DNA from: Lophium mytilinum
Lineage: Eukaryota
Assembly (NCBI GenBank): GCA_010093605.1
Contig: MU004198.1
Location: forward strand, 1,118,726 to 1,182,725
Reading direction: 5' to 3'
Length of the DNA: 64,000 nucleotides
Made by a program: the position numbers and the translations under genes. The notes beneath the pieces are model-generated. The model saw only the letters and a program-made list of their open reading frames with translations. It was not told the DNA's origin and ran no database searches. Positions 1-64,000 of the stretch are shown piece by piece. Position 1 is the stretch's first letter. Every line of letters starts with the position of its first letter.

Positions 1-1625
1 TGGGTCTCGTTGGAGTTGCTGGATGCTTCTTGGGTTGACGAGGAGCCGAAGGTGCCACTCGGTTTGGTAGCTGCGAACGCCGCGGCCATGCCTTTCGCGA
101 ATGCCTGGGGATCTGGGAGGCGAGGAGTAACTCGGTTCCTCGACCACGCTGTCATTCCTGCGCTGCTATCAGGGATGGAGCATGCATGAACCGAACCTGG
201 CTTTAGTGGGTCAAATCCCGGAGGGTACGCATAACGTCCTGGTGGATTCCCCTGCAGGATAGGCCGCAGTAAATGATCATACATCGCATATCCCCTTCCG
301 CAGCGCTTCCGGAAGCAGCCCGAGAACGTATCCCAATCCAGGACCCATATTGGCGAGACATCTCCCGGACCGAAGAAGAACAACGCTCCTTGCGACATAT
401 CGGTGTAGACGTTGCTGCGCTGGGTCTTGTATAGATTGTACTTGAAATGTTGAGTGAATGAAACAGGGAGCTGATACGGATCCTGTGCGGGGCCCCAGGG
501 GTTTTGTCCGAGGTCCATGAATACGCCATGATGGATATAAACGTGCCAAAACTCCTGGGTATTGACATTGATCAAGGACCCAGTGTTTAGATGCCAGCGG
601 TGTACCGACATCTGCGCAAAGCCATTGGTGTCCTTTTCAGCACGAATATAGAAGCCTCCACGATTCGTCCAGAGGCCTCGTGCTCCTGCGACAGGGGTCA
701 AGATGTCGGACTCTTGTCGAACCGGCCTGAATTCGAAGGGAAACTCGTATCTGTGCTGTTCGAGGAATCCAGGGGGCTCTCCATCGATAGCTTCTAGATC
801 TAGTCCATAGAATCTCGGATCTTCTTGATTGCGGTTCCGGAAGCACCCGGCAGCTCTATCCCAGTCGAGTAACGTAGAAGGCCGGTCGAGCTCACGGCCG
901 GAGAGGCATACAGATTCCTTCCCGTTGGTTGTGACTCCAGGGAATTGGGTGTATAGGAGATCGTCTTCTTCCTCGTCAGTCATCCGCGGTGGCAGCCGGG
1001 AAGGATCAGACTGGGGCCCAAAGTGAAACCCGTTTGGATCGAGTGTATAGTTCAGGTACCGGGAGTAGTACTCCTCCGTCTTGATGTTGTATAGACAACC
1101 CTTGGCAGTATCCCACCGTAACGCCAATTTGATGAAGTCGCCGGCCGATGCTTTGAGGTAGCAGTAAGAGCCGCAGCAGTCCGTATAGAGGCCAACGGTG
1201 CCACTGACTGGCTGGAGGTTGCCTACAAACTGTGCGAGCCTATGCTCTTCCTTAGTGAATGCCAAGTTGAGCTCCCATAGGAATGGATCAGGGTGGTATG
1301 CGGTGCTCTTCTCGGCTTCGTTGAAATCTGGGAACGTTTCTTTCCCTTCAATCGTGTGGAATACCGCCTTTGCCTCGCCATTGCCGGTTGTCGCACGGGA
1401 TACAAGCAATCCCAGTGTTGTGTCCCAATGATATTTGACCCCGAATCCCTGGCTTGACAGGCCGTAGATGCCATCGCCAGTTGTGTACACCCCCGGCTGG
1501 GGTGTTTTCAAAAGGCCATATCGCTTCGCCAACGCGTCATGCTCCTCGTCTAGTAGATCTTGCCGATGGACTATCTCAATTGGACCCGTGGGGATCGCTT
1601 TCGAAATCGGTGGTGCTGCAGACAT
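1..1625 (-). CDS. Hypothetical tandem-repeat protein (>=541 aa, 3' end outside the window); not in the ORF track
   Basis: Manual translation of the minus strand from GCCAAC-ATG (1625) gives an open frame to base 1 (MSAAPPISKAIPTG...SSTQEASSNSNET). It contains five repeats with a W-D-x3-G-C/L-type core. A likely 5'UTR intron lies at ~1715-1638 (GTAAGC...GCTGAC...TAG). Confidence 0.8.
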   Translation of the reverse strand, partial: MSAAPPISKAIPTGPIEIVHRQDLLDEEHDALAKRYGLLKTPQPGVYTTGDGIYGLSSQGFGVKYHWDTTLGLLVSRATTGNGEAKAVFHTIEGKETFPDFNEAEKSTAYHPDPFLWELNLAFTKEEHRLAQFVGNLQPVSGTVGLYTDCCGSYCYLKASAGDFIKLALRWDTAKGCLYNIKTEEYYSRYLNYTLDPNGFHFGPQSDPSRLPPRMTDEEEDDLLYTQFPGVTTNGKESVCLSGRELDRPSTLLDWDRAAGCFRNRNQEDPRFYGLDLEAIDGEPPGFLEQHRYEFPFEFRPVRQESDILTPVAGARGLWTNRGGFYIRAEKDTNGFAQMSVHRWHLNTGSLINVNTQEFWHVYIHHGVFMDLGQNPWGPAQDPYQLPVSFTQHFKYNLYKTQRSNVYTDMSQGALFFFGPGDVSPIWVLDWDTFSGCFRKRCGRGYAMYDHLLRPILQGNPPGRYAYPPGFDPLKPGSVHACSIPDSSAGMTAWSRNRVTPRLPDPQAFAKGMAAAFAATKPSGTFGSSSTQEASSNSNET

Positions 1626-2961
1626 GTTGGCAGACTGCTAATGAACCAGTCAGCTTTATTTCTCAAACTACGCGCAATGACAAAGGTCTCTCCAACAGGA
1701 AGAATAATAGCTTACCAACACCGAATTCAAGTTAGGAAGGGTTGAGTTGTAGAGGAAAGGCAGGCTTGCTGTGGTGGAGAGTCGATTCAAGGTGTGGTGG
1801 TATGTGTTGGTGTGGGGGTTCGACGAGCAAGTTGGTGGAAAGTTTGAGTTGTTGTGATCGAGCTTAAATGGGCGACTGGAACAGTTTCACTGGTCTGTGC
1901 GTCAGTTGGTGCCTGTCTTCTTCCACTCGCCGCAAATGTTCAGACTGCGCTAGTGTAAAGATGGTGAATGTAGGGGATGACGATATCATGTCCACAATCC
2001 CCGTCTTCTCTACCAACAAGAGGCTGCAGAACATGAGGCAATGCGTATGATAGATCGTGCTTTTGATTGTCTACACGAGTCAGATCTCCACGATCTGTAT
2101 ATGTTTCTCAGACGCAGTAAATAATGACTAACAGTCAAAAGAATCCCGCTGCTTGCAGGTCGTGACGGTCCGAACATCTGAGGGTATTGACAGTCCGTGT
2201 GCATAACATCTTCACGACGTCTCCTAGAATTTAGAGGCTTGTACAGTACGTTAAGTTAAGTAATAAGTTGCAATTCTGGAGGGCGCGCGCAAGATTTTAC
2301 AGCTGTTGGATTATGACAATCACCTTCAACAAGCAACCAAGGTACCAAACTTGTGTGTATTTGTGTATATTAGCTCGTCTTTGTCTAATATCAGACGCGA
2401 TGTCTACAATCATCCATAGTGCAAGACCATGTTACTGAGTAAGTATGACATAGTTGTAAACGAACAATGTTACAGCTTTGCCCTTGGGCATTATTCACAA
2501 CTTGGAGACTGGGGGCGACTAAACCACCTGAAAAGAGCATTTAGACATGAAAGCCTGCAGAATGATAAGACGCGTTGAAGTAACCTTTTACATTTCTTCT
2601 CTTGGAACAAGCTGTCTTCGACACCCTTCGCTTTAGTCACTCTGACTGCAAGTTTGCCGTAAAGATGTATAAAATTATCATCTATTGGCGGCATGGCTGT
2701 TCTTAGTCGTACCATTAAGACATGCCAATATATCGCTTTCATATCACACAACACTGACTCCTCACGTCCTAAGGCATGACGTATGTGGTTTTTGAAATTG
2801 ATTATTTAAATGGTTTTAGTGGTTTGAACAAGGCTCCCCTTTGTAGGTTTGAAGTGGATATGAGCTGAAAATAGATGCTCCTACCGCCGTCAATACCTCC
2901 TTCTTGCTGCTCACCCGGTCCATTCCCTCGATCGACCCAACGCTGCTTCTATCAACGCTAA

Positions 2962-5454
2962 TCAGGGAGCTATAGAGAGAACATACAGAACTGATACTGC
3001 AAGTGCCACGCCTGACACGCCCGAACCTAGCTTGTCCCAGAGTGACAATACGCGATGTGCTCCAAACTGACATCGCTGCACGCGTTGCTTGCCCGTGGAA
3101 GAGTCCGAAGCTACTACTGATGTAAATTCTTCCTCGCCACCCTCGTTGCCCTCGAAGAGGGTAGCTTTGCTTGCGTTGTCTTCCACTGGGGTCTGATTGT
3201 CGGATAAAGCATACTTCTCCGGATCTTGAGACCCGCCGTAGGTCAAAGCCGCGATGTCCTGCGCAAGATCGCATGGGTATTCCAGTAGATACTGAACTTT
3301 GGCACCAGTGGTCGTGGTGGCAGTTTCGGGGATGAAAGATCCCTCGATCTCGTACTTAGGTTTGCAGGAAGTTGGTGCTGAGCGTAGAGATTCCTTGACG
3401 ACCAAAGCATAGTCGTCTTGTGGGAGGACAACGGCGATGATATTAGCATTTTTTGGACGAGCCTTTTCGTCTACCAGCGCGCTGGTGCGCTTGCGGTTCT
3501 TTTCCGCCAACTCAGTATGCCGCTTATAAGATGGCACTGCTCGGGTGAGTCGGGCCCACTTCCGAATAGCCCACGCGATCTCTGAAAGCGCGTCGTTGCG
3601 TGCGTCGTGGGCTTTGGTGATCTCCGTCCATACAGCGTGATCTTTTTCGGCCATTATGCTGACCTTTCCCGCGTCCGTGGACTTCGCCCAAAAGATTGGA
3701 TCCTTCTGCTCGTAGTCAAGGTAGATGCCTTTCCAAGCCTCCTGAAGGCGCTCGAGCTTAGCGTTCTCTTTTGCAAGCTTTTTCTTCTGGAGCTGGAACT
3801 CCTCCAAAACCTTGCGGTTGGCCTCCTTATTTGCGTACTCGTAGTACGCGCGGAGAGTTTCCAGAGAGAGGACGCGGAGGTTCTCTTTAGAATTGGTGTG
3901 CAGCATATAGGACGTTTCGCCAGACTTGATACATTCGTCGCACCCTTGCTTGACCGCGAAAGCATTCATCTCTGCATTCGTGTACCGCATGCTATTCATA
4001 GTCTGCCCCGCCAAGTCATACCGGTCCGTGTTCCAGTCTTTGTGGAGCTCCATGACAAACTTGGGCCATGTCGATCCTTCTGGGTTGATGAGGGTTTCGA
4101 AAGATGACTTGTTCGCATATTCTTTGAACAATGACGGAATCTGGAAGGGCTGTCCTGGCTTCTTCTGGGGCGAACTTGGCTTTGATTCTCCGTCGATTGG
4201 CTTCTCGAATGCCCCAAGCCCAAATGTTGAAGATTTTAGAGGCGCGAAGCTGCTCCCGAAGGTGTTTGATGAGCCCGAAGTGGTCGATGGAGCTTGTCCA
4301 AAGGGAAATGACTGGGGTGGAACTCCAGAAGTCGGTGAACCATCCCCAAAGTTGTGAGGTTGAGCTCCGGCTTCTGTTTCTACCTTTGTATCAAGGAAAT
4401 TTGAAGGCGCAAAGCCATTCTTCGGGGCTGTCCTATCAGCCCTCCCTTTTCGGCCTCGAACAGTCTTGCGAGGCCCAGATTTGAAAGAGGGCTCGCTGAG
4501 GAGAGTGTCTACTCGTGGTGTCGTAGATAGAGGTGCCACATTGAAGCTGCCCGGAATATTGGCAGTTTCAGGAGCCCCTAGGGCTGCGGCCTTGGCCGTG
4601 GCGGTTTTTAGAGTCCCGAAAGCGACATTTCCTGTCGTCGAGGCTTCGTACTTCTCGTGAGACAAGGACTGCTCTAATCCCTTCGATGCTGAGACTCCCT
4701 GGGCGTCTTCTTGCGTCTTTTGGAAGCCGTCTGGATTGATATCTTCTTTTCTGACCCCCATTTCTCGATGGGACATGTTATATTTGGCATGGGTGGCATT
4801 CTCCAGAATGGTATCCCCCGAAGCTGCGGACTGGGGATTTGGAGAGACTTTGACGCTTGACATTGAGGTTTGATTGTTTCGATCTGATGAGTCTTCGTTT
4901 GAGTGACTGCTACCGGAAGGATAGAACTCTCCAGAAGTGTCCTCTGGGAGGTCATCAGAGGAAGAGATGGTATGCGTGTGGATAACGGGTTCAATGTGAA
5001 GATCCTTGGCCTGCATCTTAATGTCGATCTTGGCGTCTTCATTCAAATCGACGGCGTCCTTGAACTGGTCAACGACATCCCGTGAGACAGAATGCGCAGT
5101 CCGATTCTCATTGGCCTTTGATAGGTCGACGATATTGACTGGCACTTCTTCGACTTTGTTCTTCAGTTTGGCAAAGGCCAAGGCAAACCTCCGACTAATG
5201 GTCATCTCGGGTGTATAGTTGATTGCAGCTCGAGTAGCTTCAGGAGCCTGGGGCATGCCAGTGGCGATCATCCGCGTGACGACAGGTATTGTTGGTAGTG
5301 CTCTGAGGAAAGAAGAATGGGAACGAAACCGCAGGAAAACAGCAGGGCTCGTACGGGTGGTGGATTGGTTCACAGACATTTTGCTTGTGGTGGAGATGCC
5401 GAACTTGGTAAGAAATGTAGGTTGGTGGGTGGTGGGGGGAACCAAGGTGGGCAT
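2962..5454 (-). CDS. Hypothetical 830 aa intronless protein: low-complexity N-half, coiled-coil segment, C-terminal hydrophobic helix
   Basis: Long ATG-initiated ORF with scattered FG motifs, a K/E-rich segment (KVLEEFQLQKKKLAKENAKLERLQE) and C-terminal GVSGVALAVSVLYVLSIAP. No family recognised. Confidence 0.7.
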   Translation of the reverse strand: MPTLVPPTTHQPTFLTKFGISTTSKMSVNQSTTRTSPAVFLRFRSHSSFLRALPTIPVVTRMIATGMPQAPEATRAAINYTPEMTISRRFALAFAKLKNKVEEVPVNIVDLSKANENRTAHSVSRDVVDQFKDAVDLNEDAKIDIKMQAKDLHIEPVIHTHTISSSDDLPEDTSGEFYPSGSSHSNEDSSDRNNQTSMSSVKVSPNPQSAASGDTILENATHAKYNMSHREMGVRKEDINPDGFQKTQEDAQGVSASKGLEQSLSHEKYEASTTGNVAFGTLKTATAKAAALGAPETANIPGSFNVAPLSTTPRVDTLLSEPSFKSGPRKTVRGRKGRADRTAPKNGFAPSNFLDTKVETEAGAQPHNFGDGSPTSGVPPQSFPFGQAPSTTSGSSNTFGSSFAPLKSSTFGLGAFEKPIDGESKPSSPQKKPGQPFQIPSLFKEYANKSSFETLINPEGSTWPKFVMELHKDWNTDRYDLAGQTMNSMRYTNAEMNAFAVKQGCDECIKSGETSYMLHTNSKENLRVLSLETLRAYYEYANKEANRKVLEEFQLQKKKLAKENAKLERLQEAWKGIYLDYEQKDPIFWAKSTDAGKVSIMAEKDHAVWTEITKAHDARNDALSEIAWAIRKWARLTRAVPSYKRHTELAEKNRKRTSALVDEKARPKNANIIAVVLPQDDYALVVKESLRSAPTSCKPKYEIEGSFIPETATTTTGAKVQYLLEYPCDLAQDIAALTYGGSQDPEKYALSDNQTPVEDNASKATLFEGNEGGEEEFTSVVASDSSTGKQRVQRCQFGAHRVLSLWDKLGSGVSGVALAVSVLYVLSIAP

Positions 5455-6018
5455 GATGGAAAGAAGATCAAAGTGCGGAGGCAGATGAGTTTAAGTACCC
5501 AGGGGAAGATGAGTTCATTCACCGGCCAGTGAGAATGGCACTGAATGCGCCCCTGCGGAAGCCTAGCGGCGACATGGCGTGAAAAGTGGTGAATGTTCGC
5601 CATGGTGAATAGATGTCGTCAACTCGCAAGGTTGAGGGACGCGAACGTAGCTTGGGCAAGATTGGAACCCATAAGGATATATAGCTTGAAGACTGCAATA
5701 TAGGAAGGCTGTATATCTCTTGATCCCCACATATTCTACCACACAGCACCACCTCTCAGTCCAACACCAGAAAGGAGGAGGTGCCAGACCGACAAGTTAT
5801 TGACCGACACACAATTTGTGGGGTTACGACTGAGACTATAGATCTTCAAGAAGCTTGTAGACTTTGCTTCTCGCACATCTCATCCCTTCCATCGGAAGCC
5901 ACAAACTCGTCGTTCAAACACTCGAAGATACCTTGTCATTAGGACGCCTTCGCGCTTCTAGCACTTGCTACCTCATAAAGGACTTCCCCCCCACATTCTA
6001 GCAAACACATATGCGAGC

Positions 6019-7811
6019 ATGCCGGTGTCAGCATCCTCAAGTCTCCCTGTAGTCCATTCTGCTGTCCACACCCTGGATGAAGTGGAGGACCTCATGCCAC
6101 CACGAAAGCGTCGTCGAACCGACGAGCCCGATACATTGATTGTCAAACTCCCTCATTCACTAGGCTCTACCCCGGAGCCACTGGAATATCTGATCGGAAG
6201 TCTTCCCAAAGATCGTGGTCTGGAGTCCCTTGACGATATCGTCGGCGGTCTCCCAAAAGATCCGTTCTCACAGAAGATCGCAGCTACTCTTAGGGATGGC
6301 GGATTTCTGTCTTACATGGAGTTTCAAAAGTCTTCTGAACGACAGGCGGTCTTTGGTGCAAAGTTCCTAGATCAGCCGCATCTCACCCGGTATTGCCCAT
6401 GGACGAAAGATATGCCTAGGGATAACGTCTCGGCACACGCGCAGGACATCGTTCTAGCAGATGTCATCGCCACAGCCAATAAGGTATGTACCTAGCTAGG
6501 ATATCCTCTTTTCCCCTCCTATACCCCTTCACATCCTGACCGTGTTTAAGCTGAAAGGAAACTTCCAGAATCTTCATCTCAACCGACATGTCGTAGGTGC
6601 GGATGCAACCACTCTTCTTACTGCTGAGGTACTCCGTAGCATGCGCAAACCTTTGAGGCAAGCACCGGCTGTGCTGATGAATATACCTTCTCCTCGTCTC
6701 CATACTTTGTACGCTACGCCTTCGATATTCGCTGCTGAGAAGGGAGTTCTAAGACGAACTGAGGTCACGGTGAATATTGGGCCTTACCTGAGCTTCGTAG
6801 ACCTACATCATGGTATGACGCTCTTAATTAACCCTCTCAATTGGGGCTAGACAAATTCCTTCTTCGGCGATGCTAATGAGAACATTAGACGATGCGCACG
6901 GCACTCAAACCCTTACTTCAGGCCGCAAACTGTGGCTCTTCTTTCCTCCAACCGAGACCAACCTTTCCGCGCTACGCAAAGCCTATCAAACATCCTTCTA
7001 CGGTGCGGAGGGCGCTTCTCGGGATACTAAGGCGCAGCGCTTCCTGGCCAGGATATCTGGAAAGTATCCCACTGACGACACCCCCGGAAGGGCTAATAAA
7101 GATTCACCGACGCTGAGTAACGGCATTGCTATCATTCAGACCGCAAACACGAACATGTGGATCCCACCATTCTGCCCTCACGCCGTTTTTACGCTCCAGT
7201 CTTCCGTCCTCGTTGGGCGCGAATTCTACCTTCCGCGCACGCTACCGCTGAGAATCGAGCAGGTGGAGCTATTCGGCGCATACGGGAAGTGTGTTTCCGA
7301 GACGGGACCAGCTCAGTTCGACTGGGTGGTGGAGCTAGTTGAGCACATCGCGGCCGTACTTCGACTTCCGATGAAGAAGAAGAAAAAGAGATTGCCCTTG
7401 ACCACAAAGAAAGTGATGAAGCGAAAGCGAAATGATAATCAAACAGGCACCCACGAAAGTGCAAACTCAAGCGTCTCGGTTCCCAGCTCCTTCTCTGAAT
7501 CAGGAAGTGTTCAGAGCATGCACTGGGAGCTGGAAGCCACCTTCCTGGCGTGGTCCTCCCAGTATGAAAGTATTGGAACGCTAATCCAGAATATCTCTAG
7601 CATGCCGGGCGTGGAAAAAGAGCATAGGCAGAAGATGAGCAAAGCCGTTACTACGGTATGGCGAGAATTTTTACGGTGTCCCGAAGTTCAAGCCTGGAAG
7701 ACGTGTCCAGCATGTGGAATAGATTTTGGAAAGCGGAGTGGGCGTGAACATCTGTGGAAGGAGCATTTGGTGCCCTGTCATTCACAAGAAGGGTGGAAGA
7801 CCTGGAGGTAG
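6019..7811 (+). CDS. JmjC-domain (Fe/2-oxoglutarate dioxygenase) protein, 3 exons (6019-6483, 6551-6812, 6889-7811)
   Basis: Introns 6484-6550 (GTATGT..CTGAC..AAG) and 6813-6888 (GTATGA..CTAAT..TAG) join three ORFs in frame. The product reads FVDLHHD (HxD), GRKLWLFFPPT and WIPPFCPHAVFT (distal His), the JmjC motif order. Basic NLS-like runs are present (PRKRRR, KKKKKR). Confidence 0.8.
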
Positions 7812-8551
7812 TTGGGGAGAGTGCGGTGGAGAATCCAACGCGGTAGAAATAAGACTACTGTTTGACAGACTGAAAACTTGTTACTGGGGTACTCCTGACG
7901 GTGGTGTCAATCGGTCCACAATGAAGCCCGAGTAGTGTGACATTCATGTGCTCAAAGCTTGTAAGCCGGCAGACTTCTTTTGACTGACAAGCTGGGTTGA
8001 GCAGGTAGTTGGCTAAGGTCCGATAACAAGAAGTTTCGGGAGATTATGGTAGGAATGGCAGTTCTAGAATGAATGTCATATTTGAAACAGTGGAGATTAG
8101 AGTGCCTTTTGACGGGCCAGCTTATCACTAGCTGGGCTACCTCTTACAGTGCTATCCAGCGTGCAAAAGCCTAGAATATAATACACAGAGTCTGTACAGC
8201 AAGAATCAAGCATCCTCTTGACGATGCTAGTATCTTCTAGTTGAGGTTATCCTGACAGTGGCGTCGAGTTAGCAACAGTAGATCCCGAGTAGTCAGATAT
8301 CCGTGTACCCGAATATATGGCCAAGTTCTGGCTCAGAATTTGGGCTCTGAGAAATCGTATGCTACATTAGCAGCATTATCCAGTCAAACGAGGTCAGAAT
8401 TTTCCAGTTCATTCAGGTAGTTGTCAGTATACACGAGCCTCTGTTTCTATGGAAAAGGTCGTCTGAACTGAACCGCCCGTCTTCTAACCCCTTCACAGTT
8501 CCCCCAGCTCGAGATCGATGCTAGAAAAGGACCAGTGGCCGAAGCCCAAAA

Positions 8552-9316
8552 CTACTCCTCCTGACCGCGGACTTTCCACGCATCGGCCGACGTGTTCCAC
8601 GCCTGCATAGTTTGCCGCCATCGCATCTCCGCCGCATGGTTCATAGCCTCGATTTCCCGTGCCTTCTTCGCATTGTTCCTACAATTAACGACCCTGTCCG
8701 GCCACTTGTTGTGGTCGCCGAGTGAGAGCAACATGGTGTTGAGTCGGTCGGCGCAGTTGTCGAAAGCATGAGCAGCCTCTCTCAGCGCGCATTGAGCTTG
8801 CTCCAGTTCGAAGATCGTGTTTGACGCGAAGATGACCGCGCCACAAAAAGCCCCCACAACCCTCTCGCGAGCAGCATTGTACTCCGCATCGGTGCACCTG
8901 AAGAACGCGGCGCTTGGTGTAAGTTGCTCGGAGAGCGATGCCGTGCCCTCCTCTTCCGTCGCAGCCTTAGCAGACTTCCTGGCCTCGCCCTCCCATTTGT
9001 AGCAGCTTTGCATGCCTTTGATGCCGGTATCCCAGAATGCAGTCGCTTCGGAACAGAGAGTGTTCACGGTGTCTATGGAGATGAAGGGCGCAGAGGGTGG
9101 GTTGCCATGGTCGAGCGCTGTCCGCTTTTCGGGGTCGATGAGGATCTTGTAGGCGTCCAGGACGAGTTTGAAATTCTCGCAGCTCATTGCAACTTGGTCT
9201 ATATTGCGAGCGTTGTCTGGATGATACTTAAGTGCGAGGCGGCGGTAGGCGAAGCGGATGGTTTTCTCATCTACGTCTTGCGGAACGCCGAGAACGGAGT
9301 AGGGATTGGGCAGCAT
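8552..9316 (-). CDS. DnaJ (J-domain) protein, 254 aa, intronless
   Basis: N-terminal NPYSVLGV...IRFAYRRLALKYHPD...AYKILIDPEKR is a canonical J-domain with the HPD motif; the C-terminus is Ala-rich and probably helical. Confidence 0.9.
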   Translation of the reverse strand: MLPNPYSVLGVPQDVDEKTIRFAYRRLALKYHPDNARNIDQVAMSCENFKLVLDAYKILIDPEKRTALDHGNPPSAPFISIDTVNTLCSEATAFWDTGIKGMQSCYKWEGEARKSAKAATEEEGTASLSEQLTPSAAFFRCTDAEYNAARERVVGAFCGAVIFASNTIFELEQAQCALREAAHAFDNCADRLNTMLLSLGDHNKWPDRVVNCRNNAKKAREIEAMNHAAEMRWRQTMQAWNTSADAWKVRGQEE

Positions 9317-11628
9317 GGTGGTGGTGTTGATTTGTTGAGGTGACTTGGCCAGCTGGTGGAAGACGGGGTAATGGAAGACGGGTTGCTGGAAGACTGGTGA
9401 TTGAGGGTGGGTTTGTAGTGGTGGTTGATAGTGACGGGCTGGAGGGAAGGTCTTCGAGCAGTAGGAAGAGCTTTATGTAGTCACCTAATAGTCAGTCTGG
9501 GGAATGACAACGATCTGGTAGTGAAGTGAAAGTGCGGCAGTGGCGCCTCTCAGTGCTGCAAAAATCGCGTGAATGTAGGTAAAGGTGACTCTTAATAGCT
9601 ACCTTCACTAACTTGTGCTACTCACCATCAATATTTTCCCAGATTCTGGACCACCGAACCATAACTCTGTGCACACTCGTTCGCCACTGCTAGAGGTGCC
9701 CCCATAAGCTTAATCTGAAAGTGATTGTCACGGAAGAAGGAGCTGTAGACCGTGTACGTGATGTGTTGGATGAATGATGATGTAGGATAGAAGAGGTCTG
9801 GAGGAAGGCGAGGCTATATACAAGAGGTAACACGTGCCTGCCGTAGCCCTCACCGCTACTCCCTGACAGTGATGCTATATTTCAAACAACGCAATCTGAG
9901 CTGCCTTTTGATCAGCTAGTATTCCAGCAGTCGAGCTGCTCCTTACAGTGGCGTCGAGCTTCCAGACGTGATGATGAAGAATTTCACCACTCCCCCTCTT
10001 CGGCGTCTTCCTTCTGTTGGACTTTCACCGCCAACCAGCGCATCCATCGGATCTTCTTTCAAATTTTTAATTCAGGAACTTACCCCACGCCATTGGTCGC
10101 TGTCTTGATCACTTTTGCAAGACTATCATCTCTTCGCCGCCCCTGTTTTGCTGCCTCCCAGCTAAGACCTCAGTGACACCATTCCTCCTTTGCCCCGATG
10201 GAGCGACCCCAAACTCCCAATTCCAGCGCCAGCCCATGGCAGGACTGTTCCGTAGAAGTTTACTCCCTCCCACACCCCATCGCATCTTACTCTCCATCTG
10301 GGTTTGATCCCCCCTCCCCTTTCTCCACATTGCAATGAAGAAACCCGACCCCGACCTGTCCGACAACTTGGTGAAAGAAGAAGACGCCTTTATACCCGCC
10401 CGCAGACGAGAATATCAGTGGTACGTGGTAGTCACGGGGCTTCGGGAGATATACTATCTCGGATCTGAGCATGTGCCAAACGGCTCGACCGCGACGCCTG
10501 TCACGTGCTCTGCCGACTCCTCGCTTCCTCGAGGGTATAAAACCTTTCTCTCCCTTCGAACTTCGTAGGTTGCGGTAGAGAGGAGGAGAGCAATGGCGGG
10601 GGATATCAAAAACACTCACTATGGAAAGTCATAGTTGTGCGGGTGTTGGAAAGAGTAACAACGCGATCTTTCACGTCCTATGTGGCCGGTTGGACTTGGA
10701 GTGTCGGCCAAGGTGCAAAACTCGCAGAGAAGACCGCCATATGGCGTGCCTGGTCAAATGGTCATACCGAACATCGCATGAGAAGCGGAGGCGTGCGCTC
10801 GCAAAGCGATGATGATGTCGAGTGCCCCTATTTCAGCTCGGTGATCAGCATCATACCACCCACCTGGGTGAGACTGCCACGACCTAGTTATACCATGAAC
10901 CCCTAATTACCTCTTCTTCCTTCCAGCCCAACGGTTCTATTCCGAGTTCAAGGCTACCAGCATCATCCGAACCCACGCCTCTCCATCATCACGGACTAAA
11001 GCTAATCAGCATCAGCTCTCCATCGAAGTACCCCAACTCCACAATCCCCCCGACACCATACCAGCTGTGTGATGCCATTTGACAGCCACGACCTCTCCCG
11101 CTCCCCAGTCATCGTGTAAAGATGCTGTGCGTTTTGCAACCAGACTCCCACACCCCCCATCAAGTCGTTGGGTGTTGAGACAATCTCCATAGAGCATTAA
11201 ACTCTCGCGGGTTGATCCTCCTCGCAAACCTCTGCCGACTATAATTGCTTGCCTAACAAACTCCCCTTATATACCCCCATCGAAAAGGAGAAGAGGGTTT
11301 ACATAAAAGCGCACGTGCCGTTCACGTGAACTACACGCATGCCTCAGCGCCACCAACCTCACGAGAAACTCGAAACCCGCATGCACAATATTGTTACATC
11401 AAAGACCGTGTTAAAGACTACATACAAGAAGCAAACCCACGCATTAAACATCAACCCCATTTTCCTCGTGTATCCGTGATCAGCTGACCCCAAGCCATCG
11501 AACGCCTTGCAAACCAATCTCAACCATCCCTCCCCGTAAACATAAGGGATGGGTATAATGAGTGACAAAACTTCAACACGCTGCGAAACAAACATCCACC
11601 TCACCTCATCCTATCATACCGCTCTCAA

Positions 11629-14008
11629 TCAATTCCCCGCCCCATCCCTCCGATCCCGACTCAAACTCCTCTCATCAATCCCCGTCCCCCTCGTCCCCCT
11701 CCCCAACGCCCACAACTCCAACTCCTCCGCCGTCGGACTACTAGGCGTCGAACTCACAGCACTCGGATCACGGCGGTGGCCGGCTGGGAGGTCAGAACCC
11801 AGCGTCGAGCTCACGGTACTCGGGTCCCGGCGATGGCCAGCAGGCGGCTCAGAGCCGGTACTCGTCACCGTGTTCGTCCGCGTCGGAGCACTACTGGCTG
11901 AGCGGAGCGTGCCCAGCGTCCCGAAATCGCGCAAGGCTGAGATATCCTCGAAGGGGGTGGCATAAGCCGACGGCGCAGGACTACGAGCTTCAGGACTAAT
12001 CGGGCTACCAACACCAGGCGTCGTAGCCTCACTAACACGCCCCCCACTGTTATCGCGAGAGTGGTTGAAGCTGCCGACCGGTTCGAAGTGCATGCCCTGA
12101 ACCTGAAAGCGTCCGTCATCCCCAGGCAGCTCATGAATCGCCGGGATACGGTCCTTCCGATCGCCGCGCTCGAAGTACTCGCGCCCACCCTCTCTCGCCG
12201 GGGTAGCGCCTTCCGTCGGCGGCGACTCCATCTCGCTGATCTCGGGCGGGCTCTCGAGCTCGTTGAGGACCGGGATCTCGACGATTGGCGGGAAGGGCTC
12301 GCGGTCTTTGTTGTCGCGGTTCACTTGCCCGCCGAAGTAGCCTGCGGATTCCGTGAAGCGCGGCGGGGGGCTGCTGGCCGTGGAGTCGAGTTCGCTGATG
12401 CGGCGTTTCTTGACTTCGGTGCCGGCGACTAGCGTGTCGATTTCGGACGGCGGTGGGGGGGCGGCTGGCTTGTTGCGGTTGCGGCGGCGGCGGATGAAGA
12501 ACCAGATTGCGAGGCCGATGAGGATGAGGCCGAGGACGCCGCAGCCGGCGCCTATGCCGGCTTTGGCGCCGGTACTGAGGCCGGATTTCTTCGTGGTTGA
12601 GGGCGGGACGTAGGACGCTGGGTAGATCGTTACGATGTGGGATTCTGGCATTGGATTGGTAAAGTTTGCGGGAGCGACGGTGAAGTTCTTTTTTTCGTAG
12701 TTCACGATCAGGTATGTTTCTTGGAGAAGAGCTCGACCGAGCACGAAGATACCGGTGGGTGAGCGTTTGAGGGGGAAGTATTTGGTAGCGTCGTCGTAGA
12801 TTGGGAACGATGCAGTTAGGTCAAGAGCGGCGTATGGGAGTACAATGGAGGCGACATTGTTGCTAGGATTCGGGCCCGAGCCAATTGTGAAAGTCATGGT
12901 GGCATTTTGGTTGTAATTATAGGAGTGCGAGGTATCGTTAACTGTGTAGAGGTTCGTGTTGTTGTCATAGGTAAGGCGAAAGCGGTCGGCAATGGCGTCG
13001 CAGATGGCATCGGGTAGCCATAGGTAGGGGAGGGTCGAGTCTATGGTTGCGAGAAAACCAGAAGTACCAGCCGTCATGGAATAGACATTAGATTCGATGT
13101 TGGGGTCTGGCGCAACGGTAATGGATTGCACGCCGACGATGAGGGATGAGTTGCCAGGAGGCATTGGCACGGAAATGCCATGGCCCGAGAAGCGAGACTG
13201 GTCGTATCCACCCAGGGTCAAGCTTCCCAGAACACCTGCGGTATTGCCTGCAAAATGTTAGTATTAAAGCGTTCATTAATAATTCCTCATCACGATCGCC
13301 ATTCGCTTGGGCCTGTGATCGTGGCGTTGCTTTTCGCGTCTTCGGCCCATGCTTGGCCATAGCGTTCCTATGAAGACGAGGCCACTCACGATATTTTGCT
13401 CCAGCCTGGTAGCCGTATGCCAAGCTAGGGGTCTGGTTTGCGTTTTGGAAATCCGATAGGAAAGTATCGATGGGCCCACCACCTATGCCGAGTGGCGTAT
13501 TGGACAGTCCAAATACGCCCATGAAGAAGTCCTCCGTGATGATTTGGGCCACAAGCTGACCCGTGAGCATTGGACTGAGAGTGGAGTCTGCTCCCAGACC
13601 CACAGTATCGTGGCCATAGGTGGCATTGGGCCTGAGGTCTGGATACAGCTCGACGGCGGCTGGAAGAGGGAGATTGTAGATGCCGATTTCCTGCCAACTT
13701 CCGGAGGAGCTCGATGCGAATCCCAAGCTCTGCTTTGCATCGAAAGTCTGAATTCCACGACCTTCAGCGCACGAGTCTTTGTCAGGCTCGTTGCACCAGT
13801 CGGCCTGCGCTGGTATCGTCACGACAGATCCCCCAGTCGAGATGTGGACTTTGAAATTCTGCCCGGAATGGCCATCAGCTTGAGCATCGCCCACACTGAT
13901 CATGAAAGTGGACCAGGAACCATCATTGCCGTCGAAGGTGCCGCTGGGAGGAAAGACGTAGGGCGCTGGAATCGTTTTCGCAGTTTCAGTCCGCCGAAGG
14001 AAGGACAT
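11629..14008 (-). CDS. Membrane-anchored pepsin-like (A1) aspartic protease homolog with atypical active-site motifs; 2 exons (intron 13389-13248)
   Basis: Motifs FDGNDGSWSTF, GSLTLGGYDQSRF, IDSTLPYLWLP and FVLGRALLQETYL; TM helix AKAGIGAGCGVLGLILIGLAIWFFI followed by RRRR and a cytoplasmic tail. Intron GTGAGT..CTAAC..CAG joins ORFs 13088-14014 and 11629-13221 in frame. The N-terminus is uncertain. Confidence 0.85.
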
Positions 14009-16277
14009 TGTCACAGATGGGTCATGGCGATGTGCAGAGAGCAGCCGGACAGGTCTTCTCGTTTACGTGGATTAAGATGGGGCTGATAGTAGTAGGTCTT
14101 ACGTGAAGACTAGGCGTCCAAGATGTATCAAAGCAGCTAAAGATGGCTTCGAGCTACGGTAGGGAGACAGACTAAAGAGGGCGAGTGATGATAGCGACAG
14201 TCCAGCTGGGGGGCCACAGATGGGGCCACAAAAGCGGCGGTGGGGTTCCTCTGCAAGACTAGCGTTGACACACGCGGCGTCTGGGGATTCCTTCTGACAA
14301 GCCACGATCCCAGAGACAAGACACGGGAATCGACGGATCTCTGGCGAACGGCAGGCCTGTGACAGCCACATGATTCTGCATGGCGAAAGGCTGCTGGGGG
14401 CAGCATGTTGGGCAGCTTTGACGGTTGACAGCTGGTCGTGGGGGCGGGGGATCATGCCACAGCCCCGAAAGAGCTGACTACGTGCCTCTCAGCCCTTGCT
14501 TGGTGCTTTGCGATATGTAGCAGATGCGGTGGAGGCGCATTGCAGCACTCGCCGCCCGTTAGTGGTGTCGGCGGTGCTCTCCGTGATGCCGGCGGGCGTA
14601 CAGTGATGCTGAGTGGTGCTGCTGAGTGGTGGTAGGCGTGTGGCTTCACGGCGCGTACGCAGAGGGCTGGGCAATATTGAGGGCAACGCCGCTGCTGGTG
14701 CTGGGGGTAGCACTGGGGATGCATGGCTGCAGGTCAGACGCATGCGGTCGAAAGAGGGTTGCGCCCCGCCCAGCGTGGTGTTGTCGATGGAGTGTCGTTG
14801 CTTTTGCCCTGCCCCTCTCCGACCCCCCCGGCCTGATTCGTCCCAAGCCTCTCCCGCAGCCCCCTGGCCCGCACCGGTCAACGTCTGTCCAAGCTCCCGA
14901 GCTGCCCGCCAACCCGCGATGCCGCCCCCAATCTTCCTCTCTCAGCCTTCCCATCTCGACCCCATTTCGACATCACTGCCCGCCATTCACCATCCTGCCC
15001 CGCCGCCGCTTGCTGTATCTCGCAGCACATCATGGCTTGGGAGGCGTGTCGGATCTCCAACAGAACCACCATGCCGATTGTCCTAGGCCATTTGCGGCCC
15101 TTGGCCCTGCCACCGCCCCTGCCGGCTGAATGGTATCACTGCTATAGGGTTGTCACGACTCACCCTCGTGCTGCCACATCTCTGCCTAGCGGGCGGGGTC
15201 GTCATCCTGCGCCCTGTCGTTGTCTGCTCTGGGAGTAGTGAGGCTCAAGCCTTTCTCCGCCAGTCTAGATTCTTGAGTGCTTTACAGGCCCTGCTTGCCG
15301 GATCCCGCTCAGGGCCGATGCCAGTACGGACGCCGTGGTGCCATTCGCGCGTAATACGCCAGCAGTCTTGAGCTCTGACAGCTCCGAGTCTGTCCAGGGA
15401 ACCTCTCTCTGCCTGGATGCTCCTCCGTGACCTGCATAAGCCCGCGTCCCTGCTCATATACCTTTCCTTTGCTGTTCCACCGCTCGTTGTGTGCGAGGCA
15501 GAGCTCGCCGCTCCCGTTTTCAAGGTAAGTCATGCTTTTCGTGGTGCAACGCTGTTTCGTTCTACCGCATTTACAACTCCCGGACGGCTTCACAATCATG
15601 CCAAACTTCACCTCTCATATTCAAGCGCTGGCCAATGTATGTCATAGAGCTGCTGTATGCATCGGAAGGATATCTAAACTACTGCTATGCTATCTTTTCT
15701 ATACCGGCTATCGGTGCTATTCCATCCCTCGACACAACGTCTAACTAGCACACGATCAAACATCTCGTAACTTTTCTTGTCTTCTTGCCTCTGCAGTGCC
15801 GCTCAACATCCTGTTGCAAAATGCTCTCCAAAGGCACAATTCTTTCGTCTAATTCCAAATTGGCCCTTCGCGGCCCCACCTCGCGAGCGTAGCAGTCAAG
15901 CCATCTGACGCATGCAACCTTGCCTGTGTACTACAGCCTCATCGTATTCCTCAATTTCTAACCTACTCTCCATCGACTTCTCTCATTGCAATCCTCCAAT
16001 ATTGACAGCCTTGGGGATGATCTCATGTGATCTCGGCTGACATAACTCTAGCGCTAAGCCTATTCGGACGACACTCGCTACGCCGAATCGAGCATCACGC
16101 CTCGTCATCCCATCATTACCCCTGAACAAACTTAAGCAAAACATACTTTGGTCTATCCGATTGAAGCTGTTCCTTCTCTGGTTCGCAGGTACAATCAGTT
16201 GGAAGACATTGGTTGTCGTATCACGTGCGTCGGGCTACTTCCGTAAATCGACCTCATCCGTGCTCGGATATTCCAGC

Positions 16278-19200
16278 ATGCGTCCATCGCTATGGATCTT
16301 CGCCATCTTGGGCAGCGCTGCGGCAAAAAATCTCTCGGTTGAAGCATTGAACAAGAAGCCTCCGCCCACATCATCCTCATCATCTTGGGCTGCTACCTGC
16401 CCGGGCCCAGTAACGCTTACCTCAACGTCGACGTGCTATGAGACAAAATGGAGCACCACAACCTGCTATGAGACGACTACTTCGACCACGAGTATTCACG
16501 ATACGGTCACGTGCTTCGAGACAGTCACTCAGTGGAATTCGACAACGATATATGACACAACTACTGTCTGGAACGTCTCTACGAAAACGAAGGAGGTCGA
16601 TTTCACTAGCTGGTACACCACGGAGAAAACGGTCTCAACTGAAATCGATCACACCAGCTGGTTCACCACTGAGAAGACAGTCCCAACGGAAATTGATCAT
16701 ACCAGCTGGTATACCACTGAGAAGACAGTCCCAACAGAAATCGATCATACTAGCTGGTATACCACTGAGAAGACAGTCCCAACAGAAATCGATCATACCA
16801 GCTGGTATACCACTGAGAAGACCGTACGCCTCCCGCAGCTTTATCCCGCTGATCGGTGCAAGCTAACCTTGCTACTCCCCAGGTTCCCACGTGGTACACG
16901 AGGGAGAAAACCATTGAGACGGAAATCGACTTCACGAGCTGGTATACAACAGAAAAAACCGTATGGACCCTTGGGCTCTCCCTGCGCCTTGCGCGAGCTA
17001 ACCTTGCCTCTTCTTAGGTACCCACATGGTTGACTACGAAAATCACAGTGACCTCGATTGAGACTGATGATGTGACGGTACGAATCCCATGCTGCATAGC
17101 TTTTTACTGCTGTTTGCTTTCCGTTTTTCCAGCTAATCGGCAGCTGGCTGCGCGGTTGGGTCTCATTAGCGAGATCTTCCTCCTACCTTTCCATGCGCTA
17201 ATTTGTTCATCAGATTCCCACTTGGTATACCACTGAGAAGACCGTGACTTCTGTAGAAACTGATGACATTACGGCAAGTCTCCCTGCACAGATATGCGAT
17301 TATAGTTCCAGCGCTTTTATAACCGTCTCTACCGCCATTGCCTCGTCCAGTGGTGCTCTAAGCCTACCCTTCGTTGGCCTCGCGACCTATTTGGGCTTCA
17401 GCACCCGTTTTTCTTCCTTAAAACTATACTAATACCTCTTCAGGTGCCAACATGGTATACCACTGAGAAGACCGTGACCTCTATAGAAACTGATGATATT
17501 ACGGTAAGTCTCCCTGCACAGCCATGCGGCTATAATTTAAATACTTGCTTAACCGCATCTACCGCCATTCCCTCGCGCGTTGGTGCTCTAAGGCCATTAG
17601 ACTTTACTATTTGTTGGCTTCGCGACCCATGCGGGCTTCCGCACCCGTTTTTTTTCCTCGGAACTTTACTAATACCGCTTTCAGGTGCCCACATGGTATA
17701 CTACCGAGAAAACCGTGCTTTCCGTGTCGACAGATGAAGTTACAGTAAGGGTCCTTTTCCTACGCCCCCTCTTTTGCAACATCAACTATCTGGGCTCTTC
17801 TCCCGCCGTCTTCCATATCAATTCAGACGATACAAAGATGGCCTCATGTTGAGGTGCTCATCGCTCCGCCATCGCCCCGCGTGCCGATTTTTGAGCAGCC
17901 AATTTTCTGGGCGATTATAATACTCGGCCAAAAGTCTGGGCGCTCGGAGTTTACACTGCTTGGCTCGAGCTTTGCGCACTCGACACCATTGTGAGGAGTA
18001 TCCTGGCTACTTTGTAGCCGGGCAATCAAGAGGCAGTCTAATCTGCACTGCGTGCAACTCTACATCGCGGCCTTGCGTTCTCGAAACCCTGCGGGGTCCC
18101 TCAAGCAGTGGCGAACGAGTGTGCTCAGATTTATGACCTGTCGCTGTAATGTCTTCTTCACTCCGGCCACTAACTTTCCTTCCAGGTGCCTACTTACATC
18201 ACACGGACGACCTCATATTTTACGACTCAAACCGTCCTCAGTCTAATAACAATAACCACTGTTCTGCAGCAAAACTTCACCGTCACCGAGACTATATCGG
18301 GAACCCCAGTAACCGTCATTTCAACTACAGAGATCCCGACGACTATCGTCCAGACCATCACTTCATGTAAGCATAAAATTTCGTATTCCATCTTCGCTTG
18401 CAGCAGTTTTACGAAGCAGCCGTGTGACGCATTGTGAGAAAGAGCGCTGATCCCCTTCAGACATAACTACTCCTGGCCCAGTGCAGACTTTAACCCTCGA
18501 GACTCCGGGACCTACGAGCACTCTCACCCTCGAGACTCCAGGCCCGGTCAGCTTAGTTACGATACCAGTAACCGAAATATCTACGCTCACTCTAGCTCGT
18601 AAGCCTTCCATGATTTCTCGTCAATTTAGTAGTGCTAATTTTCTGCAGCCTCGACCTCCATCTTTACCAGTTTTATCACTCTTTCGGGATCAGTGCAGAC
18701 TATCATAAGCACCTCTATAGCTCCTGCAAGTACGATTTTGGTGACGCTCACCTCCAGCTTCACGGTTGTGGAGACCAGCCCCGTGACAGTGCAAACTCCC
18801 GGGCCTACTGTACAGATTACCGAGATATCTACGCTCACTCTCCCTCGTAAGGAATTTCGAACCCTTAATTTGGTTTAAACTTGCTAATTTTCTGCAGCCT
18901 CGACCTCCATCTTTACCAGTTTTATCACTCTTTTGGGATCAGTGCAGACTATCATAAGCACCTCTATAGCTCCTGCGACCACGATATTAGTGACAATCAC
19001 TTCAGATTTTACCGTCGTCACGCCCGGTAGGTTGCTTTCTTTAGTCCCGAAAAAGACATTCTCTTGAACGATTGAGAGACGTGGTTTCACAAACATTGGC
19101 GCTCCCGGAAAGAGACCCAGCATCATCACCATCGCAGCGTCGCAAGTGTCTTCAGCTCAAAATCGCCGGACGAGCAGAGAAAATGCTTGGCGCAACGATT

Positions 19201-21457
19201 CACAATCTCCTTACTCTGGTCACGTCCTCGTACAATTGACTAATGTTCATTTAGGACCCACATCTCTCAGCTTCATAACCGTAGAGACTCCCGGTAAGTC
19301 ACTTGCCCAGGGCTTTTTTTGACTGTCCTTCCTAATTATTGGATATTTTACTAAACTCTGGCTAGGACCAACCGCTCTCAGTTTGATTACTATAGAGATT
19401 CCCGGTAGAGCTCCTTTTCAGGCGTTTTCTTGAATCCTTTCCCTCAAATCTTGCATACCTTGCTGACCTCTATCAAGGACCCACTTCTGTCAGTTTTATA
19501 ACGATAGAGACTCCCAGTAAGTCTGATTCTCAGGCCACTCCTGGAACTATTATCCTCCAGTTTCGACGTACTTTGCTAAACTCCGTCCAGTCACGTTGCC
19601 ACCATCGACTACGATTTTTACAAGCCTCATCACCCTCTCTGGCTCTACACAAACCGTCATTAGTACCTCTGTAGTCCCGGCCAGCACAGTCATACAAACT
19701 TTGACAGTTCCGGGGCCCACGAGCTTCATCGAGACTCCTGGTACGTCCCTATTTCAACTGCGCGGCCCTCTTCTCTTCACTGCTCGAAATATAATCAGCT
19801 GCCCAGCATCTGCCGTTCGTCTCGTGGCCGTTTTCATCTATTCTCTATCTCCTGTCCTTGCACGTGCTCATTGTGCCCCATCTCCTCTCTCCTTCTTTGC
19901 TCCTAAATTCTTCCCGGATGATCTTATTCCGTTTCGAACTACCTACTAATCTATACTTAGGCCCAACGAGCATCTTAACCTCCCTGAGTTTGGTGACTAT
20001 CATCTCTACCCAGACTCTGCCGGCCCAGACTACCACCCTTCTCGCGACGACTACTTTGTCTGGAAGTACGTCTTTAATCACGATCACTTCGACACTTCCC
20101 GCTAGCACCGTGTTAGTGACAATTGTGTCTACTATTACGCAACTGCGGACGATTGTTCAAACGTCGCCTTTGACTATTATTGAAACGTCCCTGGTGACCG
20201 TCTCGCCAAGCCTGCTGTCCCCAAGCAGTCTCTCTTGTGCTCAATCCTGCGAAGTTGATGTCACTGCAACGCTACTCTCCTTCCCTGGCCAGGTGTCCAC
20301 CAAAACTGCAACCTACTACACCCGGAGTGTCGATGTCTACATCACACAGTATCCGGACGGCACCAACATCACCAGTACTGCTTCGGCGATCCTCAATATC
20401 CCTCCGCCTCCTCCAACCACTACCTCCGCAATTACATGGACTTTCTCGGGTGAAACTCTGTAAGCTTTTCCCAGTTTCGTCTTCCATTGCGCATGCTAAT
20501 AAAAGCAGAACTTGGCCCACGACATACGTGGTTTACAGCGACTTCAGCCATATCACTGCCATCCCAGAAGCCACAGCCTGCACGACTGTGACCGAGAGCC
20601 TAACTCTCCCAGCGCCCACCGACTATGCATCTCTCGTCTACCCTCCTGCAGCAATCAGCGAGTCCGGAAAGCCTCCTCAGGCTCTAATCAACTACCTCAA
20701 CTCCCTCCCCACTGTCCTCGAGCAGCTAAACGGCACCCCCATTGGCTCCTCCTGCGATCCTATCGTCGGCAGCACGAAAACGCAGGCTGCGACGAGTGTG
20801 CAGAACGTCGAACAACTTACTACAGTGACCGCAGTTGCCGATACGACTTCAACACATGTGACGCAAGCAGCGCAAGTCGATAAACCAACCAGCACAGGCC
20901 AAGCCCTCTCCGCACCTCCTCCTTCAACACCTTCTCCCTCCTCTCCACCGCCGTCGTCAGTTCCCACGCCTACGCCTACGCCTTCGCCCTCAACACCCCC
21001 GCCCACACCCAAACTATCGAGCTCTGCCGAAACTCCATCTCCTTCTCCTCCCGCACCAAGCTCCCCCGGTACGTCCACAGCATCTCCCCCACCGCTCAGC
21101 CCGTCATCTGCCGTATCCACGGCGTCTGTGGTTGTGCCGAATAGCAGTAGTAGTGCGGTGGTCTCCGAGCGTCCGTCTACTCCATCTCAGCCCTTATCCG
21201 CCAGCCCCACCACTAACGCCCCACAAGAATCATCCTCGCCTCCGCCCCCGGTCTCGAGCGCTAGCGCGTCCGGGTCATCGGCCACCGCGCCTACGTACGT
21301 GACTACGACTACGACGCGCACGTCGGCGCCGCCGCCGAGCTCGGTGCAGAGCGGGTCTGCGCCGTCGCAGGCGACGGGTGGGGCGGGGAGGGTGAAGTTT
21401 GGAGGGGTGGAGGGGTGGTTGTTGGGGGTTGTAGGTGTAGGAGTAGGGTGGGTCTGA
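16278..21457 (+). CDS. Secreted Thr/Ser/Pro-rich mucin/adhesin-like cell-surface protein, probably GPI-anchored; 16 exons
   Basis: Signal peptide MRPSLWIFAILGSAAA. Exons 16278-16823, 16883-16960, 17018-17077, 17214-17273, 17444-17503, 17685-17744, 18186-18366, 18461-18598, 18649-18846, 18898-19026, 19255-19293, 19366-19404, 19478-19516, 19591-19740, 19961-20459 and 20509-21457 splice in frame. C-terminus SQATGGAGRVKFGGVEGWLLGVVGVGVGWV resembles a GPI signal. Confidence 0.8.
16593..16823 (+). repeat. Coding minisatellite, 48-bp unit (EIDHTSWYTTEKTVPT), about 5 copies
   Basis: Near-identical GAAATCGATCATACCAGCTGGTATACCACTGAGAAGACAGTCCCAACA units in exon 1 of the mucin gene. Confidence 0.95.
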
Positions 21458-21769
21458 ATATCGTCTTCGTCTCACTAGCTTGGATTTGAAGATTCTCTTG
21501 GCGCATTTTTGAGCATGGAGTTTGGGAAAATGGGACTTGGGTAATTATAATGGGTTTTGGGTGCTCACTTTTAGGTGGGAGATACGCTCTGGGTGGAAAT
21601 GGGGGATATGGTGCTACGACACTCCTTACGGCGATTATCGATACGATGGATGGTCGCTATGGCTTCTGGACACTCCTTCAATCTAATGTTTTTTCAATAA
21701 TATCATTATACTGTCATCAAATTACTGTCACATATATTCGTTCCCTTGATCTGCAGAATCCGTATTTAT

Positions 21770-22165
21770 CCACCCCCGGTTTCTGGTCGCACGCCCTCTT
21801 CTTAGTAAATACACACCCCCTCTCCTGTATTATCTCTTGACTAGCCAGAGCGGCGCAAATCTTCGTTTAGTGCTCTATCCTCACCCTGCGTCCGTACGTG
21901 TATTCTTTCCAATTTACTCAGCCGCGCATGAGGCCGTACGCAACGGAGTACGAGAAGCCATACGTAATACCGTATGATAGGCCGTGCGCTATACTGTATA
22001 GCTTCTTTCCATCATTCCTAGCTCACCTGAATCGCCGTCTGAGTAACAATACACACGAAGTAGCTCCAAGAAGCTGCCACGGCCGCTCCAGCTAATCAGG
22101 AGATAAGACAGGAGGGGGGTTGCCTTTACCAAGAAGGGTATGTGTGACTATTAAGAAGGGGGTGT
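21770..22165. mobile_element. Degenerate inverted-repeat element (MITE or non-autonomous DNA transposon relic)
   Basis: ~21770-21855 (…CTTCTTAGTAAATACACACCCCCTCTCCTGTATTATCTCTTGACTAGCCAGAGCGGC) matches the reverse complement of ~22080-22165 (…CTTCTTGGTAAAGGCAACCCCCCTCCTGTCTTATCTCCTGATTAGCTGGAGCGGC). No TSD could be resolved. Confidence 0.5.
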
Positions 22166-22304
22166 GCAACTACAGAAAGAGCGTGTGTAGCACTAGACTC
22201 GCTTGAGAATAGGGTGTTATTGACGCCCTAGACGTGTTTCTGAAAGGGAGTGAATGGTGAAAGTCATGTGATCTAAAAGAAAAGCAAGGAGGCAAAAAGG
22301 AGAA

Positions 22305-22388
22305 GTCTCGTATGAGACTCGAACCTCGACTCAGCGTCCAGCCATTTTCCGCAAGTGGATATGATAGGCCATCTGAGCCATATGAGGT
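22305..22388 (-). pseudogene. tRNA-like / Pol III type-2 promoter sequence (tRNA pseudogene or SINE head)
   Basis: The minus strand has an A-box-like TGGCTCAGATGG, a B-box GGTTCGAGTC, imperfect acceptor-stem pairing and TTTTT just downstream (22298-22294). The T and anticodon arms do not fold cleanly. Confidence 0.35.
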
Positions 22389-22750
22389 TTGACCCTTTTT
22401 ATACTGTTCTACCTAAATTATCTTACTTATATACCTGACTACATCAACTCCCGTAACTTACTCTTGCTACCATTATAACCTTCTTATCACCGCCGTGTCA
22501 CTAATATCAGAAACATGGAGCATATCCAGACGAGTGCAGGTTTGCGGGTTAAGACTACGTGTTCGAGGAGTCTCGTGTTTGCGTTAGATATAGAAACACA
22601 TCCAGCCAACGAAGAATCAAGAGAGGGGTATATATATAAGAGCGCCTCATGCATATATAGTTAGACGATACAAACAGCTCTCGGTTAGCAATAGCAGAGA
22701 TTAAAAGTAAAAAGAGGTCGACCAAGACGGGAAATTTCACAACCTAGGTC

Positions 22751-22846
22751 CCACGGCGAGATCACCGCCGTGGAAGCTCTATATGGGCGGCACCGAAGTA
22801 CCGCTATGAATCAGTCGGCCACGGTGAGATCACCGCAGTGGAAGCT
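22751..22846. repeat. Two direct copies of a 28-bp palindromic motif
   Basis: CCACGGCGAGATCACCGCCGTGGAAGCT (22751-22778) and CCACGGTGAGATCACCGCAGTGGAAGCT (22819-22846); each can form a hairpin. Confidence 0.75.
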
Positions 22847-23390
22847 TCGTACGGCCTGAAAGTCCACCCTTGGGTTCAGTTGAGGTACTGGGAAGTGAAC
22901 TTAAATGTATAGCGTGCGGATCATCTCGATATGCGAATAGTTTTCTCTTAGCTGCTAAGCCGATCTAGCGACTCGCGTGGCGGTTTCGTCTGGCCAGTAC
23001 GTTTCTATATCAACCAATACGGGAAAACCTTAAGTCTACCACGAGTCCCATTCGTTTAATTCAGTCCACACACGTCAAGGTCAAGACGGTAGAGTTCATA
23101 GCTAGACGTTTATTCCGGGAATTGGTCGGCGGTCATCATTCACTGTAAACTTTTCAATGATTCACCACATCCAGCAGCCGCATTATCTTCACGGAAAGAT
23201 TCACGACGTCGTATTGTTCTGATCTCCTGAATAGCCCATATAAAAGGTCGTCGTAGTCTTCCCCTGGCTTCTACATCAGTTCCCACACAACACCCACTCA
23301 CCAACACTGCCGCCAGCAACCACCACGCCACGTACATTATACCCACATCGCTAACACGCATTAGTACTCTGCCTCCTCCTATTGGAAAAC

Positions 23391-25394
23391 ATGTTCAAAA
23401 ACATCACTGATCGTCTCCCCGCCGTTCCCGAGCTTCCTGAGCTACCTCAACTTCCTGGTCTCGCAACGCTTCGCCTGTCTGATTCTGCTTCCCGGGCTCC
23501 TATTTCCTCCCTCGTCCCTCCCAAACACCCCTTACTACAACGCTCCAAAATGTCTGGCGACCCCGAAGAACTGCGAGACTGGGACCAAGTCGAAGAAAAG
23601 TGGGAAGACTCGGACGTCGAGGAGCTCCTCGAAACGGCCAAGCACCTACCCCTTGATTCACCCGACGCACGCAAAGAAATGGATTACTTCGGGTCCAACG
23701 ACGACCAAAACCACATCAATATGCAGCGCAGGATAGCGAGGGTGAGAGCACGATTAGAGGCAGATAAGAAAGGTGCCGTTCTCGACAGGAATTCCTTGTT
23801 TTTCCGGAAGATCCCAAAACCTCCCCCTGTTCCCCTCGACCCTGAGTGGGAAGACGAGAAGGACAAGGAGGACTTCGAGGAGTCAAACTTCATGTATTGT
23901 CGGCCATCCATGAAGAAGGAGTTCGAGGACTACCATGGTACTCCTTACGCTTCGGAGGCACTTAAGTGGGATAAGGAGCGACGAGAGCAGAAGAGACGAG
24001 TTGAAGTTGTTAAAATCCAGGTGCAGCGCATGAAGGCTGACTTGGAGAGGAAACAGAGGGAGAACGTAGATTTTGCTCGACCTCTGCTCGACGCCTTGGA
24101 GAAGGAAAGAAAAGAGAAGGCGGAGGCGGAGTGGCTCCTAGTCGGTCCCATGGACGCCGAAGCACTCCGCCTTGAGATGCAAGGGAGGAAAGACCTGGAG
24201 CTTGTAATCGAGAACGAGGTCCCTTCATACGAAGCGTCGATTGAGGGCAGAGGAGAGGCTGGGCCCGAGGCTCCTCAGCATTCGATGATTGACTTCGAGC
24301 CGACGCTGCCATCCCACGCTTCGGCACGGATGATCATCAAAAGCATCGAGTCAACTGCAGTGGAAGAGCTAAAGGATCTTATTGACCCCGAAGGTCCTCA
24401 AGTGGAGCTTATCTTCAATGCGTCCGACCAAAAGCCCTCGCCGCTGCGGTTCCCAAAGCTCCTTCTTGGGGCATTCTCCCCCGTCTTCCGAGCCCACTTC
24501 GCCCAACGCAACGTCTCACACGAGATAACCTACCTCCACCTAACGGGCATTGAGCATGCGACTTTCATGCTCCTCTACCGTTGGATGCACATGGTGTGCA
24601 TCGGAAAATGGACGTCTAGCTCCCATCGCCCCAAGCCATACGATTGCGATGACACTCTCTTTCCGCTTCCAGAACTTGGGGCCAACCAAAGCTTTGTAAC
24701 GCAGATCAAGCTGTATTGCGCGCTCAATCAGTTGGAGGTCCACCTCCCGAAGATCCAGCTTCGAGACCTGCTCCGCACACGCTTCCCAGTTCCAGACGGG
24801 CCCATCTTGACGACCAGCCTCGGCAACAATCCGGCTCCAGACTCCTTCCCCGCAGACGACATCAAGCTTGTCCTCAATGCTGTCAAGTTGAAGCACCCGA
24901 GGAGAGCGGTGTCTGTAAGCCACGTGTCGGACAAGAAACGTCGAGAACAAGTAATCTGCAACCACGAGCTAGAAGACGATATGGAAGAGCCGGACGAAAT
25001 CGACTACTTCCTGCACACTCACATTGCTCGTTACGTCCACTTCCTTCAAGCTTTCGGTCTCTTCAAGAAGGAGTTCACACTCTTCGTGAAAGAGAACCCG
25101 GCAATTGCAGGACCGTTTGCGCGTAATGTAAAGAAGCTTAAACAGCTCAACCGGAACATCAAGGTGTGGCAGAAGCAAGTCCCTGACGATGTGGCTGAGA
25201 TGGAGGTGGAAAAGGGGCTGGAAATCTTGGACGGGAAGATCGGGGGTGAGGTCGGAGCGTACAGGATGGAGCGGGAGCCAAAGGCGGACGAGGACGAGAT
25301 GGGTATGCCGTGGGGTTGGAGAGATGGTCGAGGCACTGGGAAGGTTAAGGAAGGCCCTGTCGGGAATGGGAAGGGCAAGCCGAGCGGGAGATAA
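23391..25394 (+). CDS. Protein with a BTB/POZ-like domain and an N-terminal charged coiled-coil region (~667 aa), intronless
   Basis: EGPQVELIF...FPKLLLGAFSPVFRAHF...LHLTGIEHATFMLLYRWMH...QIKLYCALNQL follows the pattern of fungal BTB domains. First ATG at 23391. Confidence 0.65.
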   Translation: MFKNITDRLPAVPELPELPQLPGLATLRLSDSASRAPISSLVPPKHPLLQRSKMSGDPEELRDWDQVEEKWEDSDVEELLETAKHLPLDSPDARKEMDYFGSNDDQNHINMQRRIARVRARLEADKKGAVLDRNSLFFRKIPKPPPVPLDPEWEDEKDKEDFEESNFMYCRPSMKKEFEDYHGTPYASEALKWDKERREQKRRVEVVKIQVQRMKADLERKQRENVDFARPLLDALEKERKEKAEAEWLLVGPMDAEALRLEMQGRKDLELVIENEVPSYEASIEGRGEAGPEAPQHSMIDFEPTLPSHASARMIIKSIESTAVEELKDLIDPEGPQVELIFNASDQKPSPLRFPKLLLGAFSPVFRAHFAQRNVSHEITYLHLTGIEHATFMLLYRWMHMVCIGKWTSSSHRPKPYDCDDTLFPLPELGANQSFVTQIKLYCALNQLEVHLPKIQLRDLLRTRFPVPDGPILTTSLGNNPAPDSFPADDIKLVLNAVKLKHPRRAVSVSHVSDKKRREQVICNHELEDDMEEPDEIDYFLHTHIARYVHFLQAFGLFKKEFTLFVKENPAIAGPFARNVKKLKQLNRNIKVWQKQVPDDVAEMEVEKGLEILDGKIGGEVGAYRMEREPKADEDEMGMPWGWRDGRGTGKVKEGPVGNGKGKPSGR

Positions 25395-26320
25395 CTGTAG
25401 AGACCGTATTAGGCTATCGGTTTCTCGTTTTCCATCTCATTGTTTAGGAGTAGATGTAGTACCACTGCGTCCACAACGTTGAAGCTTCAGTGTTTTACCG
25501 CCTCGATCTGCTTATTTCGAACTTACTTTTGCCCATGTGACTAGGCGCCGCTGTTGATATGCTTGACTCAAGCCCGAGTGAAGTCTCTTCACGTTGGCCC
25601 GTCCTTTATCGCCCGCAGAAGCGCAGTCTCTCATGTCCCTTAATGACTTTATCATTCTCTAGCGAGGGCACTTCAATCTGTCCTAGGCCAATAATGAAAA
25701 TAACTTGTAATTACAGAAATCCTAGACCTTGATGTTATGAACCAAATCCAACAGGGCAGTGGTTGACAGGCAGAAAAGCAGTAGAGGTGTGTCACAGTTG
25801 CTTATTACCGCTGGGATACTTCGGCGCTGCTTATGAGCTTTTAGTAAAATTTGAAGTCCCTAAGAGCTTAGATTGGGGGAAAGTCCCGCGCAGACTATCG
25901 GTATACTTGCCAATGTGTGGAGTGCTTCATCACTTCACTATACATTGGGAAGAGATGGAAATAATCGCCTACTCAAACTTGTGCCCTAGTACTGTGACAA
26001 AGCCTTTATAAAGCTCCCAAGGTAAATGTGCAGCTTAGCTCCGAGTTCTGGGTCCAGACAGTGGAATATCCGGCGAAGGTAGATGTCCATAAAGCACTTT
26101 CCATGGTCGATCGATAGCATCAAAGCAAAAGCGTTCTTTCATAGCAATAACCAAACGCAAAGCTAAGTAAACCCAATTCGGCCGTTACCAATAACCCAAA
26201 CCCTACCATGATTTTGCAATTTGTCCCCACTTCCACCGGCTCTGCATCTCAGACTTCCCCATTCCTTCCCCGCTCATCTCATCAATTACTCACCCGGCTA
26301 GCTTCTCCAATAAGCAACCA

Positions 26321-27343
26321 TTAAATTTTGAGTCCATGAACCTTCCATTCATGCTCGTTACGCTTGTCAGCACGGGGGAATGATCTCCCCTGGCGACCGC
26401 CGAAGAGATGCTCGCCACGCGGGCACCCGGCATCCCGGCACCAGAACGCAGATCGCTTCAGATGGATGTTGTCAAGGTGGCGTTGCATCTCGGCTTTGCG
26501 ACCGAAGTCCTTGGGGCAGTGCGTGCAAGGGAAGCGAATTCTCGTGGTTGGGCTCGCACCGGGTGGGAGACCGGTCTGAAGATTCATGCCAAGGGTCTAG
26601 ATGAAGGGCAAATAAGCTAAATCGCATACGCGATGGGAAGGAACTTACTCCCGCCTGATTGGCATAGTTTCTGGTGGCGCAGCAAGAATTAGTCAAAAAA
26701 CTCACTCAGACCCAGCAGCGCCACCATTCCCCAAAAAGGGAACTACTGGCGCGCTGAGTGCAGAGGTTTGTGGAAATCCTCTGGTCCTGCTTGGAAGGGC
26801 AACCTTAGTGTGTTCCGGAAGCGGCATAGCGAAGGGCGTAGTGCATGATGCACCCGCGTGGGGCTCCTGGAAGGGCAACCAATTAGGGTCGAGGTTCAAC
26901 TGAGTACCGGGAGCGCCGAAGTCAGCCTGCTGCATGCTCGAGAAAGCTGCGGCTGGAATGTCCTGGAAGGGATTCTGAAAAAGGTCGAGTCCAAGATTGG
27001 GATCGAAGGGTCCAGGCTGCGGAGCGAACGCGGTGTTTTCCACGAAGTTGGAAGAATCGTAGAAGGGCATCGAGTTGATGTCGAAGTTGGTTTGGTCGAC
27101 AGGCATAGCCGCTTGAGGATCAAAGCCGGCGGCCTCCAAGCGAAAACTGTCGGTCTGGTTGCCAAACATAGCTGCAGGAGTATTGACGAAGGCTGGGGTC
27201 GTGAAGTCGGGCGTCTCGTCGAAGGGCGGCCAATAACAAGCCGGTTCCACGTGATTTCTATCGGAAGGCTGAATAGATGACGAGGCTAAGTCCTCGCTGG
27301 CGTAAACTTGGCCGAGTTGGTCGTAAGATACGGCGTGATCCAT
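26321..27343 (-). CDS. C2H2 zinc-finger transcription factor; exon model 27343-26706, 26670-26649, 26596-26321
   Basis: Two fingers: FPCTHCPKDFGRKAEMQRHLDNIH and FWCRDAGC...FPRADKRNEHEWKVH. The N-terminus is acidic and F/D/P-rich, like an activation domain. The splice model is inferred from GTGAGT and GTAAGT donors. Confidence 0.75.
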
Positions 27344-27840
27344 GGTGGAAGGTGAAGCAGCGGTGAGGGTTGGGTAGGCTTTGTGGGAGTAGAATCCTTG
27401 GGGAATGCGGTAGACTTATCCACTGAGATGAGAGGCAGAACAGCGGTGCATATATTACGGTATTGATACGGTATTAATCGAACGCCCCTTCTAGCTTCGC
27501 CCTTTCATTTTGAAGAGAAGGCTTCAGTGCTGAACTGAAGCTTGCCTTCAGCCTACCTCCACCGCTTTGTTAATTAAGAAATCCGTGCCGCAAACGCACC
27601 CAGAAACCAGCTCTAACTTTGCTCCGCAGGTTTCTTACCCAACGTCCCTTTCTTGGCGCCGACATATTCACACATTGAAATCAACAAAATCGCCCCGAAC
27701 TCCACTAGAATCGGCAACTATTGCTGGGCGAGAGCGATCGTTGGGCATCGGTCGGACCGGAAGCTTTGCCAGGGAGACTACAGTCGACCTCAAGACAGGA
27801 TGCGACCTGTACGCGCGCCATTCTTTGCAGAGTAGGTCCT

Positions 27841-28602
27841 TCATAGTGTCAGCTGATATAACGGAAGGACAGTCGCACGATAACTTACTCGCTCCTCGGC
27901 GGAGTCGCGGCGAAGAATTACCCTATCATAGGCATGCTCCATGATGTACAGATACTTATTCAGAAACATGACGCGCACCGCATGCAAATTCTTTAGGTCA
28001 CACTGCGGCAGCCCCGGATAGTTGGCATAGTTGTAGACCCGTTCAAAGTCGATCGCATTCGCGATGGGCGCGAACATAGCCATTGCTATTCCCATCGGAT
28101 CTTGGTTCCAGTGACTTTTCCAGACCGCTTTTCGGTCAACATCCGGCAGGTCTCGTACGTGCTGGCCTGGGAATTTCCGGGGGAAATCTATCACGAGAAA
28201 CTTGACCGTGGGAATGATGAAACCGGCGATGTTTTGTTCTTCGTATCTGTTCTGGGCTTCCTTGAGAGTAGATTGAATTCCGTAAAGCCTCCATGTGCGC
28301 GCAGAAAGGTTAAGGAAGGCCTGGACATCAGCGGGGTGGATGGCGTTCGCAATGGCGTAGATCATCTTTCCTGCAGGCTGGACGAAAATTGCAATATCCT
28401 CTGCGCTTATGTTAGTGATGTTGTATAAGTTGATAGACAAATCTGGTCTTATGCATTTACCTTTGCCAACTCTAATGGTACGAATACCACTAGCATCGTA
28501 GTCGATAAACTCATCGGCATAAGTGATCTTCAAGGGCGTCGCGGACATGCGTTGAGCTGGTGCGGGTAGACGACCTTCCATAGTAGCAGAAGATCTGCTC
28601 AT
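27841..28602 (-). CDS. Hypothetical protein, 253 aa
   Basis: ATG-initiated ORF with globular-looking composition and no recognised motif. The 3' end could be spliced at a GTAAGT near 27888. Confidence 0.5.
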   Translation of the reverse strand: MSRSSATMEGRLPAPAQRMSATPLKITYADEFIDYDASGIRTIRVGKGKCIRPDLSINLYNITNISAEDIAIFVQPAGKMIYAIANAIHPADVQAFLNLSARTWRLYGIQSTLKEAQNRYEEQNIAGFIIPTVKFLVIDFPRKFPGQHVRDLPDVDRKAVWKSHWNQDPMGIAMAMFAPIANAIDFERVYNYANYPGLPQCDLKNLHAVRVMFLNKYLYIMEHAYDRVILRRDSAEERVSYRATVLPLYQLTL

Positions 28603-29359
28603 CGATGTTTTCGAGGTGGATAAATCTGGAAGAAGTCCATTACGACGTGTGCCACAGGCTCGTATTTTCCTCGCTGAGAGTGTCTTTCGTTCAAATGTCT
28701 TCCTGCGAGGACGGACGGATCTCTGATCTTGGGCATGGCCGCTGTGGTCGGGAGTTGAATCCTGCGCACAACGGCGGCGGGTAGAGGCTGTCTCTTCACT
28801 TCGGCGGCGAGCCTAGGCCCTGGAGTGGCCCGCGGTGGATAGAATAGGCACAATATGCCCATTGATAAGGCAGTCAGTCCTATGGCCTTGGCGGTTGCGG
28901 ATCGGAGTACCTCTCGGTCGAAGATTTGGAGGCATGGTGGTTTGGTCTTCGTCTTAGCCGCTGATGTACTATGGAGATTTATAGCTCTGCCGATGCGGAG
29001 ATCTGATTACGCGCCACAATAGGTCGAATACGCACACGTATCCAAGCTTAGAGGTGAATATTATAATGTGTAATGAGTAGCAGGGAGGTTAAAGCGTAGA
29101 AAGATCTTGGATAAGAGGTTTAGAAAAGAGAGGAGTGAAGAAGTAAATGTTGCAAACTGTCGGTCTTGTTTAGGGTTTAGAAAGAAGTTGTTGAACACTA
29201 CGTAGTCGCTGTACATGTACTGCTATGGGTGATGACCCAGCTCGGCAGATGTGTTTGTTGGTCTAGGTTGACGTCACGTGCCCTATATCTCTTCCACGTG
29301 ACTCGTCGACAAGATCTTCCATAGAGTTTACGAAAATCTCTCCCCCACAGCTATTCACG

Positions 29360-30790
29360 TTAAACAACAAACCCGCTAACCCCAAAGTTGGTCCTCCTGG
29401 TGAGCGAGTCAAGTGTCGACGTATTGCTGCCTGACTGCATATCAGGATAGACTCTCTCGCTCGCGCTCCGGTCAAACCGCCCACCAACATCCTGCAAAAA
29501 CTGTGCATTGCGCCGTCGCTTCTTCATAGACCGACCTATCGGAGCTAAGACTTCGATGCCGACCAACGTGATGACACCAGCCAAGAGCCCGAATGCTTCA
29601 TCCATCTCAAATATTGATTGCGGAGCGCAAGGCATAAAGAAGCAGGACGTACTGAAAGACTTACCGCCCGTAATGGCAATCTTGCCGAAAGAGATAAGTC
29701 CGCAAACAGTGATGAGAATACATGCAACAGGAAGAGGTAAATAAGACAGATACATATAAAACCACGGGGTAGCCGCGATAATATATAACAGCCGTTGCCA
29801 ATCTGAGTCACTACCGAAAATCAAGCCTATAAGAATCGTGGCAACGGAAGCTAGAGTCATCGCGCCAAGTACGGCATATATTCCGAAAAAAGCTGAAGGC
29901 TTGAAATCCCTGCGTCTACGATATGAAGAAGAAATGATGTACGCGAATGCAGCAAAGATGCCAAGAACAAGGAATTGAGCCCCTGTCGAATGTATCCAAG
30001 AGAGTAGGAAGTAATGAAGCCAGGAGTTTAGCCCATCCCAATACACGGCTGGTATTCTGCTTGTATGACAGTCAACCATAGAGCCGTTCTCGATGTCGTG
30101 AAACACCACAGACTGAGAGACTGCGGGAAGAACCAGTCCGATTGCAGGTGTCCAGAACCTGGCCTTGTATCTGTTTGCGCGGGCATAGAAAGCAGTCTGC
30201 AGGCTTCCGTTCAACATCCCCATCCATACAATCGTCATCGAGGCAGCATAGCTCTCCATCAAGAAGTCCGTAGGCTGGTTATTTTGCAGCAACTTGGTAA
30301 GCAGTTTGATTCCGTCAGATAAGATCTATGGCTGCGCCATTGGTAGCTAGGAGGAACCCCCAGGTATCAGCGCCAATTGCTGACTTATTGTCCGTAACCA
30401 AGCGGATCCAAGACCCGGTGAGCCAGAGAATAAATGCTGCCCATCCACCTGGCCCGTAGAATCCGCTCACTTGCGAGATACCCAGGATATCCGGCGGGCT
30501 TGGTGATAAAGGCAAATGCAGGGCTATCCGCGTAGTAGTGCTTATATTCATCGTGCTTGTGTTCATTGACAAGGCGAAAGACATTTACACGAAGGTAGAG
30601 GGCGAAGTCGCTGAGAATGGCCGTGAGTCTTTTGGGCCCTGATATGGTGGATATATTACATTGGCATAAGCTAGAATACTAGAAGAATGTAAAGGTAAAT
30701 CGATGATACAGCCAAGAATGGAGATACTACAGCCACACTAGGACTCAAAAATGGTATGATGGAGGGTTGCAAGAAGGTTTTATGTTGCTT
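29360..30790 (-). pseudogene. SGFYGPG/CFFMPCAPQ membrane-protein family copy A, pseudogene
   Basis: Contains PPDILGISQVSGFYGPGGWAAFILW and CFFMPCAPQSIFEMDEAF. There is an in-frame TAA just before 30584, and a TGA at 30317-30315 followed by a 1-nt frameshift (AAIDLI*R/IKLL versus AALDLIRRIQQV in copy B). The 5' boundary is approximate. Confidence 0.8.
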
Positions 30791-31076
30791 GAAATGCGTG
30801 TAGAAAGGAAGTAGAAAAGAAGGCTGGAGGCCCAGGAGGCCGCTGCGACGAAGAGGCGGGGTGTTCCAAGCTTCAACTAGCTTTATGGGGTTAGATCGTC
30901 ATATGATGTGATCTCTCGCCCTTCCCCTGACCTCCACCTCAAACTCCACTGCGCCGCACCCGTTCCGCACTGATGCCGTTGCGTCCTTACAACGTACCAA
31001 GCCACTGCTTGCGTGAAAACTCTAGCCGTCTCGCCCCGTTTTGTCCCAGCTTGGGTTGCAGTCTCTAACAAATGCG

Positions 31077-33344
31077 ATGCAAAGCGGTGGGCGAAAACGC
31101 GTAGTGTCCTCCTGTCTCCCATGTTACAGGAAGAAGCAGAAGGTGCGTGTTTCTCTGTCTGTGCCATAGAATCCTACGTATCGAACTGCTCGCGGACCAG
31201 CCAAGATCTCGTTTTTCTAATGCGACTTTCTTGCTTGCTGCGCAGTGCAACCGTCGCTATCCTTGCAATCACTGCACTCGACGCCGGCAGCCCGAGGAAT
31301 GCATCTATCATCCCTCACAAGCATCGCAGGCTACTCCCCAGACGGATGCCCGCTCACACGAGGTCGTGCCGGCTTACCATGATACCCAGTCGCAAGACAC
31401 CAGCAGCAACGACGAGCTCGTTGGCTCGGCGTTGGACTGGAGAACGAAAAGGATCTCGACGCTCTGCCAGGGAAATGACGCACTCGCTGAGATGTTTGGA
31501 TATGTCGAGCATAGCGAGTCCAACACCCTGGCTCTTGTGCGTAGGGTAAGTGTTTTTCCCCTTCATTCTAGTCTCCTTCCGGTTGGTAAGACGTGAGAAG
31601 CAACTCCAAGTATCTTCAGTGGTAGACTAGCCGATTCAAGTTGGGGTACCATTTCTGCGTGGCGAGACCCGCCCAAACTCGCCTGTACTGTCTTCCTTTT
31701 CTAATCGGTGCGCATGTACAGTTGGGTCTGGGCGAGGACGAACCCCAGAATCGGAACCGGGACATTGCCCCAGAGGCTTACGATGAGATCGACATGAATA
31801 TTAAAAGACTGCCAGGTCGCAAGATCTTCGACTTTCTCATTCAGTTCTATATAACCGAAGTCCATTGGTCCGTAAGATCCCATCGCCGCCATGGCTGTCT
31901 CGATCTTCTCGCTGACAAAGCGCAACTCTAGGATGGAGCAGATAGTGTATGCCCCGTGGTTCCTAAGCCATTACCAGAAATGGTGGAACGTGGGACGACT
32001 ATCGAGGATAAATGATGTCGAATTTGCCGTGCTCTTCATAAGGATATGCTCCTACGCATCGCAATTTCTTCCCTCGCCGTCGTACACCATCGATCGTATC
32101 CGTGGGATGCCTTTAGCCGACATCCGCGCCGCATGCCATGACATCGCCGAGAATCTAGCCGCCATCTGCGTGCGGCTTAATGCGAGAGGCACATTGCTCC
32201 GCGCGCAGCACCTGTTAGTGTTAGGATTGCAATGGCAGTGCGAGGGAAGCACCAATGCCTTCTGGGACGCCCTCAGCAACGCCGCCCGGGTCGCGCAGCG
32301 GATTGGGCTCCATCGAGGGCGCGCGGCATGGACGCAAGAAATGCACGAGTTTGACAAGGAAATCCGATCCAGAGTGTACTGCAATCTCTACATATGGGAC
32401 AGGTATGTACGAAGCGCCGGCGAAGCTGCTGCAGCCGCATTTTCCTGACACACGACACCAGTCACCTTTCTGCGCAGCTAGACTGCAGTCCCTTCTTCTC
32501 CGCCAGCTTGACCGCTGAACACCTGCCGCGTATGCATCTCACGCCTGATATCGACGACGCTGACGCCCCCGAGGACTACTCGGAACGCCTGCTGCAGGCC
32601 CGTCTGGCGAGTTTCTGGCGGAGCCTCGCCCCAAAACAGGGCGCAAAATATGATGCGACTGTGGCCGAGGAGCGGTACGGGAAATTCTGCAGCGACTTCT
32701 TGCCACATCTACCGCCCTACTTCGCGCTCGAGCCCAGCAAAGAGTGGGACGAGCGACTGCCAAAACTTCCATTGCAGCGTCAGATCTTGCACGTCGCCAT
32801 CTTCGATTTTCTCTGCCAAAATTTCCGCCAGGTACTGCTGCGCGAACCAAGCCAGGTGCAAAGCCTCCCAGCATACAAGCAGGTGGTGGTGGCGTCACAG
32901 AAGAGGGCGCTGGCAGCGGCGGCGCTGAAGATGCTGGAGGGTGTTGCAAAGCTACACGCCCTGTTGGGGGCCTCCTACACGCGCTTCGCAGCTGTCATCT
33001 TGCCCGCGTTTGAGGCTGCCGTCGTGCTGGTGAGCCTCCTGACCATGGACCAGCGTTTCCCGGGCGCAGATTTAGGCGACGACGGGCCTCTGCGTGCGCT
33101 CGATGTGGATCCGCTTGGGTGGGAAAAGGCTCACTTGACGCGGGATCGATGCTATCAGGCGACGCAGCAGGCGCTTGCTCGTCTTGAGATGCTTGCAGAA
33201 GTCAGCAATATGGCTAAGGCGGGCGCCGGCACGTTAGCACGCCTCGTGGCTAATATGCCGCACAGCGAAGCTGCTCTGGACGATTCCTTCGCGCACTACA
33301 CAGCAGAAACATTCCCTGGCTTAAATGGCGAGCGTCCTGATTAG
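31077..33344 (+). CDS. Zn(II)2Cys6 fungal transcription factor with a middle-homology region; 5 exons (31077-31142, 31246-31545, 31722-31867, 31932-32402, 32462-33344)
   Basis: The spliced N-terminus MQSGGRKRVVSSCLPCYRKKQK|CNRRYPCNHCTRRRQPEEC has all six Cys. AQRIGLHR...RSRVYCNLYIWDS is a fungal-specific TF motif. Four GT-AG introns maintain the frame. Confidence 0.9.
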
Positions 33345-34254
33345 AGGCTACACCACCTAGACGCGTTTCCCCACTAATCCCTTTACGCGTTTAGAGTGCG
33401 GTCCTAATAAAGTTGTATATGGAAATTGCACAAGTCAACACCAACATTTTTGAATGGAAGGCTATGCAAACCGTCGGAGATCACTACAAAGTAGTTGTCT
33501 CATTCTTTTTGCTGGGCAACCGTAAAGTTTCACGCCATTACCCAAAAAGAAAAGTAAGGGTCCGCTATTCGTAGAATACCAGCAAGTTCTATATAATCGG
33601 TACAATCCCAATTCCTAGCCATTTTAAAGTGTCTCTGCCTGCGATTATCACATATGCCCCTACCTATCTCATCAGTCAACGGCAAAAAATTGTTTCCTTA
33701 AACTCCCTGGCCTATACCTCAAATCAAAAGAATCAGGACCACGACTTTACGAAACGCCACCATCCAATCTCCCTTCATTGGACTTGTGTTGTTGGAAACA
33801 CCATTCAGAAGCTCCTTTTGCTTGCTCAATATTACATGCTTCATTTTCTCACGCTCTTTCAACGTTGACTGACCCTCAAACCGTAATATTACTTCAACAC
33901 GCAGAACCTATATACATAGCCGTCAAGCTGGCTAAGCCTTCCCATCACTAAAGCTTCCCTCTTTTGCATATTGCAGCTTGCACGAGAGCTATGGCAATTG
34001 AAGTCTATACTACTGCACAGGTGCCCAAGAAAAATTTTCCCAAGCCATCGGGATTTCTAAACTCAAAGCAGCCCCCATGCACAGCAAGGGATCGCGCGAC
34101 CCCTCCAAACGGTCCTAAACAGAAGAACTATAGAAGTGGCAGAGATCAGAATCGATATAGCCAACCCCACTACCCCTTTCTATTACACATATCACATCGC
34201 AATTCAGCCTCTGGGAAAATCTCCCAGCATCCACGTAAAACATCGCCTCTTTCC

Positions 34255-35940
34255 TCACATACCACCAACACCAACAGCACCACCAAACAACTTGTCACGG
34301 CGCATCCCCAAGCTCAAAACCGCCGTCAGCGCGCCTCCAGCCACAACAAGAAGATACGTCTTATCAATAGCACTAACAATAGCACCGAGGACGCGATCCT
34401 TAACCTCCGGAGCGAGGCTCTGCACAAGACCAGAACGAGCGCCCAGCACAGCACCCTGAATAGCAGCCGGCGCCACATCCGGCAAGATCCGCTGAATCTG
34501 CGCCTGGCTGGAATTGAGGAGGATCGCGTTGGCGAGCGCGAGGGAGAGCGTCATACCCATGAACTGCGCCAGCGTGATAAACGCAATCGCAGGCGCGACA
34601 TTTTCGCCCTCAACGACAGCCTGCGCGACGGAAAACGAGGCTTGCGCGAACATACCCGTCCCCACGCCCATCAGCACCGTGTAGCCGTAGACGCGGCTTT
34701 CAGAGGCGGTTTGGTCGATCGTGTACATGAGGGCGGCGCCGACGACGGCGAGCACGCCGCCGGCAAGGAACCACGGCATGTAGTAGCCCAGCTTGGACAT
34801 GAGGGCGCCGTTGATGATGATGAAGACGATGATGACGGCGATGAAGGGGAGGAGGCGGACGCCGGCGTCGAGGGGGCCGTCGCTGCGCGTGAACTGGAAG
34901 AATATGGGGATCATGTAGACGGGCACGAAGAGGAGGGCACCGCTTGCTGCTGTGCAGCTGAAGAGGATGAGTACCGTGCGCGAGCGGAAGAATTGTACGG
35001 GGATGATGCGCCGCGCCGGCGTGGTGAAGATGCTCCAGATCTGCTGAGCGCCCAGCGTGAGGAAGAGCAGGCCAGACACAACGAATAGTGCGATGATACG
35101 GCCGGAGTTCCATGGATATGTGACGCCGCCTAAGTTGACAGCCAGGAGCAAGGCCGCCAGCGCTGCAGCCTGCAGTGTGATGCCGGCGTAGTCCATCTCA
35201 GCGGCTCTCGCCCGGAGTGGTGTACCAGGGCGGGGATCCTTGTTGGGGATGAGGAAGATGTAAGCGGGTGCACAGGCAGCGCCGATGAAGAGGTTGATGT
35301 AAAAGGCCCATCGCCAGCCCACCGAGGACTCACTGAAGGCGCCTCCAATGACAGGGCCCAGCACAGTGCCAAGACCCCAGCTCAAGCCGGTGAGGGAGAC
35401 GTATATAGGGCGCTCAGACATGGTGGTAGTGGCAGCAATAAGTGTGTGGCATCCGATGTACTGGCCCGAGCCGCCTATGCCGGCGATGGCGCGCCCCAAG
35501 ATCATGATATTCATGGACGGCGCTGTGCCGCAAATGGCCGAGCCGACCTCGAAGATAAAGACGTGGAAGATGTAGAACCATTTGGCGTTGAAGTTGCCAT
35601 AGACGCGGCCCCAGGCCAGATTGGAGGATGTTGCGCATAGCAGGAACGCAACGCTCAACCACGCCATGTCCTGGACGTGGCCGAATTCCTCGACGATGAC
35701 AGGTTGGAGGACGGCAACGACCGTGCCATCGACGGCATATAGGAAGGTGGAGAAAATGATGGCCGAGATGAACATGATCCATTTCCATCCCCTGAGTTCG
35801 CGTGGCCGGGGCTGTGGGTCATGATCATTCTGCTTCTCGTCACTCGTTGAGGTTTCGGTTGGACTTTTTGGTCTGTCTTCGATGGCATTGTTGTCGGGTA
35901 GGCTGTTTGCCGGTGTGTTCTTGTTGTCAAGTGCCGCCAT
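34255..35940 (-). CDS. MFS drug/toxin efflux transporter, DHA2 (14-TMS) type
   Basis: FLYAVDGTVVA, WGRVYGNFNAKW, FEVGSAICGTAPSMNIMILGRAIAGIGGSG and LGPVIGGAF..GWRWAFYINL are DHA2 motifs. First ATG at 35940; the ORF-track start at 36000 is a TTG. Confidence 0.92.
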   Translation of the reverse strand: MAALDNKNTPANSLPDNNAIEDRPKSPTETSTSDEKQNDHDPQPRPRELRGWKWIMFISAIIFSTFLYAVDGTVVAVLQPVIVEEFGHVQDMAWLSVAFLLCATSSNLAWGRVYGNFNAKWFYIFHVFIFEVGSAICGTAPSMNIMILGRAIAGIGGSGQYIGCHTLIAATTTMSERPIYVSLTGLSWGLGTVLGPVIGGAFSESSVGWRWAFYINLFIGAACAPAYIFLIPNKDPRPGTPLRARAAEMDYAGITLQAAALAALLLAVNLGGVTYPWNSGRIIALFVVSGLLFLTLGAQQIWSIFTTPARRIIPVQFFRSRTVLILFSCTAASGALLFVPVYMIPIFFQFTRSDGPLDAGVRLLPFIAVIIVFIIINGALMSKLGYYMPWFLAGGVLAVVGAALMYTIDQTASESRVYGYTVLMGVGTGMFAQASFSVAQAVVEGENVAPAIAFITLAQFMGMTLSLALANAILLNSSQAQIQRILPDVAPAAIQGAVLGARSGLVQSLAPEVKDRVLGAIVSAIDKTYLLVVAGGALTAVLSLGMRRDKLFGGAVGVGGM

Positions 35941-36384
35941 AGCTGCTGATGGATTGAAAATGGATGAGGAAACGTCTTCTCGTCTTGGTATGCTGGACAA
36001 TGGTTAGGGAGACTGCCATCGCGCCACCTTGTGTCTCTGATATATCCGCAAACCAGAGATCATTTTGCTGCCGGTGGATTGCCAATGCGTTTTTAGATTG
36101 GTAACACGCTCGTGGTGGCCGTCCAAGATGGTGTGTATTTGTCACGTGCTTGTGTCTTACAGACACTAAGCTGTCGGTCGACCGAATTCATGCCCGTGAA
36201 ATGTCGGCCGAAACAATTGTGCTGACCTAAGGGCTCGATAAGCAACATTTCAAACTCGACTATCTCCACGGCACCAACGGAGCAATTTATCAGGCACGCA
36301 CAGGCTGTCGCAGAATACCTCCGGGTGAGCAACTACGCCCGGCTTACATCTGCGCCGGACTCATTCAGCCGTCCCGAGACGCCT

Positions 36385-36650
36385 AAGTACGCTAATCCAC
36401 AGAACTAACGCTTCCCATCCACCGTGTGAGGTTTCGAGGATATCCGGCGGGTTCAATGATCAAGGCAAGTGATATACGCGTGGTAGTGTTTATGTTTATT
36501 GACTAGGTGTGAGAAAGAAAAAATGAAGGTATATCGGGTCTCCGCAAATCCGCAGAAAGATGTGAAATTAAATCGCCAATATATCCAGGACAGTAGAAAC
36601 TGAAGTCATACTGAGCTCGAGGTGATAGAATGAAGGGAAAGTTTGCGACG
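36385..36650 (-). pseudogene. Degenerate 5' fragment (A') of the SGFYGPG family, closest to copy A
   Basis: 36445-36503 (GGATATCCGGCGGG..AAGGCAA..CGCGTGGTAGTG..TTGAC) aligns with 30485-30570. Translation gives PPDILETSH-------GGWEALVLW versus PPDILGISQVSGFYGPGGWAAFILW. 36555-36620 also resembles 30680-30747. Confidence 0.65.
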
Positions 36651-36954
36651 AGACTTCTAATTGCCTAAAGTACGGGTAGGAAGACTGAAGACTGCTGCAA
36701 AGACTGCTGCAAAGACTTGCAAGTGCAGGTCCAGCTCCGCGTGGCTTATAGGCGTGGCTGATGGGTTTAGACTAATTATGCAAGGAGATTCCCGATGCCT
36801 CAAACGCCTCGAAACTCGGGCGGTCTTAGGTTCTGGTCTCAATACGAAGCTTCGAGTAGAGTTTAAACCGAATGACGCTCGTCTGAGCTTAGCCAACGAT
36901 GGCAGGCGATTGCGGCCTGCTATCTCGCGACGCAGTCAATTTAAGTCTGCTGTC

Positions 36955-37570
36955 TCATACAGCTTGTCCAACGATGCTGGAATTGGTTCTCCGACTCAAC
37001 TTCTCCAGCTCCGAGTTGGTACGGCTGGCGTTCTTCTTTTCGAAGCCCGAACTGACTCTTTCCCGTTCGTTGATCCCCATTCCAATGCGCTTATTGACAT
37101 TCTTCTCAAATAGCCTCTTTTCGCGCAAATTTTTGGACCATGATTTTACGATTGGTGGCGCGATCTCGAGCCCAACCAGCGTGGCAAGACCAGCGAGAAG
37201 TGCAAATGCCTGGTCCATCTCTAGAATGGACTGCGGGGCGCAGGGGATAAAAAAACAAGATTGGGGAAACGATTTCCCTCCTGTGAGAACGACTTTCAAG
37301 AATGAGAACCAAGCGTGGAATGGAAGAAAGACGAAGATGATGCTCATAGGCATGATTGTCGCTACCATCGGAATTGCTGGGGCAACGCAGATCCACATTA
37401 CCATCTCGAAGTTGGCGCTATTGGTTGGTATGCGCAGGAGGCCGAGGACGCAAAGAGCCAGACCGAGCATAGCGCCAGCAGTGAGAACCACGTTTAGGTA
37501 GATGCGGTAGAAAACCCCCCATATTTGCTCCCAATTAAAGGAGCGAAATACTAGAGCCCTAACGCATAGG
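36955..37570 (-). pseudogene. SGFYGPG family copy B, 3' half (gene interrupted by an LTR retrotransposon)
   Basis: Contains CFFIPCAPQSILEMDQAF. The frame is open up to the LTR edge and continues in frame from 54967 when the element is removed. Confidence 0.85.
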
Positions 37571-37775
37571 TGTAGAATTCTTAATATATAGTTAATATTT
37601 AGATATTATATATATAATATATAGATCTACTATAGAAATACTTTTCTATATAGATTTAGTATAATTAAGGCCTATATAGGCCTCTCTAATATATATATAG
37701 CCTAGCTAGATTTTTATATAGAATTAATATCTATTATTCTTTAAATTCTTATATTATATAATTAGAAATATTATA
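37571..37775 (+). repeat. 5' LTR of the outer element
   Basis: TGTAGAATTC...AAATATTATA, colinear with 54762-54966; the differences seen are C/T or G/A transitions. Confidence 0.92.
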
Positions 37776-39215
37776 TCTAGTAGCTTAGTTATAGTTTTAG
37801 CCGCCTCTAAGGCCTTCTTAAAGGGCTATTAGATTCTTAAACTTAATAGTATAGAGCTAGCTAAGGCTATATTTTTATAATTAACCCTTAGTAATAATAA
37901 AAGATATTAGCTTCTATAATTAGTAGAATTTTTAGATTATTATAATAATACTAAGCTATATTAATAGTTTCTACAAATTAACCTAATTAGTAATTAATAA
38001 TAACTATTAATAATAGCCCCTAATTAGTATTAGGCCAGCGTTATAGTATAACTACCTATTATAAATATTCTTATAAAAATTAAATAGTATAGATTTAAAG
38101 AGCTCTTAGCTAGAATATTACTATAGAATTTTTCTATCCCTTTTAATACTTCTATATAACTAACTATACGTTCTATTAGCTACTAAAGCAAGATTAATAG
38201 TAGAATGGCAAGAAGAATAATATTATAGCTTAATAGAGCCTAATAATTATATAGTAATTAAAAATCCTTATAAGTTAATTATAAAAAGAAGGCGGAGAAG
38301 TCCTTTTAAGAATTCTCCCTCTCTAATAGAATATTAAAAAGTATTTAAGAAAGAAACTTAATATTACTATCTTAGTACTCTTTTCTTACTCCTTACTTTA
38401 ATTATATTATAGTTATTAACTCTTTTCTACTCTTTCTTATTCTTAGATATTCTATAACTCTTAGCTTTCTTTTATATCTAGTAATAGATATTATTATTCT
38501 AATAAATTACCTTTTAACTTTTAAGAACTCTTTTAAAGGCTTTCTTAGTTTAGTACTATATCTTATAATCTATCTAATTTAATATTAGCCTTATAGGCTA
38601 AGTAGACCGCTACTTTAGAACCTATTAAGCTACTAGTTTAAGGTCCTCTAATTATTTATAGTAGTGCTCTAGCCTATAATCTAGAGCTTATCTATTAAGG
38701 GCTATTATTTATACCTTTTTTAGATAGCTATTAATACTTTTAAGCCCCTATAATAGAGTATATAATAAATTACTAAGAACTAGAACCTTTTAGTTCTATA
38801 TTAGCTTCTTTTATATAATAGTAGTAGGCTACTATACTAGAATAGCTATAAGCTATAGTTTCTAATTACTATACCTATATTAAGAATATATTAGATAATC
38901 TCTAGTAGTAGCCTACTTCTTAGAGTACTACTAACTTCTAGAATCTATTATCTAATACTTTCTTAGATTATCTAATGCTAGACTATAATAAGCCTCTATT
39001 AGAATAAACTATATAAGAGCTTTAATAAGCCTTTAAAAAAATATTAGCTATAAGAGAACCTTATCTAATAGCGCTACCTAAAGTTCTTATAAGAACTCCC
39101 GCTATATAGTTAGATAAAGTTAATAATAATATATACTCTATCTAGATAGTTTAAATATATAACTTTATTACTATATAAGTAGACGCCTATTAATAGGTTT
39201 ACTAGTAGATACTAG

Positions 39216-39417
39216 TATTATAGTCTATAAGAGGCAAGGCACGGAGTATAGTATTAAATAAGGAATAGGGTATATTTATAAAGATAAAGTCGCGTAGAGG
39301 TAGAGGTTCTACGCGGTAGAGGCTAAATATAGGCTAGAGGTATAAAACCGCGCTAGTGCACGGGCTTATATAATATAGCTAAGAATATATAATATATGCG
39401 GAGCTAGATTTATTACA
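39216..39417 (-). repeat. 3' LTR of the inner element
   Basis: Colinear with 46904-47105 (…GTCTATAAGAGG…GCGGAGCTAGAT…). Confidence 0.92.
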
Positions 39418-42400
39418 CTACCCCTCTAAAATAAAGAAGAGAAAGAAAAGGCTATATAAAAAGAGAAGGCTATATAGTAAGGCTATAGTAGACTAAGGAA
39501 AATAAAATACTAAGAAAATATAGTTGTAAGTAATTAAATAAGAACCGCGCAAGGAAGGGGCGTACTTACGGTGTTATAAAGGTAGGCGTTCCTATTAAGA
39601 TAGCTTAGCTAGCTAGGTGCAGTAGAGAATCCGGGTCTTAGGGTTATAAATAATATTATAATATTACTGCGTAAGGTATATAATTAGAGTTAATAAACGC
39701 GTATATTATAGATTGTTAGCGCGCGCTTATTAAGGACTTATTACTAATTAGGGTTAGGCCTAAAATCTAGGTAAGGGCCGTTAGCATTATAGTAATAGTA
39801 GTAGAACTTACTAATAAGCTTATTAGCGCTATATTTACTAAAGTTAGTCTAGTTCTACTATATTTATAGTTTAGTATAACCTTTATACTAGGCGCGGTAT
39901 TATAGTTTACGGCCGTAACGGCCGCGTTGCCGCTAATAGCTATCTATAATAAAATTAATTAGCTATATATTAATATAATCTTACTTATTATCTATTATTC
40001 TATAGGGGTTAACAACCTATATAGGCGGTAGAGGCGGTAGGTTCTATTCTAGTATAGAGTTAGGCTAAAAGAGATAGAGAAGGTAAGAATAGAAAACGTT
40101 ATGCGTATAACGTCTCTTAAGTAATATTCTAGTAAAATTAAGCTAAAAGGCGTAGCTCTAGTCTACAACTTTAGTAATATAGAAGGGGCTAAGGTTCTTA
40201 TAATTAAGTAAGTAATTAGGGCGCTGGGTTTTAATATTGCGTGTGTTAAGCTAGATAAGATTATCTACTTTAAAGCGTAGTGGTGGCTATTAATATTAAT
40301 TAGTAAAGTAGGCTTAGATAGCTATAGCCTAGGTAATAGCTTAGCAGCATTCTATAAGGATCTCTTTTATTTAATTAGTGTATTAGTTAGCTAGTAGCTA
40401 CTTATTATATACTATAGCGCGCCCTATTACTAGTATAGAGGGTTTAATACCTAATTATAGGTAGAAGCCGCAAGTAGTAAAAAAGGGGGTAAAGCCTATT
40501 AAGGCTAATTTATAGTTATTAACGGTGAATTTACTAAGGGGAAGATAGTTAACCTAGTTATTCTAGTAGTATAAAATAAACTAATATAGGTATACTTTTA
40601 TAATAGAGTTAGCGTTCTTAGTCTAGCTATTAGTTTTAGAATAGAAAGCGGTAGAAAACTTAGGCTTAACGCTAAGTTATTTATATAAGCGGCGCTATAC
40701 AGTAGATATAAATTATACGCCGTAATTACTAATAATTACTTTAGGTAAGCTGTATAGTTAAAATACTTTGCAGATAAAGGTATTAGTAATGTCTTTAATA
40801 GTGTTGCTAGTTATAGAAATATAGTAGCGTTCTTTAGATAGTTAGTTAACTATAATAAGAATAAGTATATACGTTTATCTATTTTATATATAAGAAGGCA
40901 GATCTATAATAAAATCTATAGTAATTTTAGTCTATTACTTATCTAGTATATTAAGGCTATATAGTAGTTCTTACTATTTATCTTAAAAGGCTTTTACTTA
41001 GTAGTAGCTATAATAGGCGCCTATATAGCGCTTAATATTATTATAGAAGTTAGGCTAGAAGTAGTAATATTAAAGAAGCTTATAGAAGCTATGCTTACTA
41101 AAGTAGCTAGTAATAGAAGTATTATAAGATAGGCTAAGTAGCTTAGTATATAGCTAGTTATAGGCTAGTATATATAGATAGTTATAGTAGTATAGCTAGT
41201 TATTCTATAATTTAAAGCTATTAATATTAAGGTTACTAATAAGGTTATAGAGGGCTTTTAGAATAAAGCGGGTGCTACTTTAGATAATATCTATAAGCTT
41301 ATATAGTATAGAGTTATATAGAGGTTTAGATTAAGGTAGATATATATAGGCCTTATTAATAAGGTATTATAGGTTATTATTATTATAGTTAATATTATTA
41401 TTATTATTATTACCTTAAACTAGCTATGCTATAATAACCTTATTAGTAGCTACAATATTCTTATTAGCTAATAGAGCTATAAAAATCTTATTAGTATCGC
41501 CGGGTAGCGCCGCGAAGTTCTTGTTAGTGCTTCCGTTGCTATTACTGTTATTATTAGCACAGTCGTGGCTGTGTAGCCTAGCGGGGGCAAGTTAGAGGGG
41601 TAAGAGAAAGAGAGAATGTATTTTAAGAGAGGATTATAGTAAGGTTATTAGAAGAGGCTTAAGTTTCTTAGTGCACGGAAGTAGCCTATTTTAGTAAAGT
41701 ACGTGGAATAGCCTAAGGGCGCCGGGCTTACTTAGTTTAGCGTTATTTAGTAAGAGTAAGGGTAATTTACTATTTAGTATAACTCTAGGTCTAAAGTTAT
41801 AAGATTTAAGTACGGTTTAATATTAAAATTAATTTTATAGATTATTAAGGCTGTAAGGTAGATTCTATAAATAGTAAGTAAGGCTATTAGGCTTACCCCC
41901 TAATATGCTAGGGCGATATATAATCTTAAAGTTAAATCTAGTAAGAAACTTAGTCTATTATGCCTAGTAGCGATTAAGTTTCTTTATAGTTATAAACTAT
42001 TTAAGATTATAGTAATCTATAAGAACATTAGTTAGGTTCTTAGAGTTAGTACTTATAAGCTCTAGTTACTATTTTTTAAAGGCTTTAATAATAGCAAGCA
42101 ACTCTTTATTATAGATCTTATAGTTATATTTAGCTAGTAATATCTTAGAAGAAAAGAAGGTAACTAGGTAGAGAAGGCTATTAGGCCTAATTTAGGATAT
42201 AACGCCGGCTATTATATAATTAGAAGCGTTAGTTTTAAAAAAAACCTTTTTACTATACTAGAAGTATATAAGGATAGGTGCTTCTATAAACGCCTTTTTA
42301 AGCGCGCGGAAGCCTTTTTTATAGGCCTCTATCTATAAGAAATAGGGTTTCTTCTATTCTTCTTAGAGCTTTATTATATTAGTAAGAGGTTTAATAATAC

Positions 42401-45400
42401 GTAAGAATCTATAGATAAACTATTAGTAGAAGTTTAATAGTCTAATAAAGGCTTAGATATCTTTAATATAGTTTAGTATACTCTATTTAAGAATAGTAGT
42501 AACTTTCTCTAGATCTATATAGATCCTATTAGTAGAAATAATAAGTTCTAAGTAGGTAACCTCTTTCTAGTTAAACGCGCACTTAGATAAGTTAATATAT
42601 AGGCCTACTATCTCTAGTCTTTTAAGAATAGCTGTAATATAAGCTTTATAGTCGGCTTTAGAGCCTTCTATATAGATAAGGATATTATTAAGATACGCTA
42701 TATAGAATATATTAAGGAAGTTATGCAGTATTTAATTAATAAAGGATTAGAATATTCTAGGCCCTCCTATAACGCTAAAGGGCATAATAAGGGACTTATA
42801 TTTACTATAGTATATTATAAAGGCTATTTTATATTTATAGCTAGGGGCTATATAGACTTTATTAAAGGCCGCAATAATATTAAGCTTAGTAAACTACTTA
42901 GCTTTACTAAGGCAGTAGAGGGTTTTCTAGATAAGCGGGATTAGGTATTATATTTTAATAGTAAGGGCGTTAACGGCTCTATAGTTAACGCAGAACTAAA
43001 CACCGCCCCCTAGCTTACGTATAAAAAGGATAGATAAAGAGACTTATAACTGCAAGCGTCTAATATAGCCTTTAGCTAGGTTATTATTAAGCTATTTCTT
43101 AATAACTTAGAGCTTATTAGTAGATATTAGGTATAGACGGGCTTTAGATAGCTTACTAAGGTTAATACTATTAACCTAGTTAATTTTATAGTCTATTCTA
43201 GGTCTATATAGAGGAAGTATATCTATATTAACTTAGTTAAATATATAAATATATCTATATAGGCTAGGGGGAAGCTTTATAAATATCTTTTTCTTAGTAT
43301 AGTATTGCTTAACTTCTATAAATTTCTTAATATTGCGTATAGCTAGTTTATAGAGGTAGACTAGTATATTACTTATTTACAAGGCTATAATCTAGAGGTA
43401 GTTAGAATAGAGTAAGAAGTTCTTACTAGTATTAGTAAGGTTGGCTGTAATGTATTAAGGTAAGTTATTAAGCTAGTCTCCTTTAATAGCGGCTATGCGG
43501 CGCATAGTAAGGTAGGCTATAATACCTATATATTATATAGAGTCTATAGAATTAAAAAGTTATATAATATTATAATTATATATAAAATTAGGTAGTGCTA
43601 AGCCTTTTATATAGGTAGTAGCGCTATTAGTATTATTTATATAGTAATAGTAATATAGGTAGAAAATTCTATTACATTTTTCTTTTATAAAGTTAATCTT
43701 ACTAGTAACCTAGTCTATAGCTAGATTATAGCGCTAGAACTAGCAGAGGCCTAAGATAATATTATAGTCGCTAAGGTTAGTAATATAGGCCTATTCGCGG
43801 CCCTAATAGCCTTAAATAGCGATAGGAATAAGAGCTTTATAGGTAATCTTTTTAGCAATAGCAGAGCTATTAGCTAATTTAAGTATTTATAATTTAGGTA
43901 AGGGGTAAGTAGAGAAGTTTATTTAGTGCGCATAAGTAGTATTTATAAATTTATTAGTTACTCTAGTATTACTGTAAAGGTATTCTTTAATTATATCTAG
44001 TAGTTATCCTTTATAGAAACGCTAGACTTTAGCTAGAACTAGAAAGCTATAGAGGGTCTTTTTATTAGTTTAACCCGCTTAAATATTATTACTAAGAGAG
44101 GTAGCTAAAATAACTAACCTTCTTAACTATAACTTTATAAATTCCTTATTTTTATAGTATTAGACTGCTTTAGTAATAATACGCCCTAGATCGCAACTAT
44201 AATCTAGAATTAAGTATTTCCTAAGTGGCTCTAATATTAAAATTAGCCGTATTTTATAAAAGGTCCTCCCGCGCCTCTAGATAAGATAGAAGTATTAATG
44301 CCTACTTTAGTAGTAGCTAGCGTAAATATAGTAGGGGGCGTATATATAGACGGAGCGTATATAGATAGGGGTATATATATAGTTAGAATATATATAAAGG
44401 GGGCGTATATAGATAGAGCTAGGGTTATAATATTATTTAGATATATACTAATACTGCGTAGGGCAAGTATAGAGCGCTCTATAGAATACTACTAGTTAGT
44501 AGAAGTATAGCTAATAAGCTAGTAGTAGAAGTAATAGTTCTTATTTATAAGCTAACGCTTTTAATTATCTATAAGGCGGCCTAGAGCTAGGCGCTGCTAA
44601 TTAGTAGAAATATTAACGGGAAAGTTTATAGCTTTACAAGTTACTAGCGCAGATATTTAGTAATTCTAGGTAGGCGTATTTATCTAGCCTTAGCTATAAT
44701 TATTCTAGTAACCTTAGCTCTAAGTATTTTAAGAGACCTAGTTCTAAGTAGCTTAAAACTAACCTATTAGGGTCTAATTAGGGGGGTTCTAATTAGAAGG
44801 GTTCTATAGGCGGTTACCGCGGTAGCTACCGCAGTAACTATTATTAGTCTAGGAGTTATTAGGCTATTAGCTATACTGTCTAGGCTAGTTATATAGTTAG
44901 TATAGCTAGGTATAGTTAACTATAGCTTAGTCTAGAAGCTAGTTATAGTAAGCATTAATAACTTTATATTCTTTCTTATAATGTTTTTCTAGAACACCCG
45001 CAGGCTTAGTAATACCGGGGCGGATCTTTATCTTAAGCGCGGTAATATTCTAATAGTATTCTTAGTTTAGTAGTTATACTATAAGTGCTTAGTATTTTAT
45101 ATAGAATATATTAAGGTTATTATTACTCTATATTAGTTAGTTAAGTTACTAGAAAGTAATAGCTTTAGAGTTATATAGCAGGTTCTTAATATTAAGGCGC
45201 TTAATAGCCTTATTAAGAGTATAAAAGGGCTAGTAGCTAGTTATCCGCGCTATATAGTTACTAAGAGGTGTGCCAGTAAGGCATATACTAAGAAAGTAGA
45301 GGCGGAAGCCTTTATTATATTAATAGAGACAGCTACTATAAGTAAACTTACTAAGAACCTAGTAACGCTAGGTAATATATTTAGTTTTATTACTATTATA

Positions 45401-46903
45401 CTTAGGGGGGTGTAGTATAGTCTTATCTTTATTTTAATTAGCGCGGGTTCCGCAGTTAATATTATGCAGAGGTAGTAGAGTACTATCCGGCCCTATATAA
45501 GGTAGTATACGCGGTTAAAAAGTATAAATTAGGTTGCGGTTATATAAGTCCTTATTATTATTACTATTACTAGAGTTAGAGGGAGGTCCGCCGCCGCCCG
45601 AGTATATATAGTTCTATTAACTATAAAGGGGCTTATTAGGGTAGTAAGATAGTAAGGGTTTATATTAATAGCGGTCGCGGCCGCGTAAGTAATCTTAGCT
45701 AGGTAGAATTAGTAGGCGTAGCTTAGCGCCTCCTTTAGCTATAATATAGGCTATAAGCTTACGTTAATAGCTTATAGTAGCGGCGAGCTATATAGTAATC
45801 TTAGAGGGAGGGCTATTAGCGCAGGCTATAGGGCCGCAGATAGTAGTATTCTAGATACTATTAATATAGAGTTTAGTAGTAGTAAAGGCTTTTTTAATAT
45901 TCTTAATATAGGCTTTAAGCTTAGTAATATACTTAGCTAAAGCTTTACTATAGGCCTTAAGCTTAGTAATGCGCTTTACTACTATCGCGTTAATAGTATC
46001 TATCTAGGCGGTAAATACTACTATATTAGCAACATATTTATATATAATTTTATCTTTAGCATTTCTAGCATAGATAGTATTATCTCTATCTTAAATAGTA
46101 TTATTATAGTTATTATAGGCTTAGTCCCAATCCTCTTTAGCTTTAATAATGTTAGATTTATATTGGAATTTTATATCGGCAATAGCCTTTTCTAGCCGCT
46201 TAATATTATCTTTTGCGGCTAGAAGGCGAGCGTCTTATTACTTAATTATATTATAAGCTTACTTATTAAGCTTAGCCTATACCTCTATAGAGGCCTTATT
46301 ACGCTCTAGGCGGTTATATAGTTAATAGATCTTAGCTTTATATAAATAGGTTAATTTAAAGGCTATTACCTTATCTTTAGTAATAAAGTCTATAAAAGCT
46401 TTAGTATTAGGGACCTTATATATAATAGGGGCTTTATTAGCGTCCTATTTATTAATAGTAGAGTAATTAATAAGTTTATTAACTTTAAGGATGGAGTTTT
46501 TAAAGGCGCCGGGCATCTTAGAGTAGTAGACGTGGCTACTAGGGTTAGATTAATTAGGGTGTTTCTAAAGTTTATTATCTTTAAAGAAAGCGTTGTCTTT
46601 AGTAAGGTTATCTTAGGTATTATTATAGCTGCGCGCGCGCTGTAAGTTTCTAGTAATTATCTAAGATTCCTTAGCGGCGGTATTCTAGAAGTCTTAAGTT
46701 AAGGCCTAGAAGTCTAAAGGTATAAGGATAGTATACTATAAAAGGAGGTCTTAAAGCTTCTATATACTAGTTATACTAAGAGAGTTAGAGTTATTAGCTA
46801 TAGTATTAATAGCCGCGCAGGGTAATTATAGGGTATTATAGTTCGCTAGCAGTAGTAGTTTAAGAACTTAGTAGAATAGTAGCTAGGTAGAGTAACTTTA
46901 TAG

Positions 46904-47105
46904 TATTACAGTCTATAAGAGGTAAGGCATAGAGCATAGTATTAAATAAGAAATAGGGTGTATTTATAAAGATAAAGTCGCGTAGAGGTAGAGATTCTAC
47001 GCGGTAGAGACTAAATACAGGCTAGAGGTATAAAACCGCGCTAGCGCACGGGCTTACATAATGTAGCCAAGAATATATAATATATGCGGAGCTAGATCTA
47101 TTATA
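46904..47105 (-). repeat. 5' LTR of the inner element
   Basis: Colinear with 39216-39417; followed by the TSD ACTAG. Confidence 0.92.
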
Positions 47106-49672
47106 ACTAGAAACTTAAAAGATTTAGCTAGCCGGTAGCTATATAGCTAGAACTATAGCTATTTAATAGAACTAAGATATTTAATAGTACTACTAAGGTA
47201 ATACTAAGTTTACTATATTAGATTAGTTTTTTACTACTTTTAGCCGCTACTATAAAAGCGTAGATACGCCGGAGTAATACTAATACTGCTTTAATAAAAT
47301 AGTATAGATAACTAGTACTTATTAGTTCTTTAATAAGCTTATTAGAGCTACTTATATATATCCTTTTAATATAGCTCTATCTAATCTTAAAGTATATTAA
47401 CGTGCCTATATAGGTTTAAAACCTAGCCTTAAGTTTTATATTAATGCCTAAGTATAGACTTCTTTTAATTTTAATAAATAAATAGCGTAGATTACTACTA
47501 CTAATAAGTATTAAATCTCCTAGTATAAGAGAATAAGAGACTATTAGGGCTACCTTAATACTATCTCTAGGGCTAATAAAGAATTAGATAATAATTATTT
47601 CTAAGAAACTAATATTAATTCTAATAAATATAAATATCTAGATACTAAAGATAATGCTAAACTTAATACCTTTAAAGGTAGAAATACTACTAAATCTTAA
47701 AGATGTAGTTAAGGCTATAGTAGATATAGTAAAGGTAATACTTAATAGAATACTAATACGCGTAAGTACTATAATTATAGTAAGAAGGGCTATATTAAAT
47801 ATAACTATACTTAGCTAGCTAAGAAGCTATTAAAAAACTAGGAGGGTTAGTAGCCTTAGAGTAACTAACTAATTTAAAAGATAAGACTTCTACTTTTTAT
47901 AAACTTATAATAGAAAAGGATTAGCCGCCCTTTAATAATTCTTTTAACTAAATTATTATTAAATTAATAGAAGAAAGAATCTACTATCTTAACTCCCTAG
48001 GTAAATATCTTTTAGAATATAAGGAAACTTTAGAACTATCTAACTATTAGAAAAAAACTACCTTCTTAATTAACTATAGCGCTAATTCCGTCTATATATT
48101 ATTAAAGCATGCTTAATATTAGCTAAAGAATATTAAAATAATAGCCTCTAAGGTAGTTAAACTCCTCTTAGATGTAACTATAATTAGTACAAAAGCCTTA
48201 GAGATTTTATTTAAAATTTATATACTATTAGGTACTCTAACTATATATATCCTAGACCTTAAAGAGTATTAATGCATTCTTAGTATAACCTAGCTATAGT
48301 AATACTAAGCTATTATTAACTTCTTTACTAATTCTATTACCTTATAAATGCAGGTTAGCCGCAACCTAAAGATTAAACTAGTAGCTTATTAGCTTAATAT
48401 ATTAAGCCCTATTATAGACCTTAGTCTTTCTAAACTAGAATACTAGGGTTTTATTAATATAATATTCTATTAGAAGTATAAGAGGCTCTTAGTAGATAAG
48501 CTTAATTCCGCTTACCTTTATATTATAAAAGCTTCTAATAAACTAATACTAGATTAGGTACTATAACCTAGCACTAATCCGCTATTAGAAGATAAGAATT
48601 TATTACCCTTAATTAATTATATTACTACTTCTATATAAGAGAAGTTTTAAGAGCTTCTTAAAAAGTATAGACCTTATTTCTATAATATTCTTCCTAATAT
48701 TCTACCGCCTAAGTATAGATATAACTATTTAATTAATACTAAAGATATAAAGCTAGTAAATAATACTATATACTGCCTCTTATATTATTAAATAGAAGAA
48801 TAGACCTAATAGATCTATAAGCTACTAGAATAGGGCCTTATTTAAAAGTCTATTAGTATCTAGAGATCTCTAGTTCTTTTTATTCTAAAGCTAAATAGTA
48901 AGTAGTAAATATATATTAACTATAGAGTACTTAATCTAGTAACCTAGAAAAATACCTACCCCCTACTATATATTAATAACTACCTATAGTTATTTAGAAA
49001 GGCTAGGTTCTTTACTAAGATTAATTTAACCTCTAAATATTACTAGCTGCGCGTTTATTAATTAGACGTCTATAAGACTACTTTTAATATAATTAAAGAA
49101 AAATTTAAATTTCTAGTTATACCTTTTAGCCTCTATAATACTTCTACTACCTTTTAAGCTATTATAAATAATACCTTATAACTATACCTATATTAATTTA
49201 TACTTATCTATATAGATAATATTATAGTATTTTTAAAAATATTAAAAGAGTATCTTAACTACCTCTAATTATTATTTAAAGCTCTTAGAAAGAAATAACT
49301 ATTTACTAAAACTAATAAGTACTTAATTACTTAAGAAACTATTAAGTTTTATAGCTATATAGTTTCTTATAGAACTATAAAACTAATAACTAATAAACTA
49401 GATACTATTTAGTATTAGCCTATTCCTACTAATATCTATAAGGTCTAATAGTTTATTAGACTAGTAATATACTATTAAAAGTTTATTAAGAACTTTACCT
49501 ATATATTAGCACCTCTCTATAAGCTTCTAAAGAAAAGTAACGCTATAATATAAAAAAAAAAGTACTAAGCTATTATATAGAATATTAGCTATTAAATTAC
49601 TTTTAACTCCCTTAAGTAAAAGCTTATTAAACGCCCTGTGCTCGCCCTTATTAACTAGTTAAAGCCCTTTTA

Positions 49673-50637
49673 NNNNNNNNNNNNNNNNNNNNNNNNNNNN
49701 NNNNNNNNNNNNNNNNNNNNNNNNNNNNNNNNNNNNNNNNNNNNNNNNNNNNNNNNNNNNNNNNNNNNNNNNNNNNNNNNNNNNNNNNNNNNNNNNNNNN
49801 NNNNNNNNNNNNNNNNNNNNNNNNNNNNNNNNNNNNNNNNNNNNNNNNNNNNNNNNNNNNNNNNNNNNNNNNNNNNNNNNNNNNNNNNNNNNNNNNNNNN
49901 NNNNNNNNNNNNNNNNNNNNNNNNNNNNNNNNNNNNNNNNNNNNNNNNNNNNNNNNNNNNNNNNNNNNNNNNNNNNNNNNNNNNNNNNNNNNNNNNNNNN
50001 NNNNNNNNNNNNNNNNNNNNNNNNNNNNNNNNNNNNNNNNNNNNNNNNNNNNNNNNNNNNNNNNNNNNNNNNNNNNNNNNNNNNNNNNNNNNNNNNNNNN
50101 NNNNNNNNNNNNNNNNNNNNNNNNNNNNNNNNNNNNNNNNNNNNNNNNNNNNNNNNNNNNNNNNNNNNNNNNNNNNNNNNNNNNNNNNNNNNNNNNNNNN
50201 NNNNNNNNNNNNNNNNNNNNNNNNNNNNNNNNNNNNNNNNNNNNNNNNNNNNNNNNNNNNNNNNNNNNNNNNNNNNNNNNNNNNNNNNNNNNNNNNNNNN
50301 NNNNNNNNNNNNNNNNNNNNNNNNNNNNNNNNNNNNNNNNNNNNNNNNNNNNNNNNNNNNNNNNNNNNNNNNNNNNNNNNNNNNNNNNNNNNNNNNNNNN
50401 NNNNNNNNNNNNNNNNNNNNNNNNNNNNNNNNNNNNNNNNNNNNNNNNNNNNNNNNNNNNNNNNNNNNNNNNNNNNNNNNNNNNNNNNNNNNNNNNNNNN
50501 NNNNNNNNNNNNNNNNNNNNNNNNNNNNNNNNNNNNNNNNNNNNNNNNNNNNNNNNNNNNNNNNNNNNNNNNNNNNNNNNNNNNNNNNNNNNNNNNNNNN
50601 NNNNNNNNNNNNNNNNNNNNNNNNNNNNNNNNNNNNN
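49673..50637. other. Assembly gap (965 N) within pol of the outer element
   Basis: Run of N. Confidence 1.
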
Positions 50638-53600
50638 CTTATAAAGCTAATAATTAATTAAGATATAGCTATATAGAATATCTAGTTACTAGCTATAGTA
50701 TATATAATATATACTTAGAATACCTTCTATAGCTATACTCCCTACTACCTTATATATAGTAGATATCCTTAAGTACCTAATAATACTTTAGTACTAGTTC
50801 TTAATAAAACTATAGATAAAGAAGCTAAATTAGAGCATTATTTAGCCTATATTAGAAAAGTTTAATACACGTATATACTAGTAGAAGATTAGCTACTAAA
50901 GAAAGTAATTATAGTAGGCCTATAGAATCTATAACCTCTATCTAAGAAGTATCTAGTTACTTAATAGAAGATTAGTTTCTAGGCACTTCTTTAAAATAAG
51001 GTTAAGAGAAAATTTAGAGTAAAATAGTTTAGTCTATTTAAAATTATTACTACTTATCCTCTTAGTATCTATACGCTTTAAACGCCTACTAATTAAGTAT
51101 TAAAGAACCTTATTTATAGTAATAGATTAGTAAATACACGCATTAATACTTATATAAAGTTTTAGAACTAAGAAGACTCTAAATATAGCTTAGAATATTC
51201 TAATAATATATTAGAAGATAACTAAGTACTTTAAAACTAAGAGGATTTTAATAATACTAATAAAGAGCATACTATATATTAAGAAGAAATTAAACCTAGT
51301 AATAATACTATCGCGGATGCATTAAATATAAACAACGCTAATAGAAAGCTATAGTCTAAGTTTACTATAATTTCTAAAGTAGAATAGAATTAAAAGATTA
51401 CTAAATATTAATTAAAATAGTAGTATAAGGGCGCGGAGCTCTTCTAGAAAGGGGAGAAGAATACTTAGAAACCGCCTAAACTAAAGCTATATTAAATACT
51501 AAGAGATTTTAAAAAAAGAGTTCTTAAGAGAGACTAATAGGCTACTAAGAAAAAGAAACCTAAAAAGGGTTAATTAACTATTATACTAGTATAGGTTACT
51601 AGCTTTATAGTTATATAATATAAAGATGTAGGTAAGACTACTATAAATACCTATTAGAAAGTTTATATATATAAGCCGGAAATAAGTTAAAATAAGCTTA
51701 ATATTCTATAGGGAACTAGTAATTATATAGTACCTATAGAATAACCTAATAATGCATTAGTGCTAGCTATAGATACTAATAATAGAGAACTATTAGAAAT
51801 AGCTTAAGATAGTAATAGAATATCTAAGAGTATAAATACTACTATTTAATTACCTAATACTACGCACTAAGATAATAATAAGTATAATAGAGATACTATT
51901 ATTATATAGCTAAGGGGTAATGCTATTATTTAAACTAATAATACTATAGAGCTATAGAATAAAGGAATTAACTTAAGAGCTAAGAATACTAAAATGCGCA
52001 TAAATAATAAGTCCTTAAATAAGAATGCTAACTCTAATATTTAATTAGAGAGCTCCTCTAGTAGTAATACTAGTATAATAGATATTAAAGATAATAAAAA
52101 TACTAGTAGTAATTATAAGTTAGATTTAGATAGTAATTTTAATGCATCTATAATATAACCTACTTAAGCTCTTAATATAGAGTTGCGCGGAAGAAAGTAT
52201 AAAAAAGCTTAAATAGCGCTTCTATTCTAAGCTAATAGAGTATTAGAAGAACTCTATATATTTATTACCTAGATTTTCTTTATTAATTTAGATTTAAGCG
52301 TTTAATTCTTTATTATTACTTATTTAGCTATATTTTATCTTTAGAGAATTAAAAAGATAATAAATTTAAGAACCTATATTAAAGATTAACTAAGCTAAGC
52401 TTATACTTCTATTATACTTAACCCTTTTTATATCTAGAAGGGGAGAGAAAATTAACACTTTTCTATTAATACTAGCTAAGCTAATATACTCTTAGTCCTT
52501 CTAGATAGCTATTCTACTACTAGAACTTCTTCTACTAGAACTTCTATAGCTACTACTACTACTAGAATAGCTATTATTATTCTTCTAAGGCTATTTTAAA
52601 GGCGCGCTCTAAGTTAATATATTTTAGCTATACTTACTAGCTCTATTCTTTTAGAAAATAGTATTTAGAGAGCCTATTTAATACTAAGTAGAGTTTAAAG
52701 AGGTCTCTCTAGTAAAGTTATTATTATTACTAATAGATAACTAGAATAAGCGGCAGCTTAATAGTATATTAGAAGTAGGCTCTTAGAAGCACTATAAAGA
52801 ACCTAAAGAAGAATAATAAAAGATTAAAAAAGTTAAAGAAGTTAAAGGCTAAGTAGAAGAGGTTAGAGAGTATTACCTTAGATCTTAAGTACTAGAACCT
52901 AAAGTAGCTATATTTTCTAAATCTAATATAGCTGCGGATAATTACTAAAAGCTAGATCTTAAACTAGAAGCCTAAGTAGAGGTACTACTAGAGCCCTATA
53001 GATAATATTAAGCTATTAAAGATTTAAAAGTATAAGAAATACCTAGATTATATAGTAGTATAGTAGTCTTTCTTTAAATTAATTCTATTAGTAGCTATAT
53101 AGCTAAGGCTAAGTATACTATATTTTTAGCTAGGTTCTTAAGAGATTCTTAGTTATAAAGAGAAGATATAAACTTAGTAATATTATAGTAACCTTATTAA
53201 ATATAAGCTCTAGTAGTCTTTTAATAAGCTATTAAAGTCTACCCTTTTATAATAGGTATTAGCTAAGTTTTAAGATACTCTAAAAGTAAGGCTAAACTTA
53301 CTTTAGAATAAATAAGTTCTCTTACTACTCTACTAATAATATTCTATATAGAATTCTTAGTAGAAAGGAGAACTATTTAGATTATAAGCCTAAATATATT
53401 TACTAAACTAATAGTCTTCTAAGAATATTCTTAAGTAGTAGTTGCAGGCCCTAAAGGTAGAAGAAGCCCTAGAATTCTTACTATAATCTACTCTTAAGCC
53501 TAAATATTATTTAAGAAGGCCTATAAAGTATAAAGTATAGCTATAGTTTTTATTTAAAATTAGTTTATTATTTCTAATATTACTAAGAAACTCTTAAAGT

Positions 53601-54761
53601 AGTATATTTCTCTAAGCTCTACTACTACCTTTAAACTTTAGAGAGTATTTAGCATAGTTTAAATAATTAGAAGCTATAGTATAGTATTAGAAGGCTTAAG
53701 AAAGTAGAATAAAGTTATTAAAGGCTATTAGCTATATATAGTATAGATTATAGAACCTCTAGACTATTAAGAGGTTAATAATTAATATAAGTATAATAGT
53801 AACTAGATCTTATTAGCTTTATTAAGAGAAAGAGCTAAACTATTATTAAAAACTTACTATAGGCCTATAAGGCTTTATAAGCTAAGATACCTAAGAATTT
53901 ATAAGAGCGCGGAACCTTATAACTATAACTAGGGTCTAAAGAATTATTACCTCTATTTCTACCTCTTTCTAAATAAAGTAAGCTAGAGGCTATAGAACCC
54001 GGCTAGGTATTAAGTAATATTATAATACTAACTTAGAGTAAAAAGAAGTAGCCTAGAAGCTAAGAGAGAGAAAGTCCTAATAAAAGAATTAATAAAGAAA
54101 GATAATAGTAATAAGAAGAGAAGCTATAAGAGTCTTTAATAAACCTTTAAAGATAAGAGAAGCTTAAATCTTAAAGGAAAAAGTTAAGTATAGAAGAAAA
54201 AGTATAAAAGCATTAAGAAGGCCTTATATATACTCTAGATTCTTAAATCTATTACTTCTAGATTACTACTTACTGCTCTATAATATACTAATAGCTTTTT
54301 AAACCTATATAATATTATAAGCTTCTTACTAGATTATAAGAAACTTTATAAGATTTCTAATAAGCCTATTATTAGCTATTATAGCTTTAATTACACATTA
54401 GAACCTAATACGCGCTAGTATACTAATATTTATATTATCTTATAATTCCCTCTATTATAAATACTTTATAATCTCTTCTAATTCTTTCTTACTATTAAGC
54501 TATTAAATATTCTAATACCTCTATTATTTCCTACTAATATAGTAGTAGACCTCTAAAGAATTCTAAACCCCTCTTAGGTAATATTACTATAATATTACTA
54601 TCTACTAATATACCTTTTATAGTATTATATGCCCTTAAAAGCTTTAAAGCTTCTAAAGAAGCTAATAGCCTAATATACTAATAATATATAGTATAAAGTA
54701 GTAAGTATAATATACTATTATAAATATAATTTAATAGTAAATTAGATTTAGAAGGAGAGAA

Positions 54762-54966
54762 TATAGAATTCTTAATATATAGTTAATATTTAGATATTAT
54801 ATATATAATATATAGATCTACTATAGAAACGCTTTTCTATATAGATTTAGTATAATTAAGGCCTATATAGGCCTCTCTAATATATATATAGCCTAGCTAG
54901 ATTTCTATATAGAATTAATATCTATTATTCTCTAAATTCTTATATTATGTAATTGGAAATATTATA
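54762..54966 (+). repeat. 3' LTR of the outer element
   Basis: Colinear with 37571-37775. Confidence 0.92.
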
Positions 54967-55731
54967 TAGGCGATGCAAATAAATGCCGATGAGTAGCAGA
55001 ACGAGCATGAAGACCGGAAGCCATATCCAGTTGATGTAGAGCAAAACAGAATGAGCCGTGGGACCCATCCCGTTCCAAAACATAGCAGGAGTTTTGTCGT
55101 CCAGGGCTTTGATCTGTATTGAAGCTGCCGAAGCCATGGCCTGGGATAGCAATGGAATTACGAGGCCGCCACTCAACGTCCAAAACTTGATTTTGCGCCT
55201 CTCATGAAAGTATATCCCAAAGATGAGCGATTGTAGAAGTGTATGCATACTTCCCTGCCACACTATGGTCATTGCCGCACCGTACTGGGCCATGATCTCG
55301 TCCGCAGCCTGGTTTTCTAAGCGTACAGCATGCCGTACTTGCTGGATTCGACGTATGAGGTCAAGAGCAGCGTAGTTGGTGGCAATAACGAAGCCGAGAG
55401 TATTAGAATCCAGTTTGGACCGCTTTTCCGTGAACACACGGTACCAGGAGCCAACTACCCAAAGCATCCAAGCCGCCCACGCCCCTGGTCCATAGAAACC
55501 GCTGACTTTGGAAACCCCTAGTGGGTCGGGTGGTGCTGACGATATATATAAGTAGACTGGTAGATTTGTGGGCGTCCCGGTGGATGATGAAGATGAGGTT
55601 CCTGTTGAAGTGGCCTGACGCTCCGCGCTTGCCACAGGATCTGGGGCCGGAAACAACTCTATCAAGAGGATGGAGAATGTGAGGGCAAGCAGAAGCAAAC
55701 TGATAGAATAAGATCTCTCGAGAAGAGTCAT
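54967..55731 (-). pseudogene. SGFYGPG family copy B, 5' half
   Basis: ATG at 55731, hydrophobic leader MTLLERSYSISLLLLALTFSILLIELF, then PPDPLGVSKVSGFYGPGAWAAW. The frame runs into the LTR after ...IYLHRL. Confidence 0.85.
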
Positions 55732-56378
55732 TTGGTCTAAGATTATAGAATTCAGACGATGGAGAGAAGCAGGTTGGAAGAGGAAGTCCGCGGGGGACGA
55801 TGCAGCTGAGTGTGGCTGTGATATCAACCCCTGCACCAACAGGACCACCAGATACACCAACGACTACTGTGGTATCCGGCGTATCTTTTGTATGTGGGGA
55901 CGAAGGCAGCGTCAACCACAGGGGATTAAAACCCTGACCGAAACAAGGGTTCTCACCAATCGACTCTTCAGCATTTACCGCATCTTCCCACGTCTGGTGA
56001 CCTAGCGTCAAAATCAAGCCACAGAATTACCGCATGGGGTAACAATCCCGGACACCTTTAGGTGCCAATTCCAAACCTCTTTCGCTAACCTTTGGATTGA
56101 AGCTGCAGTGTATCTTCAAATTCTATATCTGTGCGATATTTTTTCACTTCAGGCAAACAAGTTTCCCCTAAAGATGTCCTCTCTCATGTCAATTTGTGGC
56201 GTCAGGTTCCATGACCACGTATTCTGCAAGCCAAAAGCGTAGTCTAGCCGCGCCGAATCCCGCACGTAACTTCAGCCCTCAGCCTTCCTCTGAAATCTTG
56301 AAACGCAAGCAAAGAAACCTAGAATACATCTCTTCCCTTCCTCAAACTTCAATCTCAAGAGTCAATATTCACGTCAAC

Positions 56379-57710
56379 ATGTTAACATCATCACTTCTCT
56401 TCCTTTTCATTACATCAGCCTCTCTCGCAGAGCCATTAAGCCCACATCCTACGATATCAAAGCCGTCTCTTCAAGCTCCGACCCCAAGCTCAACCATCAA
56501 CACACTCGCGTCGTCTCCAACATCAAGCTTATTCTACATGCAACTGCCAATCCACCCCACACCACCAGACCCGCTAGGCATCGCTCAAGTCAGCGGCTTC
56601 TATGGCCCCGGCGCATGGGCCGCCTTCATCCTCTGAATCCTAGGCTCCTGGTACCGCCTCTCCGCAAACCGCAACAACCTCGTTGAACGCAAAAAAATCG
56701 ATGCCAATGCAGGCGCATTTCTCCTCGCAACCAACTGCGCAGCCATCGACCTCCTGCGCCGCGTTCCCTCCTGCTTAGAATCATCGCAAGTCGACCCCAG
56801 CGCTGTAGACGGTGAGAAAGAGATGGGCAGCTTCGGAGCAGCCATCATCATCGTGTGGGTCGGCACCGCGAACTCATGGGCCCAAAGCTGGATGATGCTG
56901 GAGTGGGAGATGTTGGCCGAGTTTGTAGAGGACGTTCACTCGTTCAGAGCGTTAACTCTTATCGTTGGTCAATTCTTACCGTCAGTAGCCCTGGCAACGG
57001 TGTCCTTAATCTCTTGGGTCCTACTCGGGGGTGGTCTCGATAGAATACCGGCGATATACTGGCAGGGGTCGTCCGCGGAGGTGCAGTGGGTGTTCTCCCA
57101 AACCGCGCTCTCGCCCGGTGTGCTGATGTACGGCGCGTACTGGTTCTGCCTTGTCTACGCCTTGTGCACGTGTTTTTCTAAACCGGTGAGGTTTCGCGCA
57201 GGAAGAGTTTCCGGGCTGTTTGTTTTGATTATCGTGGTCCTCGGCCCTCCGTTACTTTTCTTCTTCGTGGCAAGATCGTATTCGCTTTCGTATCTCAGGA
57301 TATGTTTTCTTCCCGTTGCCATTGTGCTCACTTCTACTTTATGTATGGTGTTACCCTGCTACGTCCTACTTTACGTTCTAAAGCAATTTTCGAGCTTTGT
57401 TTTCACACGGGGCCACACGTTTGATGAGGCATGTTTTTTCATGCCTTGCGCGCCGCAGTCTTTGCTAGAGATGGACCAGGTTTTCGATCTTGTTGTCGGA
57501 GTTTTCTTGCTTGTAATCACTGAAGTCGCGCCATCAATTCTGGAAAGGCGACGCGAAAAACGCAAGTTCAAAGAGGAAGTTGAGAAGCGGATCGAGGCTG
57601 CTATAAAGGAAAGAACAAGCTCCAACATTGGAACGACGCATACCAGTCATACGGACGTAGATAGTATCAGTCGGAGGACCAATTCGGGAATGACCAGACA
57701 GATAGTCTAG
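56379..57710 (+). pseudogene. SGFYGPG family copy C with a single premature stop (TGA 56634-56636)
   Basis: Signal peptide MLTSSLLFLFITSASLA; PPDPLGIAQVSGFYGPGAWAAFIL*ILGSWYRL, where the stop replaces a Trp found in copies A and B. The same frame continues through ORF 56823-57710 with CFFMPCAPQSLLEMDQVF. Confidence 0.85.
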
Positions 57711-58363
57711 ATTACAATCAATCAATCTATCAGGGCCAAAAAGAGGAAGTTACTTCGAACTCCTCTGATAAGAAATTAAGCAGTATCTACTGTGCGGCCA
57801 CCATCCTCTCTCTCTTTTGTTCTCGTCCATACCAGTTTCCCCCCTTGCCACACACCATCACCTCCCACCATCTCTTGATCTACCCTCGCGCTCTCGTCCT
57901 TCCCTCTACTTGGCTATCCTCCATCTTCCATTGCATATCTCAATCCCAACCCTACCTTTATTCCAATATCCCCGCTCAACTCCACACATCGCCAACCCAA
58001 AACTACGCGAGACCACAATTGCAGTCACAGCGCAAAAAGATACAAAACCGCCTGCTACGAACAAGGGATTTTCAGTCCTTGAAATCCTTGATAATCCTAG
58101 AAGCCTAGAAACCTAGAAACCTAGAGAAAGGTAGCTTCGAAGAAGCACCTGAACTGCGACACTGAGTAAATGTCGCAATTCCCCCCGAAGGGGACTCGGT
58201 GGGCCGAATAATTAGGTATGCATAGGTGAGGTGGAGTCGGCAGGTTGGAAATTAGTTCGCACGAAGGCTCTGAATCGAAATACTTCCCAACAGCGTACAC
58301 GAGGAACGTATCCGAGGTATGAGATTACCATGGCTAGTTACCCCGCGTGGTGTTCTATTACGC

Positions 58364-59609
58364 CTACCCAGTCTTCCGATCAACCGGCCACTCCTCCTCT
58401 CTAGAGCTCCTCCCAGCTTCATCTCCTGCCTCCCGTCCCACCTCCCCTCCACCCCCTCTATCCCCATCCTCAACCCCCCCCCCCTCCACCTCCGCAAGCC
58501 CCCCTCTCCCCCCCTCCGCCTTCCTCTCCCCAGCCCCCATCTCCACCGCCCCCGTCTCCGCACTCATCTCAAACACCGGCACGCCCCCAATCTCCCTCCT
58601 CTCGCCTCCCTGCTTCCCTCTTATCCACGCCAAAAAACCTCCGGAGCCTTCAAACTCTTCCCGGGCACCCCCGGAATCGATCTCCACCGGCGACGCCATC
58701 CGCCTGCGCCCTTTCCGCGAGCGGCGGCGGAGAAACACGAGGAGGGCGAGGAGAGCGAGGACGACGGCGCCGCCGACGCTGGCGCCGGCCGCGATGGCGG
58801 GGGTGTTTGTGTGGTGGGAGGTGCTAGGGGAGGAGGGGGTGGTCGAGGAGGGGGAGCTGGCGGAGATGGTGGTGGTTATGATGGTGCCGGAGAGGGTGAT
58901 TGTGGTGAGGATGGGGGTGGGGGAGGAGGTTGAGGGGTTTGGCGTTGTGTGGATGGACCCTGTGGGGTTTGAAGCCGCGGAGTTGGTGCTCGCGGGATTC
59001 GAGGCTGGAGAGGTAGGGTTTGAATCGGAGGATTGTGTTGAAGCCAGGGGGGTTGACGCAGCGGATGCTCTCAAGGGAGCAGAGAACACCTGTGTTTGCT
59101 GGATCGTCGCCGTTGACTTGATGTTTGGATCACCGCCCTGCATCGCCGTGGTGTAGATCGAGGGATCGCCTAGGGTCAAGAAGGTGGTGTCTGGGTTGTC
59201 GCAGCAGTCTTGCGAGCTGCAGCAGTATTTGCCATTGCCGCAGTAAGTCACAGATTCATCGCCGGTTGTGTATTCTAGCATCGTTAGCGACTGGATTTTA
59301 GAACATCTGGAATTTTTTGTATGTACCTGACTTGCAGAAACTGGGGCAGTTTCCCCATCCTTTATCGTTGCAACCGCCTCGTTGCAGTCGCAAAGGATTC
59401 GTGTATCGAGGGTCTTGGCAAAGGCCGTTGCTGAGGCAGTAGAAACCCTCGGAGCAGCAAACGGAGTCGTTGTTGGGATCACACGGAAGGTCGGACGAGG
59501 TGCTACCGTCCGGATTGAAACATGTCGACTCGATCAACGTTGAATTTAGAAGTAAGAAGAGAAGAAAAGACGAGACGACTGCCGTCGCAGAGCTCCGGGC
59601 ACGCAACAT
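58364..59609 (-). CDS. Single-pass cell-surface protein: signal peptide, Cys-rich domain, Ser/Thr stalk, TM helix, cytoplasmic tail (Mid2/Wsc-like architecture); intron 59326-59275
   Basis: TCFNPDG..PCDP..VCCSEGFYCLSNGLC..RGGCNDKGWGNCPSFCKS|EYTTG..YCGNGKYCC..CC, then an S/T/P stalk and AIAAGASVGGAVVLALLALLVFL-RRR. Intron GTACAT..CTAAC..TAG. Confidence 0.85.
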
Positions 59610-60538
59610 CGCAGGAGAGAAAGTCTCCCTAGCATCTTCGCGGTCGCGCAACTACCTATGTATAACCGGTTAAACCGAGGGGTACCTTGTGGGCCGAACC
59701 GTACGTGGGAACATGCGAGATGAAGATCCAATAACTTCATGCGGGTAGGGTTCAAGGATAGCGCAGGCCAGTCAGAGGCGCGAGCTTGAGCAAAGTTCTT
59801 GATTCAGGTCACTAACAGCGACCAAAGGAGAGTGGTGCGCTGGTGATCCCATGTAACTACTGTGCATATAGCTTAGTGACGTTACGATCTCCTCTCAATT
59901 CATATAAAGGTAGGCGACGACCGTCAGCGCGATAAATAAGGCCGCAGGGGGGCCTATCGCATTTGTCAATGGGTGGATAGTGGACATGCAAATTAACGAT
60001 GAAATTTCGCCGCATCTCCACAGAATCGCCTAGCCAGAGGCGTGGAAAACCGTTCACGACGCTTGAAACATGAGGCTGAAACGTAGACCGAGTAAGACGG
60101 GACGATAAGCGAAGCTAGGCGTTATTGCGCACACAGCTGCCGATGATATTTGCCGTCAATATCATCTGACTTGTGCGGGTATGAACAAATATGTTTCTTT
60201 TTAGGGCAGACCCGAATTCGTGTTGGTATTTGAGTAACGCCCTGGCCCTGTTTGGAATTCCTCACAAGTAGCATGTCGTCAGCGTGTACACCTGATTCCA
60301 GACTCAAGCCTCGAAGTGCGGGCCCGTCCCGCGTCCCGTCCCGCAGATCGAGTAGCGTAGGGGAAACTGTAGGTAGTACTTGAATCATGTCGTGCATTGC
60401 ATTGGTGCATAGCATTGAATAGGATACGGTCGCAAGAGCGCTTGCGAAGAGGTTCGAAGCCTAAAGTCGTGACTGCTTTTCAAGCATTCTCCGACATGTT
60501 GTATTGGGATGTGTAATCAGGAAATGAGAGAAGATCTT

Positions 60539-61825
60539 TCAATTTTGGCCCACGGCATTCGTTCGCTGACCCATTTCCAGCTCAATCTTCTGCCTCATCT
60601 CCTCCTCGAAAGCGCGTTGCTCCTCTTTCTTGCGCTCCCAACGACGTATAACATTAGGTCCAATCTCCGTCCCAATCAGAAGTGATACGGCCACGAACAG
60701 ACTAAAAGCTTGATCCCAATCGGTAATGGGTTGCGGCGCGCAAGGCATAAAGAAGCATGACCGCGAATGGTCACCGACAAGAAGCTGTATAAGACTCAAC
60801 AGCGGCAACAAGAAGAGCGCAAGACATTGTAAGAAGAGGAAGTACTGCAGGACCAGGAAGGGAGAGCCCATGAAGATGATCCAGACTTTGTCCTCGTCGA
60901 CAAATATCATAACAAGAAGCACAAGCATAGAGAGCGTTGACCACATAAGGAGAGCAGTGGTGAAGAATGATCCCAGCCTTTTGTATGGTTGGTATGCTTC
61001 CTTGAACTTGATCTTGGTGCGTTCAGAGGCGTTATTCCACCACATTTGGAGGTATACACCGGCTCCAACAAACAGGGCCCACGGTCCTATAAGACACGCG
61101 TGAAGGACTCTGTCTCCGTGGTTTTTGAATTCTTCTGCCGTCAGATCTGATCCGGAGTACAGCCCATAGAGTGCCGGAATGTTCGACCAAACCGAATCCG
61201 GAAGTGCGGTATCGTTGAAGAACCCAAAGGTAAAGAGCATAAAAGACAGCGTAGTCAATGGAAGGACCATGCCGCTGACCAGAGTCAGCACTCTTCCTTC
61301 CCGCACTTTGCGAGGTCGTTTCGAACCTTCGTCGATGAGCTGAATGCCGCAGATCTGCATGATTTCATGCATGACGCCCCAGAAGACGATGGTGAAGGCG
61401 GCACCGATGGATCCGAGGTGCTTGTCGCTGGAATCGTCTCCCGAGTTTTTGAGGACTTTGAGCGAGTGGACATGCCTAATGAGATCAACTGCAGCCCAGT
61501 TGATTGCTAATATGAAGACCCAAGTGTTGGGGTCTAGTACATGGCGCCGATCAACCACAAGGCGGTACCAGGATGCCGCTCCCGTGACAACCCATGCTCC
61601 CCAGGTTCCTGGACCATAGAATCCGCTGACTTGCGAGATACCAAAGACATCAGGCGGTGAGGACGAGATTGGAAGGGATTTTGGAATCGCTGGAGGTAGA
61701 GGTATTGGAGATTTGCTTGGTGCTGGGGATGTAGAGGAAGAAGCACGAGGGATGGCACTGGCTGTCACGCTAATGGGTTGACCAAAGACAAGAACGAAAC
61801 ATAACAAGATACAAGATGAACGCAT
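60539..61825 (-). CDS. SGFYGPG family copy D, intact (428 aa) multi-pass membrane protein
   Basis: Signal peptide MRSSCILLCFVLVFGQPISVTA, S/P-rich linker, PPDVFGISQVSGFYGPGTWGAW, several hydrophobic helices, CFFMPCAPQPITDWDQAF and a charged tail. No lesions seen. Confidence 0.85.
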   Translation of the reverse strand: MRSSCILLCFVLVFGQPISVTASAIPRASSSTSPAPSKSPIPLPPAIPKSLPISSSPPDVFGISQVSGFYGPGTWGAWVVTGAASWYRLVVDRRHVLDPNTWVFILAINWAAVDLIRHVHSLKVLKNSGDDSSDKHLGSIGAAFTIVFWGVMHEIMQICGIQLIDEGSKRPRKVREGRVLTLVSGMVLPLTTLSFMLFTFGFFNDTALPDSVWSNIPALYGLYSGSDLTAEEFKNHGDRVLHACLIGPWALFVGAGVYLQMWWNNASERTKIKFKEAYQPYKRLGSFFTTALLMWSTLSMLVLLVMIFVDEDKVWIIFMGSPFLVLQYFLFLQCLALFLLPLLSLIQLLVGDHSRSCFFMPCAPQPITDWDQAFSLFVAVSLLIGTEIGPNVIRRWERKKEEQRAFEEEMRQKIELEMGQRTNAVGQN

Positions 61826-62331
61826 GGGAGCTATGAGAAGGCATGGGCATAAGGTGCTCCCGGGTGTTGTGCAAAGAGGGTGCCTTGTACCTGCAATTTT
61901 GTAGAAGACGTGGAAGCTCAGCCACAATCAATCTCTGTCCTCTAGTATCCGATGGAGTTAGCTGCCCGACAAGCTAGAAATTATTCCTTGAAGAGAGGAT
62001 GACCACATTGTTGTGGTCAAAGGATTAAAGTGCGTTACGATGGTTGAGGAGATGGTGGAGGAAGGGAGACATTGATGAGAGATCGGACGCGGACGATAGT
62101 CTTGGCATAGCCACGTGATATCCATTTCAGCCAACAGCAAGTTCAGCTCGAATACACATTCAGATGACGATGTTAGAATCAGCAGTTTCTGTATCTGGAT
62201 AGAGTGTCATGTCTGAACAATTCAGTAGGCCGATGTGACGGTACCTTGCACAAACTACGTCATTCGCTGGACCCTTTTTATAGCTGTCATTGAACGTCCA
62301 TGCTTTCTTCAACAACATTCCAAACATCAAG

Positions 62332-63683
62332 ATGGAGGTCGCTGCAGGAGCTGTTGCTTTCGAAGCTGCTACGACTACGCTTGAGGGCGGAGCAATTGCC
62401 GGGTATGCCATTGCTCAGAAGACCATGCCGTTGAAGGCGACGTTTACTCAAATTGCGACGTCGCCTCAAACATCAGACCGGTGAGTTAGACTGCTCGTCG
62501 TATATCAACAGGAATACTGATGATCAATAGAAGCTCTCTATGTCGTCTAGGCCATACCGTCAGTGTCGTTGACGGCAAAGCATACATCTTCGGAGGGACG
62601 ACGACCGAAGCTATCTGTACCAATGAGATGCACATCTTGACTCTCCCCTCCAAGAGTAGCGAAACGGGTACTCAGTACAAGTGCGTCCCAGCACTATCCG
62701 TCGAACATCAAAAAGAAGTCCCGCCGCCAAGATGCTATCATTCAGCCACCGTGCACGGCGAAGACATCCTTGTCTATGGCGGCAAAGATGATGATGGGCT
62801 GTCTCTCCAAGAGGAGTCGAAGTTATGGAAGTTCAACACCAAAACCTTGCAATGGTCATGTCTACAGTACGCGGAAGACGAAGCAGGATCCGGACATGCT
62901 ATCTACGGACACGGAGCTACGATTCAGGACGACCAACTAGTGATCTACGGCGGAGTGCGGAGCACACCGTCGGAGAAGCAGTTTCGATCACCAAATCTCA
63001 TAACGCTAGGCCTGAAGGTGTTCACAAAGCGTGTCGCCAAGCATGCAATGGAACCTGCGACGTGCTTTCCAGCAAATCTCGTGGCAATTGACGATGCCGT
63101 CTACACGATCAATGGCGACGACGAGCTCTCTACGAATGTTCGGCAAATCAATCTCGAGGCCGCGATGGCATCTAGGCCAGCTACTCTCGAAGGTGATAGG
63201 GGAATCAAGGAGATAGCTATTCCTTCGAATCCTCTTGCTCCTGGTCCTAAAGGTCCTAGAGACGGTGCGGCACTCATACCCGTCTCGACTGGCCACGGGC
63301 GGCACTACCTCATCTACATGTTCGGCACCACACCATCACAGGCCATCGTTAACGCGAACTCGTCCACGCCGGGTAAGACCAGTCAGGCTAGTAGCTTCTG
63401 CAGCGATGCATGGACGCTTCAGATCCCATCTTCAGACTTGTCCTTGTCCGGTGCGAAAGACAAGGCTCGAGATGTGTTGGGGATGGACTCGGGGAGCTGG
63501 AGCTGGAGTGAGGTTGAGATAAAGACGGACACTGGTGAATCAGAGCACGAAGGAAAGCTCCATCCTGGACCCAGGGCTTTCGCGGGATACGCGGCTATTG
63601 ATGATAGGAGCATTTTGGTTTGGGGAGGACAAGATGCAGCACACAACGCGGTTGGTGACGGCTGGATCATCAGATTCGAATGA
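62332..63683 (+). CDS. Kelch-repeat (beta-propeller) protein; intron 62481-62530
   Basis: Repeated H-x-...-(I/V)(F/Y/W)GG motifs: GHTVSVVDGKAYIFGG, YHSATVHGEDILVYGG, GHGATIQDDQLVIYGG, ILVWGG. Intron GTGAGT..CTGAT..TAG. Confidence 0.88.
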
Positions 63684-64000
63684 ATAGCTTGATGTAGTCA
63701 GCGAGTTCCCGAAAGGGTCAAGTGATGAGACGAAAGGATACAAGATAAGAGAAGTTGAGATATTCATATTTTACTCCTAATTGACCACGTTCGCCCCACA
63801 ATAGCCAGCTAGGTAGCAATGAGGGTCTAGGTACCCGTGCTAAATGAAAGGTACCTTGATTGCTTCTGAGTACATGTTACACTACATCGTCATAGTTCAG
63901 TGAAGAATTTGTCGGCCGCTTTTCAAGTCCCGTGACCGGTTTCCCTGATCCGAAAATTCTCAGTCTGGACAACTAGCAGGCCATCCTAGGGTGGCGGAAG

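What the first reader, a model, noticed from the sequence alone, without database searches (positions are those of the whole stretch)
29360..61825. Cluster of an unrecognised multi-pass membrane protein family in rapid birth-and-death: five loci, one intact
Seen: A (29360-30790, -), A' fragment (36385-36650, -), B (36955-55731, -), C (56379-57710, +) and D (60539-61825, -). The four full-length copies share an S/T/P linker, PPDx(L/F)Gx(S/A)(Q/K)VSGFYGPGxW, a Nx-AAxDL motif, roughly 8 hydrophobic segments, CFF(M/I)PCAPQ..D(Q/E)xF and a charged tail ending near RTN; B, C and D keep a hydrophobic leader. The middle of the protein is highly diverged. All appear intronless. A carries stops and a frameshift, B is split by a transposon, C has one nonsense codon. 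Inference: repeated independent loss of diverged tandem paralogs is the pattern seen in conflict or recognition genes (non-self recognition, receptors for toxins or viruses, toxin immunity). I recognise no named domain, so the function is unknown.
Basis: partly seen in the sequence, partly recalled or inferred. Interest (0 to 1): 0.75.

Follow-up and report, generated by a model that had tools for sequence, protein, structure and literature searches.

The report
Decaying cluster of unnamed fungal membrane proteins
Four old neighbouring copies of a fungal membrane-protein family that nobody has described sit here, and three of them were recently broken in three different ways, so the family is real and conserved but each copy looks dispensable.

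Summary
A family profile finds four full-length copies (A, B, C, D) and nothing else in the window. A short A-like stub (A') shows up only by DNA comparison.

- **D** is intact (428 aa).
- **C** has one nonsense codon, a TGA where its ortholog has W.
- **A** has a +1 frameshift and a degenerate 5' end.
- **B** is split by a RIP-degraded LTR-retrotransposon nest with flanking 204-bp repeats and a 4-5 bp target duplication. Removing the insert restores the reading frame.

The family is real but undescribed. It has 452 representatives, all named ones from Pezizomycotina. No Pfam family fits, and no solved fold matches a confident model (pTM 0.86).

The copies are only 28-35% identical. B and C each pair with a gene from another organism, and an AU test rejects an in-situ expansion (p 7.5e-5).

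The "death" half stands: three independent lesions, each recent, because the broken frames are otherwise still open.

Function is unknown. My best guess is a transporter, channel or sensor built around a conserved polar and cysteine site in the membrane. A role in conflict or recognition is not supported, but it is not excluded either.

The parts
60539..61825 (-). Copy D: intact gene, 428 aa, with leader, S/T/P linker, about 8 helices and a charged tail
   Evidence: Single ORF. It matches family HMM positions 17-421 at E 2.7e-121. All 18 invariant residues of alignment A1 are present, though D is itself the reference row of A1.
56379..57710 (+). Copy C: pseudogene with a single nonsense codon, TGA at 56634-56636 (codon 86)
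   Evidence: HMM positions 4-82 and 85-420 are contiguous, leaving no room for an intron. The ortholog P0097 has W at this position.
54968..55731 (-). Copy B, N-terminal half, up to the retrotransposon junction
   Evidence: HMM 6-248, E 8.7e-61. Start MTLLER at 55731. Junction read.
36955..37570 (-). Copy B, C-terminal half, from the junction to the stop codon
   Evidence: HMM 267-414, E 3.4e-33. The frame is continuous with the N half once the insert and one target-site copy are removed...IYLHRL|CVRALVFRS.
37571..54967 (.). Insert in B: RIP-degraded LTR-retrotransposon nest. It includes 204-bp direct terminal repeats (37573-37776 and 54764-54967) and a run of 965 N (49673-50637).
   Evidence: Repeats are 97% identical. 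Target duplication is TAGG or ATAGG. GC is 17-34%, TpA/ApT 1.4-2.05 and (CpA+TpG)/(ApC+GpT) 0.04-0.27. RVT_1, RT_RNaseH_2 and RT_RNaseH lie on the minus strand near 41.9-43.0 kb, and a second RVT_1 on the plus strand near 49.0-49.4 kb.
29360..30584 (-). Copy A: pseudogene with a +1 frameshift at 30318-30325, no leader, and in-frame stops just upstream of the first usable ATG
   Evidence: HMM 36-118 and 135-417 lie in two frames. Unique changes at conserved columns: D98G, L182P, Q372E.
36400..36499 (-). A': stub of about 100 nt that resembles only the 5' coding part of A (the PPDIL codons), with a 21-nt deletion removing QVSGFYG. It lies 450-550 nt downstream of B's stop.
   Evidence: blastn 75% over 68 nt; alignment; local score 55 against shuffles 19.9 +/- 2.0.

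Best explanation
The region holds four old paralogs, plus one stub, of an undescribed multi-pass membrane-protein family. All named members come from Pezizomycotina.

Shown: the duplications predate the split from the organisms that carry P0094 and P0097. All copies kept the family's invariant motifs. In this genome three of the four were then disabled independently:
- A by a +1 frameshift, with a decayed 5' end.
- B by an LTR retrotransposon that was later nested and RIP-mutated.
- C by a single TGA where the ortholog has W.

D belongs to a different branch of the family and is the only intact copy.

Inferred: the losses are recent, because each broken copy is otherwise an open frame. The copies are also individually dispensable.

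Inferred with low confidence (about 0.3): the protein is a surface or secretory-pathway membrane protein. Its N terminus faces outward, in about a third of members behind a leader and an S/T/P-rich stalk. Its K/R-rich tail is cytosolic. A conserved site is buried in the membrane, made of N109, D114 and Q157, the structured non-helical SCFFMPCAPQ segment, and D371/Q372. This site would bind a small ligand or ion. That makes the protein a transporter, channel or sensor rather than a variable recognition molecule.
For: Anatomy of the copies.

The family is real:
- 69 homologs at E <= 1e-3.
- 452 representatives at E <= 1e-3, of which 161 at E <= 1e-30.
- 18 invariant and 21 near-invariant columns among 33 sequences.

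Old duplications:
- Pairwise identity is 28-35%.
- A, B and C form a clade with P0094, P0097 and P0117, with support 98-99.
- C+P0097 has support 100 and B+P0094 has 95-98.
- The AU test rejects A+B+C as one clade (dlnL 109, p 7.5e-5).

Recent losses:
- Simulated neutral change leaves all pieces of a copy open in 36-42% of 1000 runs at 2% divergence, 9-16% at 5% and 1-3% at 10%.
- C departs from its ortholog at no invariant column, B at one and A at one invariant plus two near-invariant columns.

The damage is specific to this family. RIP indices are normal outside 38-55 kb. The neighbouring MFS (582-aa ORF) and Kelch (397-aa ORF) frames are open.

Structure and topology:
- The models are confident and all-helical: pLDDT 80.5 with pTM 0.76, and pLDDT 88.1 with pTM 0.86 for the core.
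- Net charge across 33 sequences is +2.1 for loop 3-4 and +1.2 for loop 5-6.
- The tail carries 11.9 K+R.
- The N-terminal region is -1.2, with 0.52 N-glycosylation sequons per sequence.
- Loop 4-5 is -2.2.
Against: - The frameshift in A and the stop in C could not be checked against reads.
- No expression data for D could be examined.
- The function rests only on conservation and predicted structure. No solved fold, family or paper supports it.
- The number of membrane spans is unresolved. The model gives eight helices, but an outward N terminus with a cytosolic tail needs an odd number.
- Only 37 of 109 motif-bearing members have a leader, so the stalk is not a family trait.
- The AU test group was named after the tree had been seen.
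- The patchy distribution, the tandem pairs and the pseudogenes elsewhere would also fit a conflict-type family.
Confidence: 0.72

Rival explanations
1. One reading: the family is a conflict or recognition locus (non-self recognition, a toxin or virus receptor, or immunity). Frequent duplication and loss are then driven by antagonistic selection.
For: - Three independent loss-of-function lesions occur in one cluster.
- 9 of 31 distinct metagenome loci hold tandem pairs, and 6 of 31 hold unambiguous stops or frameshifts.
- The middle third of the protein varies greatly in sequence and length.
- Neighbours in other loci are of accessory type: HET in L005 and L043, PKS pieces and a P450 in L036, CHAT in L021, ankyrin in L002.
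Against: - There is no recent birth. The paralogs are 28-35% identical and have orthologs elsewhere.
- The extracellular-facing motifs are the most conserved parts, not the most variable.
- The C ortholog is 63-64% identical, with every conserved column kept.
- No neighbour recurs across loci.
- No control pseudogene rate was measured for other genes on the metagenome contigs, and frameshifts there may be assembly errors.
Confidence: 0.15
2. Collateral damage: the copies are broken only because they border a transposon and RIP island. On this view the decay reflects the neighbourhood and says nothing about whether the family is dispensable.
For: B is hit directly by a retrotransposon. C starts 1.4 kb from the AT-rich block. 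That block shows extreme RIP indices.
Against: - RIP indices are normal in every 1-kb window outside 38-55 kb.
- If C's stop arose from TGG, the G-to-A change sits in a GpG context. That is not the CpA/TpG context that RIP prefers, a preference I recall rather than tested.
- A lies 7 kb from the island, with intact MFS and other frames in between.
- Both halves of B are free of stops.
Confidence: 0.1
3. Partly an artefact: the single-base lesions in A and C are sequencing or assembly errors. Only B would then truly be a pseudogene.
For: Each is a one-base event, and no reads could be laid on the region.
Against: - The A frameshift is not in a homopolymer.
- A also lacks a start and leader, and has three unique changes at conserved columns.
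- The stretch is held by two DNA runs at 0.97-0.98 of its sampled words. These may be the source data, so they are not independent.
Confidence: 0.1

Closest known systems
Uncharacterised proteins XP_033573341 (Mytilinidion resinicola; P0097) and OCK82609 (Lepidopterella palustris; P0082), and other 'hypothetical proteins' of Dothideomycetes, Leotiomycetes and Penicillium
   Same: They belong to the same family. P0097 is the ortholog of C (63-64% identity) and P0082 is the nearest named relative of D (36%). All motifs are shared.
   Different: None has a name, a Pfam family or a paper. Searches for six locus tags, for PEX1_093010 and for the motif GFYGPG found 0 papers.
Fungal Pth11-like and other 7TM receptor families (comparison recalled, not from a call)
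   Same: They are multi-pass proteins expanded in Pezizomycotina, with an outward N-terminal region and a cytosolic tail. A few class B GPCR chains appear among the weak Foldseek rows.
   Different: D has no match to any Pfam family. The GPCR rows have probability 0.28 or less and TM-score 0.29 or less. The model shows eight helices plus a structured Cys loop.
Birth-and-death gene families of fungal non-self recognition, the HET and NLR loci (recalled)
   Same: Clustered paralogs, pseudogenes and accessory-type neighbourhoods.
   Different: Those proteins are cytosolic, have known domains and show young duplicates. Here the duplicates are old and the protein is an integral membrane protein with invariant motifs.
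CPx motif (Cys-Pro-Cys/His/Ser) in a membrane helix of P1B heavy-metal ATPases (recalled; a lead only)
   Same: An invariant Pro-Cys, with a second Cys and a Met close by (C357, M360, P361, C362), sits in or at the membrane.
   Different: There is no ATPase domain, no sequence or fold match, and the segment is not helical in the model.

Membership tests
The undescribed family itself (profile of alignment A1) | End-to-end match to the profile, including VSGFYGPG, N.AA.DL, PALY and SCFFMPCAPQ..DQ | tested here: met
   Read through with X at the breaks, D matches HMM positions 18-421, B 6-413, C 5-420 and A 36-417, with E from 4.6e-124 to 5.6e-81. Motifs are shown.
Any Pfam-A family | Score above the curated gathering cut-off | tested here: not met
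   D's best hit has E 4.2. Of 37 other members, 0 pass a cut-off and 3 have sub-threshold hits at E 0.005-0.009.
7TM receptor (GPCR-like) fold | Structural superposition on solved 7TM receptors | tested here: inconclusive
   Foldseek found 0 matches at E <= 1e-3. GPCR rows have probability <= 0.28 and TM <= 0.29. The best VIA scores are Z 9.0, to designed helical bundles over 148-161 residues.
Birth-and-death (conflict-type) gene cluster | Recent, lineage-specific duplications | tested here: not met
   28-35% identity between copies. B and C have sisters from other organisms. The AU test gives p 7.5e-5 against A+B+C as one clade.
Birth-and-death (conflict-type) gene cluster | Repeated independent loss of function | tested here: met
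   Three different lesions occur here. 6 of 31 distinct metagenome loci have an unambiguous stop or frameshift. No control rate was measured.
Birth-and-death (conflict-type) gene cluster | Diversifying selection or presence/absence polymorphism | not testable with these tools
LTR retrotransposon (Ty3/gypsy type) as the insert in B | Direct terminal repeats, target-site duplication, and RT with RNase H | tested here: met
   204-bp repeats at 97% identity. TAGG/ATAGG on both flanks. RVT_1 at 1.4e-14, RT_RNaseH_2 at 3.4e-17 and RT_RNaseH at 5.6e-10. Integrase and Gag were not found at E <= 1e-3, and 50638-54763 was not scanned. The gypsy assignment from the RT_RNaseH domains is recalled.
RIP-mutated repeat island | TpA/ApT above 0.89 and (CpA+TpG)/(ApC+GpT) below 1.03 (thresholds recalled) | tested here: met
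   The indices are 1.44-2.05 and 0.04-0.27 in all seventeen 1-kb windows from 38001 to 54001. The flanks give 0.39-1.11 and 1.03-1.6.

The most novel reading that the evidence does not exclude
The family is a new membrane-protein fold. Four long N-terminal helices and a structured, invariant Cys-x2-Met-Pro-Cys segment, followed by Asp-Gln, would form a soft-metal or small-ligand site. That would make it an undescribed class of fungal transporter, channel or sensor. Its tandem copies would be gained and lost with ecological shifts.
Probability: 0.25. Interest if true: 0.7.

Novelty: new variant of a known kind. Interest (0 to 1): 0.45.

Why it matters
The family is widespread, with 452 representatives at 50% identity. 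It has strikingly invariant motifs, a confident predicted structure and no counterpart in Pfam, the PDB or the searched literature. That makes it a well-defined target for naming and characterising a new fungal membrane-protein family.

The cluster also gives a clean example of old paralogs kept for a long time and then lost almost together in one lineage. One of the losses is precisely datable, because the retrotransposon's target-site duplication is still readable. As genome biology, though, gene decay next to a RIP island is a familiar pattern.

Tried and rejected
- **Whole genome:** the search for further copies failed because no genome is held.
- **ESM Atlas:** only 'hypothetical protein' clusters by features, and structural TM-scores of 0.30 or less.
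- **Other libraries:** a PDB sequence-profile search gave one hit at E 1.2. NCBIfam gave nothing below E 0.03.
- **Fold searches:** neither model matched a known membrane fold. This does not prove the fold is new.
- **Fused forms:** none found among proteins of 750-2140 aa. This is weak evidence.
- **Ortholog of A:** a search with A's 321-aa piece at E <= 1e-10 found only P0014, at 33% identity.
- **Conserved neighbours:** 79 flanking ORFs from 15 metagenome loci show no recurring partner. The MFS and Zn-cluster pair next to A is not repeated elsewhere.
- **Sequencing runs:** four holders were listed and none is on record as RNA. Polymorphism, read support and expression are therefore untested.
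- **A' upstream homology:** not above the shuffles.
- **LTR divergence as a clock:** rejected, because all differences between the two repeats are C:G to T:A transitions, as RIP would make.
- **dN/dS among the paralogs:** not attempted, because synonymous sites are saturated at 28-35% protein identity.
Full report
**Observation.** The window is fungal. No whole genome is held for it.

With D as the tblastn query I recover C, both halves of B and both frames of A. I built a profile from D and 32 homologs (alignment A1) and ran it against all 2266 six-frame ORF pieces of the window. It finds seven pieces, with E from 2.7e-121 to 9.1e-19. Nothing else scores better than E 3.9. The region therefore holds exactly four full-length copies.

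**The lesions.**
- **D** (60539-61825, minus strand) is one open frame of 428 aa.
- **C** has a single in-frame TGA at 56634-56636. The profile is contiguous across it (positions 82 and 85), so it is not inside an intron. Its ortholog has W at that place.
- **A** changes frame at 30318-30325 by +1, and not in a homopolymer. Its first fitting ATG is at 30584. In-frame stops lie upstream, where B, C and D carry a leader.
- **B** is split by 17.4 kb.

*The insert in B.* It is bounded by 204-bp direct repeats at 97% identity, and TAGG/ATAGG flanks both ends. Once the insert and one target copy are removed, the two halves join in frame as ...IYLHRL|CVRALVFRS. The insert has 17-34% GC. Its RIP indices are extreme in all seventeen 1-kb windows from 38 to 55 kb, while the flanks are normal. 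Read through with X at the stops, it shows reverse transcriptase and RNase H on the minus strand and a second reverse transcriptase on the plus strand. So at least two retroelements are nested there. It also holds 965 N, so its true length is uncertain.

*The stub A'.* It is real but short, about 36400-36499. It resembles only the 5' coding part of A, with a 21-nt deletion.

**The family.** D finds 69 homologs. The profile finds 452 representatives at E <= 1e-3, of which 161 reach E <= 1e-30. Every source name is 'hypothetical' or 'uncharacterised'. The named organisms are Dothideomycetes, Leotiomycetes and Penicillium.

No known family or structure fits:
- Pfam gives nothing for D, and 0 of 37 other members pass a cut-off.
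- NCBIfam, the PDB sequence profile and the Atlas give nothing.
- No fused forms were found.
- Three paper searches returned 0 papers.

Both AlphaFold models are confident: pLDDT 80.5 with pTM 0.76 for the whole protein, and pLDDT 88.1 with pTM 0.86 for the core, using 91 sequences. They show eight long helices and a structured non-helical SCFFMPCAPQ segment. Foldseek finds no PDB match at E <= 1e-3. The exhaustive aligner peaks at Z 9.0, on designed helical bundles that cover only the first four helices. That is within the noise expected for helical proteins.

**History of the copies.** The copies are 28-35% identical to one another.
- In a FastTree of 131 rows and an IQ-TREE of 48 rows, A, B and C fall in one clade with three proteins from other organisms (support 98-99).
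- C pairs with P0097 of Mytilinidion resinicola (support 100, 63-64% identity).
- B pairs with P0094 (support 95-98). D lies outside this clade.
- Forcing A, B and C together is rejected (dlnL 109, p-AU 7.5e-5). The caveat is that I named this group after seeing the tree.
- P0094 and P0117 each come from a contig of 4329 nt. That hints at a conserved tandem pair, but I could not fetch the contig.

So there is no recent birth.

The losses, by contrast, look recent. Apart from its one lesion, each broken copy is an open frame. Simulated neutral substitutions keep all pieces open in only 9-16% of 1000 runs at 5% divergence.

At the 39 columns conserved in at least 90% of A1, A, B and C depart at 7, 6 and 6. 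Most of these departures are shared with their intact orthologs. The changes unique to one copy are D98G, L182P and Q372E in A, M360I in B, and none at invariant columns in C. The likely order of decay is therefore A first, then B, then C.

**Turnover elsewhere.** The 46 metagenome loci collapse to 31 distinct groups. Nine groups hold same-strand tandem pairs. Six hold a stop or frameshift at a point where the profile is contiguous and at most 6 nt lie between the pieces. I have no control rate for other genes on those contigs, and frameshifts in metagenome assemblies may be errors. Flanking genes are diverse and of accessory type, with no recurring partner.

**Mechanism.** Charge counts over 33 sequences put loops 3-4 and 5-6 and the K/R-rich tail on the cytosolic side. 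They put the N-terminal region and loop 4-5 outside. A leader is present in only 37 of 109 motif-bearing members. An outward N terminus with a cytosolic tail needs an odd number of spans, but the model shows eight helices, so the topology is unresolved.

The most conserved polar residues are N109 and D114 in helix 2, Q157 in helix 3, C357, M360, P361, C362 and Q365, and D371/Q372. They suggest a buried binding site. This is inference, but it favours a transporter, channel or sensor over a variable recognition protein.

**Verdict.** The 'unrecognised family' and 'repeated independent loss' parts are supported. 'Rapid birth' is refuted, and the conflict reading is neither supported nor excluded.

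Noticed in passing
window 49673-50637: A run of 965 N lies inside the AT-rich insert. It is either an assembly gap or a withheld stretch, so the true size and content of the transposon nest are uncertain.
   Followed up: partly
window 37573-37776 and 54764-54967: All six differences between the two 204-bp terminal repeats, and the TG/TA difference just before them, are C:G to T:A transitions. The left copy carries the T or A each time. This is RIP-like, so LTR divergence cannot date the insertion.
   Followed up: partly
window 58364-59533 (-): A 389-aa open frame lies between C and D. It has a Cys-rich N-terminal part, a long S/T/P-rich stretch, one hydrophobic span and an R/K-rich stop-transfer sequence. 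It has no Pfam hit and looks like a single-pass surface protein.
   Followed up: no
window 31100-36003: A fungal-specific transcription factor (Fungal_trans domain, plus strand) and an MFS transporter (582-aa ORF, minus strand) sit between A and the A' stub. A and A' may once have been one locus next to B. This pairing is not seen beside family members in other loci.
   Followed up: partly
L005 9971-13482; L036 6117-11061: In metagenome loci, a HET-domain gene lies directly beside a frameshifted family copy (L005). Polyketide-synthase pieces and a P450 lie just upstream of another broken copy (L036).
   Followed up: no
L008, L010, L011, L015, L017/L019, L025, L033, L040: A shorter form of the family, which matches the profile only at about positions 45-200 and 270-400, occurs mostly as head-to-tail pairs on these contigs. 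The variable middle of the protein is therefore dispensable in part of the family.
   Followed up: partly
run X3: One run, guessed to be RNA and labelled as a different organism, holds 0.69 of the sampled words of 55000-62000.
   Followed up: no
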